Source of the DNA: an uncultured bacterium | GTDB lineage: Bacteria; Eisenbacteria; RBG-16-71-46; JAFGJU01 | Direction: 5' to 3' | Length of the DNA stretch: 64,000 nucleotides | NCBI GenBank assembly: GCA_964570935.1 | Contig: CAZMZP010000075.1 | Coordinates: 19,173 to 83,172 of the forward strand | Part shown: positions 1 through 64,000 of the stretch, in pieces | Layout: the number at the start of each line of letters is the position of its first letter | How positions within the stretch are numbered: position 1 is the stretch's first letter | Notes under the pieces: model-generated | The model's input: the letters and a program-made list of their open reading frames with translations, nothing else | Database searches by the model: none | Told to the model about the DNA's origin: nothing | Position numbers and translations under genes: made by a program

Positions 1-2
1 TG

Positions 3-713
3 GGCTACGGGACGAGTCTCGTGGGAGCGGGAGTGAGCCCGCTGAGCGCGGCCAGGCCCGTCCGGCTTCACTTCGTCACGATGGAAGAGCGCATGTGGTA
101 CAACCTCGACCTGAGCAGCCAGCAGTTCATGATCCCGGCCATAGTCGTAGTGCTGCTGACGATTCTGCCCATGATGCTGTCCGCCATGGGCCTGGTCAAA
201 GAGAAGGAGATCGGCACGCTCGAACAGCTCATGGTCACACCGCTCAGGAAACACGAGCTGCTGATCGGGAAAATCGTCCCCTTCCTCTGCCTCACATACA
301 TCGAGCTCACAATCGTGATGACGGTGGCGGTAACGCTGTTCAGGATTCCCATGAACGGAAGCTACGTGCTGCTGGCGCTGCTGGCCTCCGTCTATCTGTT
401 CTCCACGCTGGGGCTGGGCATCTTCATCTCCACGGTCACGCGCTCGCAGCAGCAGGCGATGTTCGTGGCCTGGTTCTTCATGGTGTTCATGATAATCATG
501 GGCGGGGTGTTCATCCCCATAGAGAACATGCCGGCCGGCCTCCAGAAGCTCACCTATCTTGACCCGATGCGCTATTTCGTGAGCATCGTGCGCGACATCT
601 TCCAGAAGGGCTCGTCGCTCGGCTTCCTCCTCAAGGACGTGATCCCGATGGCCGCGTTCGGGCTTCTAATCTTCTCCGCCAGCGTGGCCAGGTTCCAGAA
701 ACGAGTCGGTTAG
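3..713 (+). CDS. ABC-2 type transporter permease (YbhR-like), 5' truncated by window edge
   Basis: Open frame from position 3; EKEIGTLEQLMVTPL motif, multiple TM segments, DPMRYF near C-terminus. Confidence 0.9.
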   Translation, partial: GYGTSLVGAGVSPLSAARPVRLHFVTMEERMWYNLDLSSQQFMIPAIVVVLLTILPMMLSAMGLVKEKEIGTLEQLMVTPLRKHELLIGKIVPFLCLTYIELTIVMTVAVTLFRIPMNGSYVLLALLASVYLFSTLGLGIFISTVTRSQQQAMFVAWFFMVFMIIMGGVFIPIENMPAGLQKLTYLDPMRYFVSIVRDIFQKGSSLGFLLKDVIPMAAFGLLIFSASVARFQKRVG

Positions 714-864
714 GCCGGAAGGGCGCGCGCGGCCGTTCGACGGAGCGCCGGCCCGCGGGCGCGGTCGCTGGCGCGCCGGGCCGCAAGCCGGCCACACGCG
801 TTCTCATTTGCGTTGCGAAACTGGCCGCAATAGGGCAAGCTATGCGGACAAAGGAGGACTGCTG

Positions 865-1686
865 ATGAGCTTCACGGAAGTATTGCTCCTGCCGCGCGTG
901 TGGGTGAGCGCCATGTTCAGCGTTGCCGGCCTGCTGCTGCTTCTCAGGGCGAGGGTCACACACCGCCTGCGGCTTGTGTTCCTCTCGCTGGCGTTTTTCG
1001 TGTTCGGCGTGTCCTTCCTTCTTCCTCTGGGCCGTTTCTCGGAAGGCATGGGCATCCATCCCAGCCCGATATGCATAGTCGCCAAACCGTTCCTGTTCTT
1101 GAACGCCGGCCGGCCGGTCCCCATGGTGTTTCTGGCCATACTGGCCTCGGTGGCGGTGCTCAGTATCGTGGGGAACAAGCTTTTCTGCGGTTGGGTCTGC
1201 CCAGTCGGAGCCATCCAGGAGATCTGTCATCGCATTCCGCTGCCCGGAGGACTGAAGAGGAAGCTGCCGTTCGGCGTGACCAACCCCATTCGCCTGACGC
1301 TGTTTGTGGTCGCCGTAGTACTGGCCCTCGCCGCGGGAGTCGACCTGTACGATTACTTCAACCCGTTCGACTTTCTGCACTGGGGACTCCAGCCGCTCGT
1401 CATCGGGGTGTTCGCCTTCACCCTCGTCGCGGGTCTGTTCATGTTCCGGCCGTTCTGCTATGTTGTCTGCCCGCTGGGCCTGGTGACGTGGTTTCTGGAG
1501 CACGCGGCCATCACCAAAGTGAAGCTTGACAGGCAGAAGTGTACGAGCTGCAATGTTTGCGTCGAGCTGAGTCCGTGCCCGGCGGTGCAGCCGATACTGG
1601 ACGGCAAGGCCTCGCGGCCAGACTGCCACGCCTGCGGCCGATGCATAGAGGTCTGCCCCGAGAGAGCGCTCCGTTTCAGGGCGTGA
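865..1686 (+). CDS. Membrane-bound 4Fe-4S binding protein (NapH/RdxA/YccM-like)
   Basis: AAGGAGG 4-5 nt before ATG 865; FCGWVCPVG and FCYVVCPLG motifs; C-terminal CTSCNVCVELSPC and CHACGRCIEVCP. Confidence 0.85.
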   Translation: MSFTEVLLLPRVWVSAMFSVAGLLLLLRARVTHRLRLVFLSLAFFVFGVSFLLPLGRFSEGMGIHPSPICIVAKPFLFLNAGRPVPMVFLAILASVAVLSIVGNKLFCGWVCPVGAIQEICHRIPLPGGLKRKLPFGVTNPIRLTLFVVAVVLALAAGVDLYDYFNPFDFLHWGLQPLVIGVFAFTLVAGLFMFRPFCYVVCPLGLVTWFLEHAAITKVKLDRQKCTSCNVCVELSPCPAVQPILDGKASRPDCHACGRCIEVCPERALRFRA

Positions 1687-1793
1687 CCGGCTGCGGCGTG
1701 ACGGCAGCGCGCAACCAGCTGACGCACGGCGAGCGGCTGAGGCGCGTGGGCGCCTCACCGGCAATTTGGCTCAATGAACCTCGGAGGTCGTTG

Positions 1794-2597
1794 ATGCAGG
1801 CAAAACCACTCGAGAACAGCATGTCAGCGCGTAATACGCGGGCAGCGGGCCGTTCGTCCGGCCGGTGGGGCAGCACAGTCGCCGCCATGCGGCCCCGGGA
1901 CATAGTGCTGGCGGTCCTTCTCCTCGGCTCGGTCTGGGGAATGGTGGAAGTCGTGCTGGGTGGGGCCATAAAGCAGGCGGGGTTGCCGCACCGCGTGGCC
2001 ATAGTGGCCGGTCTCGGCATGGGGATAATGGGAATCGGGCTGGGCGCGTTCCGCCGGGTCTACATGCTTCCCCTCATCGCGCTGGTGGCGGTCTGCGTGA
2101 AACAGCTCGTGGTCCCGATTCTGCACGTCCCGCTTCTGTGCAAGGCCAATTCGTGTCTCGCGGTCCTGATAGAGGGAGGCGCCCTCGCGGGTCTGGTCGC
2201 TGCCGCGGGCTCCCGCCTTACCGGGCGTGATTCAAACCCTGACGTCGGCCGAGGTGTGGGGAGGGGGCAATGGCTGACCGCTGCCGTGGTCGCCGGGGGT
2301 GCAGCGCTCCTGGCCTCAGGCGCATTCCACACCGCCGGGATGAGGGTGGCGCCTTGTGACCATCTACTCTCTTACAATCGAGCCCTCGGCCTGCTCACGT
2401 ACGTCACAACGAGAGGAAGCTTCTGGGCGGTATCGTCAGCTGTGTTTTTCCCCCTCGGGTACGTGCTGGGACTTCGGCTCGAGGATTCTGTCGCGGCCGC
2501 CCGTCGGGGCAGACCCGCTCTGTACTACCTCGCCGCCGCGTTGTGTGTGGCCGCCTGCTGGGGAGCAAGCGCCGTGGCAATATCAGCCGGGTTGTAG
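1794..2597 (+). CDS. Hypothetical integral membrane protein
   Basis: GGAGG at 1783-1787 before ATG 1794; several hydrophobic segments; CKANSC motif; followed by terminator. Confidence 0.7.
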   Translation: MQAKPLENSMSARNTRAAGRSSGRWGSTVAAMRPRDIVLAVLLLGSVWGMVEVVLGGAIKQAGLPHRVAIVAGLGMGIMGIGLGAFRRVYMLPLIALVAVCVKQLVVPILHVPLLCKANSCLAVLIEGGALAGLVAAAGSRLTGRDSNPDVGRGVGRGQWLTAAVVAGGAALLASGAFHTAGMRVAPCDHLLSYNRALGLLTYVTTRGSFWAVSSAVFFPLGYVLGLRLEDSVAAARRGRPALYYLAAALCVAACWGASAVAISAGL

Positions 2598-2622
2598 GCG
2601 CTCCTTCATGACTGCTCGAAGA

Positions 2623-2656
2623 GGGGCCCGCTGTTAAAGCGGGCCCTTTCGTTTTC
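2623..2656 (+). terminator. Rho-independent terminator
   Basis: GGGCCCGC-TGTTAAA-GCGGGCCC followed by TTTCGTTTT. Confidence 0.75.
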
Positions 2657-2772
2657 CCGCGCAGTCCTGGTCTGCTTCTGGTAGAATGGCCTTGAGGAAA
2701 GACGCCGGGCCACGGCGAGCGAGCCGGGTGGCCCGGGAGACGCGGCGGCCTACTGCTGAACGAGGGAGGCAC

Positions 2773-4086
2773 ATGGTACCCGAGCCCGACACTTTCCCGG
2801 CGCCCCCCGGCGCTCTCGAAGAAGAAAACAGGCGGCTCAGGCGGGCCGTAGAAGAGCTGACCATACTGAACGACCTCGCGCGCGCCATAGGCGCCTCACA
2901 CAATTCCCAGGAAATAATGAACACCATCATCCGCCGGTCTCTGCGCGCGGTCAACGCGGAGCAGGGCGTGATAACGCTGGTGGACGAGAAGGCCAACCAG
3001 CCCATGAAAACCCTCATCCGCACGATGGTGAGCTCGGCAGAGCACCAGCCGCTGCACTTGAATCAGTCCCTTCTGGGCTGGATGTACTTGAACAAACGTC
3101 CGCTTCTGATCAACGACCCGGCCGCCGACGACAGGTTCAAGGGCGTGAGGTGGGACGACACGGTCCGCTCGCTTCTGTGCGCGCCCTTGCTCATCAAGTC
3201 CGAGCTGAAGGGCGTGCTGACGGTCTACAACAAGAGGGGCGCCACTGTTTTCACCGAGGAGGATCAGAGACTTCTCGCCATCATAGCCGGCCAGTCCTCC
3301 CAGATCATCGAGACCGCCCGGCTTTACGAGGAAGAGCAGGCGCTCGTTCACATGCGCGAGGAGCTGAGGCTTGCGTTGGACATCCAGCTGGGGCTCCTGC
3401 CCAAGAGCGCTCCCGTGGTGCCCGGGTACGACATCGCCGGCAGGAGCATTCCTGCCGAAGTCGTCGGAGGGGACTATTTCGATTTCATACACAAGGAAGA
3501 GGGCCAGCTCGCGTTCTGTCTGGGCGACATTTCGGGGAAGGGCATGCCCGCGGCCGTCCTGATGGCAAACTTACAGGCCACGATACGAGGCCAGACTCTC
3601 CTCAAGTGCAGCCCCAAGGAGTGCATGGGCCGCTCCAACACGCTCCTGTATCTCAGCACTGACCCGGAGAAGTTCGCTACGCTGTTCTACGGCATTTTGG
3701 ACGCCCGGAACCACCGGCTGTGCTACTGCAACGCCGGGCACGAACGTCCCTACATGGTGACCTCCGGCGGCAGAGACACCGGGAAGCTGGTGCGGCTGGA
3801 CGTAGGAGGCATCATCCTGGGCTGCGTCGAGCAGTTTCCGTACGAAGAGACCTGCGTGCCGTTAAACAGCGGCGACGTGGTCGTGGTGTTCTCGGACGGG
3901 GTCACCGAGGCCATGAGTGAGACGAGTGAGGAGTACGGCGAGGACAGAATCGTCCGGCTCCTGGCCGAGAACCCGAACGAGTCCGCCTCGGGGCTGATAG
4001 ACAAGCTCGTGGCGTCAGTCACGAAGCACTCGGGGAGCCGCTCACAGACCGACGACATCACTCTGGTGGTCATCCGACGGGAGTGA
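2773..4086 (+). CDS. GAF-domain PP2C/SpoIIE family Ser/Thr phosphatase (RsbU-like)
   Basis: GGAGG before ATG 2773; GAF region; GGDYFD, LGDISGKG, FSDGVTEA, TDDITLVV motifs. Confidence 0.9.
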   Translation: MVPEPDTFPAPPGALEEENRRLRRAVEELTILNDLARAIGASHNSQEIMNTIIRRSLRAVNAEQGVITLVDEKANQPMKTLIRTMVSSAEHQPLHLNQSLLGWMYLNKRPLLINDPAADDRFKGVRWDDTVRSLLCAPLLIKSELKGVLTVYNKRGATVFTEEDQRLLAIIAGQSSQIIETARLYEEEQALVHMREELRLALDIQLGLLPKSAPVVPGYDIAGRSIPAEVVGGDYFDFIHKEEGQLAFCLGDISGKGMPAAVLMANLQATIRGQTLLKCSPKECMGRSNTLLYLSTDPEKFATLFYGILDARNHRLCYCNAGHERPYMVTSGGRDTGKLVRLDVGGIILGCVEQFPYEETCVPLNSGDVVVVFSDGVTEAMSETSEEYGEDRIVRLLAENPNESASGLIDKLVASVTKHSGSRSQTDDITLVVIRRE

Positions 4087-4123
4087 TCGAGGCAGGGATC
4101 CGGATTCCTACCATGCCAGGAAC

Positions 4124-6427
4124 ATGGAAGACCTGACAGGCAAAACCATTTCCCATTACAGAGTGTCCGCGCGCCTGGGCGCCGGCGGCATGGGCGTCGT
4201 GTACGGCGCCGAAGACACGAAACTCAAACGTCCGGTGGCTCTAAAGTTCATATCCCCGGAACTGACCACGGACCCGGAGGCCAAGGAGCGCTTCGTCCAC
4301 GAGGCTCAGACGGCCTCGTCGTTTGACCATCCCAGCATCTGCACGATACACGAAATAGACGAAACTCCCGACGGACAGTTGTTTATAGTGATGCCGTTCT
4401 ACAGCGGCCAGACCCTCGACGATAGGATTCGGCGAGGCCCGCTTCCTCTTGAGACAGCGCTGGACATCTCGGTGCGAGTTGTCGAGGGACTCGCCATGGC
4501 GCACGGACGAGGGGTCGTCCACAGGGACATCAAGCCCGCCAATATCTTTGTGATGGACGATGGCCAGGTGAAGATTCTGGATTTTGGGCTGGCAAAGCTC
4601 GGGGGTCTGTCCAAGCTGACCAGGCCGGGCTTCACGGTCGGGACTATGGCATACATGGCCCCGGAGCAGCTGAAGGGTGAAGAAGTCGACGGGAGAGCGG
4701 ACATCTGGTCCATGGGAGTCGTCCTTTACGAAACACTGTCCGGACGGCCTCCGTTCAAGGCAGACTATCCCGAGGCGCTAATCTACTCCGTACTCAGCAC
4801 TGAGCCGGCGCCGCTCGGCAGCGGGGTCGGCGACCCCGCTGGAACGCTGGACCGCATAATCACCAGGGCGCTTGCCAAGAACCGGGAGTCCAGGTACCAG
4901 AGCGCAGAGGACCTCCTTCAGGCTCTGCAGGGCGTTCGGGATGGCCATGCTGTGGCCGGGGACACAGAACAGCGCCATTCCCCCAAACAGGTTCCTTCAA
5001 TCGCCGTGCTGCCGTTCGCGGACCTGAGCCCGTCCAGAGACCAGGAGTATTTCTGCGACGGGATGGCCGAAGAGATCATAAACGCCCTCACGCGGGTTGA
5101 CGGCCTCAAGGTGGTCGCGCGCACTTCCGCCTTCGCCTTCAAAGGAAAGAGTGATGACATCCGCGACATCGGCAGACGGCTTTCCGTTCAGACTGTCATG
5201 GAAGGCGGCGTGCGCAAAGCCGGCGACAGGCTTCGAATCACCGTGCAGCTCGTAGACGTGACCGACGGCTATCAGCTATGGTCTGAGCGGTTTGACCGGC
5301 AGCTCGAGGACGTGTTCGCGGTCCAGGACGAGATCTCCAGGGCCATTGTGGACAAACTGAAAGTGGAACTTTTGCACGACGAGATGGTCGAAGTGCTGAA
5401 GCGCTCCACCTCCAACGTCGAGGCGTACCAGCTGTACCTGGAGGGGCGCTACCACTGGAACAGGCGGACGGCCACCGGGCTCGCGAAGTCGATCGCGCTC
5501 TTCCACAAGGCCGTCGCGTTGGACCCGGGCTACGCGCTTGCACACGCTGGTCTGGCCGACGCTTACAACATTCTCACCGGCTTCGGCGAGGGCCCGGACG
5601 AAGAGCTGTTCAAGAAGGCGGAGGACGCGGCGGCCAAGGCGCTGAGCATCGACGGCCGCTTGGCAGAGGCGCACACGGCGCTCGCGTACGCACGAGCAGG
5701 GCGCTGGGATTGGGCCGGCGCCGAGAGGCAGTACGCCAAGGCCATGGAGCTTAACCCGGACTACGCCCCTGCGCAGCAATGGTTTGCTTCGTACCTGGTG
5801 GCCATGGGCAGGTTTGACGAGGCCCTTCGCCGCATGAAGACAGCCCGGCAGCTCGACCCGCTGTCCCTGATCATCAATCTCGGGGAGGCCAACGTGCACT
5901 ACTACGCCGGGCAGTGGGACGGAGCCGAGGAGCAGTGCAGAAAGGTCCTCGAGTTGGATCCTGGCTTCGCGCTCGCGCACCAGCGTCTGGGGGCGATCTA
6001 CTTACAAAAGGGGGCGCACGAGAGGGGGCTGGAGGAGTTGGCTGTGTCGGCTAACCTCCTTTCCGGTGATAGAATGCCGATACTCCCGTGGCTCGGATTC
6101 GGATACGGGATCGCCGGGAGGGCGTCCGATGCTGGCAAGGTGCTGGATGAGCTTGAGGCCCTGTCCAGGGAGCGTCACGTCCCAGGGACCATGTTTGCCA
6201 TGGTCTACGCCGGCATGGGAGACAAAGAGCGCGTGATTCGTATGTTGCGGAAGGCATTTCAGGAGCGGGAAAGCTCGCTGATAACGCTGAAAGTGGAGCC
6301 GGTATTCAGAAGTCTCCGTTCAGACCCGGCTTTCCAGGCGATACTCGAAGACATGGGGCTCGCGGGGCCGCCGCGACGCTCCGCTAGTGGGGCAGTTCTC
6401 GGAGAGAATACGCATGAAAAGACGTGA
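4124..6427 (+). CDS. Hanks-type Ser/Thr protein kinase with TolB-N-like domain and TPR repeats
   Basis: LGAGGMGVVY, VALK, HRDIKPAN, DFGLAK, GTMAYMAPE; then SIAVLPFADLS...DQEYFCDGMAEE and TPR-like helices. Confidence 0.92.
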   Translation: MEDLTGKTISHYRVSARLGAGGMGVVYGAEDTKLKRPVALKFISPELTTDPEAKERFVHEAQTASSFDHPSICTIHEIDETPDGQLFIVMPFYSGQTLDDRIRRGPLPLETALDISVRVVEGLAMAHGRGVVHRDIKPANIFVMDDGQVKILDFGLAKLGGLSKLTRPGFTVGTMAYMAPEQLKGEEVDGRADIWSMGVVLYETLSGRPPFKADYPEALIYSVLSTEPAPLGSGVGDPAGTLDRIITRALAKNRESRYQSAEDLLQALQGVRDGHAVAGDTEQRHSPKQVPSIAVLPFADLSPSRDQEYFCDGMAEEIINALTRVDGLKVVARTSAFAFKGKSDDIRDIGRRLSVQTVMEGGVRKAGDRLRITVQLVDVTDGYQLWSERFDRQLEDVFAVQDEISRAIVDKLKVELLHDEMVEVLKRSTSNVEAYQLYLEGRYHWNRRTATGLAKSIALFHKAVALDPGYALAHAGLADAYNILTGFGEGPDEELFKKAEDAAAKALSIDGRLAEAHTALAYARAGRWDWAGAERQYAKAMELNPDYAPAQQWFASYLVAMGRFDEALRRMKTARQLDPLSLIINLGEANVHYYAGQWDGAEEQCRKVLELDPGFALAHQRLGAIYLQKGAHERGLEELAVSANLLSGDRMPILPWLGFGYGIAGRASDAGKVLDELEALSRERHVPGTMFAMVYAGMGDKERVIRMLRKAFQERESSLITLKVEPVFRSLRSDPAFQAILEDMGLAGPPRRSASGAVLGENTHEKT

Positions 6428-7133
6428 AGACCTCGTCGTGTGCCAGGTGTGCAAGAAACGGAAGCGCCTGAGCGAAGTCCTGCCTGCCGGGATGGTGCGG
6501 GATTCAGTCGTGGAAGTAATAAAAAAGACTCACCCCGACTGGTCCCCGGACGGGTTTGTGTGCACGTCCGACCTGAACCACTTCAGGACGGAGTACGTCA
6601 GGCGGGCGCTGGAGGTGGAGAGGGGAGAGCTCTCGGCCCTGGAGAACGAAGTCGTCAGAAGCCTCAAGGAGCAGGAAACCCTTTCCAAGAACGTCAACGC
6701 GGAGTTTGAAAGCCGGCTGACGTTCGGCGAGCGGATAGCAGACAAAGTCGCCGATTTCGGAGGCAGCTGGCGCTTCCTGATAATCTTTGGCTCCGTGCTT
6801 GTGCTTTGGGTGGGGATCAACTCAGTCGTGATGCTCTTGAGGCCGTTCGACCCCTACCCCTTCATTCTATTGAACCTCATCCTGTCCTGCCTCGCGGCCG
6901 CCCAGGCTCCGATTATCATGATGAGCCAGAACAGACAGGAGGCCAAGGACAGGCTGCGGAGCGAACACGATTACAAGATCAACCTCCGGGCCGAGCTGGA
7001 GATCCGCCATCTTCATGCAAAGGTCGACCAGTTGATGAACCACCAGTGGCAAAGGCTGATGGAAATCCAGGAAATCCAGACCGAGCTTATGCAGCAATTA
7101 GTCCCCGGGACGCGGCCGCAAGACGAAAGCTAG
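6414..7133 (+). CDS. DUF1003-like membrane protein
   Basis: TFGERIADKVADFGGSW, FDPYPFILLNL, APIIMMSQNRQ motifs; N-terminal CQVC...FVC; start overlaps kinase 3' end. Confidence 0.85.
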   Translation: MKRREDLVVCQVCKKRKRLSEVLPAGMVRDSVVEVIKKTHPDWSPDGFVCTSDLNHFRTEYVRRALEVERGELSALENEVVRSLKEQETLSKNVNAEFESRLTFGERIADKVADFGGSWRFLIIFGSVLVLWVGINSVVMLLRPFDPYPFILLNLILSCLAAAQAPIIMMSQNRQEAKDRLRSEHDYKINLRAELEIRHLHAKVDQLMNHQWQRLMEIQEIQTELMQQLVPGTRPQDES

Positions 7134-7188
7134 ACCGTTTCCCCATTCTCGCCGCCCCGCGAGCCGACCGAGGCTCCGTCCTTTTGTG

Positions 7189-7217
7189 TTGACCAAATCC
7201 CTCCCTGACTGTACCGT
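7189..7217 (+). promoter_or_regulatory. Putative sigma70 promoter of the DUF6754-like/TldD unit
   Basis: TTGACC-17 nt-TACCGT. Confidence 0.45.
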
Positions 7218-7290
7218 TTTGCCTGGATACGAGTTCTATCGCTTGTTCTGGAGCCCGGGGCGAATCTGCTCTTTCCGAAAGGAGGAAAGA

Positions 7291-8526
7291 ATGCCCGTTT
7301 CATCCAGGAACCGAGTCTTCTTCCTGCCGCTCGCCGTGTTTCTTCTTGCCATGATTCCCTTCCTCGTGTTTTCAGCCCGTGCAGACGGCCAGCCGCCGCC
7401 CGAGCAGGTCGGCGCGGTTGGCGTCGCGGAGGCGGCGCCTGATTCGGTCCTCCTCATGTTGACGCCAGTGGGGCACTTGACCGCTTCAGACACGCCCAGC
7501 GACGAGGGCGGGAGCATGACGGTCAAGTGGACCGAGCCCGAGAACGCCGCCCAGCTCGGCCTCACGTACAGAGTCATGAGAGCCGAGAGCCACCAGGGCC
7601 AGTACGCGGAGGTCTGCGAGCTTGCGGCGGGGGAGCACGAGTACGTGGACGCGGGACTCACTGACGGCAAGCAGTACTGCTACAAAGTGCTGTCGGTCGT
7701 GGGGCCCAGTGTCGCCGAGTCGGCGCCGACCTTGCCCGCCTTTCCCAGGGGCAACTGGTTCAGGATGTTCCGGCTCAACGCCCTGGTGCTTCTCATAATC
7801 TTCTCCAGCTCCGTCCTCTTCTACATCGCGCGAGCTCGCGGGGGCAAGCCCATCTACATCAGAAAGATCGCCGGCCTGAACGCCGTGGACGAGGCCGTGG
7901 GCAGGGCCACGGAAATGGGCAAGAAAATCCTCTACATCCCCGGCATCATGAGCATCGACGAAATACAGACCATCGCCAGTCTGGCCATCCTGGGACACGT
8001 CGCGAAGCTGAGCGCCCAGTACAACGCCGATTTGGAGGTCCCCAACAAGGACCCGCTCACGTTCGCGTCGGCCCGGGAAACCGTGAGGGAAGCGTATCTC
8101 GAGGCGGGAAGGCCCGACCTGTTCAGGGAAGAGATGGTCAACTACGTGACCTACGACCAGTTCGCGTACACGGCCTCGGTCACCGGCAAGATGGTGCGGG
8201 AGAAGCCGGCCACGAACTTCCTGATAGGCTCCTTCTACGCCGAGAGCCTTCTTCTGGCCGAGACCGGGCAGTCAGTGGGCGCGATTCAGATCTCCGGCAC
8301 GGCGGAGGTCGCGCAGCTCCCGTTCTTCGTGGTGGCGTGCGACTACACGCTCATCGGCGAGGAACTGTACGCGGCCAGCGCCTATCTATCCAGAGAGCCA
8401 GTCCTCCTGGGAAGCATAAAGGGACAGGACCTCACCAAGCTCCTCCTCATGCTTGCTCTTGGACTCGGCGTTATTCTTGAGTCTTTCGGTTTGGCTTTTG
8501 TTAAAGACGCCTTCAGGATGCAGTGA
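7291..8526 (+). CDS. Signal peptide + fibronectin-III + DUF6754-like membrane protein
   Basis: AAAGGAGG before ATG 7291; signal peptide ending ARA; FN3-like segment (TVKW...YRVMR...YVDAGL...YCYKV); TM; IRKIAGLNAVDEAVGRATEMGK; C-terminal TM. Family name from recall. Confidence 0.75.
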   Translation: MPVSSRNRVFFLPLAVFLLAMIPFLVFSARADGQPPPEQVGAVGVAEAAPDSVLLMLTPVGHLTASDTPSDEGGSMTVKWTEPENAAQLGLTYRVMRAESHQGQYAEVCELAAGEHEYVDAGLTDGKQYCYKVLSVVGPSVAESAPTLPAFPRGNWFRMFRLNALVLLIIFSSSVLFYIARARGGKPIYIRKIAGLNAVDEAVGRATEMGKKILYIPGIMSIDEIQTIASLAILGHVAKLSAQYNADLEVPNKDPLTFASARETVREAYLEAGRPDLFREEMVNYVTYDQFAYTASVTGKMVREKPATNFLIGSFYAESLLLAETGQSVGAIQISGTAEVAQLPFFVVACDYTLIGEELYAASAYLSREPVLLGSIKGQDLTKLLLMLALGLGVILESFGLAFVKDAFRMQ

Positions 8527-8552
8527 CATAGAGGGGTAAAGGAGGTTAAGAC

Positions 8553-9215
8553 ATGCGCAAACAGGTCCCACTGCTTCTGACGTTTTGCGCAGGGATGATT
8601 CCGATCATTGCGCTGTTTGTGCCGGAGAGACACGTCAGCACCGTCAGCACGACGCTGGACTCCTGGCTGATAATAGTCGCCGGATTCGCCCTGCTGCTGG
8701 GTGTCGTGAACGTCATCCAGATGAACACGAACAAGATAAAGAGAAGAAGTTCGGGCTGGCCTTACGCCATCGTGCTTCTGGCGGGGCTGGCAATAATGGG
8801 CACCTTCGGGTTCGCGGGCGCCTTCGGTGGGTTCGGCGGGATCGTCACCCGCCCGGACGGCACGTCCACGCCGTTCGACTGGCTGTACCAGAACGCGTTC
8901 CTTCCGCTCCAGGGCACGATGTTCGCCCTCCTGGCCTTCTTCATGGCCAGCGCCTCGTACAGGGCGTTCCGGGCCAGGAACGTGGAGGCCACCATTCTTC
9001 TCGTCGCGGCCCTCATCGTGATGTTTGGGCGGATTCCGTTCGGCGAGATGATCTCCAAATGGTGGCCGCTCACGACGGAGTGGATCATGGCCAGGCCCAA
9101 CATGGCCGCGCAGCGCGGCATCATGATTGGAGCCGGGTTGGGCGCGGCCTCGATGGCTCTCAGAGTGATTGTAGGAATCGAACGGTCGTACCTTGGGCTT
9201 GGCAAAGGCGAATAG
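8553..9215 (+). CDS. Uncharacterised multi-pass membrane protein (module gene B)
   Basis: AAAGGAGG RBS; about 6 TM segments; GTMFALLAFFMASASYRAFRARN. Confidence 0.8.
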   Translation: MRKQVPLLLTFCAGMIPIIALFVPERHVSTVSTTLDSWLIIVAGFALLLGVVNVIQMNTNKIKRRSSGWPYAIVLLAGLAIMGTFGFAGAFGGFGGIVTRPDGTSTPFDWLYQNAFLPLQGTMFALLAFFMASASYRAFRARNVEATILLVAALIVMFGRIPFGEMISKWWPLTTEWIMARPNMAAQRGIMIGAGLGAASMALRVIVGIERSYLGLGKGE

Positions 9216-9228
9216 AGAGGAGAATGCG

Positions 9229-10104
9229 ATGAACCTAGAACGAATAATGCAGGTTGATAGGCGCATCATCTACCTCTTCGTCGCCGTGGGTACGATTCTG
9301 CCTATCATTTTTGTGATTGGACTTCCGGTTTCGATCACTCCACCCGTGCAGATGGCGTTTGACAGGATAGAGAACCAGCTCAAGGCGGGCGACGTGGTTC
9401 TGGTCTCCTTCGACTACGGTCCTTCCTCCGCCCCCGAGAACGCGCCCATGGCCGACGCGTTCCTGCGACACTGTTTCTCAAAGGGCATCAAGGTCATAGT
9501 GATAGCTCTCTATCCTCTCGGCGGGCTCTCGGAGGCCGTGAGCGAGCTCAACAAGGTCGTGGCCGAGTTTCCGGACCTCGAGTACGGCGTCGACTACGTG
9601 AATCTCGGGTACAAGGACGGAGCCCAGGCCGCTATGCGGAAGATGAACGAGAACATCCACGAGGTCTTCCCGACGGACTTGCGGGGCACTCCGCTCAATC
9701 AGATTCCCATGATGAAGGACGTGAAGAACTACGCGGACGTCAAGCTCTGCATCACTCTCGCGACCGGCATCATAGGCGAATGGTGGGCGAACCTCGTCAA
9801 CGCGCAGTTCGGCCTGCCCGTCATCGTGGGGCCCACGGCGGTCTCGGCGCCCAAGTACTACGCCTACTTGGAGGCAAAGCAGATGGCCGGTCTCCTGGGA
9901 GGGCTCAAGGGCGCTTCCGAGTACGAGAGACTTGTGGTTAACAAGTACCCTCATCTCGCCGAGGTGTACGCCACTCCGGGCATGTACACCGCCACGAAGG
10001 GTATGGACGTGCAGTCGATAGTTCATCTCATCATGATCGCGTTCATCGTTCTCGGTAACGTGGTTTACTTCACTGGGAAAAGAAAACCACGCAAGGCCGC
10101 ATAG
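9229..10104 (+). CDS. Uncharacterised membrane-anchored alpha/beta protein (module gene C)
   Basis: GAGGAG RBS; N-terminal DRR+TM, soluble domain with FDYGPSSAPE, C-terminal TM and basic tail. Confidence 0.8.
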   Translation: MNLERIMQVDRRIIYLFVAVGTILPIIFVIGLPVSITPPVQMAFDRIENQLKAGDVVLVSFDYGPSSAPENAPMADAFLRHCFSKGIKVIVIALYPLGGLSEAVSELNKVVAEFPDLEYGVDYVNLGYKDGAQAAMRKMNENIHEVFPTDLRGTPLNQIPMMKDVKNYADVKLCITLATGIIGEWWANLVNAQFGLPVIVGPTAVSAPKYYAYLEAKQMAGLLGGLKGASEYERLVVNKYPHLAEVYATPGMYTATKGMDVQSIVHLIMIAFIVLGNVVYFTGKRKPRKAA

Positions 10105-10114
10105 GAGGTCCGTC

Positions 10115-10747
10115 ATGCCAGGTTTGGGCACATGGCTAGCTGCATTCTTTACGCTATGCATGCTTAGCTTTCTATACAAGGACAATCCGTTTTTTAGGTT
10201 TGCCGAGAGTTTCTTCGCCGGTCTTTCGCTCGGCTACTACATCGGTATCGTCGCGAACCAGACCATAAAGCCGAATCTGGTGCTCCCGTTGGCGCAGGAG
10301 TTTTCCGCCAACTGGCACCTGCTGTTCGCCGGCGGACTGGGCGTCATGCTGTACTTCCGCTACATAAAGCGGGTGGCCTGGGTGAGCAGGTGGGCGCTGG
10401 CCGTGTACGTTGGCTACTACGTTGGCGTCAACATGATGCAGAAGCTCCACGGAGAGGTACTGCCGCAGGTCGGCGACACGATGCTCTCCCTGAGCTGGAA
10501 CGGTCTCGGGACGCTCTGGAATCTGGTGATGGTGGTGGGCGTGCTCTCAGTGCTCATCTACTTCTACTTCTCCGCCGAGCACAAGGGCGCGATCGGGGGC
10601 GTATCCAGGGTCGGCATCTGGTTCCTGATGGTGTCTTTCGGAGCCGCGTTCGGCTACACGGTGATGGGCCGTATCTCGCTGCTCATAGGCAGGATGGTCT
10701 TCCTGGTGAACGAGTGGGCGCGGCCTTTGATCGGCCTGATCACGTAG
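10115..10747 (+). CDS. Uncharacterised multi-pass membrane protein (module gene D)
   Basis: AGGAGG RBS; LSFLYKDNPFFRFAE; about 6 TM segments. Confidence 0.8.
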   Translation: MPGLGTWLAAFFTLCMLSFLYKDNPFFRFAESFFAGLSLGYYIGIVANQTIKPNLVLPLAQEFSANWHLLFAGGLGVMLYFRYIKRVAWVSRWALAVYVGYYVGVNMMQKLHGEVLPQVGDTMLSLSWNGLGTLWNLVMVVGVLSVLIYFYFSAEHKGAIGGVSRVGIWFLMVSFGAAFGYTVMGRISLLIGRMVFLVNEWARPLIGLIT

Positions 10748-10835
10748 GCCGCGTTACCCGGGTCCGGGTCCGGCCCGCGGACCGGCGGGCAGGGACGCGT
10801 GTGCGCTTCCGGGCTCCGGCCGGAATGGAGGAGGC

Positions 10836-12365
10836 ATGAGTCTAAGCGATGTCCTCGGGGAGAGAATCCCAAGAAGACAGTTTCTGAGACGGACAGTAAA
10901 AGGAGGGATTGTGCTTGTAGGGGCTCCCGTTATGGCGAGCTTTCTCTCGCCGGAGGAAGCCGCCGCCCAGGAGAAAGCGCTGAGTGACGTCTTCAAGAAA
11001 GACGACCTCACCTCGGTTCTCAAAGAGGCCCTGGCCGGTGGAGGCGATTTCGCCGACGTCTACGTAGAGCGGGTGTTCACGACCACGATCAGCTACTCCG
11101 AGAGCAAGGTCCAAAGCGTGAGATACGGGCTGGACAGCGGGGCCGGCGTCAGGGTCATCAAGGGTGACCAGACCGGATACGCGTACTGCGAGGAGTTCAG
11201 CAAGGGCGCTCTCAACAAGGCGGCGCGCACCGCCGGAGAAATCGCGAGCGGACCGGCCAGACAGAAGATCGCCAAGCTGTCCGTCAGGAGCTCCGTGAAT
11301 CACGTCCCGTACACTGTGGATCCCATGACGGTCAGGGAAAAAGAGAAGGTCCGCATGGTGGAAACGGCGGACAGGGCGGCGCGTGAGGTGGACCCGCGGG
11401 TCGCCCAGGTGACGATACTGTACCAGGAGTCCATGAAAAACTTCGTCCTGGCCAACTCCGAGGGCGTCTACGTGAGCGACGAGCTTCCGATGATGTGGTT
11501 CACGATAGACGCGGTGGCCAGGGACGGGGACAAGAGAAGGCCGGGCTACCTCCGGCAGTCGGCCAGAAAGGGTTTCGAGTTCTTCAACGACAACGACCCC
11601 GCGAAGGCGGGCGCGAGAGCGGCCAGGCAGGCCGTGCTCATGCTCGACTCGCGGCCCGCGCCCATGGGCGAGATGCCGGTCGTGCTGGCGTCCGGCGGCG
11701 GCGTGATGTTCCATGAGGCCGTGGGGCACGGCCTGGAAGCCGACGGCGTGAAGAATCAGACCTCCATGTTCACCGGGAAGGTGGGCCAGAAGGTCGGCAG
11801 CGAACACGTCACGCTGCTTGACGACCCCACGCTGCCGAACCTCAGGGGAAGCTACAACTTCGACGACGAGGGAACGCTCGCGCGGAGCAAAGTGCTGATA
11901 GAAAAGGGCGTCCTCAAGGGCTACTTGAACGACCTTCTGACCGCAACGTACCTGGGCGCGGCGCCTACCGGAAACGGCCGGCGTGAGTCCTACAGGGACT
12001 ACCCTCTCGTCAGGATGTCCAACACGTACCTGGCGACGGGCGAGCTCGAGGCAGAGGAGATAATCGCCGCCACGGAGAAGGGGATTTTCGCCAAGGAGCT
12101 CGGTGGGGGAGAAGTGGACACGTCTTCCGGCAACTTCACGTTCGCGGTCCGGGAAGCCTATCTCATAGAGAACGGGAAGTTGGGCGCGCCCATACTCGGC
12201 GCGACACTGATCGGGAACGGGCCGGAAACGATGAAGCGGATCGACATGGTCGGTAACGACATCTCTTACTGGCCGGGCACGTGCGGGAAGGGACAGTGGG
12301 TCCCGGTCACGAGCGGCGCGCCCACTCTCAGAATCGCGCGCATCACAATAGGCGGAAGAGAATAG
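10836..12365 (+). CDS. tldD: TldD family metalloprotease with twin-arginine signal peptide
   Basis: FHEAVGHGLEAD (HExxxH), GSYNFDDEG, GNGRRESY, RMSNTY, C-terminal CGK; N-terminal PRRQFLR...AAA. Confidence 0.92.
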   Translation: MSLSDVLGERIPRRQFLRRTVKGGIVLVGAPVMASFLSPEEAAAQEKALSDVFKKDDLTSVLKEALAGGGDFADVYVERVFTTTISYSESKVQSVRYGLDSGAGVRVIKGDQTGYAYCEEFSKGALNKAARTAGEIASGPARQKIAKLSVRSSVNHVPYTVDPMTVREKEKVRMVETADRAAREVDPRVAQVTILYQESMKNFVLANSEGVYVSDELPMMWFTIDAVARDGDKRRPGYLRQSARKGFEFFNDNDPAKAGARAARQAVLMLDSRPAPMGEMPVVLASGGGVMFHEAVGHGLEADGVKNQTSMFTGKVGQKVGSEHVTLLDDPTLPNLRGSYNFDDEGTLARSKVLIEKGVLKGYLNDLLTATYLGAAPTGNGRRESYRDYPLVRMSNTYLATGELEAEEIIAATEKGIFAKELGGGEVDTSSGNFTFAVREAYLIENGKLGAPILGATLIGNGPETMKRIDMVGNDISYWPGTCGKGQWVPVTSGAPTLRIARITIGGRE

Positions 12366-12392
12366 AAAACGCACGAGAGTTAGCGGAGGACA

Positions 12393-13754
12393 ATGATGGC
12401 TAGAAGTGGTCTGTCCGAGTGGCTGCTGGAACGACTCTCAGACTCGGGAGCCCAGGAGGCGGAGGTCTTCGCCGTCGAAGGCACCACGCTCGAGCTCCGG
12501 GTGAGAGAAGGCAAGCTGGAGCGAATCAGCCAGGCCCAGACCGGCGGCATGGGCATAAGGACGATCGTGAACCGGAAGCTGAGCTTCGTGTACACCTCTG
12601 ACTTCGGCAGGAGCTCTCTCAACGGAGTCGTCGAGAAGGCCGTGGCCCTGGCCCAGCAGGCGACCCCGGACGAGTTCAACCAGCTTCCCGGCGAGAAACC
12701 CAAGAGAGTGGTGATGGACATCTTCGACCCCGAGCTCAGGTCGATCCCCACGAAGCGAAAGACCGAGTACCTGAAGGAGATGGAGGCTGCCGCTCTGGCG
12801 CACGACCCGGCGGTGAAGAAGGTGGACGGCGCGTCATACTTCGAATACTGGGGTCGCGTGGAGGTGGCCAACACGCACGGTCTTTCCTTCGGCTATGACG
12901 CCAGCACGTGCGGAGTCGGTGTGGAGGTCGTGGCGGAGAAGAACGGGGAGATGGAGACCGGCTACGCCGGCTGGAACACCCGCCATTACAGGAAGATTCC
13001 GTCGCCGGCCGCGCTGGGCAAGGAGGCCGCCGGCAAGGCGGTCGCACTGCTGGGAGCCAGACCCGTGGCCTCGCAGAGGGTGCCGGTCGTGTTCTCGCCC
13101 GACGCCGGCTTCGCGCTCCTGGCGGCGCTGAGCGCGGCGCTGCAGGGGGACAACGTCAACAAGAAGGTGTCATACCTCGGAGAACGATTGGGAGAGAAGA
13201 TCGGCTCCGACCTGGTGACGATTCACAGCAACGGTAGGCTGCCGGACGGGCCGGGCAGCATACCGGTCGACGCGGAGGGAGTGGGCACGACCGACCTGGT
13301 GCTTTTCGACAAGGGCGTGCTCAAGAACTTCGCGTACGACTATTCGTCGGCGCTCAGGGCCGGGAAGAAGTCCACCGGCAGCGCGGTGCGCGGGGACTAC
13401 CGCAACGTGCCCGGGATCGGCATGAGCAATTATTACATGGAGAAGGGCGTCAAGAAGCCCGCGGAGGTCATCGGGGACACGCAGAGCGGACTGTACGTCA
13501 TGAAGCTGTCCGGCTGGTGGATGGGCATAAACCCCGCTTCGCCGGAGTTCTCGAGCGCCGCCTCGGGGCGCTGGATACGAAACGGAGAGCTCGCCGAGCC
13601 GGTTTCGCGCGTCACGATTGCCTCGACGCTCCCGGAGATGCTGTCCGGAGTGGATTCGGTAGCCGACGACCTGGAGTTCCGCGACACCACCCGCGTTCCT
13701 ACGTTCAGAGTGAGGGAGATGGCACTTTCGGGTGCGACCGAGGACAAGAAGTAG
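12393..13754 (+). CDS. pmbA: PmbA/TldE family protein
   Basis: Adjacent to tldD; GMGIRTIV, DAEGV, FSSAASGRWIRNGE motifs; no HExxxH and no signal peptide. Confidence 0.88.
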   Translation: MMARSGLSEWLLERLSDSGAQEAEVFAVEGTTLELRVREGKLERISQAQTGGMGIRTIVNRKLSFVYTSDFGRSSLNGVVEKAVALAQQATPDEFNQLPGEKPKRVVMDIFDPELRSIPTKRKTEYLKEMEAAALAHDPAVKKVDGASYFEYWGRVEVANTHGLSFGYDASTCGVGVEVVAEKNGEMETGYAGWNTRHYRKIPSPAALGKEAAGKAVALLGARPVASQRVPVVFSPDAGFALLAALSAALQGDNVNKKVSYLGERLGEKIGSDLVTIHSNGRLPDGPGSIPVDAEGVGTTDLVLFDKGVLKNFAYDYSSALRAGKKSTGSAVRGDYRNVPGIGMSNYYMEKGVKKPAEVIGDTQSGLYVMKLSGWWMGINPASPEFSSAASGRWIRNGELAEPVSRVTIASTLPEMLSGVDSVADDLEFRDTTRVPTFRVREMALSGATEDKK

Positions 13755-13784
13755 TTGATTCGGCGACGCGTCAGTGTATAAGTG

Positions 13785-13821
13785 GGGTCGGAGACGCCGG
13801 GCGTCTCCGACCCTTTCGTTT
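13785..13821 (+). terminator. Rho-independent terminator
   Basis: 13-bp stem GGGTCGGAGACGC-CGG-GCGTCTCCGACCC followed by TTTCGTTT. Confidence 0.85.
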
Positions 13822-13918
13822 GATCGCGGCGGGAATGTTGCGACTGGGGCGCCGTCGCGGCCTTGGGCGTTCCCGCGTCGATTCCGGGCATCACGCATCC
13901 GAACAAAGCGAGGCGAAC

Positions 13919-14419
13919 ATGCAACAGTCACCAATCTTCTTCCCCGACACGGCTGACACGCTCATCTCGCTCGGCAAGCTGCTGTTCGCCCTGGCATGCG
14001 GGGCGGCCATCGGTTGGGAGAGGGAAATCCACGAGAAAGCGGCCGGCCTGCGGACGCACATGCTGGTGTCGGCGGGGGCCTGCCTTTTCGCCATCCTGGG
14101 TCTGAAGTTCCAGCAGAGCGGCCAGCCGGCCGATTTCCTGCGGGTGGCTCAGGGCATCATGATGGGTGTGGGGTTCCTGGCCGGCGGAGTGATCTTCAGA
14201 GAGGGCCCGCTGGTGCGCGGCCTCACGACTGCGGCCGGGCTGTGGGTGATAGCCGCCATCGGTCTTTCGGTCGGGATGGGGGACTTCGCTCTCGCCTTCA
14301 TCGCGACCGTGCTCTGCTTCGTGACCGTGTCGGTCCTCGGGAAGGCCGAGCGCAAGGCCAAGATGCGGCTGGGGGGTGGTCAGGAGCGGCCTGGACACGA
14401 CGCAGGCGGAAAACAGTGA
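13919..14419 (+). CDS. MgtC/SapB family membrane protein
   Basis: IGWERE...AGLRTHMLV, QGIMMGVGFLAGG, GLTTAAGLW. Confidence 0.9.
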   Translation: MQQSPIFFPDTADTLISLGKLLFALACGAAIGWEREIHEKAAGLRTHMLVSAGACLFAILGLKFQQSGQPADFLRVAQGIMMGVGFLAGGVIFREGPLVRGLTTAAGLWVIAAIGLSVGMGDFALAFIATVLCFVTVSVLGKAERKAKMRLGGGQERPGHDAGGKQ

Positions 14420-14491
14420 GCGAGCCTGCGTCGGCAGGGTGGCGCACGTAGAGCGTTGCAGGGCACGTCGCACGCCGCAGGGCACTCGGCG

Positions 14492-15859
14492 CTATCTGAA
14501 GAACACCAGCGTTACGAGCGCGAACAACGGTATCAATATCCCCACCGACCATGCCATGTAGCCGAAGAAGCTCGGCATCTTCACTCTGTGGCTTTCCGCG
14601 ATAGACTTGACCATGAAGTTCGGCGCGTTTCCGATGTACGTGATTGCCCCGAAGAAGACCGCTCCCGCAGAGATGGCCTTCAGAAACGCCGCGAACTGGC
14701 CGCCGCTGGGGTCGGGGAGGACGCCGCAGAGCAATCCGTTGACGCAGGACTCCGGCACGTGGAGCCTGCCAATGGCCAGGTTGAAGAACGTGAGATAGGT
14801 GGGCGCGTTATCCAGGAAGCTGGAAAGGCCTCCCGCAGCCCAGAAATAGTGCGCGGGCTGACTCACGGCCCTTATCAGGAACGCCATGGCCCCGCTCTCT
14901 CCCGCCCTCAGTATGGCCAGAACCGGCAGGATCGTCATGAAGATCCCGGCGAAGAGGTACGCGACCTCGACGATCGGATGCCAGGTGAAGTTGTTGTCCC
15001 TTCTGACGTGCTTACGGGTGGTGCGGAGGGAAAGCACTCCCATCGCGACGATGATGAGGTCCCTTACCAGGTCAGCGGTCTCCATCTCCACCCCGGCTAC
15101 GCTGAACGACCCCGCGTTCCAGACGCCCGACAGCAGGACTGCGCCAAGGATTCCTGCCAGGAACAGCACGTTGTGCCCCCCCTCGAGCCGCAGCACTTCT
15201 TCCTCCTTCCGGGAAACTACCTCCGGCGACTCCCTCCGGTAGTGGAAGCTGTCGATGAGGTAGTGCAGCACCAGCAGGGTCACCGACACCAGAAGCATGA
15301 GGGGAAGGAGATTGAACGTCCATGAGAACGGGACGCCGTGGATGAACCCCAGGAAGAGCGGCGGGTCTCCCAGCGGCGTGAGCGCGCCGCCGATGTTGGC
15401 CACCAGGAATATCAGGAAGATAAACACGTGCTTCTTGCGCTTGCGGGCGGCGTTGGCCCTGAGCAGAGGTCTTATCATCAGCATGGACGCGCCGGTCGTG
15501 CCCATCCAGGAGGCCAGCGCTGTTCCCAGGGCGAGGAAGAGCGTGTTCATCAGGGGCGTGCCCTGGAGCCGGCCGCGCAGGAGGATACCGCCGGACACCG
15601 TGAACAAACCCCACAGCAGTATTATGAACGGGATGTAGTCTATCAGGTAAATGTGCAGTATCTCGCGGGCGGCCGTCCCCTTGAACACTATCAGGAACGG
15701 GATTGCGAACATGGCGGCCCAGAACACGGACACCTTGGGATAGTGGTCCTCCCAGTGCTTGGGAACGATAAGCGGCAGCAGTGCTATTGAGAGCAGGATG
15801 CCCACGAAGGGCAGGCCTGTCCAGAGCGGGAGTAAGGCACCCAGTTGCTCGCTTGTCAC
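14492..15859 (-). CDS. Putative sodium:proton antiporter (IT superfamily)
   Basis: GTG start; multi-TM; IGGALTPLGDPPLFLGF, SSFLDNAPTY, TYIGNAPNFMVKSIAE. Confidence 0.85.
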   Translation of the reverse strand: MTSEQLGALLPLWTGLPFVGILLSIALLPLIVPKHWEDHYPKVSVFWAAMFAIPFLIVFKGTAAREILHIYLIDYIPFIILLWGLFTVSGGILLRGRLQGTPLMNTLFLALGTALASWMGTTGASMLMIRPLLRANAARKRKKHVFIFLIFLVANIGGALTPLGDPPLFLGFIHGVPFSWTFNLLPLMLLVSVTLLVLHYLIDSFHYRRESPEVVSRKEEEVLRLEGGHNVLFLAGILGAVLLSGVWNAGSFSVAGVEMETADLVRDLIIVAMGVLSLRTTRKHVRRDNNFTWHPIVEVAYLFAGIFMTILPVLAILRAGESGAMAFLIRAVSQPAHYFWAAGGLSSFLDNAPTYLTFFNLAIGRLHVPESCVNGLLCGVLPDPSGGQFAAFLKAISAGAVFFGAITYIGNAPNFMVKSIAESHRVKMPSFFGYMAWSVGILIPLFALVTLVFFR

Positions 15860-15948
15860 GCCAGGCTCCGTGCTGTATGAGTGCGATTGCGGCGCGGGCG
15901 AACCGCGCGCCGTTACAAACCAGCCAATACTACATTGTCACAAACAGT

Positions 15949-15977
15949 TTGACCACAGCATATTGTTGTGATATTAT
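15949..15977 (+). promoter_or_regulatory. sigma70 promoter with extended -10, upstream of the metzincin leader
   Basis: TTGACC-17 nt-TATTAT with TG at the extended position, in an AT-rich patch. Confidence 0.65.
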
Positions 15978-16345
15978 AAAGTAAATACGTAAGTTACGCT
16001 GTGGCCTGCCGGATTCTCACCGAGCCCTTGGAACGCCGGGGGAAGCACATTGCCGGGGACTTTCTCACAGACACGGGAGCTCTGCTCTCCGGTTGACGCG
16101 TATGCTGGGTCGCCGTGCAGCTGGCACGGGGACCCTTGTTAGTTTAAGTCGGCAGGCGCCAGGAGCGCGGCTGCTGGCGGGCAAACTCCCCCTGCCGGCG
16201 CAATTGAAACTCACTCATCACGTCGTGCGGCATAACAGCATTTGAAAAGGGAGGTGATTCTCCCGGTCTCTGCCGGACAGTACCCGAAGATTCTCAAACG
16301 CTTGTTCTTGCTGACCTTCCGACGCCTTGAAGGAGGACACAGAGC

Positions 16346-17704
16346 ATGAGAGCCCATTGCTTGATCCTTCTGGTCTGCCTGTTCGCGGTCGCCGTCTGCG
16401 CGGCCCCCGCCGGCGCTGTGGTCGTGAAAAAGGACCTGGCCCAGCTCGGCCAGGAAGCTCACAGCATAATCACCGGAAAGGTCATCGCCGCGGAGTCGAG
16501 ATGGGACGCGGACGACGGCCTCATCAACACGTATGTCACTGTGCGCGTGCGCGAGCACCTGAAGGGCAAGCCCACGGCTTCCGAAGTGGTGATAAGAGTG
16601 CCCGGAGGCGAAGTGGACGACATGGGGTTGGCCGTATCGGACGCCCCGTGGTTTGACCCCGGAGAAGACGTGCTGGTGTTCCTGACCCCGGAGCTCAAGG
16701 GCGCACACTCGGTAGTGGGACTGTACCAGGGCAAGCTCACCATCAAGGACGGCAAGGTCGAAGAGTTCGACCTTCCGGTGGGTGAAGTCCTGAATCACGC
16801 GAAGGGCGGCGTGCCCAACAAAGCCAAGCCCTCTCCTGCCTGCTACAAGCTCTGCGGCTACAACTGGCTGGCCAACGGCTCGTATTCCGGCGGAAAGTGG
16901 GGACCCGGAAACCAGGGTTGGTCCATCAACAACAACAACTCGGACGGCATTACCGACGCCCAGGTCACGACCGCCCTGCGCGGCGGGACGGGCGCCTGGG
17001 ACGGAGCAGGCGCGTGCTGGGCCTTCGGGAACAACGCCGGGAGCGTGACGCACGACAACATAACCGGTCCTTTGCGGAACTCTGTAAACCTTTGTACGTT
17101 CGGCTCAACGGGTGGGTCTGTGGCAACGACGTACACTTGGTACGTAAGAGTGGGAAAGAGCAAGAACACCGTCGAGGTCGACCTTGTGTTCGACGACGGA
17201 TGGCTGTGGCAGTATGAGGCCTGCGGCTCAGGCAGCGCCTTCGACCTCCAGAACGTGGCGGCCCATGAGTTCGGCCACTGGCTGTGCGTGGCCGACCTGT
17301 ACGGGACCGGCGACACAGAGAAGACCATGTACGGCTACGTGGACTACGGCTGGTGCCAGCAGAGGACCCTCCACCAGTGCGACATAGACGCGGCGAAAGC
17401 CATATACGGCGCCTGCGCGGCGGCCATGCCGCTGGCTTCGGCCGGCAGCGCCCAGCCCGGCAGAGCCAGCCTGGGCGAGATCTCCTACTCGCTTCCAGAG
17501 GCGGGGCCGGTGGCCGTGAAGGTGTTTGACATCGCCGGCCGGCTGGTCAGGGTGCTCGCCAACGAGAACCAGGCTGCCGGCGCCCACACGCTGAGATGGG
17601 ACGGTTCGACTCAAGCCGGCAACAGGGTGGCTGCGGGCGTGTATTTCTACAGAGTCGAGACGCTTAGGCAGACCTGGTCCGACAAGCTGATACTGGTAAG
17701 ATAA
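16346..17704 (+). CDS. Secreted matrixin/M10-like metzincin with C-terminal FlgD-Ig domain
   Basis: AAGGAGG RBS; signal peptide; HEFGHWLCVAD zinc motif, Met-turn KTMY; C-terminal IFDIAGRLVR...WDG...GVYFYR-type tail. Confidence 0.82.
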   Translation: MRAHCLILLVCLFAVAVCAAPAGAVVVKKDLAQLGQEAHSIITGKVIAAESRWDADDGLINTYVTVRVREHLKGKPTASEVVIRVPGGEVDDMGLAVSDAPWFDPGEDVLVFLTPELKGAHSVVGLYQGKLTIKDGKVEEFDLPVGEVLNHAKGGVPNKAKPSPACYKLCGYNWLANGSYSGGKWGPGNQGWSINNNNSDGITDAQVTTALRGGTGAWDGAGACWAFGNNAGSVTHDNITGPLRNSVNLCTFGSTGGSVATTYTWYVRVGKSKNTVEVDLVFDDGWLWQYEACGSGSAFDLQNVAAHEFGHWLCVADLYGTGDTEKTMYGYVDYGWCQQRTLHQCDIDAAKAIYGACAAAMPLASAGSAQPGRASLGEISYSLPEAGPVAVKVFDIAGRLVRVLANENQAAGAHTLRWDGSTQAGNRVAAGVYFYRVETLRQTWSDKLILVR

Positions 17705-17741
17705 AGCGATTCAATCAGTTGGGAATCGCCCTGGACGTCCG

Positions 17742-17769
17742 GGGGAGGGCCGGGTTACCGTCCCTCCCC
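17742..17769 (+). terminator. GC-rich hairpin after the metzincin gene (possible terminator)
   Basis: GGGAGGGCCGG-GTTA-CCGTCCCTCCC with one mismatch; weak U-tract. Confidence 0.4.
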
Positions 17770-17792
17770 TCGACTTTATGCCGCAAGAAATG

Positions 17793-17821
17793 TGGACATG
17801 GCTGTGCGGCTGTGCCATAAT
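17793..17821 (+). promoter_or_regulatory. Putative sigma70 promoter of the cytochrome c operon
   Basis: TGGACA-17 nt-CATAAT with extended TG; palindrome TCAGA-GTGAT-TCTGA at 17821-17835. Confidence 0.55.
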
Positions 17822-18004
17822 CAGAGTGATTCTGACCTGAAGTCCTGGCGACACCCTGCCGCGGAACGTCGGATTCATTCCCCCCCTCGTGCGTCTGACT
17901 TTGTAGATGTTCCCGTTCACCGGCGTGGGCCGGTGAGCAGGGTAAGGTCCGGATTCCGTCGAGGTCGTCCGAGCGGTTCCCAAGAGGAGGAGGTAGGCAG
18001 ACAG

Positions 18005-18583
18005 ATGGTAAGATCAAGGTTCTCTTGCTGGACTCTGGCCCTTTCAGTCCTGATCGCGATGGTGTGTGTGGGTCTGGCTGCTGCGGCTGACGAGGCAAAG
18101 ACGGCCGCGACGCAAGCCAGCGCGGATGCCGCGAAACCGGCGGCCGCACCCGCAAAGGCGCAGAAGCACGCGTACGCGGGCCTGGCCAAGTGCAAGATGT
18201 GTCACATGGCCATCTTCAAGGCCTGGTCGGCGACCCCGCACGCCAAGGCGTTCGCCGCGCTGGACAGCACGAAGAAGCAGGACCAGGACCCCAAGTGCGT
18301 CAAGTGCCACGTAACTGGTTTCGAAAAGGGCGGATACACGATCGGAAAGCCCGCCACGGCAGGCTTCAAGGGAGTCCAGTGCGAAGCGTGTCACGGACCG
18401 GGCGCCGACTACATGAAAGTGATGAAAGACCCCGTCAAGGCGAAAGCGGCCGGCATGATCACTCCAACGCAGGAAGTGTGCGTGGGATGCCACAGCAAGG
18501 AAAGCCCGACCTTCAAGGGCTTCGACTACGCTGCGTACCTGGCCAAGGGTGTGCACAAGGTCCCGAAAGAAACCAAGAAATAG
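18005..18583 (+). CDS. Exported tetraheme cytochrome c (c554-like)
   Basis: GAGGAGG RBS; signal peptide; CKMCH, CVKCH, CEACH, CVGCH. Confidence 0.9.
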   Translation: MVRSRFSCWTLALSVLIAMVCVGLAAAADEAKTAATQASADAAKPAAAPAKAQKHAYAGLAKCKMCHMAIFKAWSATPHAKAFAALDSTKKQDQDPKCVKCHVTGFEKGGYTIGKPATAGFKGVQCEACHGPGADYMKVMKDPVKAKAAGMITPTQEVCVGCHSKESPTFKGFDYAAYLAKGVHKVPKETKK

Positions 18584-18599
18584 CGTCTATAAGAATCGC

Positions 18600-20069
18600 A
18601 TGAGAAATCTCGAGGAGGGAAGCCTGGGAAACTCGGAACGAAGATCCGCGTTGTCTTCATTGAACTCGTTTCTTGGCTCGTCAAGATTCGGGCTTATCCT
18701 GCTTCTCGTACTGGGATGCGTTTCCCTCCTCGGGATGTTCATCCCCCAGAACGCTCCGCCCGAATTATACGTCTCCCGTTACGGGCAGGCGTTCGGCAGC
18801 CTCGTTCAACTCACGGGCCTGGGCACCGTATACAGGGTCTGGTGGTACCTTCTACTCATAATCCTTGTTCTCATCAATCTTGTTGTCTGCTCGGCCGGAA
18901 GGATCCGGAGGAGCTTCAGGCAGGCCTTCTCCAGGCCTAGGGCCCAGGACAACGAGCTGCTTCAGAACACGAGACCGGTTGAGCTGGACGTGGAACCGGC
19001 GCTCCTGCATGATTCCCTGGCGCGCCGGCTGCGCGCGAAGGGATATTCTATCGACTCGTCCGTGAACGGTCCCGTAAGCCTGATCGCGGCCCAGAGGGGC
19101 ACGGTCTCGCGAATCGGATTCCTCGTCACCCATCTCTCCATAATAACCATACTGGTGGCCGGAGCCATCAATGGCAGGCTGGGTTACAGGCACCAGCAGA
19201 ACGTCAGGATAGGCGAATCGTTCGCCGTCGGAGAAATCGAGCCGGGCGCCGATTTTGACGTCAGGCTGGACGATTTCCAAATCGAGACCACCGAGACCGG
19301 ACGTGTCCGGGACTACAAGTCCGTTCTCACAGTCATGGAGGGCGGAAGAGAAGTAGTTACGAAGACGGTGGAAGTGAACCATCCTCTTATCCACGGCGGC
19401 CTTGGCTTCTTCCAGGCCAGCTACGGCCAGGACCCCTCCGCAATCAGGGACGCCCGCCTTTTCTACAGCGAGAGCGCGTTCGAAGCCGCGGACGAGAGCG
19501 GGTCTCCACACGGCGAGACTCCGCCCGTGGAGCTGACCCTGCAGTTTCGTCAGAAGGCTCCGGTGCCGGGCACCGACCTGGAGGTCGTCATCACGGACTA
19601 CGTGCCTCATTTCGTCAAGGACCTGGCCACGGGCGTGGTGTCGAGCCGTTCGGAGGAGCCGCAGCTGCCCGCGGTCAAGCTCGACGTGCTTCAGGACGGT
19701 AACGTGGTGGACAGCGGCTGGCTCATCGAGGGAATGGACTTTCACTCGAGAGACACCCTGCTCGGCCGTTTCCATTTTGCCTGGTACACTCCGCTCTTCT
19801 ACGCGGGGATAGACGTGACGAAGAACCCGGGCGTTTCTCTGCTCTTCGTGGGGTTTGCGGTGGCGAGCGTAGGCATCTTTCTTTCGTTCTTCGTCCCCTG
19901 GGAGAGGATTTGGATCAAGATAGACCAGCATGGCTCCGGTCGCAGCCAGGTGAGGATAGCGGGGACCTCCAGCAAGGGGCAGGCCGGGTTCAAGCGCCGG
20001 ACGGAGAGACTTCGCGAATTCGCTGCGGAAACAACGGGGCGGGAGAAAGGAGACGAAGGTGGCAGGTAA
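18600..20069 (+). CDS. resB: Cytochrome c biogenesis protein ResB/Ccs1 (System II)
   Basis: LGMFIPQN, GFLVTHLSII, VEVNHPL, FFQASYG, PGVSLLFVGF. Confidence 0.9.
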   Translation: MRNLEEGSLGNSERRSALSSLNSFLGSSRFGLILLLVLGCVSLLGMFIPQNAPPELYVSRYGQAFGSLVQLTGLGTVYRVWWYLLLIILVLINLVVCSAGRIRRSFRQAFSRPRAQDNELLQNTRPVELDVEPALLHDSLARRLRAKGYSIDSSVNGPVSLIAAQRGTVSRIGFLVTHLSIITILVAGAINGRLGYRHQQNVRIGESFAVGEIEPGADFDVRLDDFQIETTETGRVRDYKSVLTVMEGGREVVTKTVEVNHPLIHGGLGFFQASYGQDPSAIRDARLFYSESAFEAADESGSPHGETPPVELTLQFRQKAPVPGTDLEVVITDYVPHFVKDLATGVVSSRSEEPQLPAVKLDVLQDGNVVDSGWLIEGMDFHSRDTLLGRFHFAWYTPLFYAGIDVTKNPGVSLLFVGFAVASVGIFLSFFVPWERIWIKIDQHGSGRSQVRIAGTSSKGQAGFKRRTERLREFAAETTGREKGDEGGR

Positions 20070-20859
20070 CGACGTTGTGTTGTTCTGGGTGGCTCTGCTG
20101 GGGTACTTGGGCGCCAGCGTGCTCTACGTTCTTCAGATCGCTGTCAGCAGGAAATGGTTCGGCACCGCTGCGTTCGTGGCGCTGGTCGCCGGCTTCGTTT
20201 CTCACTCGGCGGCGATAGTCCTGCGCTACGTGGCGACAGGCCATCCCCCCTTCACCGGAATGTACGAGTACGCGTCGTGCCTCGCCTGGGCGACAGTGCT
20301 TTTCTATCTCATTCTCCAGGCCGGTCACAAGGCCCAGAACCTCGGAGTGTTTGTCTCCCCCCTCGCGTTTGCCGTGATTGTGGTCGCGTCGCTGTTTCCC
20401 AAAGAGGCGGAGAGCCAGCTCGTCCCCGCGCTGCAGAGCTATTGGCTGCAGATACACGTGACTATGGCGGTGCTCGGAGAGGGGGCCTTCGCCGTGGCCT
20501 TCGCGACCAGCATAATGTACCTGGTCAAGGAACGAGGCGTGAAACCCCTCCCCTCGCTCGAGACGCTCGACGACCTCACCTACAGGGCCATCGTGATCGG
20601 CTATCCACTCTTCACGCTGGGGGCGCTGTTCGCGGGCGCCATCTGGGCCTGGAAGGCGTGGGGCACCCCCTGGAGCTGGGACCCCAAGGAGGTGGGCTCC
20701 CTCGTGGTGTGGATAATATACTCCGCCTATCTGCACGCGCGCGTGACGGCGGGGTGGCGGGGACGGCGTGCCGCCGTGCTCTCGATAGTCGGGTTCTCAG
20801 CCACAATCTTCACGTTCCTCAGTAATCTATTCATAGGCGGGCTGCATTCCTACGCCTGA
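20059..20859 (+). CDS. ccsA: Cytochrome c synthase CcsA/ResC (System II)
   Basis: GTG start overlapping resB; GHPPFTGMYE, LQSYWLQIHV, WSWDPKE (WWD domain). Confidence 0.93.
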   Translation: MAGNDVVLFWVALLGYLGASVLYVLQIAVSRKWFGTAAFVALVAGFVSHSAAIVLRYVATGHPPFTGMYEYASCLAWATVLFYLILQAGHKAQNLGVFVSPLAFAVIVVASLFPKEAESQLVPALQSYWLQIHVTMAVLGEGAFAVAFATSIMYLVKERGVKPLPSLETLDDLTYRAIVIGYPLFTLGALFAGAIWAWKAWGTPWSWDPKEVGSLVVWIIYSAYLHARVTAGWRGRRAAVLSIVGFSATIFTFLSNLFIGGLHSYA

Positions 20860-20891
20860 TGCGACCGGCAGGCCGCGGGACAAGTATTCGC

Positions 20892-20920
20892 TTGTGCGCT
20901 CACCCCGGCGTGGCTAGAAT
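20892..20920 (+). promoter_or_regulatory. Putative sigma70 promoter
   Basis: TTGTGC-17 nt-TAGAAT. Confidence 0.5.
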
Positions 20921-21042
20921 GACCGTCGCCGCGACGGGGCAATGAGCCCGGCCGAGCCAGCCCATCCCGGCGACACCGGCACCTGGTGTCCGTAGCGTCA
21001 CCGGGCGTTCTCAGCATCAAAGCAAGCGGGTGGAGGTGAGAC

Positions 21043-22698
21043 ATGAGAGAAGCAGGCGTTCTCACCGGCGTTGTCCGGTCGTCCCGTCTCAACAAAGTTC
21101 CGGCATCGGCGCTCGTGGCCTTCTGTCTGGTGTGGGTCGTCGTCGCGGCGGCCGCGCCGGCGTGGTCTCAGACCGGGACTGTCGCAGAGCCTCCGGCCGA
21201 CGATGACTGCCTGATGTGCCACGCGCCTGGGCAAGTAGCTCCCGCGGCGGACGCTCGGACGATCAGGGCCTCCGCTCACAGAGGGCTTGCGTGCGCGGCG
21301 TGCCATTCCGCGGTGACGGAGCTGCCTCACGCGGACGAGGTCGCGCCCGTCACGTGCGCGGGCTGCCACGCCGAAGAAGCCGAGCAGTACCTGTCGCGGG
21401 GACACGGCCTCACGCTGGCGGAAGGCAGGACGCAGGCCGAGGCCTGCGGAGACTGCCATGGCGAGCCCCATTCGATCATCCCGGGGATGAGCCCCCATTC
21501 GCCCATCAACAGAAACCACGTTGTGGAGACCTGCGGCAACTGCCACGGCGACGTGGCGGAGGAGCTGGTGGCCGGCGCGCACGGCGCCGCTGCCGGGTCC
21601 GGCGCGGCGGACGTGCCGGTCTGCACTGACTGCCACGGAACGCACCTGATACTGCCCGAGACAGACCGTTCGTCGCCAGTGTTCCACACCGCGGTCGCGA
21701 GGACGTGCGCCGTCTGCCACGCCGACAAGGAGATGGCCACGAGGCACGGCCTCAAAGCCGACGTCGTGAAGACCTACAACGAGAGCTTCCACGGCCTGGC
21801 TCTTCAGTACGGCTCAACGCTGGCCGCGAACTGCGCCTCGTGCCACGGCTATCACAAGGTCCTTTCTCCGGACGACCCCGCGTCGCCCGTCAACAAGGCC
21901 AACCTTGAAGAGACCTGCCGGAAGTGTCACCCCGGCGCCGGGCCCAAAGTCGTCTCTGGCAGCGTTCACTCCTCCCCGCCGCAGAGTACGACGCCGGTGG
22001 TCAAGTATGTGGCCATCATCTACATGATACTCATAGCCTTCACCATTCTGGGCATGGTCGCTTACGACACCCTCGATTTCCTGAGGCGGGCCATCGACCG
22101 GGTCTGGAACAGAAAGGCAGCCCGGAAGATCTACGGGTCGCGGGTCTCCCAGAAAGTGCAGTACGGGCTGCTCGTCGCGAGCTTCGCCGTGCTGGCGTAC
22201 ACCGGATTTGCGCTCAACCGCCCGTACTCGTGGTGGACCGCGCCGCTCCGCTCGTTCGACAACCCTTCCGACGCCCGGGCTCTCATACACAGAATTGCCG
22301 CCGCGGTGTTCCTGGCCGTCTGCCTGTATCACATTCTAGAAGCCAACCTGACGAAGAGGGGCAGGGAGCAGGCCAGGGCCCTCAGGCCAGGCCTCAAGGA
22401 CTTCAAAGACCTTCTGGTCCAGCTCAAGTACAATTTCGGTTTCTCCAAACAGCGTCCGGCGTTCGGCAGGTACGACTACGTCGAGAAAAGCGAGTACTGG
22501 GCCATGGCCTGGGGAACTGCGGTCATGACGTTGACGGGCTTCCTCCTCCTGGCCGAGAACGTGACTTTGAGACTCTTCCCGCTCTGGGTGTCGGAGCTGG
22601 CCACGGGAGTCCATTTCTTCGAGGCCGTGCTGGCGGGACTTTCGGCGATTGTGTGGCACGCTTACTGGACCGTGTTTGATTCCCACGGGCACAAATGA
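21043..22698 (+). CDS. Nonaheme cytochrome c fused to FdnI-type cytochrome b (CbcL-like)
   Basis: GGAGGTG RBS; signal peptide; nine CxxCH (CLMCH, CAACH, CAGCH, CGDCH, CGNCH, CTDCH, CAVCH, CASCH, CRKCH); then TM helices with IHRIAA, EKSEYW, VHFFEA...WHAY. Confidence 0.88.
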   Translation: MREAGVLTGVVRSSRLNKVPASALVAFCLVWVVVAAAAPAWSQTGTVAEPPADDDCLMCHAPGQVAPAADARTIRASAHRGLACAACHSAVTELPHADEVAPVTCAGCHAEEAEQYLSRGHGLTLAEGRTQAEACGDCHGEPHSIIPGMSPHSPINRNHVVETCGNCHGDVAEELVAGAHGAAAGSGAADVPVCTDCHGTHLILPETDRSSPVFHTAVARTCAVCHADKEMATRHGLKADVVKTYNESFHGLALQYGSTLAANCASCHGYHKVLSPDDPASPVNKANLEETCRKCHPGAGPKVVSGSVHSSPPQSTTPVVKYVAIIYMILIAFTILGMVAYDTLDFLRRAIDRVWNRKAARKIYGSRVSQKVQYGLLVASFAVLAYTGFALNRPYSWWTAPLRSFDNPSDARALIHRIAAAVFLAVCLYHILEANLTKRGREQARALRPGLKDFKDLLVQLKYNFGFSKQRPAFGRYDYVEKSEYWAMAWGTAVMTLTGFLLLAENVTLRLFPLWVSELATGVHFFEAVLAGLSAIVWHAYWTVFDSHGHK

Positions 22699-25385
22699 AC
22701 GGCTCGCGAGACATTCCGCCCGGTGAGTCCGACGCGTCGGCGCCGGGCCCGACGTCGTCGACCGCGTCTGGGCCGGCCGCTCCCGAAGCCCCCGGTCAGC
22801 GCGCGGTGGAAGAGGGTGTCTCCGGGTCGCTGACAACACTCGTCCTCCTCCTTCTGGGGTTCACGGCTACGTCCGGCCAGATCTTCCTCCTGCGTGAATT
22901 CATAAGCACGTTCCACGGCAACGAGCTCGTCATCGGCGTATATCTGTCCGTATGGCTGCTGGCGACCGCCGCGGGCAGCGGTCCGGCGTACGCGTTCCTG
23001 GCGCGACGAACCGGCCGCGGAGCGCGCACGCCGGGCTCTCTCCATTCCGCCGGTCCGGAGACTTCGCTGCTTCTCCGGTTCGCGGTCGTCGAGGCGCTCG
23101 CCGCCGGAGGACTTCTGTTCGCGGTCGTTGGTCTGATGGCGCCTCCGGCGCAGCTGAGGCCGTCCCCCGGGGAAGTGGTCGGGCTGGTGAGCGCCCTGGC
23201 GTGCTCGGCCGTGTTCTTGTTTCCGTTCTGTGTCTTCCAGGGACTTCTATTCCCGCTGGGGGCCGCGTTGGTACGGAGTCGCGGACGCCGTGCGGGCCCG
23301 AACCCGGCAGGCGGGGAAGAGGGTGCGCCCGAACGCGCGGCACGAAACGTGATAACCGGGCGCGCGGCGTCCGTGTCGCGCGTTTATTTCCTGGAGGCGG
23401 CCGGCGCCGCCGCGGGAGGTCTTCTGCTCAGTCTTCTGCTGGTCCGTCTACTCGGCTCCTTCAGGATTGCGTCGGCCCTGGCTTCGCTCAACTTGTTTGC
23501 GGCGGCCGCGGTCGCGTACTCCGCGTCAAGAGCCGCCGGCGCCGTGTCCACGGGGCCGGCCGCGTCCTTGGAGCCCGGGGTCGAAGCCCCCGCCCGCCCG
23601 CTTGCGAGGCCGCGGCTGAGCCGGTGGCTGTCGTGGGTCCTTGCCTGCCTCTGCGGGGTCTCACTCGTCGTGTGTGTTCTGGACCCTGTCACCGGCAGAA
23701 CCGCGTCGCTCAAGTGGGGAGGCCTGACAGTGCGGGAGGTCAGGCAGTCGCGTTACGGCAACCTCGCCGTCCTGTCAGTTGACTCGCAGTACTCCGTCTA
23801 CCAGGATGGGCTCCTCGTCGCCACCACGGACGACGTCCAGTCTTCGGAAGAAATCGGCCATATACCCATGCTCGAGCATCCCCGGCCCGAGCGCGTCCTG
23901 CTGATCGGTGGAGGAATCGGCGGCGTCGTGCGCGAGATGCTGAAGCACCCATCTCTCGTCCGGCTCGATTACGTTGAGCTGGACCCCGACCTGATAGCCT
24001 TGGCCCGAGACGTCCTGCCGCGGGAGAAGGTGGCGGACTTGAGCGACCCGCGCGTGAGAGTGCTGTACCAGGACGGACGGCGGTTCCTGCAGACAACTGC
24101 CGAGCGCTACGACCTCGTGACGATGCAGGTTCCCCCTCCGTACACGGCACAGTTCAACAGATTCTACACGCATGAGTTCTTCGGACTGGTGCGGCGTCAT
24201 CTGAGGCCGGGTGGAGTGTTCGCCTTCGCCCTGCCGGAGGTGAAAGAATACGTCTCCCGGGAGCTGGCCTCGTTCCTGGCCGCGCTCGTTAGGACCGCCG
24301 CCGGCGAGTTCAGGACGGTGGTTCTTGTGCCGGCCAGCCGTAGTCTCCTGGTGTGCTCTCCTGACCAGAACGACTACGTCGTCGCGTCGCCAGACTCTCT
24401 GGTGGACCGCCTGGCCGCCCGGGGAGTGGTTACGCTGTTCGTGAGGGACTATTTCCTTTCGGCCACGCTGTCCCCGGACAGGCTGAGGTACGCGGAAGAG
24501 CGGGTCAGGGCACAGGACGGCCGCGTAAACACGGACTTGCGGCCGATAGGGTTCTACTATGACCTCGTGCTGTGGAGCGCGGAATACGAGCGGGTCGCGG
24601 CCGTGGGTCTGAGATGGGTATTCGCGCACGCGTGGGTGGTCTGGGCCGCGGCGGGCGCCCTGGCCGCGGCGCTCTTGCTCCCGGCCGTGGGCAGCCGCTC
24701 CCGGGCGCGCGGCGCGCTTCTGCCGTCGGCCCTGGCCGTGTCGGGCTTCGCGGCCATGGTGCTGGAGCTCGAGATAGTGCTCTGCTTTCAGCTCCTGTAC
24801 GGGAATCTGTACGACAGGATAGGGATACTGTTCACCGCCTACATGGTCGGACTGGCGGCGGGGGCGTGGACTGAGAGGCGGTGGAAATCCGGGCAGGAAG
24901 ACGCCGCCGGCGGGGGCACGCTGTCACTCGCGCTCACGCGGCCTGCCGTGCTGCAGTTCCTGACCGCCGGTTTCGCGGCTTGCTTCCTGGTCCTGGTCCA
25001 TTTTGCACCGCGAAGCGGAGTGCCGGCTGCGAGGGCGTTGCTCGAATGGCTGTTCCCGCTGCTTTCGGGCGTGGCAGGCGGGTTGGGAGGGGCCTTCTTC
25101 AGCTCGGCCGGCAGGGCGTACTTTGACCGCTCCGGCGGGCGCCGCCAGCGCGTGCAGACTGCCGGTGCCGGCTACCCGGACGTTGGGCTGGGTGCCACCT
25201 ACGCTTGGGACCTGGCGGGCTCCTGGGCCGGCGCAGTTCTCACGAGCTCGATTCTGTTTCCGGTGGTGGGGGTGCTGGTCGCCACGAGCGTGGTCGGCGG
25301 TCTGCTCGTAGCTTCCGGATGTGGACTGGTCCTGGCCGCACGCCGCGCTCAGCCCCATACGCCAGCAATCGGGCCCCCGCAGTAG
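22695..25385 (+). CDS. Multi-TM protein with central spermidine-synthase-like SAM-binding domain
   Basis: ATGA overlap with upstream gene; GQIFLLREF...GNELVIG; VLLIGGGIG, YVELDP, DGRRFL; TM blocks on both sides. Confidence 0.82.
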   Translation: MNGSRDIPPGESDASAPGPTSSTASGPAAPEAPGQRAVEEGVSGSLTTLVLLLLGFTATSGQIFLLREFISTFHGNELVIGVYLSVWLLATAAGSGPAYAFLARRTGRGARTPGSLHSAGPETSLLLRFAVVEALAAGGLLFAVVGLMAPPAQLRPSPGEVVGLVSALACSAVFLFPFCVFQGLLFPLGAALVRSRGRRAGPNPAGGEEGAPERAARNVITGRAASVSRVYFLEAAGAAAGGLLLSLLLVRLLGSFRIASALASLNLFAAAAVAYSASRAAGAVSTGPAASLEPGVEAPARPLARPRLSRWLSWVLACLCGVSLVVCVLDPVTGRTASLKWGGLTVREVRQSRYGNLAVLSVDSQYSVYQDGLLVATTDDVQSSEEIGHIPMLEHPRPERVLLIGGGIGGVVREMLKHPSLVRLDYVELDPDLIALARDVLPREKVADLSDPRVRVLYQDGRRFLQTTAERYDLVTMQVPPPYTAQFNRFYTHEFFGLVRRHLRPGGVFAFALPEVKEYVSRELASFLAALVRTAAGEFRTVVLVPASRSLLVCSPDQNDYVVASPDSLVDRLAARGVVTLFVRDYFLSATLSPDRLRYAEERVRAQDGRVNTDLRPIGFYYDLVLWSAEYERVAAVGLRWVFAHAWVVWAAAGALAAALLLPAVGSRSRARGALLPSALAVSGFAAMVLELEIVLCFQLLYGNLYDRIGILFTAYMVGLAAGAWTERRWKSGQEDAAGGGTLSLALTRPAVLQFLTAGFAACFLVLVHFAPRSGVPAARALLEWLFPLLSGVAGGLGGAFFSSAGRAYFDRSGGRRQRVQTAGAGYPDVGLGATYAWDLAGSWAGAVLTSSILFPVVGVLVATSVVGGLLVASGCGLVLAARRAQPHTPAIGPPQ

Positions 25386-26557
25386 GCGCAGCGTCCCCGC
25401 GACACTTTCATTTCGAGGATGGAATAGCCGGCGCGCTTGACGACCGGCTTCGTGCATTTGGGACAGTAAGTGTGCTCCGCCTCGTGTCCGGGCACGTTGC
25501 CGATGTAGACGTAGTTGAGCCCGGCGCCCTTCGCGATCTTCCAGGCCCTCTCCAGGGTCGATATCGGAGTCTGCGGCAGCTTCTTCATCTTGTAGATGGG
25601 GTAGAAGCGCGAGAAATGGAGCGGCACGTCGGGCCCGAGCTGCTTGGCCACCCACCTTGCCATGGACGAGAGCTCCGAGTCTCCGTCGTTTAGCGTCGGA
25701 AGCACCAGGTACACTATCTCGTACCACACGCGGGAGTTCTTAAGCAGGACCAGTGTGTCCAGCACCGGTTTCAGCGTGGCGTCGCAGACATCCTTGTAGT
25801 ACTTCTCCGTGAACGCCTTTAGGTCAACCTTCACGGCACCGAGGTGCCTGCAGGCCTCCAGCATGGGCTCCCGGTTGATGTAGCCGTTTGAGACCATGAC
25901 CGTCTTGAGCCCGGAGCGGTTTCCCAGCGCCGCCACGTCCATCATGTACTCAACAGCGACGACGCCCGGCTCGGAATACGTGAAGGCCACGGTGGACGCG
26001 GACGCCCGCCTGGCCGCCTCCACGGTCTCCTCCGGCGGCAGATAGTAGTTCTCCGTCTGCTCGGGCCTGGCCTGCGACATCTCCCAGTTCTGGCAGAACT
26101 TGCAGTCCATGTTGCAGCCGGCCGTGCCCAGAGAGAAAGACTTGGTGCCGGGCAGATAGTGAAAGAACGGCTTCTTCTCGATGGGGTCGACGTGGACGGC
26201 GCACGGAAGCCCGTGGCCGAGCGAGTAGTAAACGCCGCGGCGGTTTTCCCGGGCGCCGCAGTAACCCCTTTCAATGTCGCCCACCCTGCACTTCCTGGGG
26301 CAGACCTGGCATTCCACCTCCATCTCGGGAAGCTTCTTGTAGAACGACGCCTCCCTGGGTGGGGTCTGCCGCACGGGTTGTGCGCTGGCGCCCTGCTGAG
26401 CGAACGCGGCGCCTTCGGCGGCGCCGGAACCGAGGCGAGATCCCCCCGGGCCGGAAAACGGGAACGGAACTGGCGAAGAGGCCGGCGCCAGCGACGCGCC
26501 CAGGGCGCCGCCGGAGATCATTCCAAGTTTCTTCAGGAACTTCCTGCGGCCGCGCAT
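25349..26557 (-). CDS. amrS: AmmeMemoRadiSam radical SAM enzyme with Tat signal
   Basis: CQVCPRKC, RGYCGAREN, VDPIEKKPFFH, GCNMDCKFCQN (CxxxCxxC), FTYSEP, C-terminal CPKC/CAYC; N-terminal GRRKFLKK. Confidence 0.92.
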   Translation of the reverse strand: MRGRRKFLKKLGMISGGALGASLAPASSPVPFPFSGPGGSRLGSGAAEGAAFAQQGASAQPVRQTPPREASFYKKLPEMEVECQVCPRKCRVGDIERGYCGARENRRGVYYSLGHGLPCAVHVDPIEKKPFFHYLPGTKSFSLGTAGCNMDCKFCQNWEMSQARPEQTENYYLPPEETVEAARRASASTVAFTYSEPGVVAVEYMMDVAALGNRSGLKTVMVSNGYINREPMLEACRHLGAVKVDLKAFTEKYYKDVCDATLKPVLDTLVLLKNSRVWYEIVYLVLPTLNDGDSELSSMARWVAKQLGPDVPLHFSRFYPIYKMKKLPQTPISTLERAWKIAKGAGLNYVYIGNVPGHEAEHTYCPKCTKPVVKRAGYSILEMKVSRGRCAYCGGPIAGVWG

Positions 26558-27594
26558 CACGCCACCTCCAGATTGAGGACGTCGATGCCCGCGCGCTCCG
26601 ACACTCCGAGCCCGAGTGCGGAGGCCGCCGCCAGGTACCCGGGGTAGCGACCCTCCTCGCGGAACGTCCTCAGCCCGGCAGATTTTCTCAGCCTGTCGGT
26701 CTCTTCCAGACACACCGTGTCCAGAGCCACCGGGTCGGTGGAGACCAATATGCCGCCGAATTCCGTCGTCCACCTGGGCTTGTAACCTGGACCGCCGTGC
26801 ACCTGCACCCTCACGGCGTCACATACGTTGAGCCGCGTCTTCCTCCTTATCGCCGGGTGCGAATTCACGTCGGCCACGAAAGGAGAGCATCCGTTCGCAT
26901 GATACTTGTTGGGGTTGTGGATTGCCCCGTAGTTGTTCTTGAGCGCGGCCGAGACGCCGGCCAGGGAGTGCTCTTTCAGGACGGGCACGTTTATTATCGC
27001 GGTCGCCGTCTCGGTCACTATCCTGGAATAGCATGACCCGATTGACCCCAGCTCCGTCGGGAAGGTCTCGTAGCCCGCGGACGGAGCGTCCGTCCCGAAA
27101 CAGCGCGGTCCGTCCCCGGAGAAGTTGACCGCGAACCCGGCGGACCCGAGCTCGCGCGTGGTCCTGTCCCACACGAGGATGTTCTTTCCGCTAAGCCCGC
27201 AGGACATGAGGTTCTTCGTGATGGCGGCGACCAGAAGAGGAGACGTGGAGAGGGTCTTTCCGTTTATCGCGTTCACCTTGATTGCGACCACGTCTTCGGC
27301 GGAGAAGAGAGCTGCCCAGGCGTCGTCCGTTCTGGCGGCCCCGGTGAGGCGCCTCATGGAGGCGTCCAGGACCGCCTTGTAGAAGGCCGCCGGGTCGGAG
27401 GCGCCGCCGGTCTTTCTGGCAATCAGCACCAGGGCTCTTGCCGCACCTGCGGGTCGGGTCGCGGACGCTGCGCCGCCGGGCGCGGCACGGCCGAGGCCGG
27501 GGAACAGACCCACTCCCAGACCCGCCGCCACTGCCAGGGATCTTGTGACGAAGTCTCTTCGCGTGATGCGGTCGCGGCCGCCTGGCTTGCTCAT
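26557..27594 (-). CDS. DUF362-like protein with Tat signal
   Basis: TRRDFV signal; VAIKVN, INVPVLKEH...GVSAALKN, TDPVALD; stop overlaps amrS ATG. Confidence 0.82.
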   Translation of the reverse strand: MSKPGGRDRITRRDFVTRSLAVAAGLGVGLFPGLGRAAPGGAASATRPAGAARALVLIARKTGGASDPAAFYKAVLDASMRRLTGAARTDDAWAALFSAEDVVAIKVNAINGKTLSTSPLLVAAITKNLMSCGLSGKNILVWDRTTRELGSAGFAVNFSGDGPRCFGTDAPSAGYETFPTELGSIGSCYSRIVTETATAIINVPVLKEHSLAGVSAALKNNYGAIHNPNKYHANGCSPFVADVNSHPAIRRKTRLNVCDAVRVQVHGGPGYKPRWTTEFGGILVSTDPVALDTVCLEETDRLRKSAGLRTFREEGRYPGYLAAASALGLGVSERAGIDVLNLEVA

Positions 27595-27601
27595 GCGGCC
27601 C

Positions 27602-29191
27602 TCACTTCCTCTGCACTTCCCCTTCAGAGAACACTTCCGCCGTGAAAAGGTACACGTCCGCGTCCTTCTTCCAGGCGTCGGCCTCGAGCCCCGCTTTCTC
27701 GAGGCAGCAGTGTCTCAGGAACTCCTCCTTCGACCACCCGGTCTCGTCGGCCACCTGGGGCAGGTAGCAGCCGCCCCTTCCGCCCTTCATCACGTATATG
27801 CCGTGCTTCCCCAGCTCCAGCTCGCTTACGTCGCCCATCTTGCGCAGCGGGGACAACACCGATATCTCTATCTCGACCTTGTCCAGCTCCGGCAGCGTCA
27901 CCGGCGGGAACCTGGAATCCTGCGTGGCTGCCGACACGGCCATCTGCGAGACCACCTTGTACAGCGGCTCGTCCGCGGTGAACCTTCCAATGCAGCCCCT
28001 GAGCTGCCCGTCCCTGTGCAGCGTAACGAACGCACCCTGGTGGCCGGTGAGAGATGGATCAGTAAGCTTGAAGTCGGGCAGGGGCTTTCTTCTCAGGATC
28101 GCGTCGATGGAGACTCTGGCGACCGACAGCAGCTTCTTCCTGTCCGCCCTGCCCAGAGTCCCTTCGCTCATGGCCGCGGCCGGCTTTGGGACGGCCGCTT
28201 CCGGCGAAGGCCTCTTGCCGGCGCCGCCCCCGGAGCTCTCGTAGATCGCGGCTGCCGCGTAACCCACCACTCCGGTCTTGTCCCCGGACACGTCGCCCGA
28301 GTTGGCGTACTTGAGCACGGTTACGGCGTCCGCGCCCAGGGCCTTGCAGGCCGCCATCGTGATCATTACGGCCGCGCTGCCGCACATCGTGACGGCCAGG
28401 TTCTGCGCGGGTCTTCGCATGGTCGCCTCTTCCTTCGCGTACATCGTTTCCAGGTTCATCGTCTTCCATGATTCGACGGTCTCGCGGTCCACCCTGTTGG
28501 CGTCGTCGTAGGCCGGGTAGTGCGACAGGTCCGAGCTGGCCACGAACAGTGCCTTCCTGCCCTTGACGGCGCCGGCCAGAGCGCGTCCGAGCTCCTCGCA
28601 GCGGTCGGGCGGAAGGTCTCTCGTGACCACGGGAACTATCTTGAAGTCTTTCAGCACGCGCTGCAGGAACGGAAGCTGGACCTCCAGGGAGTGCTCCGCG
28701 ACGTGCGCGCCCGGGTCGTCCGTGAAGTCGCCACCAAGACTCACGATGGCACTGGCCAGGCTCTCGTCTACGGGGACGCTGCCGAGAGGGGTGCTGAAGC
28801 TTCCCGACGTGTATACCGCGGCCGCCTCCACGGGTGCTCTGTGAGAGGGTCCTATCAGTATCACGACGTCATAGTCCGCGCCGCGCACTGCGGAGAAGGC
28901 GTAGGCGGCGACCTGCCCCGAATACGCGTAGCCCGCGTGCGGAGAGATTATGCCGATTACCCGGCCCGGTACACGGGTCTCGGGCGTGTCCGCGCTCTTC
29001 AGGAATTCGTCCACGACGCGCCCCAGCTCCGAGGCCCCTCCGGGGTAAAACGCTCCCGCTACGGCCGGTCTTCTCACCTGGGCCACCTCCTTCCGAGCAG
29101 TTTCAGAAGTTCCGGAGCTGGAACAGGCCGACAGGACGGCCAGGCCCAGCGCCGACAGCATCACGGCAGAATGAAACCTGCGCCTCTTCAT
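27602..29191 (-). CDS. amrB: AmmeMemoRadiSam protein B (MEMO1) - protein A (AMMECR1) fusion, predicted lipoprotein
   Basis: RRPAVAGAFYP, PHAGYAYSG, EHSLEVQLPFL, SSDLSHY (MEMO); GAFVTL, LRGCIG, EISVLSP, YLPQVA (AMMECR1); lipobox LSAC. Confidence 0.92.
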   Translation of the reverse strand: MKRRRFHSAVMLSALGLAVLSACSSSGTSETARKEVAQVRRPAVAGAFYPGGASELGRVVDEFLKSADTPETRVPGRVIGIISPHAGYAYSGQVAAYAFSAVRGADYDVVILIGPSHRAPVEAAAVYTSGSFSTPLGSVPVDESLASAIVSLGGDFTDDPGAHVAEHSLEVQLPFLQRVLKDFKIVPVVTRDLPPDRCEELGRALAGAVKGRKALFVASSDLSHYPAYDDANRVDRETVESWKTMNLETMYAKEEATMRRPAQNLAVTMCGSAAVMITMAACKALGADAVTVLKYANSGDVSGDKTGVVGYAAAAIYESSGGGAGKRPSPEAAVPKPAAAMSEGTLGRADRKKLLSVARVSIDAILRRKPLPDFKLTDPSLTGHQGAFVTLHRDGQLRGCIGRFTADEPLYKVVSQMAVSAATQDSRFPPVTLPELDKVEIEISVLSPLRKMGDVSELELGKHGIYVMKGGRGGCYLPQVADETGWSKEEFLRHCCLEKAGLEADAWKKDADVYLFTAEVFSEGEVQRK

Positions 29192-29197
29192 GCCTTC

Positions 29198-29206
29198 ATT
29201 TTACCA
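29198..29206 (-). promoter_or_regulatory. Extended -10 element 6 nt before the ATG (leaderless-type)
   Basis: Minus strand reads TGG-TAAAAT-GAAGGC-ATG. Confidence 0.55.
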
Positions 29207-29253
29207 CAATGCGGCGCGGCCGGCGCGGGAACCGTTCGGGCGCCCGGTGCGGT

Positions 29254-29748
29254 TCAGTCGAGGGTGCTTATCGTGAGGTCGGGCCGCTCGAGCAGTTGGA
29301 ATTCTATTCCGACTTCCCCGAGCAGAGTGAGGGCGTCCTCGTCGGGATAACTCCCGCAGGCCACCACTCTCTCTATCTTGGCGTTGGCGAGGATCTTCGC
29401 GCACAGTATGCAGGGGGTGTGGGTGCAGTAGAGTGTGCCCTTCTGGATGCTGATTCCGTGAAGTCCGGCCTGTATGACGGCGTTCTGCTCAGCGTGGATC
29501 GCCCTGCAGACCTCGTGGCGCTCGCCGGACGCTATTCCTTTCGCGTCCCGGAGGCACCCGAGCTCCAGGCAGTCCTTCACTCCGGACGGGGCCCCGTTGT
29601 AGCCGGTCGTGAGGAGACGCTTCTCCTTCACTATCACGGCGCCGACGTGGTGACGCGTGCACGTCGAGCGTTCGGCCACGAGGAAGGCGATCTTCATGAA
29701 ATACTCGTCCCACGGGATTCTCGGGTGCCGCTGCCGGGGGGCGTTCAT
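29254..29748 (-). CDS. dCMP deaminase (ComEB-like)
   Basis: WDEYFMKIA...RSTC, TGYNG, HAEQNA, PCILCAK. Confidence 0.9.
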   Translation of the reverse strand: MNAPRQRHPRIPWDEYFMKIAFLVAERSTCTRHHVGAVIVKEKRLLTTGYNGAPSGVKDCLELGCLRDAKGIASGERHEVCRAIHAEQNAVIQAGLHGISIQKGTLYCTHTPCILCAKILANAKIERVVACGSYPDEDALTLLGEVGIEFQLLERPDLTISTLD

Positions 29749-31010
29749 CAGACCTCCTTTAGCTCGAGCTCGTGCTCGGGAAGGCGTGCGACGTCCGCGT
29801 GTCTGAAGAAGAGGTAGTACAGACAGCTTGCCACCACGTACAGCACTATCGCAACAACAAAAGACGGGACGTAGGAGTGACGCTCGATGAGAATGCCGCC
29901 CCACTGAACGCTCACGGCCCACGACGCGGTCCAGGCCAGCATCAGCATGCTGTTCGTGACGGCGTGCTCCTCCTTCCTGACCGACTCCATTGCGAAGTGG
30001 GTCGACAGCGGCTGGTTCATGTTCATCAGGGCGCCCCTCATCAGGAACGCGAACACCACGACGGGGAAGGACCTCGAGAAACAAAGGGCGAGCATGAACG
30101 GGATCGACGCGAGCTGCGTGACGACCACGCTTCTCATCAGCCCGAGCCTCGGCACGAACAGCGGCCCCAGGAGGGTGCCGGCGGTCATGAAGCACTGCAG
30201 GAGCGCGAACAATATGCCTATGGTCTCGGCCGACGCCCCGAAGAGGTCCCTGAAATAGAGGTTGAGGAACGGGATGATGAGGCCCGCGCCTATGCCGATT
30301 ATGAAGGCGGGCACGCACAGCTTCGCGATCAGCTTCCAGTCGGTCTTTCGAAGGTTTGCCAGGAACTGCGAGTGGGCTCTGACGTCCGGCCTCTCCTCCA
30401 CGATGGACATGAACGGAAGGGCGGAGAGAGTCATGACGATGACGCCGGCCAGGAGGGAATACCTGAACTGCTCCCCCGGCGACTGGGTGAAGTAGGAAAA
30501 CGCCCTGGGCAGGAAGCCGCCTATCAGACTCCCGACGAGCGCGCCCGCGGTGCTGACGGCGAAGTTCATGCTGAAAAGGTAAGTTCGCTCCTTCTCGCTG
30601 CTGTGCCGCATGAAGAACGGCGCGGACGCCACCCTGAACACCGCTATTCCGATTCCGGCGATGAACCCGGCCACCACTATCGCGTCCCTGTTGCCGGTGA
30701 GCACTTGGAGAGCGTAGCCGACCGCCATCACCAGCGTCGCAAACGTGAGGGCGGACCTGAAGGTGAACCGCCCGAGCAGAAGGCCCAGCGGAAGCGCCAG
30801 GATTACCGGGGCGAGGGACGTTCGGGACAGCACCTTTCCGATGTAGGATTCGGAGAAGCCCAATTCCTTGAAGTACAGGTTGAGGAGGAGCGAGAACATG
30901 GACGCGCCGGTCCATATGAGGAGACTGCCCAGAAGGAACGCTCTCGCGTTGGGAGGAAAAAGTCTCAGATGGGCGACGTAATCCCTGGTTCCTGCAAGGA
31001 GCTTGTTCAG
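29748..31010 (-). CDS. MFS transporter (start uncertain, possibly CTG)
   Basis: About 12 TM segments; LNLYFKELG, PFLNLYF; stop overlaps the deaminase ATG. Confidence 0.85.
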   Translation of the reverse strand: MNKLLAGTRDYVAHLRLFPPNARAFLLGSLLIWTGASMFSLLLNLYFKELGFSESYIGKVLSRTSLAPVILALPLGLLLGRFTFRSALTFATLVMAVGYALQVLTGNRDAIVVAGFIAGIGIAVFRVASAPFFMRHSSEKERTYLFSMNFAVSTAGALVGSLIGGFLPRAFSYFTQSPGEQFRYSLLAGVIVMTLSALPFMSIVEERPDVRAHSQFLANLRKTDWKLIAKLCVPAFIIGIGAGLIIPFLNLYFRDLFGASAETIGILFALLQCFMTAGTLLGPLFVPRLGLMRSVVVTQLASIPFMLALCFSRSFPVVVFAFLMRGALMNMNQPLSTHFAMESVRKEEHAVTNSMLMLAWTASWAVSVQWGGILIERHSYVPSFVVAIVLYVVASCLYYLFFRHADVARLPEHELELKEV

Positions 31011-31597
31011 TTCGTGTCTCTCTTCGCCACCACCGTGGCGTTGAAGCGTATCAGAGTCGCCACCCCCGTGACTGCCTGCGCGCTGCCGGAAGCGTCGAAT
31101 CTCATCCTTATGCCCACGCGGCATTCATCGGACGTAAGGAGCTCCCCTAGCTTCTCGTCTCCCCTCACGGTCACGTGGAGCGTGTCGGTGACTCCGGACG
31201 CCAGGTGGAGCAGCTCGGATTCGACGTACATGTCCGCGGGGATGTTGTCCGTATACGGCGCGGTCAGGGTGTCCGCCACGAACACCATGAACACGATGTC
31301 GGCGGAACCTGTCTGGTTCGCGAATTCAGAACTGATGTAGAGGTCCACGTACTCCACGTCGGCAAGGTCGGAAAGCCCCTCGGACAGGTTCAGTTCCTGC
31401 GGGTCCGAGTCTATGACCACCGGCAGCGGCGCCCCTGCCGGGATGGGCGGGTCGTCGCCGTACGTCTGCGTGACGGTCTCCGCGTCCATGAAGCTCAGCA
31501 CGTCCACGTTCATCGTCAGCGTACGGTCGCCGCAGCCCGGCGCGAGCAGGAGCGAGGAAAGCGAGACCGCGAGAATTGCCAGAGTTGTTCTTCTCAT
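31007..31597 (-). CDS. Hypothetical lipoprotein
   Basis: MRRTTLAILAVSLSSLLLAPGC lipobox; beta-rich mature part. Confidence 0.7.
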   Translation of the reverse strand: MRRTTLAILAVSLSSLLLAPGCGDRTLTMNVDVLSFMDAETVTQTYGDDPPIPAGAPLPVVIDSDPQELNLSEGLSDLADVEYVDLYISSEFANQTGSADIVFMVFVADTLTAPYTDNIPADMYVESELLHLASGVTDTLHVTVRGDEKLGELLTSDECRVGIRMRFDASGSAQAVTGVATLIRFNATVVAKRDTN

Positions 31598-31650
31598 TCT
31601 CTCCGCCTCTTCATTCGGATACCGGGAACTTCAACGGCCGAACGGCCGCC

Positions 31651-33006
31651 TCATAGTCTGAAAGACACCGCCAGGTCCACGGCCCGGTCGCCGGTCAGGA
31701 CGCTGCTGCTGGTAAAAAGCGCCAAGTCCATGCCGACCCTCCAGACATGGAAACCGGCGCCACCGGAGAACTGGAGCTTGCCGTTCGGGTCGAGCCACAT
31801 GCCGCTCCTGGCGGCTACGTTCCGCACGGGCATCTCGAACCCGGCGTGAAACACGGTTCGTGACAGGCCCTTTTCGATGTCAAAGGCCAGAGTCATGCCG
31901 GCCCACCTCTTCGCCGCGTTGAAAACCACTATGGCGGGCACCTTGCTCGTGTAGTCGAAGTTCTCCGCGATGGTATACGTCTCGACCTCGTCGGTCGAGT
32001 CGTCCATCGCCTGCAGTTCTCTGTCGGCCTCCCAGTGTATCTTGGTCATCACGTTCGTCACGCCCAGCCCGACCTCGTAGCCGGCCATGAACGCCGCCGC
32101 CCCCAAGTCCATTCCGGTCCCGTGCCCGGGCACGGCCGACTCGTCCGGCACCGACGTGGTCGACACGTTGGTGAAGTCCACGTCGAGCGGGTCGTCTCCG
32201 AATATGGTGTCGGGCGTAGTGAAGGACATCAGCGGCTTCGCGTTCGCGTAGGCGAATCCCATCAGGTACTTGAATCGCCCGCCGGCGTAGACGGCGAGGT
32301 CGTCCGAATGCCTGGGGTCCTTCCCGGAGTCAAGCAGCGCGTTGACCCGCCTGGCGTACCCGAAGCCGAGAGCCAGGGCGGCCTGGGCCTCGCCGCCCCC
32401 TTTCAGAAAATAGGCCGTGTTCGGCTCGAAATCCTGACCCCGGCGGAGCGCCCTCTCCAGCGTCGGACTCAGCTCGAGCTCGCCTTCCGCCACCACGAGC
32501 GGCGAAAGCCCCGCGAAGAAGCCCCGGACGGAAAAGCTCCCGGCCGGCTGGTCAAGGAGGCCGCCCAGCTCGAACGGCTCTTCCGGCACCACCTCCGCGA
32601 TGTCGCCAAGGTCGATCCTGAGCCTGTTTCTGGCCACGTCGATCACGACGTCGTCTTCGATGATGTCCGGGCTCTTTATTCTGAGGAAGACGGGGAAGTT
32701 GGTGGCCAGCTCCAAGATTTCAAGCGGGTTGAAGTCTTCGTCGTCCGGGTCCAGCTCCGGAGGGGAGGCCAGCACCTGGATTATGCCCAGCGGAAGCGGA
32801 ATGCTGCTTTTTAGAGCTCCCCGCGGCACGGCCTTGAACGCCACGTTCCTGTTCTGGGCCTCGGAGTAATCTGAGAGCACTACCCCTCCCATTCCGAGCC
32901 TCCTCGCATCGAACGAGCCCGCTTGGACGGCCCGGGCGCTGAACGACGCCGACACCAGGAGGGCCAGAAAGAAGGCGCGTGCGAGAACAATGGGGTCCCT
33001 GTTCAC
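31651..33006 (-). CDS. Outer-membrane beta-barrel-like protein (FadL/TraF/PorV-like N-terminus)
   Basis: GTG start with GGAGA; signal peptide; DARRLGMGG motif; alternating beta strands; ends VSFRL. Confidence 0.7.
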   Translation of the reverse strand: MNRDPIVLARAFFLALLVSASFSARAVQAGSFDARRLGMGGVVLSDYSEAQNRNVAFKAVPRGALKSSIPLPLGIIQVLASPPELDPDDEDFNPLEILELATNFPVFLRIKSPDIIEDDVVIDVARNRLRIDLGDIAEVVPEEPFELGGLLDQPAGSFSVRGFFAGLSPLVVAEGELELSPTLERALRRGQDFEPNTAYFLKGGGEAQAALALGFGYARRVNALLDSGKDPRHSDDLAVYAGGRFKYLMGFAYANAKPLMSFTTPDTIFGDDPLDVDFTNVSTTSVPDESAVPGHGTGMDLGAAAFMAGYEVGLGVTNVMTKIHWEADRELQAMDDSTDEVETYTIAENFDYTSKVPAIVVFNAAKRWAGMTLAFDIEKGLSRTVFHAGFEMPVRNVAARSGMWLDPNGKLQFSGGAGFHVWRVGMDLALFTSSSVLTGDRAVDLAVSFRL

Positions 33007-33073
33007 GTTCTCTCCGTTGGTGGTGTCACGGCCACTGCGCTGTGTCATTGCAAGTTGCGGGTTTCAGGCCGGG

Positions 33074-33103
33074 AAGCTAGCACACGGGCTGAGAAACGGT
33101 CAA
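33074..33103 (-). promoter_or_regulatory. Putative sigma70 promoter for the barrel-lipoprotein-MFS-deaminase unit
   Basis: Minus strand TTGACC-18 nt-TAGCTT with extended TG. Confidence 0.45.
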
Positions 33104-33111
33104 GGGTAAAC

Positions 33112-33146
33112 AAAAACCGGAGGGCCTCTTTTGGAAGCCCTCCGGT
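33112..33146 (-). terminator. Rho-independent terminator
   Basis: ACCGGAGGGC/GCCCTCCGGT stem followed by a T-run on the minus strand. Confidence 0.8.
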
Positions 33147-33239
33147 CGAGCGCAGGACTTGCTCTCGGATTATCCGGAGAAGGTCCTCACACAGCCGCCG
33201 CCCCGATCTTCCCTCCGCTCCAGACTCCGAGCGCTCTTA

Positions 33240-35177
33240 TCACTTCAGTATCACCATCTTCGTCTCTGCAACGTTGTCCTTCGTGAACAGCTTGCAGAAG
33301 TAGACGCCCGAAGAAACAGCGCGTCCCGCGTTGTTCCTTCCGTCCCAGGTGGCCTTGTGCTTGCCCTGGTCCATGACGCCCTGGTACAGAGTCTTCACGA
33401 GCCGGCCGGACACGTCGTAGACGCCCATGTCCACCTCGCCCTTCTCGGGCAGAGAGAACGTGATGGTCGTCACCGGGTTGAACGGGTTCGGGAAGTTCTG
33501 CTCCAGCGCGAACACTACCGGCGCCGCGGGCGTCACCGGGTCCACTCCGATCACGTTGACGAGGTCGATGTCCGCGTCCCTGCGGGGCTCGATTCTGAAG
33601 TCATCGTAGATGTAATCGATGGGACCGCAGATGTTCATCCACACGCCCGGAGTCGGTATGTACGTGTAGTTGCCGTTGTGGCCGACCATGGCCGTGTCGA
33701 GGGAGCCGTAGGTGTCGGCGACTTTCCACTCACCGAACTGGTCGAAGCCGACCGTGTCGGCCACGAAGACCGGGTCGCAGCGCACGAAGACGCCCTCGTA
33801 GGATTCGGCAGTCGCGGCGCCGGTCTTGATGAGCGCGGGGTCGACGTGCGCGGGTCCGGGCAGGGAGTTGCCTGAGCTGTGAACCGCGAGGTAGTCGAGT
33901 CCGGTGATCTCGGTCTTGTAGAAGTACTCGCTCACGTACCCCGACACGACTATGCTGTCACCTTCGGCAATCGGAGTGGGCGGACCACCGTAGATCTGAA
34001 CTCCGCTCCACGGGCCACCAGGACGCGTTTCCACGTAGAAGTGGGTGATGTACGGCCCGGTGTCGGCAGTAACGATTCCGGCAACGGTTACCTGCTGGGT
34101 CGTGAGCGCGGAGCTGTCGTTGTCCACGGCCTTCATCGCCTGCACCACCGAGATGGGCGTCAAGCCGCCCCTGAAGGCGTAGGTCTGCGGCTGCGGCATT
34201 ATCGTGCCGGGACCCTTGCTCTTCACCCCGGCTACGGTCAGTTCCTCGGCCGTTCCGCCGACCTGCGTTCCGGTCGTCAGGGTCACAATCTGCTCGCCCA
34301 CGAGGTCGAGGGTAGCCGACAGGACCTGCACCCCGGAACCTAGGTAGTAGTTGTTTATGTTCTCAGCCGTAGCTTCGTCTACTCTCACGTCAAACGCCGC
34401 GTTGATACCGGTGTTGGAAATGGCATAGGCTAGAGACAGGTTTGGCGCCGGCGGAGCGCCAGAGTAGACGATGTCATCAGCGTTCCTCGGACAGATGTGG
34501 TATCTGCTGTTCTCGTAGTGGCCGATACCAGCTATAGACGTCAGCACTGTGCCGATAGGCGGCGGGGCGGGCCCGGGGCTCACCATCTTGTTGGTCCTGC
34601 AGTACATGGTCGTCGTATCGGTCGAAGGGGCATTCTGCCTGAACCAGAAGCTCGTCAGAGGATACGCTGGGTCGATGCCCGTGACTACCACGTCCTGGAA
34701 CCTGATGAGAGTGCCTTCCCACTGCTCCGCAGTTGCGTAAGCGTACGGCCGCATACCGAACTGATTGCACTGTAGCAGCTTTGGCGCCGGCACGATCATG
34801 CTGTCCACTATCGTCCAGGCGAGCGGGCTGTAGATCAGCTCCGAGCCCGACAGCGAGTCGTGGACTCCGGAGGGATACTCCAGGTACCTGATGGAGTCTA
34901 TCGTCACCACGTGACCCACCCTCAGGCCGCCTGTAGACGTGCTGCCCGTGTAGACCTGGATACCACCGTACGGACCACCGGACTTCTGCTGCGCCCAGTA
35001 GCCGTAAGTGCTCACGTAGTCGATGCCGGTTACCACAACCGTGTCGACCCTGACGATAGTGTTCTGCGGATACACAAGCTGCTGAATCTCGTATATCGTC
35101 GCCAGGGTCGCTGCCGACGCCACGCCCGCGGTGACAAACAGCAGCGCAACGACCATTGCTAGAACTCGTCTTTCCAT
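33240..35177 (-). CDS. Secreted protein with repeated OB-fold-like modules, Ig-like segment and C-terminal FlgD-Ig/CTD
   Basis: AGAAGGAGG RBS; signal peptide ending ASA; TIYEIQ and TPISVVQ...VTVAGIVTA modules; QNFPNPFNP...YDVSGRLV...SSGVYF tail. Confidence 0.82.
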   Translation of the reverse strand: MERRVLAMVVALLFVTAGVASAATLATIYEIQQLVYPQNTIVRVDTVVVTGIDYVSTYGYWAQQKSGGPYGGIQVYTGSTSTGGLRVGHVVTIDSIRYLEYPSGVHDSLSGSELIYSPLAWTIVDSMIVPAPKLLQCNQFGMRPYAYATAEQWEGTLIRFQDVVVTGIDPAYPLTSFWFRQNAPSTDTTTMYCRTNKMVSPGPAPPPIGTVLTSIAGIGHYENSRYHICPRNADDIVYSGAPPAPNLSLAYAISNTGINAAFDVRVDEATAENINNYYLGSGVQVLSATLDLVGEQIVTLTTGTQVGGTAEELTVAGVKSKGPGTIMPQPQTYAFRGGLTPISVVQAMKAVDNDSSALTTQQVTVAGIVTADTGPYITHFYVETRPGGPWSGVQIYGGPPTPIAEGDSIVVSGYVSEYFYKTEITGLDYLAVHSSGNSLPGPAHVDPALIKTGAATAESYEGVFVRCDPVFVADTVGFDQFGEWKVADTYGSLDTAMVGHNGNYTYIPTPGVWMNICGPIDYIYDDFRIEPRRDADIDLVNVIGVDPVTPAAPVVFALEQNFPNPFNPVTTITFSLPEKGEVDMGVYDVSGRLVKTLYQGVMDQGKHKATWDGRNNAGRAVSSGVYFCKLFTKDNVAETKMVILK

Positions 35178-35395
35178 CTCTCCTCCTTCTAAGAAACAAG
35201 TCACATCGGATGGATTAGCGTGTGCCAAATCAAGATTGGGTCCAGAATCACCTCCGTTCGAACACAAAGAATTTCTAATACACTTAGCCGTCAGCAGTGA
35301 CGGTGAAGCCACCCTCGCGGTCGGGCACGAAGCCCGCCCCTCGATGGCAGTTCCGTCACCGGAACAGCTTGCAACTTACGCAATTAGCTAGGCTA

Positions 35396-35424
35396 ATTAT
35401 AACCTAAAACCGGGCAAATGTCAA
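35396..35424 (-). promoter_or_regulatory. Perfect-consensus sigma70 promoter
   Basis: Minus strand TTGACA-17 nt-TATAAT; palindrome AATTAGC-N3-GCTAATT at 35382-35398 overlaps the -10. Confidence 0.85.
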
Positions 35425-35531
35425 TCGAAACAGCTACCTGCGGAGGCAACCCTTGGGGCATGTGGACGGCCCGGCGTCGACCCGGGGTGAGGCGGCTGCG
35501 ACCAGGCGGGAAGCGCCCTTCGCCCCACCGC

Positions 35532-36173
35532 CTACTTGATGCCGTGGAGCCGCTTGTACTCCGGCCAATTCCTCTTTAACTCTATGAAATCAGGCAGGTT
35601 GGCCCGTAGGAGGAAGGGGTTGGTGAGTTTCTCTTCGCCCATGGTGGAGCGCGGCCGGACTCCGTAATCGTGGCCGGGCCAGACTTCGGTCGAATCGGGC
35701 AGGGGCATGAGCTTCCGGTGGAGGCTCTCGTACTCTCGTCGCGCGCCGTCTCCGAAGTCGGTGCCCCCGACCTTCCCGACGAACAGCGTGTCGCCGGTCA
35801 GCAGCTTCCCGTTGACCAGAACACAGATGGAGTCGAGTGTGTGCCCGGGGGTGTGGATGATGCCGGCGCGCAGCCGGCCGGCCTCGAGCTCTGTCCCGTC
35901 TTCCACCGCGATGTCGTGCGCGGCGTTCGAAGAACTGTGCGCCACGATGAGCGCGCCAGTTTCTCTCTTGACGGCGGCGTTGCCCGCGATGTGGTCGGCG
36001 TGCGAGTGTGTGTTTACGATGTACTTCACATTGACGCCGAGCGACCGCACCCGCGCGATGAGGTGGTCACAGTCGAAAGACGGGTCGACCACGAACCCGA
36101 CGCGCGCCTCTTCGTCGGCCGCAATGTAAGCGAAGTTCCTGTCGCCGCCGGAATCTATCTGCTCGAAGATCAC
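35532..36173 (-). CDS. MBL-fold hydrolase (glyoxalase II-like)
   Basis: THSHADH, HTPGHT, TGDTLF, PGHDY; GTGA overlap with PNP. Confidence 0.88.
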   Translation of the reverse strand: MIFEQIDSGGDRNFAYIAADEEARVGFVVDPSFDCDHLIARVRSLGVNVKYIVNTHSHADHIAGNAAVKRETGALIVAHSSSNAAHDIAVEDGTELEAGRLRAGIIHTPGHTLDSICVLVNGKLLTGDTLFVGKVGGTDFGDGARREYESLHRKLMPLPDSTEVWPGHDYGVRPRSTMGEEKLTNPFLLRANLPDFIELKRNWPEYKRLHGIK

Positions 36174-37009
36174 TTCTTTCCTATCTCCCTCACAAGTTCT
36201 TTGAAGAACGGGACCAGGCGCGTGACCGTCTTCCCGACGACCTCGGCCACTTCCTCGTGGCTCAGCTCGGCGTTTCCGATGCCTGTCGCCAGGTTAGATA
36301 TGCAGGAGAGCCCCAGCACGCGCAGACCCAGAGTGTTCGCAACGAGCACCTCGTGCGCCGTGGACATGCAAGCTGAATGAGCGCCGATCCTCCGCATGAA
36401 TTCGGATTCGGCTCCGGTCTCGTAGCTGGGTCCGGTAGAACTGCAGAGCACGCCCTGTTTCAGCGCGACGCCGTACCTTTCGGCCGCGCGCCTGGCCACG
36501 TCCATGTATACGCGGTCGTACAGAGCGGGGCATCTCCTTGCCAGGGGCTCCGTCTTCCAGCCGCACTCTCCCCTGAGTGGCTGGCGAAACGTCAGGTCTA
36601 TGTGGTCCTGCACGAGCATCACGTCGCCGGGTCCGATGTCGCGCGTGAACGAACCGCTGGCGTTGGTCACTATCAGGGAGTGAACCCCGAGCGCGGCCAG
36701 CACTCTGACCGGGAACGTGACGTCGGCCGGAGAATGACCCTCGTAAAGATGAACACGGCCCTGGAGTATGGCGACGTGAGTCTCCGCGAAGCGCCCCAGC
36801 ACGAGAAAGCCCTGGTGGCCGTGAACCGTGGGCGGCTTGAAGTGCGGGATGGTCGAATACGGGATGGCGCAGCCTCTGTCGACTTCGGCAACGAGCGGCC
36901 CGAAGCCGGACCCCAGGATGATTCCCAAGGAAGGGACAGCCGGGCATTCTCCACGGACCCGCCTCACCGCGTCTTTTACCATCTGGTCTCTTTCGTCCCA
37001 GTTCGTCAT
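36170..37009 (-). CDS. punA: Purine nucleoside phosphorylase (trimeric family)
   Basis: IILGSG, GRVHLYEGH, TNASG, GPSYET, MSTAHE, SNLATG. Confidence 0.9.
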   Translation of the reverse strand: MTNWDERDQMVKDAVRRVRGECPAVPSLGIILGSGFGPLVAEVDRGCAIPYSTIPHFKPPTVHGHQGFLVLGRFAETHVAILQGRVHLYEGHSPADVTFPVRVLAALGVHSLIVTNASGSFTRDIGPGDVMLVQDHIDLTFRQPLRGECGWKTEPLARRCPALYDRVYMDVARRAAERYGVALKQGVLCSSTGPSYETGAESEFMRRIGAHSACMSTAHEVLVANTLGLRVLGLSCISNLATGIGNAELSHEEVAEVVGKTVTRLVPFFKELVREIGKK

Positions 37010-37047
37010 CTGTTACCTTTCTTCGGCTGCGGCACGAGCGCCGCCGC

Positions 37048-37962
37048 TCACTGTCTTTCTTTCTGGTAAGGCACTCCGTCCGCCGCCGGCGGGACTGAGC
37101 GGCCTATGAAACCCGCCAGGACCGCGATCGTCGCGACGTACGGTATCATCTGGATGAATTGAGTCGGTACGTTTCCTCCCTGGAGCTGCATCTGGAGAGT
37201 CTCCGCGGCCCCGAAAAGGAGGCACGCGCCGGCCGCACCCAGAGGATTCCATTTTCCCACGATCATGGCGGCCAGCGCAATATAGCCCCTGCCGCTGGAC
37301 ATGCCGTCCGTGAAACTGTGCTGGTCCATCGCCAACCAGGCGCCTCCCAGGCCAGCCAGGGCTCCGCTGGCCAGCACCCCGGCGTACCGCATCGCGGTCA
37401 CGTTCACGCCCAGACTGTCCGCCGCCTCGGGGTGCTCGCCCACGGAGCGAAGCCTCAGCCCGAAAACGGTCTTGAAGAGCGTGAGCTGGCTCGCCGCCAC
37501 GACCACGACCGCCGCCAGGATCAGCGGCGAAGAGAATATCGTGGAGACGACCGGGATGTCCCGCAGCACGGGAATGGCCCACTCGGGCAGTCCCGCGATC
37601 CTGCCCGAATTGCTGGAGCTTCCGAAAATGACTTTCAGGAAGAAGCGCGTGGCGCCGGCGGCGAAGAGGTTGATGGCCAGCCCGCTCACTATCTGCTCCG
37701 CTTTGAGAGTAATCGTCACGACCGCGTGTATGAGGGCGGTCGCGACCCCGCCCGCCACCGCGGCCAGAATCCCCAGCCACGGGTTCCCGGTGTAGTGAGT
37801 GGCCAGCGCGCACGTGAACGCGCCGTTCAGGAGAATACCCTCCAGGGCGATGTTCACGACGCCGCCGCGTTCCGAAAACGTGCCGCCCACCGCGGCCAGC
37901 GTGTACGGCACGGATATCCTGATCGTCTGCGCCACGAACGTGAGGACTATCATCCAGTCCAT
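37048..37962 (-). CDS. Nucleoside-type ABC transporter permease (NupC/YufQ-like)
   Basis: SERGGVVNIALEG, GLRLRSVGEHP, GRGYIALAA. Confidence 0.9.
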   Translation of the reverse strand: MDWMIVLTFVAQTIRISVPYTLAAVGGTFSERGGVVNIALEGILLNGAFTCALATHYTGNPWLGILAAVAGGVATALIHAVVTITLKAEQIVSGLAINLFAAGATRFFLKVIFGSSSNSGRIAGLPEWAIPVLRDIPVVSTIFSSPLILAAVVVVAASQLTLFKTVFGLRLRSVGEHPEAADSLGVNVTAMRYAGVLASGALAGLGGAWLAMDQHSFTDGMSSGRGYIALAAMIVGKWNPLGAAGACLLFGAAETLQMQLQGGNVPTQFIQMIPYVATIAVLAGFIGRSVPPAADGVPYQKERQ

Positions 37963-37974
37963 CGCACCGGTTCC

Positions 37975-39096
37975 TTACCTGAGCGACCTCTTCTTCAACG
38001 ACACCGCAAGCGCGCCGAAGAGGTTGGTACCGACTATGACCGCGACAATGACTATCGCTTGGAGTATTTCCACCAGCTCCTTCGGCACGACGGAGTTTAT
38101 GACGAGCCCGCCGTAGCTCAGCGCCCCGAACAGCAGAGCCGCCAGCACCACGCCCAGCGGATGATTCCGGCCCAGCAGCGCGACCGCTATGCCCATGAAA
38201 CCTATTCCGGCCGAGAAGCCCTGTTCGTAGTAGTACTTGTAGCCCAGGACGAAGTCGACCCCCACCAGACCGGCCAGGGCTCCGCTGAGCGTCATTGCCG
38301 TCACGATCCCGGAGGCCACGCTCACTCCGCCGTACTCCGCCGCCCACGGGTTCAAACCCACGGCCCTCAGCTCGAAACCGTGCTTCGTCCTCCACAGGAA
38401 CAAGTACACGAGAACGGCCACCGCCAGGGCCAGGAACAGACTGACGTTCACGGGCGAACCCTTGAACGCCGGCCAGAACTGTTCGAGCCGCGGTATCTGC
38501 GCCTGCGGGGCTATCCTCGGGGTGTGAATCGTCTCCGGGACTATGTACACGTTCGTTACCATGTATCCGGTCAACGCGATGGCTATGAAGTTGAGCATGA
38601 TCGTGTTTATGACTTCGTGAGTGCCGAACCTGGCCTTGAGATACCCGGGTAAGGCTCCCCAGGCCGCGCCGCCCAGGGCGGCTGCCACGACGCAAAGCGG
38701 CACCAACGCCACACCAGGCAGCCCCGTCAGCGTGAACCCCACCCACGCCGTACAGAACGCGCCAACGTACAGCTGGCCCTCCGCGCCTATGTTGAAAAGG
38801 CCCGCTTTGAACGCCAGGGCCACCGCCAGTCCCGAGAAGATGAGGGGCGTGGCCTTAAAGAGGACCTGTCCGAACCCGTAGGAATCCCCGAACGTGCCCC
38901 TGGCTAGCCTGGCGTATACAAGGCCCGGGTCCTGTCCAATGGCGGCTATGAAAAGCGCGCCGACCCCAAAGGCGGCGGCAAGCGCGACCAACGGGACGCC
39001 CACGGCCCCCCCAAGGCTGAGGAGAAGACCCGTCCGGGTCCTTCCGGGTGCCCGGGTTTCGGGCGGCGCGTTCAAGTCAGTGAGATTGTGGTTCAT
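37975..39096 (-). CDS. Nucleoside-type ABC transporter permease (NupB/YufP-like)
   Basis: GLFNIGAEGQ, HEVINTIMLN, GFELRAVGLNP, GFMGIAVALLG. Confidence 0.9.
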   Translation of the reverse strand: MNHNLTDLNAPPETRAPGRTRTGLLLSLGGAVGVPLVALAAAFGVGALFIAAIGQDPGLVYARLARGTFGDSYGFGQVLFKATPLIFSGLAVALAFKAGLFNIGAEGQLYVGAFCTAWVGFTLTGLPGVALVPLCVVAAALGGAAWGALPGYLKARFGTHEVINTIMLNFIAIALTGYMVTNVYIVPETIHTPRIAPQAQIPRLEQFWPAFKGSPVNVSLFLALAVAVLVYLFLWRTKHGFELRAVGLNPWAAEYGGVSVASGIVTAMTLSGALAGLVGVDFVLGYKYYYEQGFSAGIGFMGIAVALLGRNHPLGVVLAALLFGALSYGGLVINSVVPKELVEILQAIVIVAVIVGTNLFGALAVSLKKRSLR

Positions 39097-39187
39097 TCGC
39101 TCACCGGTAGAAGTCAGCTTCGTGCCAAGGAGACTACGCCTGCGCGTGGCCGCGCTGCCGCCCCGCGTGAGCGGCCACCGCCGCGCA

Positions 39188-40747
39188 TCACGCAGTCGGC
39201 CGGCCGGCGCCGGTCATCAGGAGTCCCAGTTCCTTCTCGTCGGTCGCGGCCGCATCGACTGTGCTCACGACCCTGCCGCCGAACACGACGGCTATTCTGT
39301 CGCTCAGGCTCAGGATCTCGGACAGGTCCGCGGACACGAGCAGCACGGCCGTGCCGGCGTCTCTCTGCGAGACGAGACAGCGCCTGATGAACTCTATGGC
39401 CCCGATGTCCACGCCCCTGGTGGGCTGGGCCGCCACCAGCAGTACCGGCTTGCGGCCCAGCTCGCGGGCCACGACCAGCTTCTGCTGGTTGCCTCCGGAC
39501 AGCGCGCCGGCCCTCAGGAAGGGAGCCCGCGGCCTGACGTCGAACTCCCGGAGGGCCCACTCCGCGTTCGCCAGGACGGCGTTCGAGTCCAGAAACACCC
39601 GGCCGGCGTAAGGCGGCCTGAACTGAGAGCCCAGGATCAGGTTCTCACCCACGGTGAACTCCGTTATGAGCCCCCGCTTCAGACGGTCCTCCGGAATGTG
39701 CGCCACCCCGCGTTCGAGCATCTGTCTGGGAGACGAACCTGTGACGTCGTGGCCCCCGAGCAGGACTCTGCCGGAGGCCGGTTTCCTGAGCCCGGCGATC
39801 ACCTCCACGAGCTCCGTCTGGCCGTTCCCCTCGACTCCAGCCACTCCCAGGATCTCGCCGGCGTGGACGCTCAAGGAAAGGCCCTTCAGTCTGGGCACCC
39901 TGCCTGCGCCCAGCGCGTGAACGTCTATGAGCTCCAGCACCGCTCCGCCCGGCGCGGCAGGACCCTTGTCCACGTCGAACAAGACTCTTCTTCCCACCAT
40001 CATCATGGCCAGCTCCGCGGGCGACGAGTCCCGCGTGTCGACCATGCCCACGACCCTGCCGTGGCGCATAACGGTCACTCTGTCGGAGATCTCCATGACT
40101 TCGTTCAGCTTGTGCGTGATGAAGACGATGGTCTTTCCCTGCTCCCTCATCTTCCGCAGTATGATGAAGAGGGCGTCGGTCTCCTGGGGCGTGAGAACGG
40201 CCGTGGGTTCGTCAAGTATGAGGAGCTCCGCGCCCCTGAAGAGTATTTTCAGTATCTCTACGCGCTGCTGCGCTCCCACGGACAGTTTCTCGACCTGCGC
40301 CAGCGGGTCCACGGACAACGCGAACAGCCGGGAAAGTTCGTCTATTCTCCGGGACGCGGACTTGAGATCCAGGAACACGCCGGACCGCGAAGGCTCGGAG
40401 CCGAGGACGACGTTCTCGGCCACCGACAACTGCGGGATCAGCATGAAATGCTGGTGCACCATCCCGACGCCAAGCGAAATCGCGTCCGCCGGGGTCCTGA
40501 TATCGGTCCTCATCCCGTCGAAGGAAATGCGGCCGGAATCGGGCCTGTACAACCCGTACAGTATGCGCATGAGAGTGGACTTGCCCGCGCCGTTTTCACC
40601 CACCAGCGCGTGGATCTCGCCCTTCCGCACGTCGAGGCTCACGCAGTCGTTGGCCTTGACGAGGGCGAAGCGCTTGGATATGCCCTCCATTTGAAGGAAG
40701 GTCGGGGAACGGGGCGAAGCGGGGGTGTCACGTGGAGGGAACAACAA
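39188..40747 (-). CDS. Two-domain ABC ATPase (NupA/YufO-like)
   Basis: GENGAGKST, LDEPTA, LSGGNQQK, QPTRGVD; exact start uncertain. Confidence 0.92.
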   Translation of the reverse strand: MLFPPRDTPASPRSPTFLQMEGISKRFALVKANDCVSLDVRKGEIHALVGENGAGKSTLMRILYGLYRPDSGRISFDGMRTDIRTPADAISLGVGMVHQHFMLIPQLSVAENVVLGSEPSRSGVFLDLKSASRRIDELSRLFALSVDPLAQVEKLSVGAQQRVEILKILFRGAELLILDEPTAVLTPQETDALFIILRKMREQGKTIVFITHKLNEVMEISDRVTVMRHGRVVGMVDTRDSSPAELAMMMVGRRVLFDVDKGPAAPGGAVLELIDVHALGAGRVPRLKGLSLSVHAGEILGVAGVEGNGQTELVEVIAGLRKPASGRVLLGGHDVTGSSPRQMLERGVAHIPEDRLKRGLITEFTVGENLILGSQFRPPYAGRVFLDSNAVLANAEWALREFDVRPRAPFLRAGALSGGNQQKLVVARELGRKPVLLVAAQPTRGVDIGAIEFIRRCLVSQRDAGTAVLLVSADLSEILSLSDRIAVVFGGRVVSTVDAAATDEKELGLLMTGAGRPTA

Positions 40748-41804
40748 TCTCTCCGGAAACTATTTTTTGCTTGAGCGTCTCGACCCTGGCGCGTATGTCT
40801 TCGCCGATCAGTGCCTTGTTGTTGTCGTCGTACACGTAGCTGATCCCGCCCTCCTTGAGACCGAGCGCCCTCACCCCGCCCTCGAACGTGTTGTTCATCG
40901 CGGACTTTATGGTCTCCAGGACCGCGACGTCCACGTCCTTGATCATGCTCGTGAGGATGTAGCCCGGCGCCTCGGCGTACTGGTCGGAATCCACGCCTAT
41001 GGCCAGCTTGCCTTTTTCCCTGGCCGCCTCGAAGACGCCCAGACCCGTCGAGCCGGATGCGTGAAATATCACGTCCGCGCCCTTGGAGTACTGCGTCAGC
41101 GCCAGCTCTTTACCCTTGCTGGGGTTCTTGAACGCGTTGTCCGTGACGCCGGCGTAAGACACGAACACTTTCACGTCGGGCCGGACGTACGTCGCGCCGG
41201 CGATGTAGCCCGCCTCGAACTTCTTGATGAGGGGGATCTTCATGCCACCCACGAAACCTATCTTGCCCGTCTTGCTCTTCAGCGCCGCCACGGCGCCCAC
41301 CAGGAAGGAGCCCTCTTCCTCTCTGAACTTGAGAGCGACCAGGTTGGCCGGGATGCTGTCGGCGTCCGTGACCGTGTAATCCACGCACGCGAACTTCTTG
41401 TCTGGAAACTCCTTCGCGGTCTGCGTTATGTCGTCGGTGAACAGGAAGCCGATTCCGAAGATGACCCGCGCGTCTCCGTTGGCCATCAGACGGAGCGCGG
41501 AGGCCCTGTCGCTTCCTTCGCCCGGCTCGATGTACTCGAAGTCCACTCCCAGCTCTTCCTTGGACCTCACGAGTCCCCTGTAGGCGGAGTCGTTGAAAGA
41601 CTTGTCGCCCCTGCCGCCGACGTCGAACACCAGCCCGACCTTGAAAGCTGCGTTCGCGGCGCCCGAGTCCGTCTCGTCCGTCCCGCTCTTTTCCTTCTTC
41701 GCGCAGGACAATGCGCAGACCGTCAGAAAAAGCGCAAGGCAGAGCATCGCTGTCACGAAGAAACCGGCTGAGTGCTTTCGGCGCGCGGCGTGAAGCGTTC
41801 TCAT
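40728..41804 (-). CDS. BMP-family nucleoside-binding lipoprotein (PnrA/TmpC-like)
   Basis: GGAGG RBS; lipobox ALSC; GDKSFNDSA, GADVIFHASG, AIGVDSDQ. Confidence 0.9.
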   Translation of the reverse strand: MRTLHAARRKHSAGFFVTAMLCLALFLTVCALSCAKKEKSGTDETDSGAANAAFKVGLVFDVGGRGDKSFNDSAYRGLVRSKEELGVDFEYIEPGEGSDRASALRLMANGDARVIFGIGFLFTDDITQTAKEFPDKKFACVDYTVTDADSIPANLVALKFREEEGSFLVGAVAALKSKTGKIGFVGGMKIPLIKKFEAGYIAGATYVRPDVKVFVSYAGVTDNAFKNPSKGKELALTQYSKGADVIFHASGSTGLGVFEAAREKGKLAIGVDSDQYAEAPGYILTSMIKDVDVAVLETIKSAMNNTFEGGVRALGLKEGGISYVYDDNNKALIGEDIRARVETLKQKIVSGEIVVPST

Positions 41805-41842
41805 GAAGTCTGATTCCTCCAACTGGGTCGTTTCCGGCGCGG

Positions 41843-42526
41843 TCATTTCCGGCCGGACCTTCCGGCGCCTGGCTTCCCGGTCCCGGGTTTCCTGCCGGCG
41901 GGCTTCTTCGGGACTGTATTCTTTCCGCCGGACTTCTTCGCGTCGGACGGGGCCGGCCGTTCTTTCCCGGGCGGCTCGAAGCAGTGACGGCACCTGGCCT
42001 CGTACAGGTCGGCGGCGCCGACCACTATTCTCTCCTTGCTCGGGACCTTGCGTTGGGTCCTGTTCGCCGGGTTGCCGCAGACAACGCAGATGGCCAGCGT
42101 CTTGGTGATGTACTCCGCCACGGCCAGCAGCTGCGGCATGGGCTCGAAGGGCTTTCCGGTGTAGTCCTGGTCCAGCCCCGCCACTATCACTCTCTTGCCG
42201 CTGTCGGCCAGCTTCTGGCACACGCCTATGAGGTCGGCGCCGAAGAACTGCGCCTCGTCGATTCCGACGGCGTCCGCGTCCATGGCCCTCTTGAGTATTT
42301 CGCCGCAGTCGGAAACCTCCTGCGAGGGTATCCGCTGGAGATTGTGGGATACGATGTGGTCGCTGCCGTATCTCCGGTCTATCCGCGGCTTGAAAATGGA
42401 GACTTTCTGCCTGGCGATCTGCGCCCTCCTCAGCCTCCTGATGAGCTCCTCGGTCTTCCCGCTGAACATGCTTCCACAGATGACCTCGATCCAGCCGGTG
42501 TTCTTCTGCGGGATGTTCTCAGTCAT
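41843..42526 (-). CDS. tdk: Thymidine kinase
   Basis: [37 protein letters not shown]; basic tail. Confidence 0.95.
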
Positions 42527-42594
42527 TTTGCACCTTCCTCACGCGTCTCGCGAGAACGCGCCGGCGGCCGGCGCGGCAAGTCTCGACGCGACGC

Positions 42595-43209
42595 TCACAG
42601 CAGCGAGCGGATCTTGGTCTTTAAGAGATCGATGGCGACTACGTTATGTCCGCCCTGCGGGATTATGATGTCGGCGTATCTCTTGGACGGCTCCACGAAC
42701 TGCAGGTGCATCGGACGCACGCTGCTCTCGTACTGCTCGATTATGGACTCGATACCGCGGCCCCTCTCCCTCAAGTCCCGCTTGAGCCTCCTGATGAACC
42801 TCTCGTCCGCGTCCGTGTCTATGAACACCTTTATGTCCATCAGGGTCCGCAGTTCGACGTCGTCCAGGATGAGGATGCCCTCCAGCACGATGACGAGATG
42901 CGCCCCGATCCTCCTGGTCTCCCCGCTCCTGCGATGCTGGGTGAAATCGTAGATCGGCTGTTCGATCTGCCGGCCGTGGATGAGCTTCAGGATGTGCTCC
43001 CTGAGGAGGGGCATGTCGAACGCGTCGGGATGGTCGAAGTTCTGCCTGCAGCGCTCCTCGTACGGCAGGTGGCACATGTCGTTGTAGTAGGAGTCCTGCT
43101 TGATTATGACGACCTTGTCCGACCCCAGCTCGGAGTAGATGGTGTCGGCCACGAGGGTCTTGCCCGAACCCGACCCGCCCGCTATCCCGATGACGATGGC
43201 CTTGCTCAT
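42595..43209 (-). CDS. udk: Uridine kinase
   Basis: GGSGSGKT, NFDHPDAFD, EGIL, RDLRERGR, FVEPSKRYADIIIP. Confidence 0.95.
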   Translation of the reverse strand: MSKAIVIGIAGGSGSGKTLVADTIYSELGSDKVVIIKQDSYYNDMCHLPYEERCRQNFDHPDAFDMPLLREHILKLIHGRQIEQPIYDFTQHRRSGETRRIGAHLVIVLEGILILDDVELRTLMDIKVFIDTDADERFIRRLKRDLRERGRGIESIIEQYESSVRPMHLQFVEPSKRYADIIIPQGGHNVVAIDLLKTKIRSLL

Positions 43210-43221
43210 TCCTTCGACCTT

Positions 43222-43524
43222 TCAGTCACGCGGCCCCGGCCTGGCGCCGTCCGTCTCCGGCAGGTCCACGCTGTCGACGACGCCAACGATGACGGTTCTG
43301 ACGGGTCCCCTCTGCATCTTGAGGATCTGGGACGCGGCGTTTCCCTCGTCCGACACCAGCACCATGTCCCCGCCGCCGGCGCCCACGCTGTCCACTGCGA
43401 TCACGGGTTTGCCGCTGGGGGAGAGGGACAAGTCTAGCGGGCGGACCAGGAGGAGCTTCTTTCCGCGGAGGTCTCTATGCTTTACTGTGGCGGCTATCTT
43501 CCCCACAACTCGTGCAAGGAACAT
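43222..43524 (-). CDS. EutN/CcmL family microcompartment vertex (BMC-P) protein
   Basis: MFLARVVGKIAATVKH, KLLLV, AVDSVGAGGGD.VL, VIVGVVD. Confidence 0.9.
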   Translation of the reverse strand: MFLARVVGKIAATVKHRDLRGKKLLLVRPLDLSLSPSGKPVIAVDSVGAGGGDMVLVSDEGNAASQILKMQRGPVRTVIVGVVDSVDLPETDGARPGPRD

Positions 43525-44182
43525 TTTCACAACCTGCCAGCGTGCCGGACATCTCGCAATCGTGTGACTTGACGAGCCCCACGATCTCGTCGATCTTGTG
43601 CGCGTGCTCGATGAAATTCACGGTGTCGGTGTCGACCTCGTGGACTCGCGTCATCCTGCGCGCCCTCCCAAGCCATTCTTCGTAAGCGTCGTCGAGCGTT
43701 TTCAGATAGTCGAGCGTTATTGACTTCTCACTCTCCCGGCCCCTGTGCTTTATCCTGTCCATCAGGCTCACGGGTTCGGCGCGCAGGTAGATTATGAGGT
43801 CGGGCGGCCTGATGAACTCGAGCATCGTGTCGAACAGCGCCTTGTAGTTGGCGTAGTCTCTGTCGCACATGTGGCCGAGGCGGTTGAGCGTTCTGGCGAA
43901 GACTTCGGCGTCCTCGTAGATGGTCCTGTCCTGGATGAAGGAGACGCCGGATTCCAGCATCTTCTTCTGGGCCTGGAATCTCTTCGAAAGGAAGAAGATC
44001 TGGAGATGGAAGCTCCATCTGTTCATGTCCTTGTAGAAATCGTCCAGGTAGGGGTTGTCGATCACGGGCTCGTAATACGCCTGCCAGCCGGTCCGCCTGT
44101 TAAGCTCTCTCGTCAGGCAAGTCTTTCCGGCTCCGATGTTGCCGGCGATCCCGAGAAAAAAGCTCTTGTGTTCCACGGCCAT
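43475..44182 (-). CDS. Deoxynucleoside kinase (dCK/dGK family)
   Basis: GNIGAGKT, EPVIDNPYL, QIFFLSKR, DRTIYED, RGRESE. Confidence 0.92.
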   Translation of the reverse strand: MAVEHKSFFLGIAGNIGAGKTCLTRELNRRTGWQAYYEPVIDNPYLDDFYKDMNRWSFHLQIFFLSKRFQAQKKMLESGVSFIQDRTIYEDAEVFARTLNRLGHMCDRDYANYKALFDTMLEFIRPPDLIIYLRAEPVSLMDRIKHRGRESEKSITLDYLKTLDDAYEEWLGRARRMTRVHEVDTDTVNFIEHAHKIDEIVGLVKSHDCEMSGTLAGCENVPCTSCGEDSRHSKA

Positions 44183-44187
44183 GGTCC

Positions 44188-44757
44188 TCAGGGCACTCCG
44201 ATCTCCGACTCTTCCAGAGTGGCCACGTAGGGGAGGTTTCTGTACTTCTGGGCCAGGTCAAGCCCGTACCCGATGACGAACTTGTTCGGAATCACAAAAC
44301 CCACGTAATCAATCGCTATGTCGACCTCCCTCCTTTCGCGCTTGTCAAGAAGCGCGCATATCCTGAGCGAACGCGGGAGCCTGGCGAGGAGCATTCTCTT
44401 TATGTAGGACAGGGTAAGGCCGCTGTCCACGATGTCCTCTATGATGATGACGTCCTCGTTGCTGATGTCTCTCTCCAGGTCTTTGAGCAGCCGCACGACG
44501 CCGGAGCTCCTGGTGAGGTTGTTGTAGCTCGACACGGACATGAAGTCGATTTCGGGGTTGATGGTGAGATGCCTAACCAGGTCGGACAGAAACAGAAAAC
44601 TGCCTCTCAGGATTCCTATGAGGATGGGGGATTGACCGGGGTAGTCGCGGGAGATCTCGAGGCCAAGCTCCTTCACGCGTTTCTGTATTTGTTCTTCTGT
44701 GAGCAGGACTTCCATTGATTGCCCCGGGACCGCCGCCTGTCGCAGAGTGGATCGCAT
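44188..44757 (-). CDS. hpt: Hypoxanthine phosphoribosyltransferase
   Basis: GILRGSFLF, IIEDIVDSGLTL, FVIGYGLD, YRNLP; start could be 44757 or 44715. Confidence 0.93.
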   Translation of the reverse strand: MRSTLRQAAVPGQSMEVLLTEEQIQKRVKELGLEISRDYPGQSPILIGILRGSFLFLSDLVRHLTINPEIDFMSVSSYNNLTRSSGVVRLLKDLERDISNEDVIIIEDIVDSGLTLSYIKRMLLARLPRSLRICALLDKRERREVDIAIDYVGFVIPNKFVIGYGLDLAQKYRNLPYVATLEESEIGVP

Positions 44758-44783
44758 TACTTTGTTCCGCAACAGTGGATCGC

Positions 44784-44812
44784 TTGACCGTTTCCCGCAG
44801 CTTATGTATAGT
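44784..44812 (+). promoter_or_regulatory. sigma70 promoter of the deaminase-rpiB unit
   Basis: TTGACC-17 nt-TATAGT. Confidence 0.7.
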
Positions 44813-44877
44813 TCTATCTTACTTCACTGGTGACAAGCGGCGAACGGCTCTCTTGGCCGCTCAAAAAGCTGTGGTGG

Positions 44878-44906
44878 AGTCTAGCGCGAACGGATTCGGG
44901 TGTCAA
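44878..44906 (-). promoter_or_regulatory. sigma70 promoter of the hpt salvage operon
   Basis: Minus strand TTGACA-17 nt-TAGACT. Confidence 0.7.
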
Positions 44907-45013
44907 CTCTTAACTCTGGTTGGCGCTTCCGGATTCGGGGCGCTCCGCGGGCGGACGCACGCACGCTTCAGTGGGGTCACCCGCGGTCTCACGCCGCGTT
45001 GCAGGAGGTCAGG

Positions 45014-46375
45014 TTGGACGCAACTCTGTTGACGGGCGGCACCGTCATAACCATGAACGCTTCCAGGGAAGTGTTGCGGGCCGACGTGATGATAGAGGGC
45101 GGCGTCATCACCGCCGTCGGGCAGAACCCGGGTGGTTGGGCGCGGCGCGCTGCCGGACATTCCTGGCTTCGGACGCTGGACGTCGGCGGCAGCTACGTCC
45201 TTCCCGGCTTCATCCAGACTCACGTGCATCTTTGTCAGACGCTGTTCAGGGGCCAGGCCGAGGGAGTCGGACTCGCCGGCTGGCTGGACAGGATATGGAC
45301 TCTCGAAGCCGCTCACGACCCCGAGTCCATGCGCGCCTCCGCCGCGCTGGGCTGTAACGAGCTGTTGAAGGGCGGAACCACGTGCGTCCTCGACATGGGA
45401 AGCGTTCACCACACCGACCAGGTGTTCGAGGCCGCACGGGCGAGCGGCATAAGGGCCTTCTGCGGCAAGGCCATGATGGACGCCGGTGACCACGTGCCTC
45501 CCGGGCTCAGAGAGACCACCGACGAATCCATGTCTGAGGCGCTGCGGCTTCACGGGAGGTGGCACGGCGCCGACGGCGGCAGAATTCAGTACGCGTTCGC
45601 GCCGCGGTTCCTGGAAAGCTGCAGCGAAGACCTGCTGCGCGGGGTGGCCGCGAGCGCTCGCGAGATGGTCCTCCTCGTGCATTCTCACGCCTCCGAGACC
45701 GCCGCCGAGCTGGAGGACTGTAAGTCCCGGCACGGCGTGAGCCCCGTCAAATACCTCGAATCACTCGGGCTGGCCGGTCCGAACCTCGTGCTGGCCCACT
45801 GCATACATCTGGAGGACGACGACTTCAGAATCCTGGCCGAGACCGGTACGAAGGTGGCTCACTGCCCGTCCTGCAACCTCAAGCTTTCCTCCGGGATAGC
45901 GGACGTCGACCGTCTCGCGCGGTCCGGCGCGGCAGTGTCGCTGGGCAGCGACGGCGCCGCCTGCAACAACAACCTCGACATGTTCCAGGAGATGAGGACT
46001 GCCGCGCTCCTGCAGAGCTACAAGAATGGAGGCGGGCACCCGTGGGCAGGGCTGTTCCTGGAGGCGGCGACCCTGGGAGGGGCGAAGGCGCTGGGCATAG
46101 ACGGCATAGTGGGCAGCATCGAACCGGGGAAGAAGGCCGACCTGATTGTGGTAAACGTCTCGGGAGAGCACGCGCTCTGCGGCCCCGGCTGCGACCCCGC
46201 CACGAGGATCGTATTCTCGGCAAAGAGCTCCGACGTGAAGCACGTCTTCGTAGGCGGCCGCCCGATTGTCGCGGCCGGCGAGATCTGGCAGGGTCCGTAC
46301 GCGGGTCCGTCCTCGCGCGAAGTGACGGTCAACGCTTCGAGGGCGCTCGAGAAGCTGCTCGCGCGCTGCGCCTGA
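45014..46375 (+). CDS. Amidohydrolase, MTA/SAH/5'-deoxyadenosine deaminase family
   Basis: AGGAGG before TTG 45014; HVHLCQTLFRG, HSHASE, AHC, HCPSCNLKL, LGSDG. Confidence 0.85.
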   Translation: MDATLLTGGTVITMNASREVLRADVMIEGGVITAVGQNPGGWARRAAGHSWLRTLDVGGSYVLPGFIQTHVHLCQTLFRGQAEGVGLAGWLDRIWTLEAAHDPESMRASAALGCNELLKGGTTCVLDMGSVHHTDQVFEAARASGIRAFCGKAMMDAGDHVPPGLRETTDESMSEALRLHGRWHGADGGRIQYAFAPRFLESCSEDLLRGVAASAREMVLLVHSHASETAAELEDCKSRHGVSPVKYLESLGLAGPNLVLAHCIHLEDDDFRILAETGTKVAHCPSCNLKLSSGIADVDRLARSGAAVSLGSDGAACNNNLDMFQEMRTAALLQSYKNGGGHPWAGLFLEAATLGGAKALGIDGIVGSIEPGKKADLIVVNVSGEHALCGPGCDPATRIVFSAKSSDVKHVFVGGRPIVAAGEIWQGPYAGPSSREVTVNASRALEKLLARCA

Positions 46376-46401
46376 AACTGGCGACGGCATGAGGTGAAGG
46401 C

Positions 46402-46989
46402 ATGGAACGTCAGAAGATCACTCCGGAGAGAATAAGGAAAGTAGTGCGTGAAGTCCTCGAGGAGACGACCCGCGAAGGCCCCGTGGGCGCGACTCGCGTC
46501 CCGGCAGGTGCGCCTGCCGGTCCCAAGGCAAAGGCGCCTGGCGCCGTTGCGCTGGCCGTGGGCGCCGACCACGGCGGATTTGCCTTCAAGGAGCTCTTGA
46601 GGAAATACCTCGAGCAGGAACTGGGGATTGTGGTCAAGGACTGCGGCACTCACGGGCCGGAGTCGGTCGACTATCCCGACTTCGCCCTTGCCGTGGCCAG
46701 GGCCGTGGCGTCGGGCGAATGTGAGAAGGGCATCGTCGTAGACACCATGGGGATCGGGTCCTCCATAGCCGCCAACAAGGTCAAAGGAATCCGTGCCGCG
46801 CTCTGCCACGACGTGGACACCGCAAGGAACAGCCGGGCGCACAACGACGCCAACGTGCTGGCCTTGGGCTCCAAGGTGGTCAACTCCGGTCACGCCCGGC
46901 GGATAGTCAGGGAATGGCTGGCCACTGCTTTTGAGGGCGGCAGGCACGCCAAGAGAGTTCAGAAGATAACAGACGCCGAACGCGCGTGA
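46402..46989 (+). CDS. rpiB: Ribose-5-phosphate isomerase B-like protein with N-terminal extension
   Basis: GADHGG, DYPDFA, GIG..IAANKVKGIRAA, HNDANVL, FEGGRHAKRV. Confidence 0.9.
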   Translation: MERQKITPERIRKVVREVLEETTREGPVGATRVPAGAPAGPKAKAPGAVALAVGADHGGFAFKELLRKYLEQELGIVVKDCGTHGPESVDYPDFALAVARAVASGECEKGIVVDTMGIGSSIAANKVKGIRAALCHDVDTARNSRAHNDANVLALGSKVVNSGHARRIVREWLATAFEGGRHAKRVQKITDAERA

Positions 46990-47002
46990 AGCCCGAATAC
47001 TG

Positions 47003-47032
47003 TTGACGCAAACCGCGCCGTTTTGATACGGT
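47003..47032 (+). promoter_or_regulatory. Putative sigma70 promoter of the TBDR locus
   Basis: TTGACG-18 nt-TACGGT with extended TG. Confidence 0.4.
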
Positions 47033-47109
47033 TGATGCGCTCTAGTTCTGTCCGCGGCCGGACTGCCGCGCTTTCCTCTCCTATCCGAACGGAGGATGCG
47101 AAAAGAATC

Positions 47110-50025
47110 ATGACGAAAGTGACAGGCTATCCAAAGTCGTCGTCGGCTAAACACGCCGGGCCGGGGCCATGCCTCCGGCTCTTACTGTTGCTGTTCATCC
47201 CCGTCTTTCTCCTGCTGCCCGCCTCGGACGCCTACTCCCAGGGGGTTGGCCGAGTCCTGGGCAAGGTGCTGGACGCCGCGACCGGGAAACCACTGCCTTT
47301 CGCCAACATAGTCATACTGGAGACCCAATTCGGTGCCGTGTCCGCCGAGGACGGTGAGTACATAATCGTCGGGATTCCGCCGGGCGTGTATTCGGTCCGG
47401 GCCAGTCTCATCGGTTACACCGGCGTGGTCAGGAAGGACGTCAGGGTCACGGCGGACCAGGCCGCGAGAGCCAACTTCGAGCTCCAGCAGGTGGCCGTCG
47501 GCGGCAGGGACGAGGTCGTCATCTGGTCCACCAGGCCGATGGTCGAAGTGGACGTGGCTTCGACGAAGAGGAACATCTCGGCCGAAGAGCTCAGAGTCCT
47601 GCCCGTTGGCGAGACCGTACAGGACGTGATGGCGAGGCAGGCGGGTATCGTAAGCTCCAAGGACGAGCTCCACGTCAGGGGCGGCAGGACCGACGAAGTC
47701 ATCTACATAATAGACGGAGTGAAGATGAAAGACGCCCTCTCGGGCGGCTCCAGCGGCGACCTCATCGGCGCCCGGTCGGTGGCGGAGATGAGCGTCATCA
47801 CGGGCGGGTTCAGCGCCAAGTACGGCCAGGCCCTTTCCGGCGTCGTGGACGTGAAGGTGAGGGAGGGCGGCTCCGCGTACCGCGGAGGCATCACATATTC
47901 GACGGACCGTACTCCGCTGTTCAGCTATTACAACTATGACTATGTCGACTTCCAGCTCAGCGGTCCGGAACCACTGACAACGTACTTGCTGCCCAAGCTC
48001 AAGGCCAAGATCCCCGGGGAAGTCACGTTCTTCATGAACCTGTCCGGCGACGTCTCAGACACCTATCTTCCGGACTTGAACGACATGGCCGCGAGAAAGG
48101 ACCAGGTCACCGTCATAGAGGCGGGTGGGTTCCGCATCCCTCTGTACACCGGCGGAGACAAACCACGTCTGGTGTCCAGCTACAGGGACAAGATACTGGG
48201 CCGCGAGTTCACGTATGGTTCTTTCTTCAGCCCCAGGAGCGACAACAACTGGAGGGCCATCGGGAAGCTGGTCTGGAAGCCCAACGCGGCGCACAAGTTC
48301 GGCGTGTCAGCGACGAAATGGATAGGGATAGGACAGGGGTTCGCCGAGCACGACATCGGTGAGGTCGCCAAGAACATCACCAGCTACCCGTGGTCATGGA
48401 CCAACCGGCTCGACCATTACTACACAATCACCAGCGACCAGAACAGCTTCTCGGCTTTCTGGCGGCAGAACATCAGCAAGTCCTCGTACCACAACTTGCA
48501 GGTATCCAGGTATTTCAGCGCCTCGCACCGTGACGTGGCGGGGAAGAAGTGGAGCGGGTATGAGCAGCCCGACGACAGCGCGCTTCCCGACAGTCTCGAC
48601 TCCATCTACTTTATTGACAGCGGCGACGTCGCGGACTGGAGGGACAGGTACATAGAGACGTGGGGCCTCGCGTGGGACCTCACCAAGCGGTTCGAGCCCC
48701 ACCACGAGTTCATCACCGGGTTCGACAGCCAGTACGAAAACGTGCAGTACATCAGCATATCAAGACCCTGGGAGTACGACACGGACGGACTGGGGCGTGA
48801 GCACGACCTCTTCCACGTCTACCCCAACAAGGGCTCCCTGTACGCCGAAGACAAGCTCGAGTACGAGGGTTTCATTGCCAAGATAGGCGTCCGTTACGAC
48901 TACTGGTTCCCGGGTGAGGCCCTGGAGAGAGTGATTGACGACACCACCAACACGAACATCACGTCTTTCACGAGGGCCAACTTCTACCACGACACGAAAG
49001 AGGTCTTCGGTCATCGCTTCAAGGCTCACATGAGTCCGCGCCTGGCGATCTCCCATCCCGTCACGGAGAGAGACAACCTGTTCTTCAACTACGGGCACTT
49101 CACCCAGTGGCCGACGTACTACTACATCTACTCAAAGATCACGTCGGTGTCGAGCGAGAGCTATCCCAGGATAGGCAACCCCAACCTGAACCCGGAGATC
49201 GCAGTCCAGTACGAGCTGGGCGCAAGACACCAGTTCACTAACGACATGGCAGGCGACGTCACGCTGTTCTACAAGGACATCTACGACTACCCGACGGCCA
49301 CGCCGTTCACGCTGCAGGCGGGCATCGACCCGTCCACTGGGCAGCCCCTGCTGACCACGTTCTTCATTTACAGAAACGTCGACTACGCCAGGTCCAGGGG
49401 CGTGGAGCTGGAGTTCAAGAAGAGGAGAACCAACAACGTCTCGTTCGGCCTGTCGTACACCTATTCGCTGGCGACCGGCAAGAGCTCCGACCCCAACGCG
49501 GCCAAGCTGGTCCAGGAGGCCGGCGGCGACTTCAGCGAAGCCAACCTGGGCGAGGTCTACATGTGGTGGAACAGACCTCACAAGCTTACTTCCTGGCTGG
49601 AGTACCGGGTGCCGATAGACGCCCCTCCGGCGGAGTGGGGCAGGCTGAAGATCCCGCCCGGATGGTCCATCTACTTCTACTGGTACATCACGAGCGGGGA
49701 AGCATACACGCCCAGAGACTCGGAGGGCAGGGAGAGCGGTGAGGACTACTCCCGGAACGGACCGCTGGAGAGCCAGCTCAGCATGAAACTGACCAAGGTG
49801 TTTAAGCTGCGTAACGACAAGAGGCTCGAGGTCGTGTTCCAGGGCTGGAACATCCTGAACAGAAAGAACCCCATGGAAGTGGACCCACAGACCGGCGAAC
49901 CATACGAGCCGGGCGCGGGAACGATGATAAGGAACAACACGCTGTACTACCGCACGCAGTACAGCAACCCTGCGTACTTCGGCGTGCCCAGGAACTTCAG
50001 GCTGGCCGTCTCCTACGAGTGGTAG
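47110..50025 (+). CDS. TonB-dependent receptor with N-terminal carboxypeptidase-regulatory-like domain
   Basis: Signal peptide; GKVLDAATGKPLPFAN; plug HVRGGRTDE...IDG; GNPNLNPE; PRNFRLAVSYEW. Confidence 0.9.
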   Translation: MTKVTGYPKSSSAKHAGPGPCLRLLLLLFIPVFLLLPASDAYSQGVGRVLGKVLDAATGKPLPFANIVILETQFGAVSAEDGEYIIVGIPPGVYSVRASLIGYTGVVRKDVRVTADQAARANFELQQVAVGGRDEVVIWSTRPMVEVDVASTKRNISAEELRVLPVGETVQDVMARQAGIVSSKDELHVRGGRTDEVIYIIDGVKMKDALSGGSSGDLIGARSVAEMSVITGGFSAKYGQALSGVVDVKVREGGSAYRGGITYSTDRTPLFSYYNYDYVDFQLSGPEPLTTYLLPKLKAKIPGEVTFFMNLSGDVSDTYLPDLNDMAARKDQVTVIEAGGFRIPLYTGGDKPRLVSSYRDKILGREFTYGSFFSPRSDNNWRAIGKLVWKPNAAHKFGVSATKWIGIGQGFAEHDIGEVAKNITSYPWSWTNRLDHYYTITSDQNSFSAFWRQNISKSSYHNLQVSRYFSASHRDVAGKKWSGYEQPDDSALPDSLDSIYFIDSGDVADWRDRYIETWGLAWDLTKRFEPHHEFITGFDSQYENVQYISISRPWEYDTDGLGREHDLFHVYPNKGSLYAEDKLEYEGFIAKIGVRYDYWFPGEALERVIDDTTNTNITSFTRANFYHDTKEVFGHRFKAHMSPRLAISHPVTERDNLFFNYGHFTQWPTYYYIYSKITSVSSESYPRIGNPNLNPEIAVQYELGARHQFTNDMAGDVTLFYKDIYDYPTATPFTLQAGIDPSTGQPLLTTFFIYRNVDYARSRGVELEFKKRRTNNVSFGLSYTYSLATGKSSDPNAAKLVQEAGGDFSEANLGEVYMWWNRPHKLTSWLEYRVPIDAPPAEWGRLKIPPGWSIYFYWYITSGEAYTPRDSEGRESGEDYSRNGPLESQLSMKLTKVFKLRNDKRLEVVFQGWNILNRKNPMEVDPQTGEPYEPGAGTMIRNNTLYYRTQYSNPAYFGVPRNFRLAVSYEW

Positions 50026-50088
50026 GCGGGCCTGAGCGGGCGCGTTGACAGTGTGGCAAGTCGAACCAAGAGCAAAGATGGAGAGCCG

Positions 50089-51117
50089 ATGAGAAACCGC
50101 ACGCACTTCCAGCGCCGAGCCGCGACGGCCGCTGCCGTCCTGCTTGTCGCGACTCTTGTCCTGGCTCCCGGCGCCGCCTTTTCCCAGGTGAGCCTCGGAG
50201 GGCAGCGAGTCGGGACCGCCTCGGGGACCTTTCTCAAGCTGCCGCTCTCCGCGCCCGGCGCCGCGATGGCCGGCGCGTACGTGGCGGTGGTTGACGACGT
50301 AACCTCGGTGGGCTGGAATCCCGCGGGCCTGGCCAACATCGCTCAGAAGGGATTCTCGGTCACCCACATCCAGTGGTTCGCCGACGTGGACTACACCTTC
50401 GGCGCTTACGCGCAGCCGTGGGCCGGGTTCAACGGTTCGGTGGGGGTCTTCTTCGGCTCGCTCAGCACCATGATGGACGAGACCACCGAGTACATGCCTT
50501 ACGGAACCGGCAGGAAGTTCGCTTTCACCGACTGGCTCGCGGGAGTGTCGCTGGCGAGAAGGCTCACGGACAAGCTGATGGTCGGGGGGAACGTCAAGTA
50601 CGTCAGGGAAGAGCTCGGCGCGGACGTCGGGGGGCCGGTCACCAACTCGTGGCTGCTGGACGTCGGGACGAAGTACTACGTCGGACTCAGCACCGTGAGG
50701 ATGGCGATGTTCCTGTCCAACTTCGGGCCCGAGCTCAAGCCGTCCGGGACTTTCGTAGGACTGGCCGACGGCGTCCGGATCGAGCAGGACTACGAAGGAT
50801 TCGCTCCACCGACCATGTTCAAGTTCGGAATCGCGTTTGACCCCGTGAGAAATGACATGCACAGGGTCACAACGGCGCTTGAGATGAACCACTACGCCGA
50901 CAACGAAGAGACCATCAGGGTGGGAGCCGAATACGAGCTGGCGGATGTCGCTACCCTGAGAGGCGGATACGACCTCAACTCCGACGACATGGGTCCCGCG
51001 TTCGGCGCCGGGCTCAAGGTGAAATACGGCGGCGTGAACGGGACGATAGACTATTCGTACATGAAGGGCGAGTACCTCGGAAACGTCAACATATTCACGC
51101 TGAATTTCGCGTTCTAG
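50089..51117 (+). CDS. PorV/PorQ-like outer-membrane barrel
   Basis: Signal peptide; GTFLKLPLSAPGAAMAGAY, WNPAGLA; ends FAF. Confidence 0.85.
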   Translation: MRNRTHFQRRAATAAAVLLVATLVLAPGAAFSQVSLGGQRVGTASGTFLKLPLSAPGAAMAGAYVAVVDDVTSVGWNPAGLANIAQKGFSVTHIQWFADVDYTFGAYAQPWAGFNGSVGVFFGSLSTMMDETTEYMPYGTGRKFAFTDWLAGVSLARRLTDKLMVGGNVKYVREELGADVGGPVTNSWLLDVGTKYYVGLSTVRMAMFLSNFGPELKPSGTFVGLADGVRIEQDYEGFAPPTMFKFGIAFDPVRNDMHRVTTALEMNHYADNEETIRVGAEYELADVATLRGGYDLNSDDMGPAFGAGLKVKYGGVNGTIDYSYMKGEYLGNVNIFTLNFAF

Positions 51118-51187
51118 CGGAACCATTCGACCGCCGGGACTCAGTGGAGACGAAACCTACGCGGCGAAGCTTGAGGGACCTTACAAC

Positions 51188-52186
51188 ATGCATCGAACTA
51201 CCGGAATGATCCAGAGATCGGTCCGCGGACGCCTCTCCCCGACGTGGAGAAGCGCTCTGCTGTTCCTGCTGTCAGCGTCGCTGCTGGCCGGAGCGCTCGG
51301 CCTGGCCGGTTGCGGCCAGCAGCTCTCGAAGCCGGAAGAAACCCGTGGCGGCACCGGTGTCGTTCAGGGCAGGTACGTTCTCACTTACGAGTGGGGCGGT
51401 TTCCCGGGCACCACGGACGTGGTTGTGACGGTTGGAGGGTTCGTCTACGTCGCGCAGGAGAGCGCGCGAGTGGTGGCGTACAAGACATTTTTCCCGCAGC
51501 CTCATCCGCTCATAGCCCCGCTGGAGAATCTGTCGAAACCCGTGCTGCTGGCCGAGGGTCCCAACGAGGAGATTTACGTGGCCGACGCCGGCGACATGAC
51601 GGTCAAACACTTCCCCCGCTCCGGCGGCCTCCCCATCCAAACGTTCACTGACCCCGAATGGGCCGTGTTCGGCGGGATAGCAGTCGACGACGAGGGCTAC
51701 ATTTACGTCGCGGACAGCCAGAAGGATTTCATCTGGAAGTACACGCCGTCCGGCGACAGAGACACCCTGGGTGGTAATGGAGTTCTGAGCGAAAGCGGCG
51801 CCGGAATCGGCTACGTGATGCGGCCGGGAGGACTTTGTTTCGACGGCGCGTATCTTCAGGTGACGGACACGGGCCACAATCAGGTGAAGAAACTGGCCAC
51901 GGACGCCGTTGCGTCCTGCTACCTTTTCATAAACGGGCCTTCCCCGTCGGATCCATTCGACTCGCCTCTGGATTCCGACGCGGACGAATTGGGCAACATC
52001 TACGTCGCCGACACGGGAAATAACAGAGTCCTCAAGTATCTCGCGACGGGCGTGATCGACCAGACCGTGAACTGGGACACGACTTACGCGGTCGGTCCTC
52101 CGTCGGCGGTCGCGGCCAGAGACAAGTGGGTCTACATAGCTGACCCGCAGAATTCCAAGATACTCATCTACGAGTTGAGACAATAG
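51188..52186 (+). CDS. NHL-repeat beta-propeller lipoprotein
   Basis: Lipobox LAGC; repeated IYVAD, NIYVADTGNNRV. Confidence 0.85.
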   Translation: MHRTTGMIQRSVRGRLSPTWRSALLFLLSASLLAGALGLAGCGQQLSKPEETRGGTGVVQGRYVLTYEWGGFPGTTDVVVTVGGFVYVAQESARVVAYKTFFPQPHPLIAPLENLSKPVLLAEGPNEEIYVADAGDMTVKHFPRSGGLPIQTFTDPEWAVFGGIAVDDEGYIYVADSQKDFIWKYTPSGDRDTLGGNGVLSESGAGIGYVMRPGGLCFDGAYLQVTDTGHNQVKKLATDAVASCYLFINGPSPSDPFDSPLDSDADELGNIYVADTGNNRVLKYLATGVIDQTVNWDTTYAVGPPSAVAARDKWVYIADPQNSKILIYELRQ

Positions 52187-52241
52187 CGCGGGGCGCCAGG
52201 CGCTCTGACGGACGAGAAACAGAAAGGGAACAGGTTCACCG

Positions 52242-54197
52242 ATGCGCTCACTTCGAAAGACTCGGTTTTGGGCCGTGGCGGCGGCCACGCTCCTCGGCGT
52301 CGTTCTTATCCCGGGAACCGGAGTCGCCTCCGGTGACGTCTCGCACGATTCCCCGTTCCCGGTCGAGCCCGGCGTCCACTCGACCGCCCAGGCCGACTCG
52401 ATACGGTACGACCTTCGCATCCACGACGTCAGCAACATCGGTATGACCGTCACGAACTACGGCTTTCTGGGGAACAATTTCGTCAACAGAAGCGCGTCCC
52501 TGGAGTATCCGCTCGGCACCGGCATAGACCACCTCATCAGGGCGGGGCTCTGGATCGGCGCCGTGAACGCGCAGGGCGACACGCTGGTCACCACCGGGAC
52601 GATTGACGGCTACTGGAACACTCCGAGCGCGGCCGGAGTGGAGTTCTCGCCGGCTACGCTGGGCATCGAAGAAATCTCGGCCCTCCTGAACAATAAGTAT
52701 TACCACCCTGGCGCGTATTCGGAGCAGGATTTCATCGCGTTCTACAGTGATTCGTTCGCGGTGGGGTCCAAGCCGGACGAACACGTCACGCAGGGGCTGC
52801 TCCTGAAACAGCGGAGCATGGTGTGGAGCTACGACCTGGCGGACGCGTTCGTGCTCATCAGCTACACGCTCAAGAACATCAGCCAGAGCACTATGGGCGC
52901 CGTTCACATAGCCATGTACGGCGAGCTGGCTTCGGGCAACAAGAGCACGTATGTGACCTGGCCTCCCTCGGGCTGGTTCAGCAAGAAGGACATAGCGTAC
53001 TACGACACGCTGAGGATGGTCTCGGAGCACCACTACAACTTCGCCAGCGGCGCAGCCCCGTCGTGGGCCGGCATAAAGCTGCTGGGCGTCAAACGCAACG
53101 ACGTGCCGGTGGACTTCGCCACGACGCCGGTTTCCTTCAACTGGTGGGGCTGGGACCCCGGCGGGACCGACAAGGACGAAGACAACGAACGATACCTCCT
53201 GATGAGCAACGGTGAGATCGATGTGACTGACGGGTCCGAGGCCCCCCAGTTCGACGCGGTCGAGCTGCTGTCGGTCGGGCCGGTGGATTTTCTGGGCGCG
53301 GATGACTCGCTGACCTTCGCCTTCGCTTTCGTCGGCGGTGACGACCGAGAGGACCTTTTCCTCAACGCCAGCTGGGCCCAGAAGGCGTACGATTTCAACT
53401 TCGTCCTGCCGACTCCTCCTCCTTCGCCCGTCCTCAAGGTGGTACCCGGACGCGAGAAACTGACCCTGCGATGGGACGACAGCCCGGAGACGGCCAGGGA
53501 CCCGGTCACGGACGAGCAGGACTTCGAGGGCTACAGAGTCTACCTCAGCACCGACAATGAGACGTTCGGCATGGTAAGGCAGGCCGACAAGGTAGACACC
53601 ACCGGCTTCAACACGGGCTTCTCGCTCCTCGAGGACCCAGTAGAAATAGGCGGCGTGAGCTACAAGTACAAGCTGGTCATGGAGAACCTCAAGGACGGGT
53701 TCAAGTACTGGGCAACTGTCACGTCCTACGACACAGGCACGCCGGAAGTGCCCAGCCTGGAGAGCGGCAAGCCGCAGAACAGGGTTCTCGTCGTTCCCGG
53801 CCCGGAGCCGGCCGAGGCCAGCGCGAGTAAGGCAGCCGTGTTCCCCAACCCTTACAGGGTGCGGGCTCTGTGGGACGGGGAGTTCCTGAGAGACAGGTAT
53901 CTCTGGTTCACGAACCTGCCAACGAAGGCCCTGCTCCGGATATACACGCTGTCCGGAGACCTGGTGGACGAGATCAACTTCGACGGCGACACGTACCACG
54001 CTCAGGACGCGAGGGGCATATACGACGTCAAGACCGACCCGCTGGGACGTAACGCGCCCCTTCTGTCGGGCACGATGTACGCCTGGGACGTGATATCCAA
54101 GAGGGACCAGGCCGTCGCGACCGGTCTCTACATCTTCGTGGTCGAGGACAAGGCCACTGGTGACACGCAGGTTGGGAAATTCCTGATAGTGAAATAG
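52242..54197 (+). CDS. Secreted protein with FN3-like domain and C-terminal sorting-like domain
   Basis: Signal peptide; HDVSNIGMTVTNYG...EYPLGTG; LTLRWD...FEGYRVY; VFPNPY...IYTLSGDLV...TGLYIF...GKFLIVK. Confidence 0.8.
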   Translation: MRSLRKTRFWAVAAATLLGVVLIPGTGVASGDVSHDSPFPVEPGVHSTAQADSIRYDLRIHDVSNIGMTVTNYGFLGNNFVNRSASLEYPLGTGIDHLIRAGLWIGAVNAQGDTLVTTGTIDGYWNTPSAAGVEFSPATLGIEEISALLNNKYYHPGAYSEQDFIAFYSDSFAVGSKPDEHVTQGLLLKQRSMVWSYDLADAFVLISYTLKNISQSTMGAVHIAMYGELASGNKSTYVTWPPSGWFSKKDIAYYDTLRMVSEHHYNFASGAAPSWAGIKLLGVKRNDVPVDFATTPVSFNWWGWDPGGTDKDEDNERYLLMSNGEIDVTDGSEAPQFDAVELLSVGPVDFLGADDSLTFAFAFVGGDDREDLFLNASWAQKAYDFNFVLPTPPPSPVLKVVPGREKLTLRWDDSPETARDPVTDEQDFEGYRVYLSTDNETFGMVRQADKVDTTGFNTGFSLLEDPVEIGGVSYKYKLVMENLKDGFKYWATVTSYDTGTPEVPSLESGKPQNRVLVVPGPEPAEASASKAAVFPNPYRVRALWDGEFLRDRYLWFTNLPTKALLRIYTLSGDLVDEINFDGDTYHAQDARGIYDVKTDPLGRNAPLLSGTMYAWDVISKRDQAVATGLYIFVVEDKATGDTQVGKFLIVK

Positions 54198-54261
54198 CCG
54201 CCGGAAACTGCGCGGGGAGACGGCGAGACGGAGACACTCCGACACACGGAAGACGAGAAAC

Positions 54262-55725
54262 ATGAAACAGAAAAACCGAACCAGCAGCTCATTCAAGGCT
54301 CCGAAGGCGCGCGCGCCCCGTTTCACGCGGCGCGCGGTCGTCACGGCGGCGCTTTGCCTTCTGACCGTCCTCTCGTTTGCCGCTCTCACGGGGTGCTCCA
54401 GGGACCTCGGAAAGCTGCATCCGAACACTCCTCCCGAGACGGGGGTGTTCGTGCAGGGGCCCCTGGACACAGTGCGGTACGCGGTGAAGCTGTACTGGTG
54501 GGGTCAGGACGCGGACGGCGAGGTCGTCGGGTTCTACTACCAGTGGACTCTGGACGGCGCGGATCCGGTCGACACCGACTGGACTTTCACTGCGGCCAAG
54601 AACAAGGACTTCGTCCTGCCGGTTCCGAGCGGCTACGCTGTGCAGACTTTCTGGGTGAAAGCCGTGGACGACAAGAACGAAGAAGACCCGTCACCCGCGA
54701 CGCAGAATTTCCCGGTGGTCAATTCCATGCCGTCAGTGGCGTTCGAAGAGGACGCCCTTCCTGACACCACTCTGCCGGCCGTGTCGTTCTACTGGCAAGG
54801 CACCGACCCCGACGGAGATGCCACGGTGGCGTACTACGTCCTCTGGCTGGACGGCCAGGAGGACACCCCGATTATAGTCGCGGGGGAAGACACCACTATG
54901 GGTCCCGATTACATCACCTCGTACGGCGACAGGACTGTGTATCTCAGGGCGATAGACGAGGCGCAGGGCTCGAGCGAGGTGATTGCGCACGCGTGGCACG
55001 TGATCGCTCCGGTCGGAGACGTCCTGCTGGTGGACGACGTCCCGGCAAGCGTGGCCGGCGCTGCCACGACGGACGCCTTCTACCGCGCGACCCTGGATTC
55101 CCTCATTCCGACTCACGCGTACACCGTTTTCGACGTGGGAAGCCAGGGCACCTTCCGCTCGCCGCGCGAGATCAGCCTGATACTTCCGCTGTTCAAGCAG
55201 GTCGTGTGGTACGGAGACACCCGCAGCACGCCCTCCGCCGGGCTGTCGATGGGGCAGGGCGGAATCGCGGAGTTTCTGGACAACGGCGGCAGCATGTACG
55301 TCGAGGGAGTCGCCGTCCTGGGCGACAACGGTAGTTTCACGTCGGAGTTCGCCGCGCAGTACCTGGGCGTGGACAGCCTGCGGACTCAGTACATCTCTCC
55401 GACCCAGCCCAACTCAACGAATTTTGGCCTTCTCAACGGCTGGGTGCTGTATGGCAACCTGTCTCTAGGACTGGATTCTCTGAGGAGTCAGGCGATTCTC
55501 GCTGGTTGCGAAATCGCCCATCCCTCGTCGTACGCCGAAACGCTCTACTACCTTCTGCCGGGCGCCTTCTCGGGTCAGACCGAGAACTTCTACCTCGGAA
55601 CGATCGTGCGCGGCGGCACGTTCCGCACCGCGTGCGTGACCTTCCCCATCAGGAGGTGCAACGGGTACGCCACCGCCAAGCAGGAGGTCGCGAAGATCCT
55701 GACGATGCTGGGGATCGGCCAGTAG
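54262..55725 (+). CDS. Hypothetical lipoprotein with Ig-like repeats
   Basis: Lipobox LTGC; two W.G.D.DG...Y modules with VKAVD/LRAID; C-terminal VLLVDD alpha/beta domain. Confidence 0.78.
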   Translation: MKQKNRTSSSFKAPKARAPRFTRRAVVTAALCLLTVLSFAALTGCSRDLGKLHPNTPPETGVFVQGPLDTVRYAVKLYWWGQDADGEVVGFYYQWTLDGADPVDTDWTFTAAKNKDFVLPVPSGYAVQTFWVKAVDDKNEEDPSPATQNFPVVNSMPSVAFEEDALPDTTLPAVSFYWQGTDPDGDATVAYYVLWLDGQEDTPIIVAGEDTTMGPDYITSYGDRTVYLRAIDEAQGSSEVIAHAWHVIAPVGDVLLVDDVPASVAGAATTDAFYRATLDSLIPTHAYTVFDVGSQGTFRSPREISLILPLFKQVVWYGDTRSTPSAGLSMGQGGIAEFLDNGGSMYVEGVAVLGDNGSFTSEFAAQYLGVDSLRTQYISPTQPNSTNFGLLNGWVLYGNLSLGLDSLRSQAILAGCEIAHPSSYAETLYYLLPGAFSGQTENFYLGTIVRGGTFRTACVTFPIRRCNGYATAKQEVAKILTMLGIGQ

Positions 55726-55884
55726 CAAGTTCCCCGGCCGGACGGCATCTCATCCGTGGCCCGCGCGGCGCGGGCAGCCGCGCGAACCCCGGCGGCCGAG
55801 CCGGAGCCACAGCTCAAGACGCGAAAAGGGACGCTGAGCGATCAGCGTCCCTTCTTTGTCGTGCGCCATCAGCCGCGACGCAAG

Positions 55885-56301
55885 CTAGCGTCCCTTTTTC
55901 TTGCCCAGTCTCTGCTTTCTGAACCTGCCGGGAGTCACGCCCGCGTATCTCTTGAAGGCGTTGTAGAACGTGGACTGGCAGCCGAACCCGAGGTCCGGGT
56001 AGATCTGCTTCACCAAATGGGGCTTGGCCGTGAGCATCTGCTTTGCCCTTTCGACCTTCAGCCTGTTCACGAACTCCCACATCTTCTGGCCGGTCTGTTT
56101 CGAGAACGCCCTTGAAACGTGCTCTCTGCTGAGACGGAGGGCCTTGCTGATGTCGCTCGAGGAATGAATGTTGGCAAGGTTCCTGTCGATGTACTTCAGA
56201 GCGTTCACGACGGCGGGGGACAGCCGCTTGGCCGTCCTCGGGTCCGACATCAGCTTCTTGACACCGGAGCTCCCTGGTTTGAACTGCTTCTTCATCTTCA
56301 T
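55885..56301 (-). CDS. Stand-alone AraC-family HTH regulator
   Basis: GGGAGG RBS; LSREHVSRAFS, LGFGCQSTFYNAFKRYAGVTPGRFR; 138 aa with no sensor domain. Confidence 0.85.
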   Translation of the reverse strand: MKMKKQFKPGSSGVKKLMSDPRTAKRLSPAVVNALKYIDRNLANIHSSSDISKALRLSREHVSRAFSKQTGQKMWEFVNRLKVERAKQMLTAKPHLVKQIYPDLGFGCQSTFYNAFKRYAGVTPGRFRKQRLGKKKGR

Positions 56302-56874
56302 CTGACCTCCCGTCCGTAGGGTAATTGATGAAGGCGATTGACTGGTACGGTCGCTGCAGAGACGCGGTCCGGCTCGGGGACGGATCCCCTCCGGCCTCTT
56401 CTCGATTCACGGCCGCGGGCTCCATACCGCCACTCACAGAGCCCGAGTATGCCACAATCCCGGAACCCGGAAACTCTCCGGGACCCGTACGAAAGCCCAC
56501 TAGCAGGGTCGCTAGTCAATAGATAACATTTTTGTGTGGTCTAAGTCAACCGAAAGCTGGGCACCTGTCTCACGAAAAGTGATGGACTAGCTACAACAAC
56601 TACAACGCAATGCTCACATGTTGTCAATAGGCATTTTTCCGCCCCCTCCCGCCGCGCGAAGGCGGCGTACGCGCCCGTCGGGGAGGGGTGTACCGCGGCC
56701 ACGCGACCGGCGGGCCGTGCCCGGCCGTCCCAGACGCCTCTTGCCTCGGGGCGCGCGGTAGGATAGATTAAGGTCTGACCTCGCGGCGCCGCGAGCTCTG
56801 AGGCGCGGACCGGCGGCCAGGCGGCGGCAGTACGCGCCTGGCTTCGACTGATTCGACTGTCGAGGAGGGTTCTG

Positions 56875-58086
56875 ATGCCGAATGTAAGACTGCCCGACGA
56901 CGTGGTCGTTCCGGGGCAAAGCAAGATAGTGCTGCTCGTGCTGGACGGACTGGGTGGAATCCAGGACCCCCGTCACGGCAAGACGGAGCTCCAGGCGGCC
57001 CGCACGCCGAACCTCGACAAGCTGGCCGCGGAGGGCACGTGCGGAGTGCTCGACCCGATCGCGCCCGGGATCACGCCCGGCAGCGGTCCCGCGCACATGG
57101 CGCTGTTCGGATACGACCCCCTGACATGCAACATCGGAAGGGGAGTGCTGTCCGCTCTCGGCGTGGGCTTCGACCTGACACCCAGGGACCTCGCCGCCAG
57201 AGCGAACTTCGCCACCGTGGATTCCGCCGGGAACATCACGGACAGACGCGCCGGAAGAATCTCCTCGGAGGAGAACTCGAGGCTGTGCGAGAAGATCGCC
57301 GGGTCCGTGAGGCTGCCCCCGGGCGTGGAGCTCTTCATCCAGACGGAGCGGGAGCACAGGGCCGTGGTGGTGTTCAGGGGCGACGGGCTTCACGACGCAG
57401 TCTCGGACACGGACCCTCAGCGCACCGGCGTCAAGCCGCTGGACCCGGTTCCGCTCGTCCCCGAAGCCGGGAAGGCTTCCGGCATCGTGCGCTCGTTCCT
57501 GGACCAGGCGCACCGGGCGCTGGCCGACGAACGGCCGGCCAACGCCGTCCTGCTCAGGGGGTTCGCGGTTCAGAGACCGTACGCGTCCTTCGCGGAGCGC
57601 TTCAAGCTGCGGGCGGCGGCGATAGCCAAATACCCGATGTACAGGGGGCTGGCGCGGCTCATCGGCATGGAGGTCCTTCCGGCGCGCGAGGACCTGGACG
57701 CCGAGATGGAGCTCCTGCGAGATGAATTCCGGAAACACGACTTCTTCTACTTCCACGTGAAGAAGACCGACAGCAGCGGTGAAGACGGCGACTTCGCCGC
57801 GAAAGTGAAGGCGATAGAACACGTGGACTCGAGGATTCCCCACCTGATGGCGCTGTCACCCGACGTGGTCGTGGTGACGGCGGACCACTCGACGCCGTCG
57901 CTGCTCGGCGCTCACAGCTGGCACCCCGTGCCCGTGCTCCTCAGGGCGAAGAGCTGCAGGGTGGACGAAGTCGGAGCCTTCGACGAGATAAGCTGCGCGA
58001 GAGGCGGGTTCGGCAGGATGCCGATGGTCACCTTAATGAGCTTGATACTCGCCCACGCGGGACGTCTGAGCAAGTACGGCGCGTGA
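56875..58086 (+). CDS. apgM: 2,3-bisphosphoglycerate-independent phosphoglycerate mutase (ApgM type)
   Basis: LDGLGG, TPNLD, PGSGPAH, HVKKTD..GEDG, TADHSTP, HSWHPVP. Confidence 0.92.
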   Translation: MPNVRLPDDVVVPGQSKIVLLVLDGLGGIQDPRHGKTELQAARTPNLDKLAAEGTCGVLDPIAPGITPGSGPAHMALFGYDPLTCNIGRGVLSALGVGFDLTPRDLAARANFATVDSAGNITDRRAGRISSEENSRLCEKIAGSVRLPPGVELFIQTEREHRAVVVFRGDGLHDAVSDTDPQRTGVKPLDPVPLVPEAGKASGIVRSFLDQAHRALADERPANAVLLRGFAVQRPYASFAERFKLRAAAIAKYPMYRGLARLIGMEVLPAREDLDAEMELLRDEFRKHDFFYFHVKKTDSSGEDGDFAAKVKAIEHVDSRIPHLMALSPDVVVVTADHSTPSLLGAHSWHPVPVLLRAKSCRVDEVGAFDEISCARGGFGRMPMVTLMSLILAHAGRLSKYGA

Positions 58087-58161
58087 CGGTACGCCGGCGA
58101 GTGCGGGCCGGCGCCGGGAAGGCGGCTGGCCGGTCACGCACGAGGGAAAGGGAGGTTCGAA

Positions 58162-58722
58162 TTGGCCGAAGAAAACGATCACGAAGCCGCAGTCGGCAGA
58201 TGGCGCAAGGCAGTTGAAGACAACCCGTTCGACCCCGGAGCGCACTACGGCCTGGGTGTGGCCTACGGCCAGTGCCGCATGTACCTGGAGGCGATCGAAG
58301 AGCTGCGGAAGGCGGCCAAGCTCTCGCCCGACGACGCGGACATAAAGCTGGGCCTGGGCCTGATGTACAGCCAGGCCGGGTTTCCGGAAGAGGCGATCGA
58401 GCAGCTCAAGGGAGCCTCCGCCATCCTGCCGGAGGACTCGGACGTTCGTTCCAGCCTCGGCCAGGTCTACATGAAGGTTGGCCGCTTCGACGAAGCCATA
58501 GAGGAGCTGCGCAAGGCCGCGACCCTCAGGCCCAACGACAGGGAGATCTACTATCTGCTGGGGGACGCGTACTGCTACAAGGGCATGTACGACGAGGCCG
58601 CGGCGGAATACAAGAAGTCAATGAGAGAGCTGCAGCTGGAGAGCTTCAAGAGAATGCGCGGGGTCCAGCAGCAGAGCAGGGAGAAGATAAAGGCCAGGCT
58701 GTCCAAGCCCGCCAACGAATAG
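58162..58722 (+). CDS. Tetratricopeptide repeat protein
   Basis: GGAGG before TTG; about four TPR-like repeats. Confidence 0.85.
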   Translation: MAEENDHEAAVGRWRKAVEDNPFDPGAHYGLGVAYGQCRMYLEAIEELRKAAKLSPDDADIKLGLGLMYSQAGFPEEAIEQLKGASAILPEDSDVRSSLGQVYMKVGRFDEAIEELRKAATLRPNDREIYYLLGDAYCYKGMYDEAAAEYKKSMRELQLESFKRMRGVQQQSREKIKARLSKPANE

Positions 58723-58759
58723 ACTCGAAGCTGGACCACAATCGAAGGAGGATTGGGAA

Positions 58760-60514
58760 ATGTCCGCCAGACGGTCACTGATAGCGCTACTGGTTTTTTT
58801 CTGCGTGCTGATCTTCATAGCGGTGGTTTTCGTCCTGGTGTTCGTGGGAAGAGCGCCCGAAGTCAAGGAGGGAAGCTACCTGGTCCTGTCGCTCGGCGGA
58901 GACATTCCGGAGGAGTCTTCCGGCTACTTCGACATGCCGTTCCTCGAGAAAGAACAGGTCACGATGAAGACTCTGCTCGAATGCGTGGAGAAAGCGAAGG
59001 TCGACCGGCGGATAGACGGAATCGTGGTCAAGATCATGCCCTTCTCCTTCGGCTGGAGCAAGGCTCACGAAATCAGAGAGAAGCTGGCCTGGTTCAAGGC
59101 GAACTCCAAGAAGCCGGTCGTGGCCTACATGATAATGGGCGGTGACAAGGAATACGCGCTGGCGAGCGTCTGCGACAAGCTGCTGATGCCCGAGGAGGGC
59201 GAGCTGTTCCTAGACGGCCTCATGTCCGAGGTCGTGTTCCTGAGGGGCATGCTGGACAAGATGGGCGTTGTCCCCGACCTCGAACACATCGGCGCCTACA
59301 AGAGCGCCTCCGACATGCTCACGCAGCGGACGTTCACTGAGGCGCACAGAGAGGTCACCAACTCCATGCTGGACGACGGGTTTTCGAGGCTCCTCAAGGT
59401 GATCGCTGACGCGAAGGGCCTGAGCACCGCGGAAGTAAAGAAGATCGTGGACTCTGGCCCCTACACGGCTGCGGAGGCCTACAAAGCCGGTCTCGTGGAC
59501 AGCCTCTTGTACGAAGACGAGCTGCCCGGGGTGCTGGGAGTCGAGAACGAGAGTCACTTCAAGACGGTTTCGCTGGAGGACTACGCAAGGGTGAAGTCCT
59601 CCACGCTCAAGCTGGGAAGAGGGCCCAAGATAGCCCTGGTCTATGCGGTAGGCACCATCACCGAAGGGAAGAGCTCCTTCAGCCCCATGTGGGGCAGGAC
59701 CCTGGGCTCCGACACCATGGTGGAGGCGCTGAAGGAAGCCGCCAGGGACGGGGACATCAAGGCCATAGTCCTCAGAATAGACAGTCCCGGTGGTTCCGGC
59801 CTCGCGTCTGACTTCATCTGGCGGGAAGTGAACAGGGCCAAGGCCAGAAAGCCGTTCATAGCCTCCATGTCGGACGTCGCCGGGTCCGGCGGCTATTACA
59901 TCGCCATGGCGGCGGACACGATCGTGGCCGAGCCGGGCACAATCACGGGTTCGATCGGAGTTGTGAGCGGGAAGTTCGCCACAGCCGGGCTCTACTCCAA
60001 GCTGGGTGTGAATCGGGAAATCGTCACGCGCGGCGAGCGCGCCGCGATGTTCTCGGACGTCCGCGCCTTCACGCCCGCCGAACGCCGAAAGCTGCTGGAG
60101 CGATTGTGGGAGTTCTACACGAGCTTCTTGCGGAAGGTGGCCCAGGGCCGTGGCATGACGGAGGAAGAAGTCGACAAAGTCGGCCGGGGGAGAGTCTGGA
60201 CCGGGGCTCAGGCCGTCGAGATAGGCCTCGTGGACGTCCTTGGAGGGCTGGACGAGTCGGTCGAGCTGGCTAAGGCCAGAGCCGGCATCCCGAAGGAGTC
60301 GGAAGTCACCCTGGTGGTGTTTCCCAAGCGAAAGATATCCATGCTGCAGAAGATAGTGAGAGCCTTCTCCGCCGAGTCGTACGAGACGTTCGAGGCGAGC
60401 CTGGGGGTGTTTGCCCCGGGCGGGAAGGCGACCCTCGAGGCGCTTCGTGCGGGAAGCCTGTTTTATCCCGGCGAGTCCCTGTACCTGATGCCATATCGGA
60501 TCGAGACGCAGTAG
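58760..60514 (+). CDS. sppA: Signal peptide peptidase SppA (two-domain)
   Basis: N-terminal TM; GAYKSASD, LRIDSPGG, AGSGGYY, ITGSIGV, GRVWTG. Confidence 0.92.
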   Translation: MSARRSLIALLVFFCVLIFIAVVFVLVFVGRAPEVKEGSYLVLSLGGDIPEESSGYFDMPFLEKEQVTMKTLLECVEKAKVDRRIDGIVVKIMPFSFGWSKAHEIREKLAWFKANSKKPVVAYMIMGGDKEYALASVCDKLLMPEEGELFLDGLMSEVVFLRGMLDKMGVVPDLEHIGAYKSASDMLTQRTFTEAHREVTNSMLDDGFSRLLKVIADAKGLSTAEVKKIVDSGPYTAAEAYKAGLVDSLLYEDELPGVLGVENESHFKTVSLEDYARVKSSTLKLGRGPKIALVYAVGTITEGKSSFSPMWGRTLGSDTMVEALKEAARDGDIKAIVLRIDSPGGSGLASDFIWREVNRAKARKPFIASMSDVAGSGGYYIAMAADTIVAEPGTITGSIGVVSGKFATAGLYSKLGVNREIVTRGERAAMFSDVRAFTPAERRKLLERLWEFYTSFLRKVAQGRGMTEEEVDKVGRGRVWTGAQAVEIGLVDVLGGLDESVELAKARAGIPKESEVTLVVFPKRKISMLQKIVRAFSAESYETFEASLGVFAPGGKATLEALRAGSLFYPGESLYLMPYRIETQ

Positions 60515-60560
60515 ACGGCGGCGCGACCCCCGCCGCGGGCGCCGGAAGGAGGCGGTCAAC

Positions 60561-61391
60561 ATGAGCAGGAATCTGTTGTGCGCGGGCGCAATCCTGATTC
60601 TGTTGTGCGCGCCTGCCGGGCGTTCGGCCGGCACCGGCGATGTCCGTCCAAGCTCGGAGACGCCCCTCGGCTTAATGGTTCTGTCTCAGGCCACTTCGTG
60701 CGACGCCGGCGCGGCTGAGGCCTCACCGGCGAAGGTCACGCCGAAAAAGGGAGTGCAGGCCATGCTGGAAAAAATACACTGGCTGGGACACGACTGCTTC
60801 AGAGTGGACGGCGAGAAGGTGGTGTATTTCGACCCGTTCGAACTTGGCGCCGGAATGGTTCCGGCGGACGTGGTGTTGGTCTCGCACGACCACTTCGACC
60901 ATTGCTCGCCCGCGGACATAGCTGCCGTGACTAAGAAGGGCACGGTCGTGGTCACGACGGCTGCCTGCGCCAAGAAGCTGAAGGGGGAGATCAAGGTCGT
61001 CAAGCCGGGCGACAAGCTGGCGGTTCAGGGTATCAGCATAGAGGTCGTTCCGGCCTACAACGTGGACCCCGCGCGCAAGCAGTTTCACCCGCCCGGCGCC
61101 GGCGGCGCGGGTTTCATAGTCACTCTGGGGAAGAAGAGGGTGTATCACGCCGGCGACACGGACTTCATCCCGGAGATGAAGACGTTCAAAGTGGACATCG
61201 CCCTGCTGCCGGTCTCCGGCAAGTACGTCATGACCGCGGAAGACGCCGCGAAGGCGGTCCAGGCCATGAAGCCCGAGGTGACCATCCCGATGCACTACGG
61301 AGGCATCATCGGGGGCCGCAAGGACGCGGAAACGCTGAAGAAGCTGGTCGCGCCCCTGAGGGTCGAGATACTCACTTCAGAGAAGAAATAG
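60561..61391 (+). CDS. MBL-fold hydrolase with predicted signal peptide (alternative internal start at 60762)
   Basis: WLGHDCF, SHDHFDH, YHAGDTD, PMHYG. Confidence 0.85.
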   Translation: MSRNLLCAGAILILLCAPAGRSAGTGDVRPSSETPLGLMVLSQATSCDAGAAEASPAKVTPKKGVQAMLEKIHWLGHDCFRVDGEKVVYFDPFELGAGMVPADVVLVSHDHFDHCSPADIAAVTKKGTVVVTTAACAKKLKGEIKVVKPGDKLAVQGISIEVVPAYNVDPARKQFHPPGAGGAGFIVTLGKKRVYHAGDTDFIPEMKTFKVDIALLPVSGKYVMTAEDAAKAVQAMKPEVTIPMHYGGIIGGRKDAETLKKLVAPLRVEILTSEKK

Positions 61392-61495
61392 CCGGAAACC
61401 CCGGCGCGGCGTTCCCGTCGGTTCGTGCCGGGACGCGCGGAGCCGCGGCCGCCGGGTCGGCACGATGGCGTCTCCGTCCTGCTGTCCGGCCGCGC

Positions 61496-62176
61496 CTACG
61501 TAAGCTCGAAGCTCTCGCCGGGCTTCAGCACCACGCACCTGCTGCGCGTTTCGCTCTCCACCTTCTGCTTGAAGGCGAACGGGTCCTGCTTCACCAAGTC
61601 AAACGTCCCATAGTGCATGGGGATTACGACGGCAGGCCTTATCAGCTTCACCGCCTCCAGCGCGTCTTCCGGCCCCATCGTGAAGTTGTCGCCTATGGGC
61701 AGAAGCGCCGCGTCCACCCGCCTGTCCCCTATCAGCTTCATGTCGTAGAAGAGCCCGGTGTCGCCCGCGTGGTACACGTGCTTGCCTTCGATGTCCAGGA
61801 ACACTCCGGCGGGATTTCCGCCGTACGTCCCGTCGGGAAGGCACGAGCCGTGGTGGGCGATGGTCAGCTTGACAGTGCCGAAGTCGAAGCGGGCCGCGCC
61901 TCCGATGTGCAGCGGGTGAACTTTGCAGCCCAGCTTTTCTGCGTACGAGGCGATCTCAAAATTGGATATCAGCGTCGCGCCGGAGGTCTTCGCTATGGCG
62001 GGTGCGTCGCCGAAGTGGTCGCCGTGCCCGTGAGTCACGATGACGTAATCCACCTTGAGGTCTTCCTTCTTGATCGTGCACAGGGGGTTGCCCGTGATGA
62101 ACGGGTCGACGATGAGTTTCTTGCCGGCTCCCTCGATGAGGAAAGCGGAGTGGCCGTAGTAAGTGAGCTTTGTCAT
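61496..62176 (-). CDS. UPF0173-like metal-dependent hydrolase (MBL fold)
   Basis: GGAGGTG RBS; YYGHSAF, DPFITGNP, THGHGDH, YHAGDTG, PIGDNFTM. Confidence 0.9.
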   Translation of the reverse strand: MTKLTYYGHSAFLIEGAGKKLIVDPFITGNPLCTIKKEDLKVDYVIVTHGHGDHFGDAPAIAKTSGATLISNFEIASYAEKLGCKVHPLHIGGAARFDFGTVKLTIAHHGSCLPDGTYGGNPAGVFLDIEGKHVYHAGDTGLFYDMKLIGDRRVDAALLPIGDNFTMGPEDALEAVKLIRPAVVIPMHYGTFDLVKQDPFAFKQKVESETRSRCVVLKPGESFELT

Positions 62177-62394
62177 CTGGGTGTCACCTCCGGTTTGGTC
62201 TGGGACGGCCACCATACTAACACCGCGCGCCGTCCTGCTCAAGGGAGGGCCGGCGGCGGCCGTGCGGGGCGCAGTCGCGGTGCCCGCCTTCTGAACGCAC
62301 CGCCTCCCGGCCGGCCGCGCAGGGCGCCCGGCCCGTCGCGCCCGGTTCTATCGCGCCGGAGGATGTGCTATTCTGAGTGACGAGGTGACTTCTG

Positions 62395-64000
62395 TTGAGC
62401 GAAGCTCAGAACGCGAAAATAGCTCGGATGTTTGACGCCATCGCGGACGTCCTGGAGTTCAAGGGCGAAATGGTGTTCCGCGTGAACGCTTATCGCCGCG
62501 CCAGCCGCGTGCTGCAGGACCTCAGGGAAGACGTCACGGTCCTGTGGAAGGACGGGAGGCTTGAAGAAGTGCCCGGAATCGGCGAGGGCCTCGCCGAGAA
62601 GATCGCCGAGTACCTCTCGACCGGCAAGATGAAAAGGTACGAGGAAATCACAAGCGGAGTCCCCTCCAGCCTCATCGAGCTGCTGCGCATACAGGGCCTC
62701 GGGCCCAAGACCCTGGCTCTGGCCCAGAAGAAGCTCAAGGTCCGGAACCTGGAAGACTTGAAGAGAGTCATAGACGACGGCTCGCTGGAAAAGCTACCGG
62801 GCATGGGCGCCAAGAAAGTCGAGAACATCAAGAAGGGAATTCAGCTCTTCGTGGCCAGCAAGGAGAGGATGTCGATCGGCGTGGCGCTCCCGATCGCGGA
62901 ACGCATCATCGCGGAGCTTCAGGAAGCCGCCGGGGTGAAACGGATCTCGGTCGCCGGCTCCCTCAGGAGACGCAGAGAGACCATAGGCGACATAGACATA
63001 CTGTGTGACGGGAAGAACGGCGCCGAGATCATCAGCAAGTTCACGCGACTCCCCAGCGTGGCGCGCGTGCTGGCGGCCGGCGACACGAAGGGCAGCATAG
63101 TGGTACAGGGCGGGGTCCAGGTGGACTTGAGAGTGGTGGAGCCGGACTCGTACGGCGCGGCCCTGCAGTATTTCACCGGCTCAAAGGCCCACAACGTCAG
63201 GGTCAGGGAGATGGCCAAGAAGAAGGGCCTCAAGGTGAACGAGTACGGCGTGTTCAAGGGCAAGAAGAGGATTGGGGGAAGGGACGAGGAGGACATATAC
63301 GGGGCGGTCGGGATTCCGATTATGCCGCCCGAGATACGAGAGGACTGGGGCGAGATAGAGGCGGCGGAGAAGGGAGAGCTTCCGGAGCTTGTGGAGCCGG
63401 GGGACATCAAGGGGGATTTCCACGTCCACTCGAAGTACAGCGACGGCATCGCGTCCATCGCTGACATAGCGGGGAAGGCCCGTTCCATGGGCTACAAGTT
63501 CGTTGCCGTATGCGACCACTCCCGGTCGGCCAGGTACGCAGGCGGGATGGAACCCAGGGAGCTTCTGAAGCAGATAGAGGAAATTAGGAAAGTGAACGCC
63601 GGGCTTGGAGGGAAGGGCTTCAAGGTTCTGGCCGGCGTCGAGGTCGACATCAAGGCCGACGGCACTCTGGATTTTTCGGACGACCTGCTCGACAAGTTGG
63701 ACGTGGTAGTGGCGTCCATACACAGCGGCTTCAAGCAGAGGGTGACTGAGCGGATGGTGGCGGCCATGAAGAACCCCCGCGTCCACATCATCGGCCACCC
63801 GACCGGCAGACTCATCTCGCGACGCGAGGGCTACGAGGTCGACCTGGACAGGGTCATGGAGGCGGCCAGAGACACGGGCACCGCCTTGGAGATCAACGCC
63901 TACTACGACAGGATAGACCTCTCGGACCTGAACTGCCGCAAGGCCAAGGAGCTGGGTGTCACACTCTCCATCGGCACCGATTCCCACAGGCTGGAGCAGC
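62395..64000 (+). CDS. polX: DNA polymerase X / PHP 3'-5' exonuclease, runs off the window
   Basis: Not in the ORF track (no stop in window). GAGGTG then TTG 62395; AYRRA, GIGEGLA, AGSLRRRRETIGDIDIL, VDLRVV, YFTGSKAHN, HVHSKYSDG, GTDSH. Confidence 0.92.
   Translation, partial: MSEAQNAKIARMFDAIADVLEFKGEMVFRVNAYRRASRVLQDLREDVTVLWKDGRLEEVPGIGEGLAEKIAEYLSTGKMKRYEEITSGVPSSLIELLRIQGLGPKTLALAQKKLKVRNLEDLKRVIDDGSLEKLPGMGAKKVENIKKGIQLFVASKERMSIGVALPIAERIIAELQEAAGVKRISVAGSLRRRRETIGDIDILCDGKNGAEIISKFTRLPSVARVLAAGDTKGSIVVQGGVQVDLRVVEPDSYGAALQYFTGSKAHNVRVREMAKKKGLKVNEYGVFKGKKRIGGRDEEDIYGAVGIPIMPPEIREDWGEIEAAEKGELPELVEPGDIKGDFHVHSKYSDGIASIADIAGKARSMGYKFVAVCDHSRSARYAGGMEPRELLKQIEEIRKVNAGLGGKGFKVLAGVEVDIKADGTLDFSDDLLDKLDVVVASIHSGFKQRVTERMVAAMKNPRVHIIGHPTGRLISRREGYEVDLDRVMEAARDTGTALEINAYYDRIDLSDLNCRKAKELGVTLSIGTDSHRLEQ

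Follow-up and report, generated by a model that had tools for sequence, protein, structure and literature searches.

Four membrane-protein genes, here called A to D, and the tldD/pmbA peptidase pair that follows them on a 64,000-nt stretch of DNA from an uncultured member of the Eisenbacteria (the window) are not obligate partners, and we consider it rather likely that they are independent modules which an operon fusion peculiar to one lineage has brought together, with A-D as a complex that acts on its own. Judged from their sequences, A-D are predicted to form an autonomous, widespread and uncharacterised four-subunit inner-membrane complex lacking an ATPase, with a function that we infer. 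The first-pass annotation had proposed the six genes as a candidate peptide processing and uptake system around an extracytoplasmic TldDE; this view is not supported by the comparison reported here, in which TldD/PmbA is confined to one narrow lineage.

The cluster consists of six co-directional open reading frames on the (+) strand, in the order A, B, C, D, TldD, PmbA, separated by gaps of 26 (A-B), 13 (B-C), 10 (C-D), 88 (D-TldD) and 27 nt (TldD-PmbA), and the ORF coordinates agree with the earlier description of six same-strand genes with short gaps. All features given below are on this strand. A weak terminator-like hairpin at 7161 to 7176, located 3′ of the upstream DUF1003 gene (5-bp stem plus CGTCCTTTTG tail; dG -11, z -1.8), is likely the 5′ boundary of the transcription unit. 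The promoter proposed in the first pass, at 7189 to 7217 (TTGACC, 17 nt, TACCGT), did not hold up: TACCGT fits at 3 of 6 positions, the TTGACC hexamer stands alone, and the element is no better than chance. A sigma-70 scan of positions 6000-15000 found 0 sites against 1.3 expected by chance, and a search for a sigma-54 site 5′ of gene A found none. The strong terminator placed at the end of the cluster was confirmed in the interval that separates PmbA from the MgtC gene downstream (13784 to 13824), where a 14-bp stem with 10 GC pairs (hairpin 13784-13814; dG -28.5 kcal/mol, z -4.4) is followed by a T-rich tail, and none of 200 shuffled sequences reached an equal stability.

Gene A (7291 to 8526) encodes a signal peptide, an FN3 ectodomain, a transmembrane (TM) helix, a cytoplasmic DUF6754 domain of about 190 aa and a C-terminal TM helix. 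Its start was assigned to the ATG at 7291, which carries an AGGAGG 5 nt upstream, in preference to the GTG at 7186, rejected as an over-extension. Against Pfam, A matched DUF6754 (PF20539) with an E-value of 2e-117 and 391 bits (cut-off 27), over model positions 2-255 of 257. The Pfam fn3 model gave no match on the window's own A protein; the FN3 domain was recognised by a profile match to the Fn3-like protein 3mpc_A (E 6e-7) and in the structure model of A, which has seven strands at residues 61-143 with pLDDT 84-94 (about 90 over the FN3 region). Together with the DUF6754 match, these data establish the FN3 plus DUF6754 architecture noted in the first pass. The AlphaFold model of the DUF6754 domain, from a 16-sequence alignment, reached a pLDDT of about 30. 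An apparent A-SppA fusion in one locus (L019) was discarded as a scaffold-gap artefact caused by a run of N, and it was because of this artefact that the SppA of the window (58760-60514) had been clustered with A.

The DUF6754 family comprises 2194 representatives at 50% clustering, and a beta-rich ectodomain followed by DUF6754, as in gene A, is seen in thousands of homologues. The domain is always C-terminal in homologues of 283-1276 aa, and the N-terminal domains differ: in relatives, the ectodomain of A may consist of several FN3 domains, form a BamB/PQQ-like beta-propeller, or be long and without Pfam assignment. Across phyla, the cytoplasmic segment of A has a mean pairwise identity of 81% (minimum 71%), against 39% for FN3. 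PF20539 has so far been merely a catalogued domain of unknown function, with no mention of DUF6754 found in the literature searched, and both its obligatory partnership with three membrane proteins, described below, and the swapping of its ectodomain appear not to have been described previously.

The three partners have no family match in Pfam, NCBIfam or PDB sequences. Gene B (8553 to 9215) encodes a protein of 220 aa with six hydrophobic segments, about six TM helices and the conserved motifs SASYRAFRAR and GIERSYLGG, whereas D (10115 to 10747) encodes a polytopic membrane protein of 210 aa, also with about six TM helices, of which three hydrophobic segments are strong and about three weaker. 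Gene C (9229 to 10104) encodes a Rossmann-like alpha/beta domain between two TM helices; the C-terminal one contains conserved Q/H/N residues and is followed by a basic cytoplasmic tail. The structure model of C, built with database homologues, reached a pLDDT of 88 and a pTM of 0.85, and a Foldseek search with it returned only generic Rossmann matches with a TM-score of about 0.3 (GT-B, epimerase and eIF2B halves). The membrane topology of A-D was assigned from hydropathy and the positive-inside rule only. The hydrophobic segments and the model of C bear out the earlier reading of B and D as proteins of about six TM helices and of C as a membrane-anchored alpha/beta protein.

The same annotation had seen neither a Walker motif nor a transporter signature in A-D, and the motif scan and the Pfam and NCBIfam searches gave the same picture. 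No Walker A motif occurs in A-D, no ABC ATPase recurs among the neighbours of the cassette in the 80 loci compared below, profiles of A-D against the PDB returned nothing apart from FN3, and PADLOC gave no defence-system match. The window's B and D proteins matched none of the MFS, TRAP, TTT, MotA/ExbB or Rnf/Nqr families in Pfam and NCBIfam. Among 27 B and 24 D homologues only scattered sub-threshold matches were obtained, with no transporter family even at E-values up to 10; a weak match to TMD0_ABC appeared in 14 of 27 homologues (best E 6e-4), and pooling the weak Pfam matches over all alignment members of the cassette proteins revealed nothing consistent. Paralogy between A and C or between B and D was also considered and rejected, with an hhalign probability below 1% (BLAST was used as well).

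We compared 80 species-level loci, chosen as the top-scoring ones among more than 597 and thus not a random sample. In about 70 of these 80, drawn from more than ten candidate phyla, B, C and D accompany A in the same order; the phyla include Eisenbacteria, Zixibacteria, Latescibacteria, WOR-3, Ignavibacteria, Poribacteria, Cloacimonadota, Fermentibacteria, Coatesbacteria and others, and uncultured Ignavibacteria account for several of the matching loci. Two to four A genes are present in 31 of the same 80 best-scoring loci, as a rule with their own B, C and D behind each A gene, and one C-D fusion protein was found. The fixed gene order, the completeness of the tandem copies and the fusion support the earlier proposal that A-D are a functional unit free of an ATPase. 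The genes flanking the cassette vary between loci.

About 16 TM helices in total with no ATPase, a membrane-tethered periplasmic alpha/beta fold in C and the frequent tandem paralogous cassettes, a feature also of transporter operons, would suit an ion-coupled or facilitated secondary importer, in which the A ectodomain and the C domain capture the substrate and the permease is made up of B and D. We regard this as fairly unlikely: apart from the scattered weak matches, B and D resemble no transporter family, no invariant acidic residue lies clearly within the membrane, a cytoplasmic domain of 81% identity is unusual for an accessory part of a permease, and proteins that grow to 1276 aa through their ectodomains fit macromolecules better than small solutes.

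The combination of a variable ectodomain with a conserved cytoplasmic domain is a hallmark of membrane receptors, and among the recurrent neighbours are a histidine kinase and a sigma-54 response regulator (clusters 7 and 8), present in 11 and 9 of the 80 loci, respectively. Both observations are consistent with a receptor-type signalling complex, in which A would be the sensor controlling a DUF6754 output and B, C and D its co-receptor subunits. However, these two-component systems are found in a minority of loci only, DUF6754 is unlike any known output domain in Pfam and PDB profile searches, and it would be unusual for a receptor to require three polytopic or bitopic partners of its own in each paralogous cassette, so that we hold this explanation to be unlikely. 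Directly upstream of the cassette, several Eisenbacteria loci carry a WecA/MraY-like transferase and a methyltransferase (clusters 12 and 16), which, with the resemblance of C to halves of sugar-nucleotide enzymes (its best, though weak, fold matches) and the occurrence of A paralogues with FN3 and an RGI-lyase-type beta domain, would point to a role in envelope biogenesis, with A-D exporting, anchoring or modifying a glycan or a lipid-linked intermediate. Such a role strikes us as distinctly improbable, since the glycan genes are upstream in just 4-5 of the 80 loci, TM-scores of about 0.3 amount to generic Rossmann similarity, and no glycosyltransferase or flippase family was matched.

The peptidase genes themselves were assigned at the family level. 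TldD (10836 to 12365) is a TldD-family metalloprotease with a Tat signal, RRQFLRR at residues 13-19, and a HEAVGH zinc site at residue 293, whereas its PmbA/TldE-family partner (12393 to 13754) has no signal peptide and no HExxxH motif, HEAVGH being absent from it. The three PmbA_TldD domains (PF01523, PF19290 and PF19289) are present in both proteins, which nevertheless fall short of the NCBIfam equivalog cut-offs (377.5 against 513 for TldD; 182.6 against 438 for PmbA), and by sequence they are family members and not equivalogs of E. coli TldD/PmbA. TldD/TldE is an established heterodimeric metalloprotease that processively trims unfolded peptides (PMC5810440). The E. coli genes are likewise an adjacent pair with three PmbA_TldD domains and HExxxH in TldD alone; unlike E. 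coli TldD, the window protein has an N-terminal extension of about 45 aa with a twin-arginine signal, and is therefore predicted to be periplasmic instead of cytoplasmic. The signal, which reads IPRRQFLRRTVKGGIVLVGAPVMASFLSPEEAAAQ, fits the Tat pattern of S/T-R-R-x-F-L-K, a hydrophobic region and an A-x-A-like cleavage site, and an RRxF[LI] motif was present in 10 of 14 homologue N-termini examined. The Tat-signal TldD described beside A-D in the first pass is thus real (RRQFL at residue 13, HEAVGH at residue 293). The Tat-type TldD subgroup is widespread, and nothing relevant to it was found in the literature searched. The pair would act as a TldD/TldE-type heterodimeric zinc peptidase whose Tat signal sends TldD to the periplasm, the signal-less PmbA presumably being co-exported with it as a folded partner.

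The spacer between D and tldD (10748 to 10835) is GC-rich and contains no intrinsic terminator. It is covered entirely by a 228-nt contig of metatranscriptome X23, which spans 10696-10922 with 2 mismatches, at a depth of 3.6 at which DNA carry-over is possible. In close Eisenbacteria relatives the corresponding gap measures 10-85 nt, and only 10-16 nt in some. The co-transcription assumed in the first pass is plausible: D and tldD are probably co-transcribed in the Eisenbacteria subclade, as suggested by the terminator-free spacer, the low-depth RNA contig and the 10-16 nt gaps.

This arrangement is narrowly distributed. The placement of TldD/PmbA behind A-D is limited to close Eisenbacteria relatives, whose A proteins are at least 70% identical, and is kept in eight of their loci (L081-L086, L090 and L092). 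The joined arrangement is retained, with very short gaps, down to 69% TldD identity, so that selection for co-expression, and hence a functional link within the clade, is possible. Outside it, TldD/PmbA was found on the same strand adjacent to the cassette in none of the 80 loci of other lineages (the best-scoring of more than 597), so that a peptidase association of A-D elsewhere, which the first-pass annotation had made one test of its proposal, is essentially absent. In the next relative out (L093, C 65% identical), genes for a histidine kinase and for a sigma-54 regulator occupy the place where TldD/PmbA would be, and there are Tat-type TldD/PmbA pairs that have no A-D beside them. Three mutually related loci (L032, L034 and L054) have a single PmbA-like gene in divergent orientation upstream of A; this was not accepted as an association, roughly 1-3 in 80 being expected by chance on a rough estimate.

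A dedicated ATP-independent transporter or sensor for the substrates or products of TldD/E, which would make the six genes one peptide system, agrees with the short-gapped same-strand layout ending in a single terminator, with the RNA contig across the D-tldD junction, with the conservation of the arrangement in the eight relatives, and with a Tat signal that would place TldD on the same side of the membrane as the A FN3 and the C domain. It is nevertheless highly doubtful in view of the absence of TldD/PmbA downstream of D in the 80 loci of other lineages, its replacement by a two-component system in the next relative, the Tat-type pairs that stand alone, the lack of a transporter signature in the Pfam and NCBIfam searches, and an ectodomain of A that is exchanged for beta-propellers or large unassigned ectodomains and does not suggest small peptides.

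For the autonomous A-D complex that we prefer, the architecture allows a working model. A would provide an interchangeable extracytoplasmic binding module, a single FN3 in the window, linked by one TM helix to the extremely conserved cytoplasmic domain; a second TM helix would fix this domain to the membrane again. The Rossmann-like domain of C, flanked by its two TM helices, would face the periplasm, and B and D would contribute about 12 further TM helices. The variable module of A may bind a periplasmic or envelope macromolecule, either a glycan or a protein, and the constant membrane core of B, C and D would couple this binding to the constant cytoplasmic domain of A. We tentatively suggest, as a possibility short of likely, that A-D work as a transmembrane transducer or translocation complex of modular build, and not as a dedicated peptide permease. 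A rather unlikely variant is that A-D represent an unrecognised class of envelope machine that the Eisenbacteria clade has recruited to a Tat-exported TldD/E, for example in peptide uptake or sensing. A-D are common in the FCB group and related candidate phyla.

Ton/Tol/Mot-type stators, TRAP/TTT systems and ABC importers resemble A-D in having small membrane subunits encoded together, a bitopic subunit that reaches into the periplasm, and tandem paralogous operons. They show, however, no sequence or profile similarity to A-D, which have no ATPase and none of the MotA/ExbB, ExbD, DctQ/M or TctA/B signatures, and the double-anchored, 81%-conserved cytoplasmic domain of A has no counterpart in them.

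As a caution for annotation, TldD/PmbA accompanies A-D in one lineage only and gives no basis for naming what A-D do. If A-D are a real complex, many uncultured phyla of sediment and soil would share a core membrane machine that resembles no transporter, stator, secretion system or signalling system characterised so far, with more than 2000 DUF6754 clusters at 50% identity, often 2-4 cassettes per genome, and cytoplasmic conservation at a level usual for central machinery. The role of A-D, once worked out, would fill a sizeable annotation gap in the genomes of the FCB group.

Six ORFs run in one direction between 7.2 and 13.8 kb of the window (GC about 62%), whose proteins have their closest relatives in Candidatus Eisenbacteria: the membrane-protein genes A (7291-8526), B (8553-9215), C (9229-10104) and D (10115-10747) are followed by tldD (10836-12365) and pmbA (12393-13754), all on the forward strand, with gaps of 26, 13, 10, 88 and 27 nt, in order. 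The most likely start of A is the ATG at 7291, with AGGAGG 5 nt upstream, the GTG at 7186 being disfavoured; that of C is the ATG at 9229, matching the start of a 99%-identical homologue of 291 aa. Downstream of PmbA we found a GC-rich hairpin with a 14-bp stem and a T-rich tail (-28.5 kcal/mol, z -4.4), and a weak hairpin at 7161-7176, 3′ of the upstream DUF1003 gene, is compatible with a transcription-unit boundary there. The same-strand cluster described in the first-pass annotation largely stands as an observation; the promoter claimed for it comes down to TTGACC with a poor -10 element. A promoter scan returned no sigma-70-type sites in 6000-15000, and no sigma-54 site was found upstream of A.

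The 88-nt D-tldD spacer lacks a T-tract, and its folding is no more stable than that of shuffled sequence. Near-identical gene fragments are present in two metatranscriptomes, and a 228-nt contig from one metatranscriptome spans 10696-10922, that is, the end of D, the entire spacer and the start of tldD. This contig, of low depth and possibly DNA carry-over, supports co-transcription of D and tldD here.

As for the surroundings, a Ser/Thr kinase gene with a TPR region (4124-6427) shares 41 nt with the start of the DUF1003 membrane protein gene (6387-7133) just 5′ of A; kinase and GAF-SpoIIE phosphatase genes recur 5′ of the cassette in relatives (L084, L086). Beyond the terminator lie an MgtC-family gene (13931-14419) and a convergent CitMHS-type transporter gene (14492-15859, reverse strand), a layout kept alongside the cluster in close relatives. 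The counterpart of 16346-17704 in the syntenic locus L082 was called a secreted metallopeptidase of the M10 type that ends in a FlgD-Ig-like domain, typical for secreted proteins of these phyla. Farther along, 58760-60514 encodes a signal-peptide peptidase of the SppA type that contains two S49 domains, and 62395-63999 a PHP-domain DNA polymerase of the PolX type whose ORF continues past the window end.

Protein A gives a full-length match to Pfam DUF6754 (E 2e-117). It has a signal peptide and a beta-sandwich resembling FN3 (profile match to 3mpc_A; model pLDDT about 90), followed by one TM helix, a soluble segment of ~190 residues and a final TM helix. B has six hydrophobic segments, and D three strong and about three weaker ones. 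The confident model of C (pLDDT 88, pTM 0.85) places a five-stranded Rossmann-like domain between two TM helices; this domain is probably periplasmic, judging by the flanking charges and the positive-inside rule, and the structural matches of its predicted fold were generic. A-D contain no Walker A motif, B, C and D have no match in Pfam, NCBIfam, PADLOC or PDB sequences, and paralogy was not detectable between A and C or between B and D. A single JGI record (P0214, 497 aa) joins C (residues 11-289) to D (285-484), which may be a real fusion or the product of a frameshift or an assembly error.

TldD carries all three family domains, the HEAVGH motif and an N-terminal twin-arginine signal (RRQFLRR); PmbA has the three family domains, without signal or zinc motif. 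Compared with E. coli TldD/PmbA, both score under the equivalog cut-offs. The RRxF[LI] signal is common in TldD homologues of about 50% identity; this Tat-type subgroup is widespread, and the window pair is one of its ordinary members.

The order A-B-C-D-TldD-PmbA, usually with MgtC next, is kept in close relatives (L081, with truncated TldD; L082/L083, L084/L085, L086, L090 and L092), in which identity is at least 70% for A and 69-93% for TldD, and the D-tldD gaps measure 10-85 nt. In L081, on a complete Eisenbacteria MAG chromosome (CP070702.1), A is called at 141 aa (8837-9263) and TldD at 212 aa (11605-12240), and PmbA is absent 3′ of TldD; this reflects either decay of both modules there or errors of assembly or frameshifts. 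The first-pass annotation had read A-D and the Tat-type pair as a candidate peptide processing or uptake system, and this reading fails on gene neighbourhood beyond one clade: neither TldD nor PmbA lay 3′ of D in any of the 80 best A-homologue loci outside it. Their position is taken by genes for a histidine kinase and a regulator of sigma-54 type in the relative one step more distant (C 65% identical). A lone, divergent PmbA-like gene lies about 0.7 kb upstream in three related Zixibacteria/Coatesbacteria loci, which by our rough, uncomputed estimate is around chance level for a multi-copy family. Since A-D occur outside the clade without TldD/PmbA and the Tat-type pair occurs without A-D (L091), the two are separate modules that became joined in one operon in a single lineage.

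A-D are a module in their own right. When one genome per species was scanned, more than 597 loci with an A homologue were found, and we compared the best 80; these come from Eisenbacteria, Zixibacteria, Latescibacteria, WOR-3, Ignavibacteria, Coatesbacteria, Fermentibacteria, Poribacteria, Cloacimonadota, Edwardsbacteria and others. A is followed by B, C and D in unchanged order in about 70 of them, the exceptions being mostly contig ends or solitary A genes, and this synteny supports well the earlier proposal that A-D act as one complex. Two to four A genes are present in 31 of the 80; where they form tandem arrays, each A gene as a rule has its own B, C and D 3′ of it. Many Zixibacteria and Ignavibacteria genomes hold three (once four) complete cassettes head to tail (L011, L014, L023, L027, L030, L033, L044, L046, L051, L059, L063, L066); because these paralogues are only about 40-50% identical, old duplications with later diversification are suggested.

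The genes flanking A-D vary, and none is universal among the best 80 loci: the commonest neighbour is a MutL/GlmL-like ASKHA protein (19 loci), a 375-aa barrel-sandwich protein is found in 17, and in 9-11 a histidine kinase occurs together with a sigma-54 regulator. The first two belong to a trio, co-directional or divergent, that adjoins A-D in 17-19 loci and comprises a small membrane protein, the 608-aa ASKHA protein (PF13941, E 8e-124) and the 375-aa protein, whose barrel-sandwich match, of RnfC type, is weak; the trio lies directly 5′ of A in, e.g., L032, L044, L046, L053 and L055.

Across phyla, the cytoplasmic segment of A has a mean pairwise identity of 81% (minimum 71%), against 39% for the FN3 domain and about 46% for the TM helices. 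A phmmer search of the full library with the DUF6754 part gave, after clustering at 50%, 2194 representatives, of which 825 have E < 1e-30; among the 150 with the best scores, 283-1276 residues long, nearly all have DUF6754 at the C-terminal end. The N-terminal parts comprise multiple FN3 domains, BamB/PQQ-like beta-propellers, an RGI-lyase-type beta domain or long ectodomains without Pfam match. Contrasting ectodomains on the constant module are seen in P0374, P0375, P0397, P0436 and P0501, the Pfam-unmatched ones being roughly 1000 aa. An apparent DUF6754-SppA fusion ORF (L019, 9860-12247) was rejected as an artefact of a run of N at a scaffold gap. A constant core with exchanged N-terminal parts points to recognition by A of diverse extracytoplasmic macromolecules, probably coupled to a machine whose membrane and cytoplasmic parts are constant, and does not point to small peptides as ligands.

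A-D constitute a conserved, ATPase-free four-gene membrane module, in which C bears a probably periplasmic Rossmann-like domain and A combines a variable ectodomain with an ultra-conserved cytoplasmic one. The four proteins would build one inner-membrane complex, in which binding of a macromolecule by the ectodomain of A would be coupled to the constant core, so that the complex would act as transducer or translocation device. TldD/E, whose chemistry is established (PMC5810440), would be exported folded via Tat, with PmbA as passenger, and would break down periplasmic peptides; the shared operon in this clade would mean co-expression and possibly local functional recruitment. No mention of DUF6754 was found in the literature searched; A is a member of this catalogued DUF, and B, C and D fall in no described family. 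Neither in sequence nor in architecture does the module resemble a known system, and it therefore lies outside the known kinds. A-D are a widespread membrane module that may serve in transport, signalling or envelope biogenesis.

Follow-up and report, generated by a model that had tools for sequence, protein, structure and literature searches.

An AmmeMemoRadiSam operon with an export signal on every product: a candidate extracytoplasmic radical SAM system in an uncultured Eisenbacteria bacterium

In the window studied here, a stretch of 64,000 nucleotides from an uncultured Eisenbacteria bacterium (GCA_964570935.1, contig CAZMZP010000075.1), three genes on the minus strand encode a MEMO-AMMECR1 fusion, a DUF362 protein and the radical SAM enzyme AmrS, all of them with N-terminal signals. 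We suggest that they form a type of AmmeMemoRadiSam system that works outside the cytoplasm, the best explanation of our comparisons, to which we give a probability of about 65%. The case for extracytoplasmic, membrane-associated AmrS, AmrA and AmrB, as put forward in the original prediction, is as strong as sequence comparison allows, with signals, hydrophobic cores, the family tree and gene fusions pointing to it, and none of the counter-indications that can be sought in silico, such as start codons downstream of the RR motifs or signals not conserved in homologues, overturns the idea of an exported AmrS. No published description of an exported AmmeMemoRadiSam system was found. The genes are tightly coupled, as had been noticed: the fusion gene, which covers proteins A and B and lies two genes upstream of AmrS (27602..29191, 529 aa), is separated by 7 nt (27595-27601) from the DUF362 gene (26557..27594, 345 aa), whose stop codon shares one nucleotide with the AmrS start (TGATG). 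A lenient Tat pattern fits just 5 of the 52 genes in the window, and 2 of these 5 belong to the trio.

AmrS (25349..26557, minus strand, 402 aa) scores 365.2 bits with TIGR04337 (cut-off 220), the profile match beginning only at residue 71. Its invariant cysteines fall in the sets C83/86/90/100, C148/152/155 and C365/368/390/393, the second being the radical SAM motif CxxxCxxC (C148-C155; 26093..26116, minus strand; PF04055, 62.7 bits). The predicted Tat-type signal (residues 1-26; 26480..26557, minus strand) reads MRGRRKFLKK followed by LGMISGGALGASLAPA and then S27, confirming the reported start MRGRRKFLKK together with CxxxCxxC (here C148, C152 and C155). Its twin-arginine motif, G-R-R-K-F-L-K, fits the Tat consensus (S/T)-R-R-x-F-L-K, and no change was seen at R4, R5 or F7 among sequences of 52-57% identity, with the remaining N-terminus variable. 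The previously proposed cleavage at AFA-Q was not borne out, since it lies about 30 residues past the hydrophobic core; A24-P-A26|S27, picked by eye, is better placed, and cleavage is likely there, after residue 26.

On sequence grounds, the true start of AmrS is the ATG at 26557, which overlaps the DUF362 stop codon and has GGAGG about 8 nt upstream. A 474-aa ORF opening with GTG at 26773 was rejected as amrS, since it runs inside the DUF362 gene. That the signals are annotation artefacts, the real start codons being downstream of the RR motifs, is very improbable: there is an in-frame Met at AmrS residue 13, and the public gene call of the fusion (P0121) begins at M11, but RR-x-F is invariant across phyla at the protein level, many homologues have no alternative start, and the surroundings of ATG 26557 speak for the upstream codon. 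For the fusion, the orthologues favour the longer start, and a protein beginning at M11 would still retain the hydrophobic core and the lipobox.

RRxF is present in 103 of the 120 best AmrS homologues. Of 80 AmrS loci, about 68 combine it with a weakly hydrophobic core; they span over 10 phyla, among them Zixibacteria, Acidobacteriota, Planctomycetota, KSB1, Aminicenantes and Eisenbacteria. Signals and topologies were assigned by our own hydropathy and motif rules. Tat signals are less hydrophobic than Sec signals, and the mean Kyte-Doolittle value of the core is 1.71 in AmrS versus 2.53 in the MEMO-AMMECR1 fusion (p = 5e-14); by this measure, the AmrS cores rank as Tat-like and those of the fusion as Sec-like. 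When exported status was mapped on an AmrS tree, a comparison of Tat and non-Tat forms that had been called for at the outset, 6 changes were counted versus 36 with shuffled labels (minimum 25), and exported status therefore clusters on the family tree. Conservation of the signals across relatives in many phyla makes it probable that the radical SAM chemistry is carried out beyond the cytoplasm. In eight AmrS sequences, which belong to Omnitrophota or to an unclassified bacterial MAG, the N-terminus is very hydrophobic and lacks RR; Sec export fits Fe-S clusters poorly. The AmrS of loci L078 and L071 have no N-terminal extension.

It is unlikely that the Tat-like N-terminus of AmrS is vestigial or chaperone-binding, as in NarG, and that the enzyme modifies the fusion or the DUF362 protein at the cytoplasmic face before their export. 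SAM and the strong reductant that radical SAM enzymes need are both cytoplasmic, known radical SAM maturases work on exported proteins before these leave, and the fusion of L078 is signal-bearing despite its signal-less AmrS. However, the full layout of n-region, h-region and AxA with Tat-typical hydrophobicity recurs at those roughly 68 of 80 loci, and the Omnitrophota, which swap the Tat motif for a Sec-like signal, retain the N-terminal extension. Fusions in relatives also argue against a cytoplasmic AmrS and lend independent support to an extracytoplasmic one. In P0385 and P0403, one N-terminal helix is followed by an FMN_bind domain with the ApbE motif SGAT and then, with no helix between, by AmrS; since ApbE-type FMN-binding domains of this kind are extracytosolic (PMC8238504), AmrS would share their side of the membrane. 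P0392 joins signal, MEMO, AMMECR1 and AmrS, in that order, in one polypeptide, and P0372 has the order TM-AmrS-MEMO-AMMECR1. In P0366 and P0367, a signal and a CBM-like or beta-propeller domain precede AmrS, and other fusions contain Fer4_5 (NapH/NosR-like) or DsbD_2 (DsbD-like) modules.

The MEMO (AmrB)-AMMECR1 (AmrA) fusion reaches 277 bits with TIGR04336 (cut-off 26) and 176 bits with TIGR04335 (cut-off 99), and matches PF01875 and PF01871. The MEMO metal-site residues H85, H117, H167, D221, H224 and C270 and the AMMECR1 motif LRGCIG (397-402) are invariant. The protein begins with MKRRRFHSAVMLSALGLAVLSAC, and its signal peptide (residues 1-23; 29123..29191, minus strand) ends in L20-S-A-C23, a lipobox by the pattern used here ([LVI][ASTVI][GAS]C ending a hydrophobic signal). 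Strongly hydrophobic Sec or lipoprotein signals were found at 42 of 44 MEMO-AMMECR1 fusion loci. Within the best 120 homologues, the N-terminus is strongly hydrophobic in 108 and a lipobox Cys occurs in 47; all close Eisenbacteria orthologues have the lipobox. The earlier suggestion of a Tat lipoprotein stands for the lipoprotein and falls for Tat, because the core resembles those of Sec signals and RR is missing in the close orthologues, which begin with MKTHKF, MRKNTF or MKDKKF; among the 108 homologues that bear a signal, RR occurs in only 15. We thus predict a Sec-type lipoprotein (Sec/SPII).

The membrane tether of this partner also agrees with a Tat-exported AmrS whose signal stays uncleaved and, like that of Rieske proteins, serves as an anchor in the membrane, with a flexible linker some 40 residues long keeping the enzyme near the lipoprotein and the 14-helix protein encoded beside it. 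The linker behind the AmrS hydrophobic core is long and rich in Pro, Gly and Ser, residues 1-61 fall below pLDDT 50 in the AF2 model (the disorder of residues 9-61 is what counts here) with the fold starting at about residue 68, and in several Omnitrophota AmrS no AxA site follows the helix. With A-P-A|S right behind the core of the window AmrS and AxA-like motifs common among its homologues, we hold an uncleaved anchor to be rather improbable; it is a variant of the extracytoplasmic system and does not contradict it.

The DUF362 protein (84.3 bits with PF04015, gathering cut-off 24) carries ITRRDFVTRS, with the Tat motif T-R-R-D-F-V-T, in a predicted signal of 37 residues (T-R12-R13-D-F-V; 27484..27594, minus strand) that ends in G-R-A|A, a site also picked by eye. 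The start described before, ITRRDFV...GRA, is therefore confirmed, and of the protein's 120 best homologues, 94 keep RRxF. This gene lies directly upstream of AmrS at 39 of 60 Tat-type loci versus 0 of 9 other loci. Its AF2 model (pLDDT 89, low in residues 26-44) has a LarA-like fold, the top Foldseek hits in the PDB being LarA-family nickel-pincer racemases (7s91, E 5e-7, TM 0.45); the likeness is at the fold level only, since the sequence gave no match to PDB entries. K106, H209, K219, H232, C236, D259 and D287 are invariant, C236 being the sole invariant Cys among 34 sequences, where three or four conserved cysteines were taken as the mark of an Fe-S protein. Because of this lone Cys and the LarA-like model, we rejected the proposed role as Fe-S/redox partner.

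A plus-strand gene (22695..25385) converges on AmrS and overlaps its 3' end by 37 bp. It encodes the 14-helix protein, composed of 7 TM, a spermidine-synthase-like (SpeE-like, SAM-fold) domain and 7 TM (PF01564, 102.6 bits; NF037959, 43.5 bits, cut-off 40). Of the 44 loci whose flanks are complete, 27 have a homologue near AmrS, which makes the protein a conserved fourth member of the neighbourhood. In a topology of 26 sequences, the soluble domain (329-648) is opposite the K/R-rich loops, which predicts a periplasmic location for this SAM-fold domain. In spermidine synthase, the Asp of GGGDGG selects decarboxylated SAM and the Asp of DSxDP is catalytic. The first is replaced in the SpeE-like family (GGG[IVA]GG); as for the second, relatives have [DN]xPDP and the window copy has MQVPPP, without DxPDP. 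An identity as spermidine synthase or polyamine aminopropyltransferase was rejected given these changes and the low score with the best spermidine synthase equivalog (126.9 bits, cut-off 472).

Translationally coupled to the SpeE-like gene (ATGA) is a multihaem cytochrome c-cytochrome b fusion (21043..22698, plus strand; PF14522, PF01292, PF14537), downstream of a string with Pfam matches to a cytochrome c554-like protein, ResB and CcsA (system II cytochrome c maturation; 17792..20859, plus strand). Synteny of the cytochrome c/b gene extends to L081 and L083, two relatives within Eisenbacteria, and L083 also has the same upstream arrangement; at the 80 more distant AmrS loci, the cytochrome c/b gene was not found. 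We consider it a candidate periplasmic electron donor in the Eisenbacteria lineage, although its position may just reflect shared ancestry, since it is conserved only within Eisenbacteria. Beside the window operon, no FMN_bind or NapH-like gene was found, the multihaem cytochrome c/b being there instead.

As in canonical AmmeMemoRadiSam systems, the genes lie next to each other, their products pass the curated cut-offs of TIGR04337, TIGR04335 and TIGR04336, and the radical SAM cysteines, the MEMO metal site and LRGCIG are intact. The canonical AmrS, however, lacks the N-terminal extension and has about 335 aa compared with 402 aa in the window; 58 of 150 representatives of the family are of this type, and triple fusions that bear no signal (about 1000 aa) are cytoplasmic too. 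The window system differs by its export signals on every component, by the fusion of A and B, and by the addition of DUF362 and the 14-helix SpeE-like protein. A signal of the S/T-R-R-x-F-L-K type on a pre-loaded Fe-S protein is known from hydrogenase small subunits, DmsA/B, NapG and Rieske proteins, which, unlike AmrS, are not radical SAM enzymes, need no external SAM and have known electron partners. Signal-less partners of such Tat proteins can be co-exported with the signal-bearing one.

By sequence, the closest characterised relatives of AmrS are the glycyl-radical activases such as the pyruvate formate-lyase activating enzyme (TIGR02493, 2.9e-12; PDB 3c8f, 5e-6), an analogy that points to a protein as the substrate from which hydrogen is abstracted. 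AmrS is nevertheless far under their cut-offs and has two extra four-Cys motifs; those activases are cytoplasmic, and no glycyl-radical enzyme is encoded close to the window AmrS. A radical SAM enzyme is tied to a periplasmic end product also in QhpD, the anaerobic sulfatase-maturating enzymes and HXS. With QhpD and the sulfatase-maturating enzymes, the enzyme remains cytoplasmic and the substrate alone is exported. The same holds for the HXS enzyme and its exported substrate (PMC13128918), whereas the window AmrS itself bears the signal. There is also a likeness to ApbE-flavinylated extracytosolic systems (PMC8238504), since AmrS relatives are fused to FMN_bind with [S/T]GA[S/T], Fer4_5 and DsbD_2; radical SAM enzymes do not figure in the 2021 flavinylation survey (PMC8238504).

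In the extracytoplasmic system that we propose, AmrS would fold and be loaded with [4Fe-4S] clusters in the cytoplasm, at the radical SAM site and the two four-Cys motifs, and would afterwards be exported via Tat by its RRKFLK signal. The DUF362 protein, LarA-like and probably a cofactor-bearing enzyme, would also leave via Tat, its signal-less forms probably being carried out together with AmrS. The fusion would cross via Sec and receive a lipid anchor at Cys23, and, at the periplasmic side of the inner membrane, the proteins would work together in the manner of the cytoplasmic triad. There, given that the glycyl-radical activases are its closest relatives, AmrS would most likely abstract hydrogen from a substrate, either a protein or a small molecule, that MEMO-AMMECR1 holds. 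We know of no SAM pool in the periplasm and of no reductant there near -450 mV. Electrons may come from periplasmic carriers, in the Eisenbacteria lineage the neighbouring multihaem cytochrome c/b and elsewhere a fusion partner of AmrS, either a covalently flavinylated FMN-binding domain or a NapH-like or DsbD-like module. SAM could leave bound to AmrS, for a single turnover or with regeneration, or be supplied across the membrane, possibly by the 14-helix protein with its SAM-fold domain predicted to face the periplasm.

More tentatively, the conserved signals raise the possibility that, in a clade spanning many phyla, bacteria carry out radical SAM chemistry in their periplasm. Radical SAM enzymes are among the largest enzyme superfamilies and, to our knowledge, are regarded as strictly cytoplasmic; an exported conserved clade would give their chemistry a new compartment and make SAM and low-potential electrons outside the cell a concrete issue. 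It would require a SAM route across the inner membrane, with the conserved 14-helix protein as candidate, and a periplasmic equivalent of low-potential flavodoxin, with ApbE-flavinylated FMN domains and multihaem cytochromes as candidates. The substrate of MEMO, AMMECR1 and AmrS, a universally conserved triad, would be present outside the cytoplasm as well, which would argue against an exclusively RNA-directed role. MEMO and AMMECR1 are conserved from bacteria to humans, AMMECR1 being a disease gene, and we know of no established biochemical function for either. An exported version would restrict their possible substrates, and the LarA-like DUF362 protein, the SAM-fold membrane protein and the flavin or cytochrome donors would offer new handles on their function. 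The operons come from sediment, soil and groundwater metagenomes, habitats that are plausibly anoxic.

Three genes fill positions 25349-29191, all on the minus strand. A MEMO-AMMECR1 fusion of 529 aa (27602-29191; TIGR04336, 277 bits; TIGR04335, 176 bits; PF01875 and PF01871) is followed, seven bases after its stop, by a DUF362 protein of 345 aa (26557-27594; PF04015, 84 bits) and then by the radical SAM enzyme AmrS, with 402 aa (25349-26557; TIGR04337, 365 bits for a cut-off of 220). The ATG of AmrS overlaps the DUF362 stop by 1 nt, at the last base of TGA, and a GGAGG lies about 8 nt upstream of it. In every respect that could be tested, the operon belongs to the AmmeMemoRadiSam system. A 474-aa GTG ORF, produced by mechanical listing, was rejected as the AmrS gene since it extends back into DUF362; the TIGR04337 match to AmrS starts only at residue 71. 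The public call of the fusion (P0121, 519 aa) begins at Met11, lacking MKRRRFHSAV (29161-29191). We favour the longer start, which is supported by the basic n-region kept in orthologues. Scans of 25000-29800 revealed no promoter-like site and one terminator, at chance level, and no RNA run was found to contain the locus. When the window was searched for a second, signal-less amr set, none was found.

The support for an exported AmmeMemoRadiSam system is unusually strong for a case built on sequence alone. The original prediction of such a system is confirmed in its observations, since the genes, their coupling and the N-termini are all present as described. The translated proteins begin with MRGRRKFLKKLGMISGGALGASLAPA/SS (AmrS), MSKPGGRDRITRRDFVTRSLAVAAGLGVGLFPGLGRA/A (DUF362) and MKRRRFHSAVMLSALGLAVLSA/C (fusion), the slash marking the putative cleavage site. 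In a Pfam scan of these N-termini, with E values up to 10 allowed, the TAT_signal model gave no useful result, since the speed filters discard short signal models. Two of the three ways in which the idea could fail were open to comparison, and neither comparison refutes it. The motif RRx[F/L] is found within the first 35 residues in 103 of the 120 best AmrS homologues, the others being apparently truncated at the N-terminus. In an alignment of 14 sequences from different phyla (52-57% identity to the window protein, except two close relatives with about 70%), R4, R5 and F7 are kept in all, whereas roughly the next 60 residues show free variation in both sequence and length. In the AlphaFold model, residues 1-61 are unstructured and the fold starts around residue 68. 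About 68 of 80 species-level genomes carry the Tat motif on AmrS; the genomes belong to Zixibacteria, Latescibacteria, Planctomycetota (with anammox lineages), many Acidobacteriota, KSB1, Caldithrix, Aminicenantes, Eisenbacteria, Omnitrophota and others.

The partners also carry signals. RRxF is present in 94 of 120 DUF362 homologues, and a strongly hydrophobic signal abuts the MEMO domain of the fusion in 42 of 44 loci. The same holds for 108 of the 120 best homologues of the fusion, 47 of which have a lipobox cysteine. For the 12-residue stretch of highest hydrophobicity, the mean is 1.71 in AmrS and 2.53 in the fusion (Mann-Whitney p = 5e-14), a difference of the kind known between Tat and Sec signals. 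The fusion had been proposed as a Tat lipoprotein, but its core resembles that of Sec signals and its RR is not conserved, orthologues beginning with MKTHKF, MRKNTF or MKDKKF; it is predicted to be a Sec-type lipoprotein. The AmrS cleavage site suggested earlier, AFA/Q, could not be sustained either, lying about 30 residues beyond the hydrophobic core. A putative site at A24-P-A26/S27 fits better and leaves some 40 residues as a flexible linker.

In a family survey using representatives at 50% identity (1447 clusters at E <= 1e-30), those nearest to the window AmrS bear signals, and the remoter ones are ordinary cytoplasmic enzymes of 335 aa or triple fusions of about 1000 aa without signal. 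On a crude UPGMA tree, the exported state requires 6 changes, whereas shuffling the labels gives 36 (minimum 25). Some exceptions were found. In eight AmrS (L055, L060, L068, L073, L074, L075, L077 and L079), which come from Omnitrophota and a single unclassified bacterial MAG, the N-terminus lacks RR and is very hydrophobic (mean 3.05), as in MKKSLLLLILLLSVLFPAIGADQ. This points to a Sec signal or signal anchor, and DUF362 is absent from these loci. Sec passage of a multi-cluster Fe-S enzyme would raise the problem of Fe-S insertion. AmrS without any N-terminal extension occurs in two loci with AT-rich DNA upstream (L078, 3645-4634 / 4893-6371; L071, 8028-8996), and the adjoining MEMO-AMMECR1 fusion of L078 has a lipoprotein-like signal. 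Signal-less stand-alone copies of AMMECR1 (L010, 10581-11147) and MEMO (L074, 9392-10279) were observed near exported fusions, so both cytoplasmic and exported copies seem to be kept in some genomes.

Fusions of AmrS in relatives bear on its compartment. In the family representatives P0385 and P0403, one N-terminal helix is followed by an FMN-binding domain (PF04205) and then by AmrS, with no helix between them. Both FMN domains have the ApbE flavinylation motif (DTVSGATQT and DAVSGATMS), and domains of this type bind flavin and function outside the cytoplasm (PMC8238504). Given this architecture, the AmrS of both proteins must lie on the same side as the FMN domain, outside the cytoplasm. NapH/NosR-like Fer4_5 membrane modules are added to AmrS in P0371, P0373 and P0389, and DsbD_2 modules in P0381, P0386 and P0389. 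Such fusions point to a possible electron route to the exported enzyme. In the cytoplasm, radical SAM clusters are reduced by flavodoxin, an FMN protein, and by analogy a flavinylated periplasmic domain would be its counterpart for exported AmrS. P0392 joins signal, MEMO, AMMECR1 and AmrS in a single chain, and P0372 has the order TM-AmrS-MEMO-AMMECR1. As read from these architectures, the fusions show AmrS, MEMO and AMMECR1 to share one compartment. In P0366 and P0367, the signal is followed by a CBM_11/CIA30-like (carbohydrate-binding-like) domain or a Reg_prop/PorZ-type beta-propeller, then by AmrS, a hint that the substrate may be a glycan or belong to the cell envelope. The Omnitrophota locus L080 (7376-8966), a candidate signal-less locus, was rejected as such, being a frameshifted FMN_bind-AmrS fusion. 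Its TM and FMN_bind ORF terminates in KEAKYYKVLDE, the first residues of the AmrS domain, which resumes in another frame. The frameshift may be genuine or may stem from an error in assembly.

Of 60 Tat-type loci, 39 have DUF362 directly upstream of AmrS; this order is absent from all 9 loci whose AmrS is Sec-like or has no extension. Several DUF362 proteins without their own signal adjoin Tat-type AmrS, which would fit co-export of the two as a complex. Neither the single sequence nor a profile found a match in the PDB. The model (pLDDT 89) has as best hit in a fold search 7s91, from the LarA-family nickel-pincer racemases (E 5e-7, TM 0.45), in line with the common Pfam clan of DUF362 and LarA (PMC11770544). 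The invariant residues are a single Cys together with Lys, His and Asp residues. With just one cysteine invariant, we discard the suggestion that DUF362 is an Fe-S partner. More probably it is an enzyme that holds its cofactor tightly, and this would account for its use of Tat.

Convergent with AmrS, a conserved neighbour (22695-25385, plus strand) encodes a SpeE-like membrane protein, with a homologue near AmrS in 27 of the 44 loci with full flanks. The topology averaged over 26 homologues has two sets of 7 helices with a soluble domain (329-648) between them. All K/R-rich loops (95-130, 275-311, 666-679 and 726-754) are on one side of the membrane, from which the positive-inside rule predicts a periplasmic soluble domain. 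The domain has a spermidine-synthase (class I SAM-fold) signature. We rejected a canonical aminopropyltransferase because the aspartate of GGGDGG, which selects decarboxylated SAM, is missing, and the window copy also lacks the aspartates of DxPDP. At 24108-24128 (residues 472-478) it reads VTMQVPPPYTAQ, against IIV[DN]xPDPxTAQ in most relatives; the window lineage has lost the two acidic residues of the aminopropyltransferase motif. We know of no periplasmic SAM pool, which is among the difficulties of an exported AmrS. Since a second SAM-fold domain is predicted outside, beside the exported radical SAM enzyme, the SpeE-like protein is the best candidate for carrying SAM or a SAM-derived group across the membrane.

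A gene that fuses a multihaem cytochrome c to cytochrome b shows translational coupling with the SpeE-like gene, both in the window and in Eisenbacteria relatives at 70-73% identity; ahead of this cytochrome gene come ResB, CcsA and a further multihaem cytochrome. The cytochrome c/b protein could be a local electron donor for exported AmrS. BLAST found no match to it among the 80 distant loci; we therefore do not present it as a general part of the system, and its position beside the operon may be explained by shared ancestry.

Compared with the AmmeMemoRadiSam systems described so far, the window operon differs in four points: the predicted compartment, the fusion of MEMO and AMMECR1, and two added partners. 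Judging from its sequence, AmrS resembles Tat-exported Fe-S enzymes in transport, but none of these, to our knowledge, is a radical SAM enzyme. The known radical-SAM maturases of periplasmic proteins work before export. Within the literature searched, no description of an exported radical SAM enzyme or of a signal-bearing AmrS was found; Burroughs et al. 2019, on the Memo-AMMECR1-radical SAM system, may mention signal-bearing versions.

The operon is directly preceded, on its own strand, by genes for a dCMP deaminase and an MFS transporter (29254-31124, minus strand), an arrangement shared by the Eisenbacteria relatives L081 and L083, where these genes are syntenic. Co-transcription is possible, with a 62-bp gap before the fusion gene. 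Elsewhere in the window, a TldD/PmbA-family metallopeptidase (10836-12365, plus strand) has a Tat-like N-terminus, IPRRQFLRRTVKGGIVLVGAPVMASF, and is followed by a second paralogue without signal (12393-13754, plus strand). This peptidase is usually regarded as cytoplasmic, and the pair (10836-13754) may be co-exported by Tat. FlgD_ig domains are found in two proteins, one with a matrixin-like peptidase domain (16346-17704, plus strand) and the other with a Por_Secre_tail domain for type IX secretion sorting (33240-35312, minus strand).

Follow-up and report, generated by a model that had tools for sequence, protein, structure and literature searches.

A nucleoside acquisition and recycling locus with a vertex protein and a peptide-tagged core protein suggests a tie between the MIC7 microcompartment of Eisenbacteria and nucleic-acid-derived nutrients

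Introduction

Nucleoside ABC importers of the Bmp/PnrA family are known from several bacteria, for example T. pallidum (PnrA), B. subtilis (NupNOPQ) and L. lactis (BmpA-NupABC). Their parts are a lipoprotein of PF02608, a single ATPase that holds two ATP-binding domains, and a pair of BPD_transp_2 permeases. In classical deo/nup operons such as deoCABD of E. coli or dra-nupC-pdp of B. subtilis, a nucleoside transporter and a phosphorylase belong to one regulon.

Nucleic-acid-derived sugars have also been connected to bacterial microcompartments (BMCs) of the sugar-phosphate-utilising (SPU) type (Axen 2014; Sutter 2021, PMC8217296; Dwyer, Sutter & Kerfeld 2024, PMC11585597). All SPU RPIs carry a Cys66->Asp exchange and a typical encapsulation peptide (EP), an amphipathic helix followed by a poorly conserved linker that is absent from non-BMC homologues; the only one assayed had negligible ribose-5-phosphate isomerase activity (PMC11585597). 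In a preprint on SPU-type archaeal microcompartments of Hodarchaeales, a complete SPU operon was described together with a DNA-binding tail on a pentamer (PMC12747264).

A relative of these systems is MIC7, the metabolosome with incomplete core 7, which is found in Eisenbacteria and Latescibacteria only and whose aldehyde dehydrogenase (AldDh) is nearest to that of SPU3 (Sutter 2021, PMC8217296). Its main locus comprises BMC-H, BMC-H, BMC-P, an AldDh with N-terminal EP, BMC-Ts, BMC-P and BMC-P (Sutter 2021, Supplementary Data 2), and the catalogue description mentions no RPI, no BMC-P in a nucleoside operon and no substrate (Sutter 2021). By definition, a BMC satellite locus has one or more shell genes, sometimes accompanied by enzymes, at a distance from a locus that contains BMC-H as well as BMC-P (Sutter 2021).

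Here we describe a 64-kb stretch of DNA from the uncultured phylum Eisenbacteria, called the window at its full length, for which an original prediction from the sequence had proposed a region of extracellular DNA and RNA feeding. The region is probably a conserved Eisenbacteria locus for nucleoside acquisition and recycling and, at the same time, a satellite locus of the MIC7 (SPU-related) microcompartment of this lineage. Through its vertex protein and its targeting-peptide-tagged core protein, the locus would tie MIC7 to nucleic-acid-derived nutrients.

Gene content and conservation of the locus

Pfam and NCBIfam searches recovered all genes named in the original prediction, in the order and on the strands given there. 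On the minus strand, hpt encodes a hypoxanthine(-guanine) phosphoribosyltransferase (44188-44715; HGPRTase, 214 bits, cut-off 150). It is followed by genes for a deoxynucleoside kinase (dNK, 43475-44182; PF01712, 3.7e-54), a BMC-P vertex protein, a uridine kinase (udk, 42595-43209; PF00485, 2.4e-41) and a thymidine kinase (tdk, 41843-42526; PF00265, 5.5e-53). Most of the cytoplasmic enzymes encoded here are anabolic; Hpt, dNK, Udk and Tdk belong to salvage, not to catabolism.

Downstream on the same strand lies a complete Bmp/PnrA set with predicted specificity for nucleosides: a substrate-binding PF02608 lipoprotein (40728-41804; lipobox ALSC), a tandem-domain ATPase with two ATP-binding domains (39188-40690) and two BPD_transp_2 permeases of PF02653 (37975-39096 and 37048-37962). 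This composition is that of the known importers; unlike them, it is embedded with four salvage enzymes, a phosphorylase and BMC parts. The phosphorylase is a PunA/PNP-I type purine nucleoside phosphorylase (PNP, 36170-37009; NF006054, 279.5 bits, cut-off 218), and its gene overlaps by 4 nt with that of an MBL-fold protein (35532-36173), which is present in all loci. The latter had been read as an MBL hydrolase; its nearest matches are ETHE1-type persulfide dioxygenases, with glyoxalase II, and not nucleic-acid enzymes. Transporter and phosphorylase thus occur together as in classical deo/nup operons, from which the locus differs by the lack of DeoC and DeoB, the presence of kinases and Hpt, and the link to a protein organelle.

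On the plus strand, an amidohydrolase of the DadD/MtaD (5'-deoxyadenosine/adenosine-type) deaminase family (45014-46375; NF005557, 499.7 bits, below the cut-off of 522) probably starts at the TTG at 45014, with AGGAGG upstream. An RpiB-family gene (46402-46989) lies 26 nt downstream, in the same direction, in all loci examined. The promoter of the hpt-dNK-BMC-P operon (44878-44906, minus strand, TTGACA-17-TAGACT) has both hexamers invariant in 7/7 aligned sequences, which represent 6 independent loci. A promoter-like element that faces the amidohydrolase-RPI operon (44784-44812, plus strand, TTGACC-17-TATAGT) has as its hexamers the invariant alignment blocks GGTCAAGC and ACTATACA.

The core order, with amidohydrolase and RPI in one direction and hpt-dNK-BMC-P-udk-tdk-Bmp/ABC importer-PNP-MBL-secreted protein in the other, recurs in at least six other contigs of Eisenbacteria and "Latescibacteria DG_63", which are also the closest named relatives. 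These contigs are L001 (CP070702.1), L002 and L003 (both DG_63), L005, L088 and L089; L008 shares the order partly. Synonymous sites are saturated between the contigs, and the recurrence of the order in independent contigs far exceeds chance. Metatranscriptome contigs with 97-99% identity span hpt, dNK and the dNK/BMC-P junction.

The conserved block goes beyond the right end of the proposed region and reaches ~54.2 kb. The extension on the plus strand comprises a TonB-dependent outer-membrane receptor (47023-50025; start uncertain, 47035 or 47110), which adjoins RPI in the window, L001, L002, L008 and L089, and a PorV/PorQ-family outer-membrane protein (50053-51117; NF033709, 164.9 bits, cut-off 90). 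L002 and L089 also keep the next two genes, of which the first (51188-52186) encodes an NHL-repeat protein and the second (52242-54197) a protein of 651 aa whose C-terminal tail is of the T9SS type.

A vertex protein within the salvage operon

The BMC-P gene (43222-43524, minus strand, 100 aa) is the sole shell gene of the 64-kb window. Its product matches PF03319 over the full length (1.3e-25; profile positions 1-83 of 83) and resembles the solved vertex proteins EutN (2HD3, 7.7e-14), HO-shell BMC-P (5V74) and CcmL (2QW7), which predicts a role as a shell pentamer. With a dN/dS of 0.03-0.15, a range equal to that of udk and dNK, BMC-P is under purifying selection and hence functional in the sense of being selected. 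At 60-68% identity, it is closer to the third BMC-P encoded in MIC7 loci than to their two other BMC-P proteins (43-46% and 34-36%), and it nests inside the clade of these third pentamers.

The ATG of BMC-P sits 50 nt within the 3' end of dNK, whose last 16 codons are read in a different frame, and the overlap is kept in 6 loci. This arrangement ties expression of the vertex protein to the salvage operon. Among known satellites, suitable comparisons are ccmK3/K4 and the satellite of HO type I, which encodes an aldolase besides two BMC-P. Unlike in these, the shell gene here is translationally embedded among transport and salvage genes that are themselves not microcompartment components.

An SPU-type RPI with an encapsulation peptide

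The RpiB-family protein of 195 residues matches the pfam02502 RpiB fold, with the domain starting at residue 51. An encapsulation-peptide helix, ITPERIRKVVREVLEE, spans residues ~6-22 and is followed by a Pro/Ala/Gly linker (residues ~23-50). The helix has a hydrophobic moment of 0.84 and covers residues 8-24 in a low-confidence structure model. Helix and variable linker are kept in five loci (window, L001, L002, L008 and L089), two of which reach the extension from GTG starts only. The motif of the helix, ERIxxVVxEVLE, agrees with the encapsulation peptide that MIC7 aldehyde dehydrogenases carry, whose consensus is MALDExRIASIVSEVLERLE.

In the active site, D-T-M-G-I-G-S-S stands where solved RpiBs have C-G-T-G, so that Asp occupies the position of the catalytic Cys65/66 (Cys66->Asp in E. 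coli numbering), and His (His99) and Asn are kept. Across 75 RpiB loci, an EP-like extension tracks BMC context (35 vs 3; 11 vs 26); the catalytic-Cys position is Asp in 46/46 with such a context and Cys in 25/26 without. The closest RPIs outside the Eisenbacteria occupy RPI(EP)-DERA(EP)-shell-AldDh loci. Judged by its sequence, which has both published hallmarks, the gene of the window is an SPU-type RPI. It departs from SPU in its place behind a nucleoside deaminase in an uptake locus, not beside DERA or shell genes, and in having Met, not Ala, at position 68. SPU RPIs are also encoded beside DERA or fused with it, and bind it (PMC11585597). No DERA was found in the window, where the TonB receptor follows RPI instead, as it does in L001, L002, L008 and L089. 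Sugar-phosphate disposal had been assigned to this gene in the original prediction, which now appears doubtful; a cytosolic disposal enzyme is unlikely because the assayed SPU RPI has negligible isomerase activity.

Surface proteins

The minus-strand core ends with a gene for a secreted protein of 645 aa from MERRV (33240-35177), preceded by a promoter with perfect sigma-70 consensus (35396-35424, minus strand, TTGACA-17-TATAAT). Its C-terminal type A sorting domain (TIGR04183, 35.7 bits, cut-off 23) identifies it as T9SS cargo. In agreement with the OB fold proposed earlier, it contains two OB-fold-like modules that are homologous to each other. ExeM/NucH nucleases begin with a module of this type, and in other proteins such modules occur fused with domains of extracellular nucleases. 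Among 40 larger homologues, PF01336 OB-folds were found in 8, LTD in 13, EEP nuclease domains in 10 and PLD in 2. The protein shares with ExeM/NucH the N-terminal module and secretion to the cell surface. It matches only positions 2-130 of 546 of their profile, and Pfam, NCBIfam and PDB searches recognised no catalytic domain. Lacking the endonuclease/exonuclease/phosphatase (EEP) domain, it is not an ExeM/NucH extracellular nuclease; its architecture is instead a pair of binding modules plus a sorting tail for T9SS.

Behind the secreted-protein gene, a strong intrinsic terminator with a 14-bp stem (33115-33147, minus strand) sets off the left flank, a putative part of the locus. The flank encodes, on the minus strand, a putative outer-membrane barrel (31651-33048; weak DUF5723 match), a putative lipoprotein with a lipobox-like signal and no family assignment (31007-31597), an MFS transporter (29748-31124) and a dCMP deaminase (29254-29748) whose start overlaps the MFS stop.

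Relation to MIC7 and competing explanations

The 64-kb window contains no BMC-H/T, AldDh, DeoC (DERA) or DeoB gene and no PF00936 gene. MIC7-type main loci are present in other Eisenbacteria (L004, L006, L007, L090 and L091), so the window can be no more than a satellite to a locus of this kind. The lack of PF00936 in 64 kb agrees with the part of the satellite definition that concerns distance from a locus with BMC-H and BMC-P. The window shares taxon and shell clade with MIC7, and an RPI helix that resembles the AldDh EP; the main locus is missing. With SPU it shares the Cys66->Asp RPI with its N-terminal EP, a BMC-P of triplet type, the SPU3-like AldDh in the main loci of its relatives and the proposed link to DNA breakdown products. 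The signature enzyme of SPU microcompartments, DERA (pfam01791), was not found at the loci searched.

By tblastn with an SPU DERA query, no DERA was detected in the window or L001-L008 (satellite loci L001-L003, L005 and L008; main loci L004, L006 and L007), and PF01791 is absent from the gene tables of L088-L091. Neither RPI nor DERA lies within 10 kb of the five MIC7 main loci, and the window, like the 10 kb around 5 satellite and 5 MIC7 main loci, yielded no nuclease, nucleotidase, DeoB or DeoC. Operon and shell locus together are documented for DG_63 only, by this single binned MAG and a literature table; in DG_63 the MIC7 main locus AMJ46_09200, AMJ46_09215 (BMC-P, BMC-T, AldDh) exists besides the operon BMC-P AMJ46_05350. 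The order is conserved and a relative with the same operon has a MIC7 main locus, so the original prediction is not refuted on its own terms. The proposed link of the uptake and salvage arm to BMC genes is physical, conserved and stronger than first suggested, given the RPI with its encapsulation peptide and Cys66->Asp. Of the wider idea of an integrated extracellular DNA and RNA feeding pathway, this linkage stands, while nuclease, nucleotidase, DeoB and DeoC are not found at the loci.

Could this be a plain nucleotide-salvage operon, into which BMC-P and RPI hitch-hiked from a broken ancestral SPU-type locus, with a compartment substrate unrelated to nucleosides? The anabolic nature of the four salvage enzymes, the lack of DERA and DeoB at the loci, the location of RPI and BMC-P on opposite strands in separate operons and the common splitting of BMC loci into satellites (PMC8217296) would fit. 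We nevertheless regard it as unlikely: the start of BMC-P within dNK leaves no expression independent of the salvage operon, RPI follows the nucleoside deaminase at all loci examined, and the arrangement has outlasted the saturation of synonymous sites. Moreover, SPU-type enzymes have independently been predicted to process DNA deoxyribose (PMC8217296, PMC11585597).

A quite conceivable reading is that the operon BMC-P is no fourth paralogue but the third pentamer of the MIC7 triplet, which left the main locus in this clade. Its nesting in the third-pentamer clade points that way, as does the observation that, among the 120 matches listed, contigs of 2-3.6 Mb show an operon copy (CP070702.1) or a main-locus copy (P0034, P0036) but not the two together; against it, the catalogue includes a BMC-P triplet in its general description of MIC7 (Sutter 2021). 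A relocated pentamer would be an obligatory shell part under nucleoside control, which makes this a variant of the satellite explanation and not an alternative. That some operon genomes lost the shell, with BMC-P and RPI acting outside a microcompartment, for instance as a pentameric kinase scaffold, seems very improbable. Neither a shell protein nor another P3-like BMC-P of the single-contig genome CP070702.1 is among the matches listed (120 per list), which carries no weight in either direction, and the assayed SPU RPI was enzymatically inert (PMC11585597). On the other hand, DG_63 has a shell locus, and the encapsulation helix is as conserved in CP070702.1 as elsewhere, which is sensible only given a shell or core to bind.

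A possible route from nucleic acid to organelle

Under the satellite explanation, the T9SS-anchored tandem OB-fold protein might bind extracellular nucleic acid, and breakdown products would pass through the outer membrane, for which the TonB-dependent receptor is a candidate. The Bmp-lipoprotein ABC importer would then take up nucleosides. Hpt, dNK, Udk and Tdk would convert bases and nucleosides to nucleotides, and surplus purine nucleosides could be split into base and (deoxy)ribose-1-phosphate by the adenosine-type deaminase and PNP. The two face-to-face promoters would co-express the nucleoside genes with the vertex protein and RPI, the latter as cargo or as core organiser. Both may join the shell encoded elsewhere (BMC-H, BMC-H, BMC-P, AldDh-EP, BMC-Ts, BMC-P and so on), within which a deoxyribose-derived aldehyde would be oxidised to acetyl-CoA. 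This route also needs an aldolase (DERA) and a phosphopentomutase; neither was found at the loci, and other parts of the genome are assumed to encode them. The idea of a compartment coupled to capture and use of exogenous DNA is shared with the Hodarchaeales system; here the coupling consists of gene linkage to nucleoside import and salvage.

In a bolder version, which we consider rather improbable, nucleoside supply directly programmes the organelle: BMC-P and RPI made by the operons would switch a generic MIC7 chassis of shell plus AldDh to nucleoside or pentose-phosphate processing. The 50-nt overlap would fix the ratio of vertex protein to dNK, the RPI with its Asp/Met site would come from the opposing promoter, and non-DERA chemistry or salvage kinases docked at vertices could be involved. 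If true, MIC7 would be the first microcompartment with a substrate specificity supplied entirely from a transport operon.

Implications

Few bacterial organelles are as widespread as SPU-type microcompartments, and their proposed role in eating DNA-derived deoxyribose rests on two enzymes only. The arrangement described here adds independent genomic support for a link between nucleic-acid detritus and such compartments. It also illustrates that gene surveys centred on shell loci miss functionally telling satellites, and it offers a natural pair of encapsulation peptide and shell for engineering. For MIC7, previously without any proposed substrate, the locus supplies a concrete and testable substrate hypothesis, in an arrangement that has lasted across long evolutionary distances within the Eisenbacteria, a common phylum of soils, sediments and groundwater.

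A conserved nucleoside locus with two microcompartment parts

The locus for nucleoside import, salvage and phosphorolysis is conserved, and two microcompartment parts under selection are embedded in it. The original prediction had called 29254-46989 a nucleic-acid scavenging region linked to microcompartment genes, and Pfam and NCBIfam models confirmed each of the genes it named, in the order stated (reading frames were picked by GC3, at a G+C content of the window of ~62%). On the minus strand these are hpt, dNK, the gene of the microcompartment vertex protein BMC-P (43222-43524; 100 aa, EutN/CcmL family), udk, tdk, a Bmp/PnrA-type lipoprotein, a tandem-domain ABC ATPase, two permeases, a PunA-type purine nucleoside phosphorylase (PNP), an MBL-fold protein and a secreted protein of 645 aa that ends in a sorting tail for type IX secretion (T9SS); the left end, on the same strand, holds a putative outer-membrane barrel, a putative lipoprotein, an MFS transporter and a dCMP deaminase. 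The plus strand carries two divergent genes, an amidohydrolase best matched by the 5'-deoxyadenosine deaminase model (DadD/MtaD family; 499.7 bits, with the cut-off at 522) and the RpiB-family gene RPI (46402-46989). The cluster extends rightward past its predicted end with a TonB-dependent receptor, a PorV/PorQ-family protein, an NHL protein and a T9SS-tailed protein.

Gene tables around satellite-type matches show that this order is also conserved across relatives. The BMC-P search of genome contigs gave at least three loci, and the nearest BMC-P relatives among the matches listed belong to Candidatus Eisenbacteria/Eiseniibacteriota and 'Latescibacteria bacterium DG_63'. The common order, read in CP070702.1 (a 2.69-Mb single contig), DG_63, Zod_Metabat.294, GCA_026388185.1 and two JGI contigs, has amidohydrolase and RPI running in one direction and hpt, dNK, BMC-P, udk, tdk, Bmp, ABC, permease, permease, PNP, MBL and the T9SS protein in the other, with TonB receptor, PorV-like and NHL genes on the far side of RPI. 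The loci compared stop short of the left end (barrel, lipoprotein, MFS transporter and dCMP deaminase), which a terminator with a 14-bp stem separates from the secreted-protein gene. Synonymous sites are saturated between the related loci, which argues that the gene order is kept by selection. Matches to BMC-P of at least 73% identity lie in a nucleoside-operon context, while the next tier, at 69% or less, lies in canonical shell loci.

In CP070702.1 (locus L001, 4002-6289) the TonB receptor beside RPI is called at 510 aa only; after it come a PGM/PMM fragment of 218 aa and then prfA, coaE and polA. This genome thus appears to have a truncated or rearranged right arm of the locus, and an enzyme of the PGM/PMM type could be a candidate for the phosphopentomutase.

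The annotated remainder of the 64-kb window contains neither BMC-H/T nor aldehyde dehydrogenase, DeoC or DeoB, and tblastn of the window with MIC7 shell proteins and the SPU aldolase DERA matched the one BMC-P only (MIC7, metabolosome with incomplete core 7; SPU, sugar-phosphate-utilising microcompartment). A phosphoglycerate-mutase-like gene at 56875-58086, considered as DeoB, was rejected as it is ApgM, well over the ApgM cut-off. PDB sequence searches with the 651-aa and 487-aa proteins gave no match.

Several further genes in the window were recorded. The stretch 17705-25385 encodes a multihaem cytochrome c (17705-18580), ResB/CcsA cytochrome c biogenesis proteins (18549-20859), a cytochrome c7/cytochrome b561 fusion (21043-22698) and an 896-aa protein with a spermidine-synthase domain. 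Adjoining the dCMP deaminase on its left, 25349-29191 encodes a radical SAM protein, a DUF362 protein and a fusion of Memo with AMMECR1. Together with a radical SAM enzyme, Memo and AMMECR1 make up the 'AmmeMemoRadiSam' trio. A GAF-SpoIIE phosphatase stands beside a Ser/Thr kinase with TPR repeats (2686-6427), a TldD/PmbA metallopeptidase pair occupies 10836-13754, and a family X DNA polymerase with a PHP domain (HHH_8, pol-beta thumb, PHP; 62389-63999) is cut by the window end. At 29746-29750 the MFS stop and the dCMP deaminase start share one base, with AAGGAGG upstream of the start, which suggests translational coupling of transporter and pyrimidine deaminase.

Uptake and salvage

The importer has the Bmp/NupNOPQ architecture, and its binding protein carries a lipobox. 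The PNP is of the inosine/guanosine type, and the amidohydrolase, as a member of the deaminase family, would supply it from adenosine-type nucleosides. The secreted protein consists of two homologous modules of ~200 aa each, the second of which matches the N-terminal part of ExeM/NucH nucleases. Searching 1.84 billion representatives yielded 1882 relatives; among 40 larger ones, the PF01336 nucleic-acid-binding OB-fold occurs in 8, LTD in 13, EEP nuclease domains in 10 and PLD nuclease domains in 2. From these OB-fold and nuclease-domain relatives it is a fair inference that the secreted protein binds nucleic acid at the cell surface. It has no recognizable catalytic domain, and its AlphaFold model, made without an alignment, was unusable for a fold search (pLDDT 32.8). 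Neither a nuclease nor a nucleotidase nor a phosphopentomutase was identified in the window.

The MBL gene (35532-36173) overlaps PNP by 4 nt and lies behind it in all related loci. Its product is nearest to ETHE1-type persulfide dioxygenases (4YSB, 2e-35), which would place a sulfur enzyme in a nucleoside operon.

Face-to-face promoters

Between hpt and the amidohydrolase, at 44784-44906, two conserved sigma-70-like promoters face each other, each lying in the 5' UTR of the other. The hpt operon promoter is an invariant TTGACA-17-TAGACT, and the invariant blocks of the hpt leader are the hexamers of the opposing promoter, TTGACC-17-TATAGT, aimed at the amidohydrolase-RPI operon. The predicted antisense overlap of the two 5' UTRs is ~50 nt, and the salvage operon and the deaminase-RPI-receptor operon could interfere with each other. 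A riboswitch in the conserved hpt leader was considered and rejected, the leader having no Rfam match even at E = 10 and a weak consensus fold (-6 kcal/mol).

Between the predicted transcription starts lies another invariant block, ACGGCC..GAGAGCC (~44838-44851, minus strand, alignment A1), which may be an operator because neither promoter accounts for it. Its neighbor, the block CTATACATAAG, is present twice in the satellite-type locus L088. A separate promoter, of perfect consensus, and a separate terminator flank the secreted-protein gene. One environmental metatranscriptome contains contigs that match hpt, dNK and the dNK/BMC-P junction at 97-99% identity, although DNA carry-over is possible in that library.

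The vertex protein and its relation to MIC7

BMC-P gives a full-length PF03319 match and also matches the solved vertex proteins EutN, the Haliangium shell pentamer and CcmL. Its ATG is placed so that the gene overlaps dNK by 50 nt, and each of the six loci compared shares this overlap. The tail of dNK, variable and Cys-rich, is the alternate frame of the conserved BMC-P start MFLARVVGKIAAT; a 'zinc knuckle' in this tail was rejected for the same reason, and as its cysteines are not conserved. With a dN/dS of 0.03-0.15, BMC-P is comparable to udk and dNK.

Where would such a vertex protein belong? The MIC7 catalogue entry comprises six loci, from Latescibacteria and Eisenbacteria only, and features a BMC-P triplet and a BMC-Tdp satellite (PMC8217296, Supplementary Data 2). 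The MIC7 main locus of DG_63 includes AMJ46_09200 and AMJ46_09215 (PMC8217296) and its operon BMC-P is AMJ46_05350, so that one MAG has both main locus and operon. In MIC7-type loci the third BMC-P is the one most similar to the window BMC-P, at 60-68% identity, against 43-46% for the first and 34-36% for the second, and in a neighbor-joining tree the operon copies form a single clade within the MIC7 third-pentamer clade. Identity and nesting together point to either a fourth paralogue or the third triplet member in a new place. In the matches listed, large contigs carry the operon copy or the main-locus copy of BMC-P, never both together.

The C-terminal tails of operon BMC-Ps (~10 residues; 43225-43260 in the window, and orthologues) are variable, and some are Lys/Arg-rich (GKTRSGKRRS in L002 of DG_63, KAQSGKRK in L088). 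Basic tails of archaeal pentamers bind DNA, according to a preprint (PMC12747264).

Five MIC7-type main loci were read (L004, L006 from an Eisenbacteria MAG, L007, L090 and L091), and neither DERA nor RPI was found within 10 kb of them. In L004, L090 and L091 the genes downstream of the main locus are those of HU, RNase R and a PilZ protein, with aroA, cmk, plsC and rpsA, and this HU-to-rpsA neighborhood is a useful anchor for locating it in further genomes. A peptide ABC transporter (SBP_bac_5 type) lies ahead of it in L004 and L091. The aldehyde dehydrogenase alignment of L006 splits into two pieces, which suggests a frameshift. Searches with MIC7 aldehyde dehydrogenase and BMC-H returned thousands of matches, and CP070702.1 was not among the 120 matches listed. 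Contigs of four window-bearing metagenomes compared with the MIC7 main locus gave many fragments from many organisms, none of them attributable.

An RpiB-family protein of the SPU type

The RPI reading frame spans 195 aa, and its RpiB domain begins only at residue 51. The N-terminal extension consists of MERQKITPERIRKVVREVLEE and a Pro/Ala/Gly-rich stretch. Its helix (hydrophobic moment 0.6-0.84) is conserved in the satellite-type loci L001, L002, L008 and L089, with a linker variable in length and sequence; in two of these four it is reached solely via GTG starts and is absent from public gene calls. The encapsulation peptide (EP) of the MIC7 aldehyde dehydrogenase, MALDExRIASIVSEVLERLE followed by a Gly/Pro linker, shares with it the pattern ERI..(I/V)V.EVLE. 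A short HMM of this EP, run over all six frames, was powerless, missing the RPI peptide itself, and from the AlphaFold model of RPI made without an alignment (pLDDT 38) secondary structure alone was used.

In a survey of 75 RpiB loci from metagenomes and genomes, an EP-like extension tracked shell or DERA neighbors (35 with and 3 without such neighbors, against 11 and 26 for RpiBs with no extension). In all 46 RpiBs with a BMC context Asp replaces the catalytic cysteine and the Thr position holds Ala or Met, while Cys is found in 25 of 26 non-Asp sequences without BMC context. The loci are phylogenetically non-independent, so that P values for both associations are indicative only. Aligned to solved RpiBs, the window RPI reads GIVVDTMGIGSS against their GIVICGTGLGIS.

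All SPU RPIs carry Asp at the catalytic Cys and an N-terminal EP (Dwyer, Sutter and Kerfeld, PMC11585597), and the SPU RPI assayed there has negligible ribose-5-phosphate isomerase activity and forms a ~1:1 complex with DERA (PMC11585597). Since its EP and Asp substitution match theirs, the window RPI is, judged by sequence, an SPU-type RPI and thus a microcompartment core protein, not a housekeeping isomerase. Its nearest relatives outside Eisenbacteria lie in loci of the order RPI(EP)-DERA(EP)-BMC-H-P-AldDh-T-P-P; in Eisenbacteria RPI is followed by the TonB receptor, with no DERA nearby.

Some microcompartment-linked RPIs have a second type of N-terminal extension in place of the short amphipathic one, a domain of ~60 aa that carries the motif (I/L)(V/I)TE.D(V/I)......G..(L/F).(V/I)P.GA(L/I)(V/I)TPLARQ.A.ER.V (L009, L010, L014, L018, L022, L024, L028, L032, L034 and L068).

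A proposed nucleoside-based substrate for MIC7

Published work already covers SPU compartments, the two sequence features of their RPIs (EP and Asp substitution) and the presence of MIC7 in Eisenbacteria. Our literature search retrieved no specific report on Eisenbacteria microcompartments or on CP070702, none of an SPU-type RPI and a BMC-P outside a shell locus in a nucleoside-uptake operon, and no nucleoside-based substrate hypothesis for MIC7. The SPU paper mentions neither nucleoside, phosphorylase, satellite nor MIC7 (PMC11585597).

Converting (deoxy)ribose-1-phosphate to an aldehyde would require a mutase and an aldolase, neither of which was found in the window. A substrate hypothesis for MIC7 follows from the placement of an SPU-type RPI and a BMC-P in a nucleoside-uptake operon. 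Both would work in a MIC7 shell encoded elsewhere, and MIC7 would in effect be a compartment of the SPU type with its type-specific parts scattered. Expression that responds to nucleosides would then tie the organelle to nucleic-acid-derived pentoses.

Follow-up and report, generated by a model that had tools for sequence, protein, structure and literature searches.

Microcompartments (BMCs) of the sugar-phosphate-utilising (SPU) type are proposed to act on deoxyribose-5-phosphate from nucleic-acid breakdown (Axen 2014; Sutter 2021; PMC11585597). Their RPI, an RpiB-type protein, carries an N-terminal encapsulation peptide (EP) and lacks the catalytic Cys; it is a DERA-binding protein with little isomerase activity (Dwyer, Sutter & Kerfeld 2024, PMC11585597). 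SPU, HO, and related BMCs have three pentamer (BMC-P) paralogs, though twelve pentamers cap a shell, which PMC11585597 describes as an open question. In the classification by Sutter et al. 2021 (PMC8217296), such triplets consist of one green, blue, or purple BMC-P plus one grey and one orange member, the latter two of unknown role. The same catalogue (Supplementary Data 2) contains MIC7, a “metabolosome with incomplete core,” as six loci with no function assigned. According to its MIC7 text, the loci have AldDH only besides shell proteins, the AldDH is nearest that of SPU3, the triplet is green/grey/orange, and PduS and BMC-Ts occur in a subset of the loci.

Shell genes outside a main locus have precedents, two of which resemble the case that we describe here, a BMC-P gene (P3) within a nucleoside operon. 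Common to this case and the HO BMC (Haliangium ochraceum, type I) are a triplet in which one vertex protein is canonical, grey/orange paralogs encoded in a satellite, a pfam00596 aldolase, and, elsewhere in certain genomes, an EP-tagged pfam01791 aldolase. In the HO system, however, two non-canonical BMC-Ps and the aldolase lie in one satellite, whereas here one paralog leaves and is found among kinases and a transporter. The CcmK3/K4 satellites of beta-carboxysomes are likewise shell paralogs obligately encoded off the main locus, an arrangement thought to permit separate regulation of shell properties, but these are BMC-H paralogs in a small locus of their own and not a pentamer gene in a substrate-supply operon. 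Our literature search found no paper linking microcompartments with these nucleoside kinases. What is new here is the dispersal of organelle parts and the insertion of P3 into a substrate-supply operon.

The window, a 64,000-nucleotide stretch of contig C75, comes from an uncultured “Candidatus Eisenbacteria” bacterium (assembly of 2.48 Mb in 105 contigs, 94% complete). P3 occupies positions 43222 to 43524 on the minus strand. Its reading frame extends over 43222-43530, and since the N-terminus MFLARVVG is common to P3 and all orthologs in the alignment, the start is placed at the canonical ATG 43524, giving a protein of 100 aa. P3 matches the full EutN_CcmL model (PF03319, residues 1-83) with 90.2 bits (E 1.3e-25; cutoff 25). 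An AlphaFold2 monomer model (pLDDT 87) has the OB-like beta-barrel fold of solved pentamer subunits, and Foldseek superposes it on pentameric GrpN, CcmL, EutN, and HO BMC-P (5V74) with target-normalised TM-scores (TMt) of 0.8 to 0.9, among them GrpN 4I7A (TMt 0.89, rmsd 1.6 Å). Profile and fold thus bear out the original prediction, which had read a EutN/CcmL gene here from the sequence alone. Pairwise dN/dS values of P3 against its orthologs are 0.04 to 0.19, close to those of the two other BMC-Ps of the genome (P1 and P2), indicating that P3 is under purifying selection.

The same prediction had called the gene an orphan and had seen no BMC-H/T gene in the window. In a profile search of the genome's contigs, no PF00936 (BMC-H/T) match fell on the window's contig and all four fell on contig C5. 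The term orphan therefore describes the window well and the genome badly, as a complete shell locus lies elsewhere. In order, C5 encodes a PduL-type PTAC, two BMC-H proteins, P1, an acylating AldDH (BMC-type model NF011927, 626 bits), an RnfC/PduS-like flavoprotein, a tandem BMC-T, and P2, followed by a Zn-ribbon gene, HU, RNase R, and PilZ. P3 thus co-occurs in the genome with two BMC-H genes and one tandem BMC-T gene, and the PTAC, AldDH, and PduS-like protein are the only non-shell products of the main locus. The N-termini of this AldDH and PTAC bear helices comparable to the putative encapsulation peptide of an RpiB encoded near P3 (see below).

Homologs of P3 at 60 to 65% identity end main loci of the order H-H-P1-AldDH-T-P2-P3-(Zn-ribbon)-HU-RNB-PilZ, with flanks as on C5. 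P3 is orthologous to the final shell gene of such main loci, has relocated, and is the third member of the BMC-P triplet. We considered whether the Zn-ribbon gene after P2 fills the vacated slot of P3 and rejected this, since loci with resident P3 often read P3-Zn-ribbon as well. With its main locus on C5 and P3 on C75, the genome has a satellite BMC locus as defined by Sutter 2021; in the closed genome G004, from the same family, P3 and the main locus are 1.29 Mb apart.

A maximum-likelihood tree of 54 BMC-P sequences resolved P1, P2, and P3 as monophyletic, with supports of 98/96, 99/96, and 100/98 (ultrafast bootstrap for these clades, 98 to 100%). Within this tree, the P3 clade (support 98/96) holds the window's protein together with resident and relocated P3 copies. 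The protein clusters with SPU/MIC7 triplet paralogs and not with Eut/Pdu vertices; clustering with Eut/Pdu vertices was one of two conditions that, according to the original prediction, would have spoken against it. P1 scores 105 bits against the structurally proven shell vertex BMC-P of H. ochraceum (PDB 5V74), whereas P2 and P3 reach about 55 bits at most against any solved BMC-P. All canonical motifs (GAGxGE, GSSAR, and IVD) are kept in P1, and P2 has SAAPGQ and RGREAANA. In P3, DEGNxAxQ, with a one-residue insertion, replaces GSSAR, and the same loop occurs in resident P3 proteins inside shell operons. An xAGxGD motif, of a type assigned a hexamer-contact role in PMC13370225, is present in 19 of 20 P3 sequences. 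Because this acidic contact motif is kept, P3 most likely inserts into the shell. The combination of one canonical clade (P1) with two non-canonical ones (P2 and P3) is the triplet composition of SPU loci.

P3 is the third of 11 genes in a minus-strand operon. The first is hpt, for hypoxanthine phosphoribosyltransferase (44188-44715; TIGR01203, 213.6 bits; conserved ATG at 44715), followed by dNK, for a deoxynucleoside kinase (43475-44182; PF01712, 184 bits). The dNK stop codon ends at 43475, an overlap of 50 nt with the start of P3, and 12 nt separate the P3 stop at 43222 from the start at 43209 of udk, for uridine kinase (42595-43209; NF004018, 302.6 bits). Next is tdk, for thymidine kinase (41843-42526; PF00265, 179.9 bits; NF003296, 261.5 bits). 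The overlap, the gap, and the two adjoining kinase genes are as originally predicted, and Pfam and NCBIfam confirm all four neighboring genes. The dNK C-terminal tail and its overlap with P3 are kept solely within the window's own family; in G008, dNK ends about 4 nt into P3. A Lys/Pro/Gly-rich C-terminal tail extends tdk by about 40 aa past the Pfam domain (41843-41960).

Downstream, all on the minus strand, the operon encodes a BMP-family lipoprotein, the putative substrate-binding protein of a nucleoside ABC importer (40728-41804; 78% identity to a PF02608 gene of locus L013, lipoprotein-like N-terminus); an ABC transporter ATPase with two ABC domains (39188-40690; ortholog of the L013 gene with two PF00005 matches); and two ABC permeases (37975-39096 and 37048-37962; orthologs of the L013 PF02653 genes). 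It continues with a purine nucleoside phosphorylase (PNP), which releases (deoxy)ribose-1-phosphate (36170-37009; PF01048, 151.8 bits; NF006054, 279.6 bits, cutoff 218), and ends with a metallo-beta-lactamase (MBL)-fold hydrolase (35532-36173; PF00753). With anabolic functions assigned to the kinases and hpt, the operon does not serve catabolism alone.

The promoter scan placed divergent, overlapping sigma-70-like promoters upstream of hpt, one directed toward hpt (44906-44878, minus strand) and one toward genes for a deaminase and the RpiB (44784-44812, plus strand). The former is the sole minus-strand promoter-like site before the operon. After the MBL gene, a terminator-like hairpin at about 35430 lies beside the next promoter (12/12 consensus), and around P3 the promoter/terminator scan gave no internal promoter or terminator beyond weak noise. 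No riboswitch or other known RNA was matched in Rfam at E ≤ 1 across 34500-47500, which includes the operon leader. From the gene spacing, the single promoter-like site, and the absence of an internal terminator, P3 is most likely co-transcribed with the nucleoside importer, three nucleoside kinases, hpt, and PNP. In one metatranscriptome, a few short contigs from a relative 97 to 99% identical cross the dNK/P3 and hpt/dNK junctions, which lends weak support to co-transcription, as DNA carry-over is possible. Both promoter hexamer pairs are conserved in three relatives. The promoter-like elements at 44780-44910 face each other, such that the 5' leaders would overlap antisense by about 50 nt, and an element between them (GACGGCCAnGAGAGCC) is also kept in three relatives.

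In a profile scan for P3 loci, using one genome per GTDB species, we took the best 80 loci. About 70 of these have resident P3 (T-P2-P3-HU-RNB-PilZ), nearly all in Eisenbacteria, and hpt-(dNK)-P3-udk-tdk occurs in five. Also among the best 80 are loci of Spirochaetota and Anaerolineae that read AldDH-P2-P3-RpiB(EP)-DERA, the classical SPU layout. Two of the Spirochaetota SPU loci (L150 and L153), each with a complete P2-P3-RpiB-DERA set, directly adjoin Bmp/ABC nucleoside-transporter-like genes; this layout appears to be an independent association of an SPU-type organelle with nucleoside import.

A survey of placement in 31 genomes of the same class found P3 in the nucleoside operon in the window's family (G000 to G004, DG_63, and JGI contigs) and beyond it in G007; in G008 and G015; in G010; and in G023 and G029. 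The relocated placement is thus kept in at least five families (the window's and at least four others) and is not unique to this genome; uniqueness was the other condition that, according to the original prediction, would have spoken against it. Three of these genomes, from two families (G010, G023, and G029), have hpt-P3-udk-tdk without dNK. Every genome with an operon-borne P3 has a main locus without exactly P3, while P3 is resident in the main locus of G009, G011, G013, G014, G020, G024, G026, and G030. In G006, P3 is found in a third location outside the hpt-udk operon, after genes for a GNAT acetyltransferase and dCTP deaminase (L076; contig C223, 8298-9948). PF03319 had no match in any of the seven BMC-less relatives among the 31 genomes, so that P3 is lost together with the shell. 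One of these, G017, retains the amidohydrolase gene divergent from hpt-dNK-udk-tdk, without P3.

The gene on the other side of the shared intergenic region encodes this amidohydrolase, a putative purine-nucleoside deaminase of the adenosine/5'-deoxyadenosine type (45035-46375, plus strand, approximate start; PF01979). Its score against NF005557, the model for 5'-deoxyadenosine deaminase, is 504.9 bits, just below the cutoff of 522; in G008, the equivalent divergent position is occupied by a classical adenosine deaminase gene. Next to it and 2.9 kb from P3, also transcribed divergently from the same intergenic region as the operon, is a gene for an RpiB-type sugar-phosphate isomerase (46402-46989, plus strand; PF02502 at residues 52-189), a putative SPU-type RPI cargo or scaffold. 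Its N-terminal extension of about 50 aa consists of an amphipathic helix (ITPERIRKVVREVLEE) and a Pro/Ala linker and is unique to it among the three RpiB paralogs of the genome. In place of the catalytic Cys it has Asp (DTMGIG), and both helix and DTMGIG are conserved in relatives. This protein therefore has the defining traits of an SPU RPI: pfam02502, an N-terminal EP, and no catalytic Cys. A second RpiB paralog keeps the catalytic Cys (CYSGIG) and runs without a stop into serine hydroxymethyltransferase-like sequence up to the contig end (C104:24317-25444), which may represent an RpiB-GlyA fusion.

Searches with Pfam and tblastn found no DERA gene in the assembly of the window's genome, whereas 29 of the 31 relatives have one. 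In G004, DERA (TIGR00126, 279 bits) has an EP-like helix (ELVERIAREVLQRL) and a Cys motif and lies in a deo operon with deoB (phosphopentomutase), cdd (cytidine deaminase), and pdp (pyrimidine nucleoside phosphorylase). A block of about 8 kb in G004 (deoB, cdd, DERA, pdp, a class A PBP, and tyrS) is missing from our assembly, between the end of C51 and the start of C5. Because deoB, pdp, the PBP, and the essential tyrS are missing too and alr is cut by the end of C51, we attribute the absence of DERA to an assembly gap and not to loss; by comparison with relatives, the genome of the window probably encodes it. G008 has an RpiB-DERA pair at a distance of about 5 kb from the P3 operon; the shell locus is about 630 kb away from the pair.

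A class II aldolase gene (PF00596, 162 bits) lies far from any shell gene, between glnA (glutamine synthetase) and nnr (NAD(P)HX repair), on contig C10 of the window's own genome (G000; 5004-5852; L165). At its C-terminus, the product has an amphipathic helix (EKRLSDIITAVINEI; EKRLSDIITAVINEITQEG) that looks like an encapsulation peptide, together with a Pro/Ala/Gly linker and a Cys motif (CETCGYCG), making the enzyme a second candidate for an aldehyde-generating cargo. For this reason, the organelle may have substrates besides deoxyribose-5-phosphate, or a different main substrate. In G004, the sole PF00596 match is weak (73.8 bits) and in a different context. Cys-rich motifs stand beside the helices of three putative cargos: at the N-terminus of the PTAC (CQECGYCPG; L008:13916-14647), at the C-terminus of the aldolase (CETCGYCG), and at the N-terminus of DERA (CLTCIACGEC; L025:7472-8338). 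They may be a shared metal-binding or shell-docking element.

The system shares with SPU an acylating AldDH with an N-terminal EP, PTAC, a PduS homolog, the BMC-P triplet, an EP-tagged RPI without the catalytic Cys, and, in relatives, DERA with an N-terminal helix extension; moreover, P3 orthologs adjoin RpiB-DERA in the SPU loci of Spirochaetota. It differs in that DERA and RPI of SPU are encoded in the shell locus, whereas here RPI lies by the nucleoside operon, P3 within it, and DERA, in relatives, in the deo operon. The main locus on C5 has no SPU signature enzymes and is therefore filed as MIC7 by the catalogue and as SPU-like by mechanism. As far as the MIC7 text of the catalogue goes, the likeness extends to the lineage (“Ca. 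Eisenbacteria” and the “Latescibacteria” DG_63 lineage), to a main locus of AldDH plus shell genes, and to the triplet, all of which our locus has; it differs from MIC7 in its additional PTAC, and a PduS-like protein is also present. DG_63, which that text lists as MIC7, has the arrangement hpt-dNK-P3-udk like the window. The same catalogue text does not mention nucleoside genes, a nucleoside-operon P3 satellite, or EP-tagged DERA, RPI, or class II aldolase.

We consider it likely that P3 is a shell subunit made from the nucleoside-operon transcript and that it serves a dispersed SPU-like organelle with encapsulated DERA and AldDH/PTAC. Under this model, some of the imported (deoxy)nucleosides would enter salvage through the kinases and hpt, and others would be cleaved by phosphorylases (PNP and Pdp). 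Phosphopentomutase would convert deoxyribose-1-phosphate to deoxyribose-5-phosphate, which encapsulated DERA would split into glyceraldehyde-3-phosphate and acetaldehyde. The acetaldehyde would be held inside the shell for AldDH and PTAC to turn into acetyl-CoA and acetyl-phosphate. The cargo genes and one vertex gene of this SPU-like organelle would thus be scattered into nucleoside-metabolism operons, and with P3 in the substrate-supply operon, the amount of the shell subunit would be tied to nucleoside availability. The original prediction had left two readings side by side, co-regulation of shell closure with nucleoside supply and a shell-independent role of the pentamer. The former is plausible and fits everything found: a single promoter-to-terminator unit, the divergent EP-tagged RpiB, a DERA-type organelle in relatives, and conservation in at least five families.

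A bolder form of this model, which we offer as a tentative speculation, is that P3 is a substrate-licensed subunit: nucleoside supply would set completion or remodelling of the shell, whether by vertex closure, by a specialised vertex, or by docking of DERA-RPI. MIC7 would then be a hub shell loaded from dispersed regulons with EP-tagged DERA, class II aldolase, and an inactive RPI scaffold. If this were true, the members of BMC-P triplets would serve under particular conditions instead of being redundant caps.

The alternative that survives best is a neutral relocation, in which P3 works only as a shell subunit and its position in the operon is an accident without regulatory meaning; P3 would persist there since the cell has to encode it in some place and other pressures keep the operon intact. 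A gene order that persists once a single insertion has occurred could simply have been inherited, and grouping of the relocated copies in one clade was not rejected by an AU test on the short P3 tree (p-AU 0.115), compatible with one old event. BMC cargo genes are also generally scattered in this lineage, as the class II aldolase between glnA and nnr illustrates, and the P3 of G006 sits in yet another context. Against these points, on the gene tree of the shell-locus AldDH the relocated state must have changed at least three times. The new home is also non-random, as it encodes the uptake and phosphorolysis that would feed the predicted substrate; the EP-tagged RpiB gene is adjacent in the window's family, as RpiB-DERA is in G008, and whole SPU loci adjoin Bmp/ABC genes in Spirochaetota. 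Within the operon, P3 is tightly packed between dNK and udk, without a promoter of its own. On balance, we regard a purely accidental placement as improbable.

It is considerably less probable that the nucleoside link runs mainly through disposal of 5'-deoxyadenosine/MTA and not through DNA-derived deoxyribose. By that route, a deaminase and PNP would yield 5-deoxyribose-1-phosphate, an isomerase would convert this to 5-deoxyribulose-1-phosphate, and the EP-tagged class II aldolase would release DHAP and acetaldehyde within the shell. The near-cutoff score of the amidohydrolase on the 5'-deoxyadenosine deaminase model fits this route, as do the presence in the genome of a class II aldolase with a C-terminal EP and the altered active site of the encapsulated RpiB, whose substrate is unknown in the literature. 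However, no MtnA-type isomerase or kinase was noticed beside these genes, the deaminase of G008 is an ordinary adenosine deaminase, the PF00596 match of G004 is weak and in another context, and EP-tagged DERA in the classical deo operon of relatives points to deoxyribose-5-phosphate. Least credible of all is the second reading of the original prediction, a shell-independent role. In the form considered here, the small oligomer would now work with the nucleoside kinases, perhaps as their scaffold or regulator, and would have given up its microcompartment function. Although P3 is translationally entangled with dNK, lies between two kinases, and is missing the GSSAR loop of structurally proven vertex proteins, its DEGNxAxQ loop is shared with resident orthologs in shell operons, the hexamer-contact motif is kept, the main locus is without exactly P3 wherever P3 has relocated, dNK is no constant partner (two families do without it in the arrangement), and the BMC-less relatives have no P3, including G017 with its kinase operon.

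Returning to the dispersed SPU-like organelle that we favor, one BMC-P paralog has split from its shell operon and is wired into the operon for supply of the predicted substrate, in several families and under purifying selection. Its relocation singles out P3 for experiment from among the unexplained BMC-P paralogs. More generally, a BMC classification built on the 12 genes surrounding shell genes can overlook cargo identifiable solely by its encapsulation peptide. For MIC7, our results offer a functional reading, in which this type would be a dispersed SPU-like organelle for nucleoside-derived sugar phosphates.
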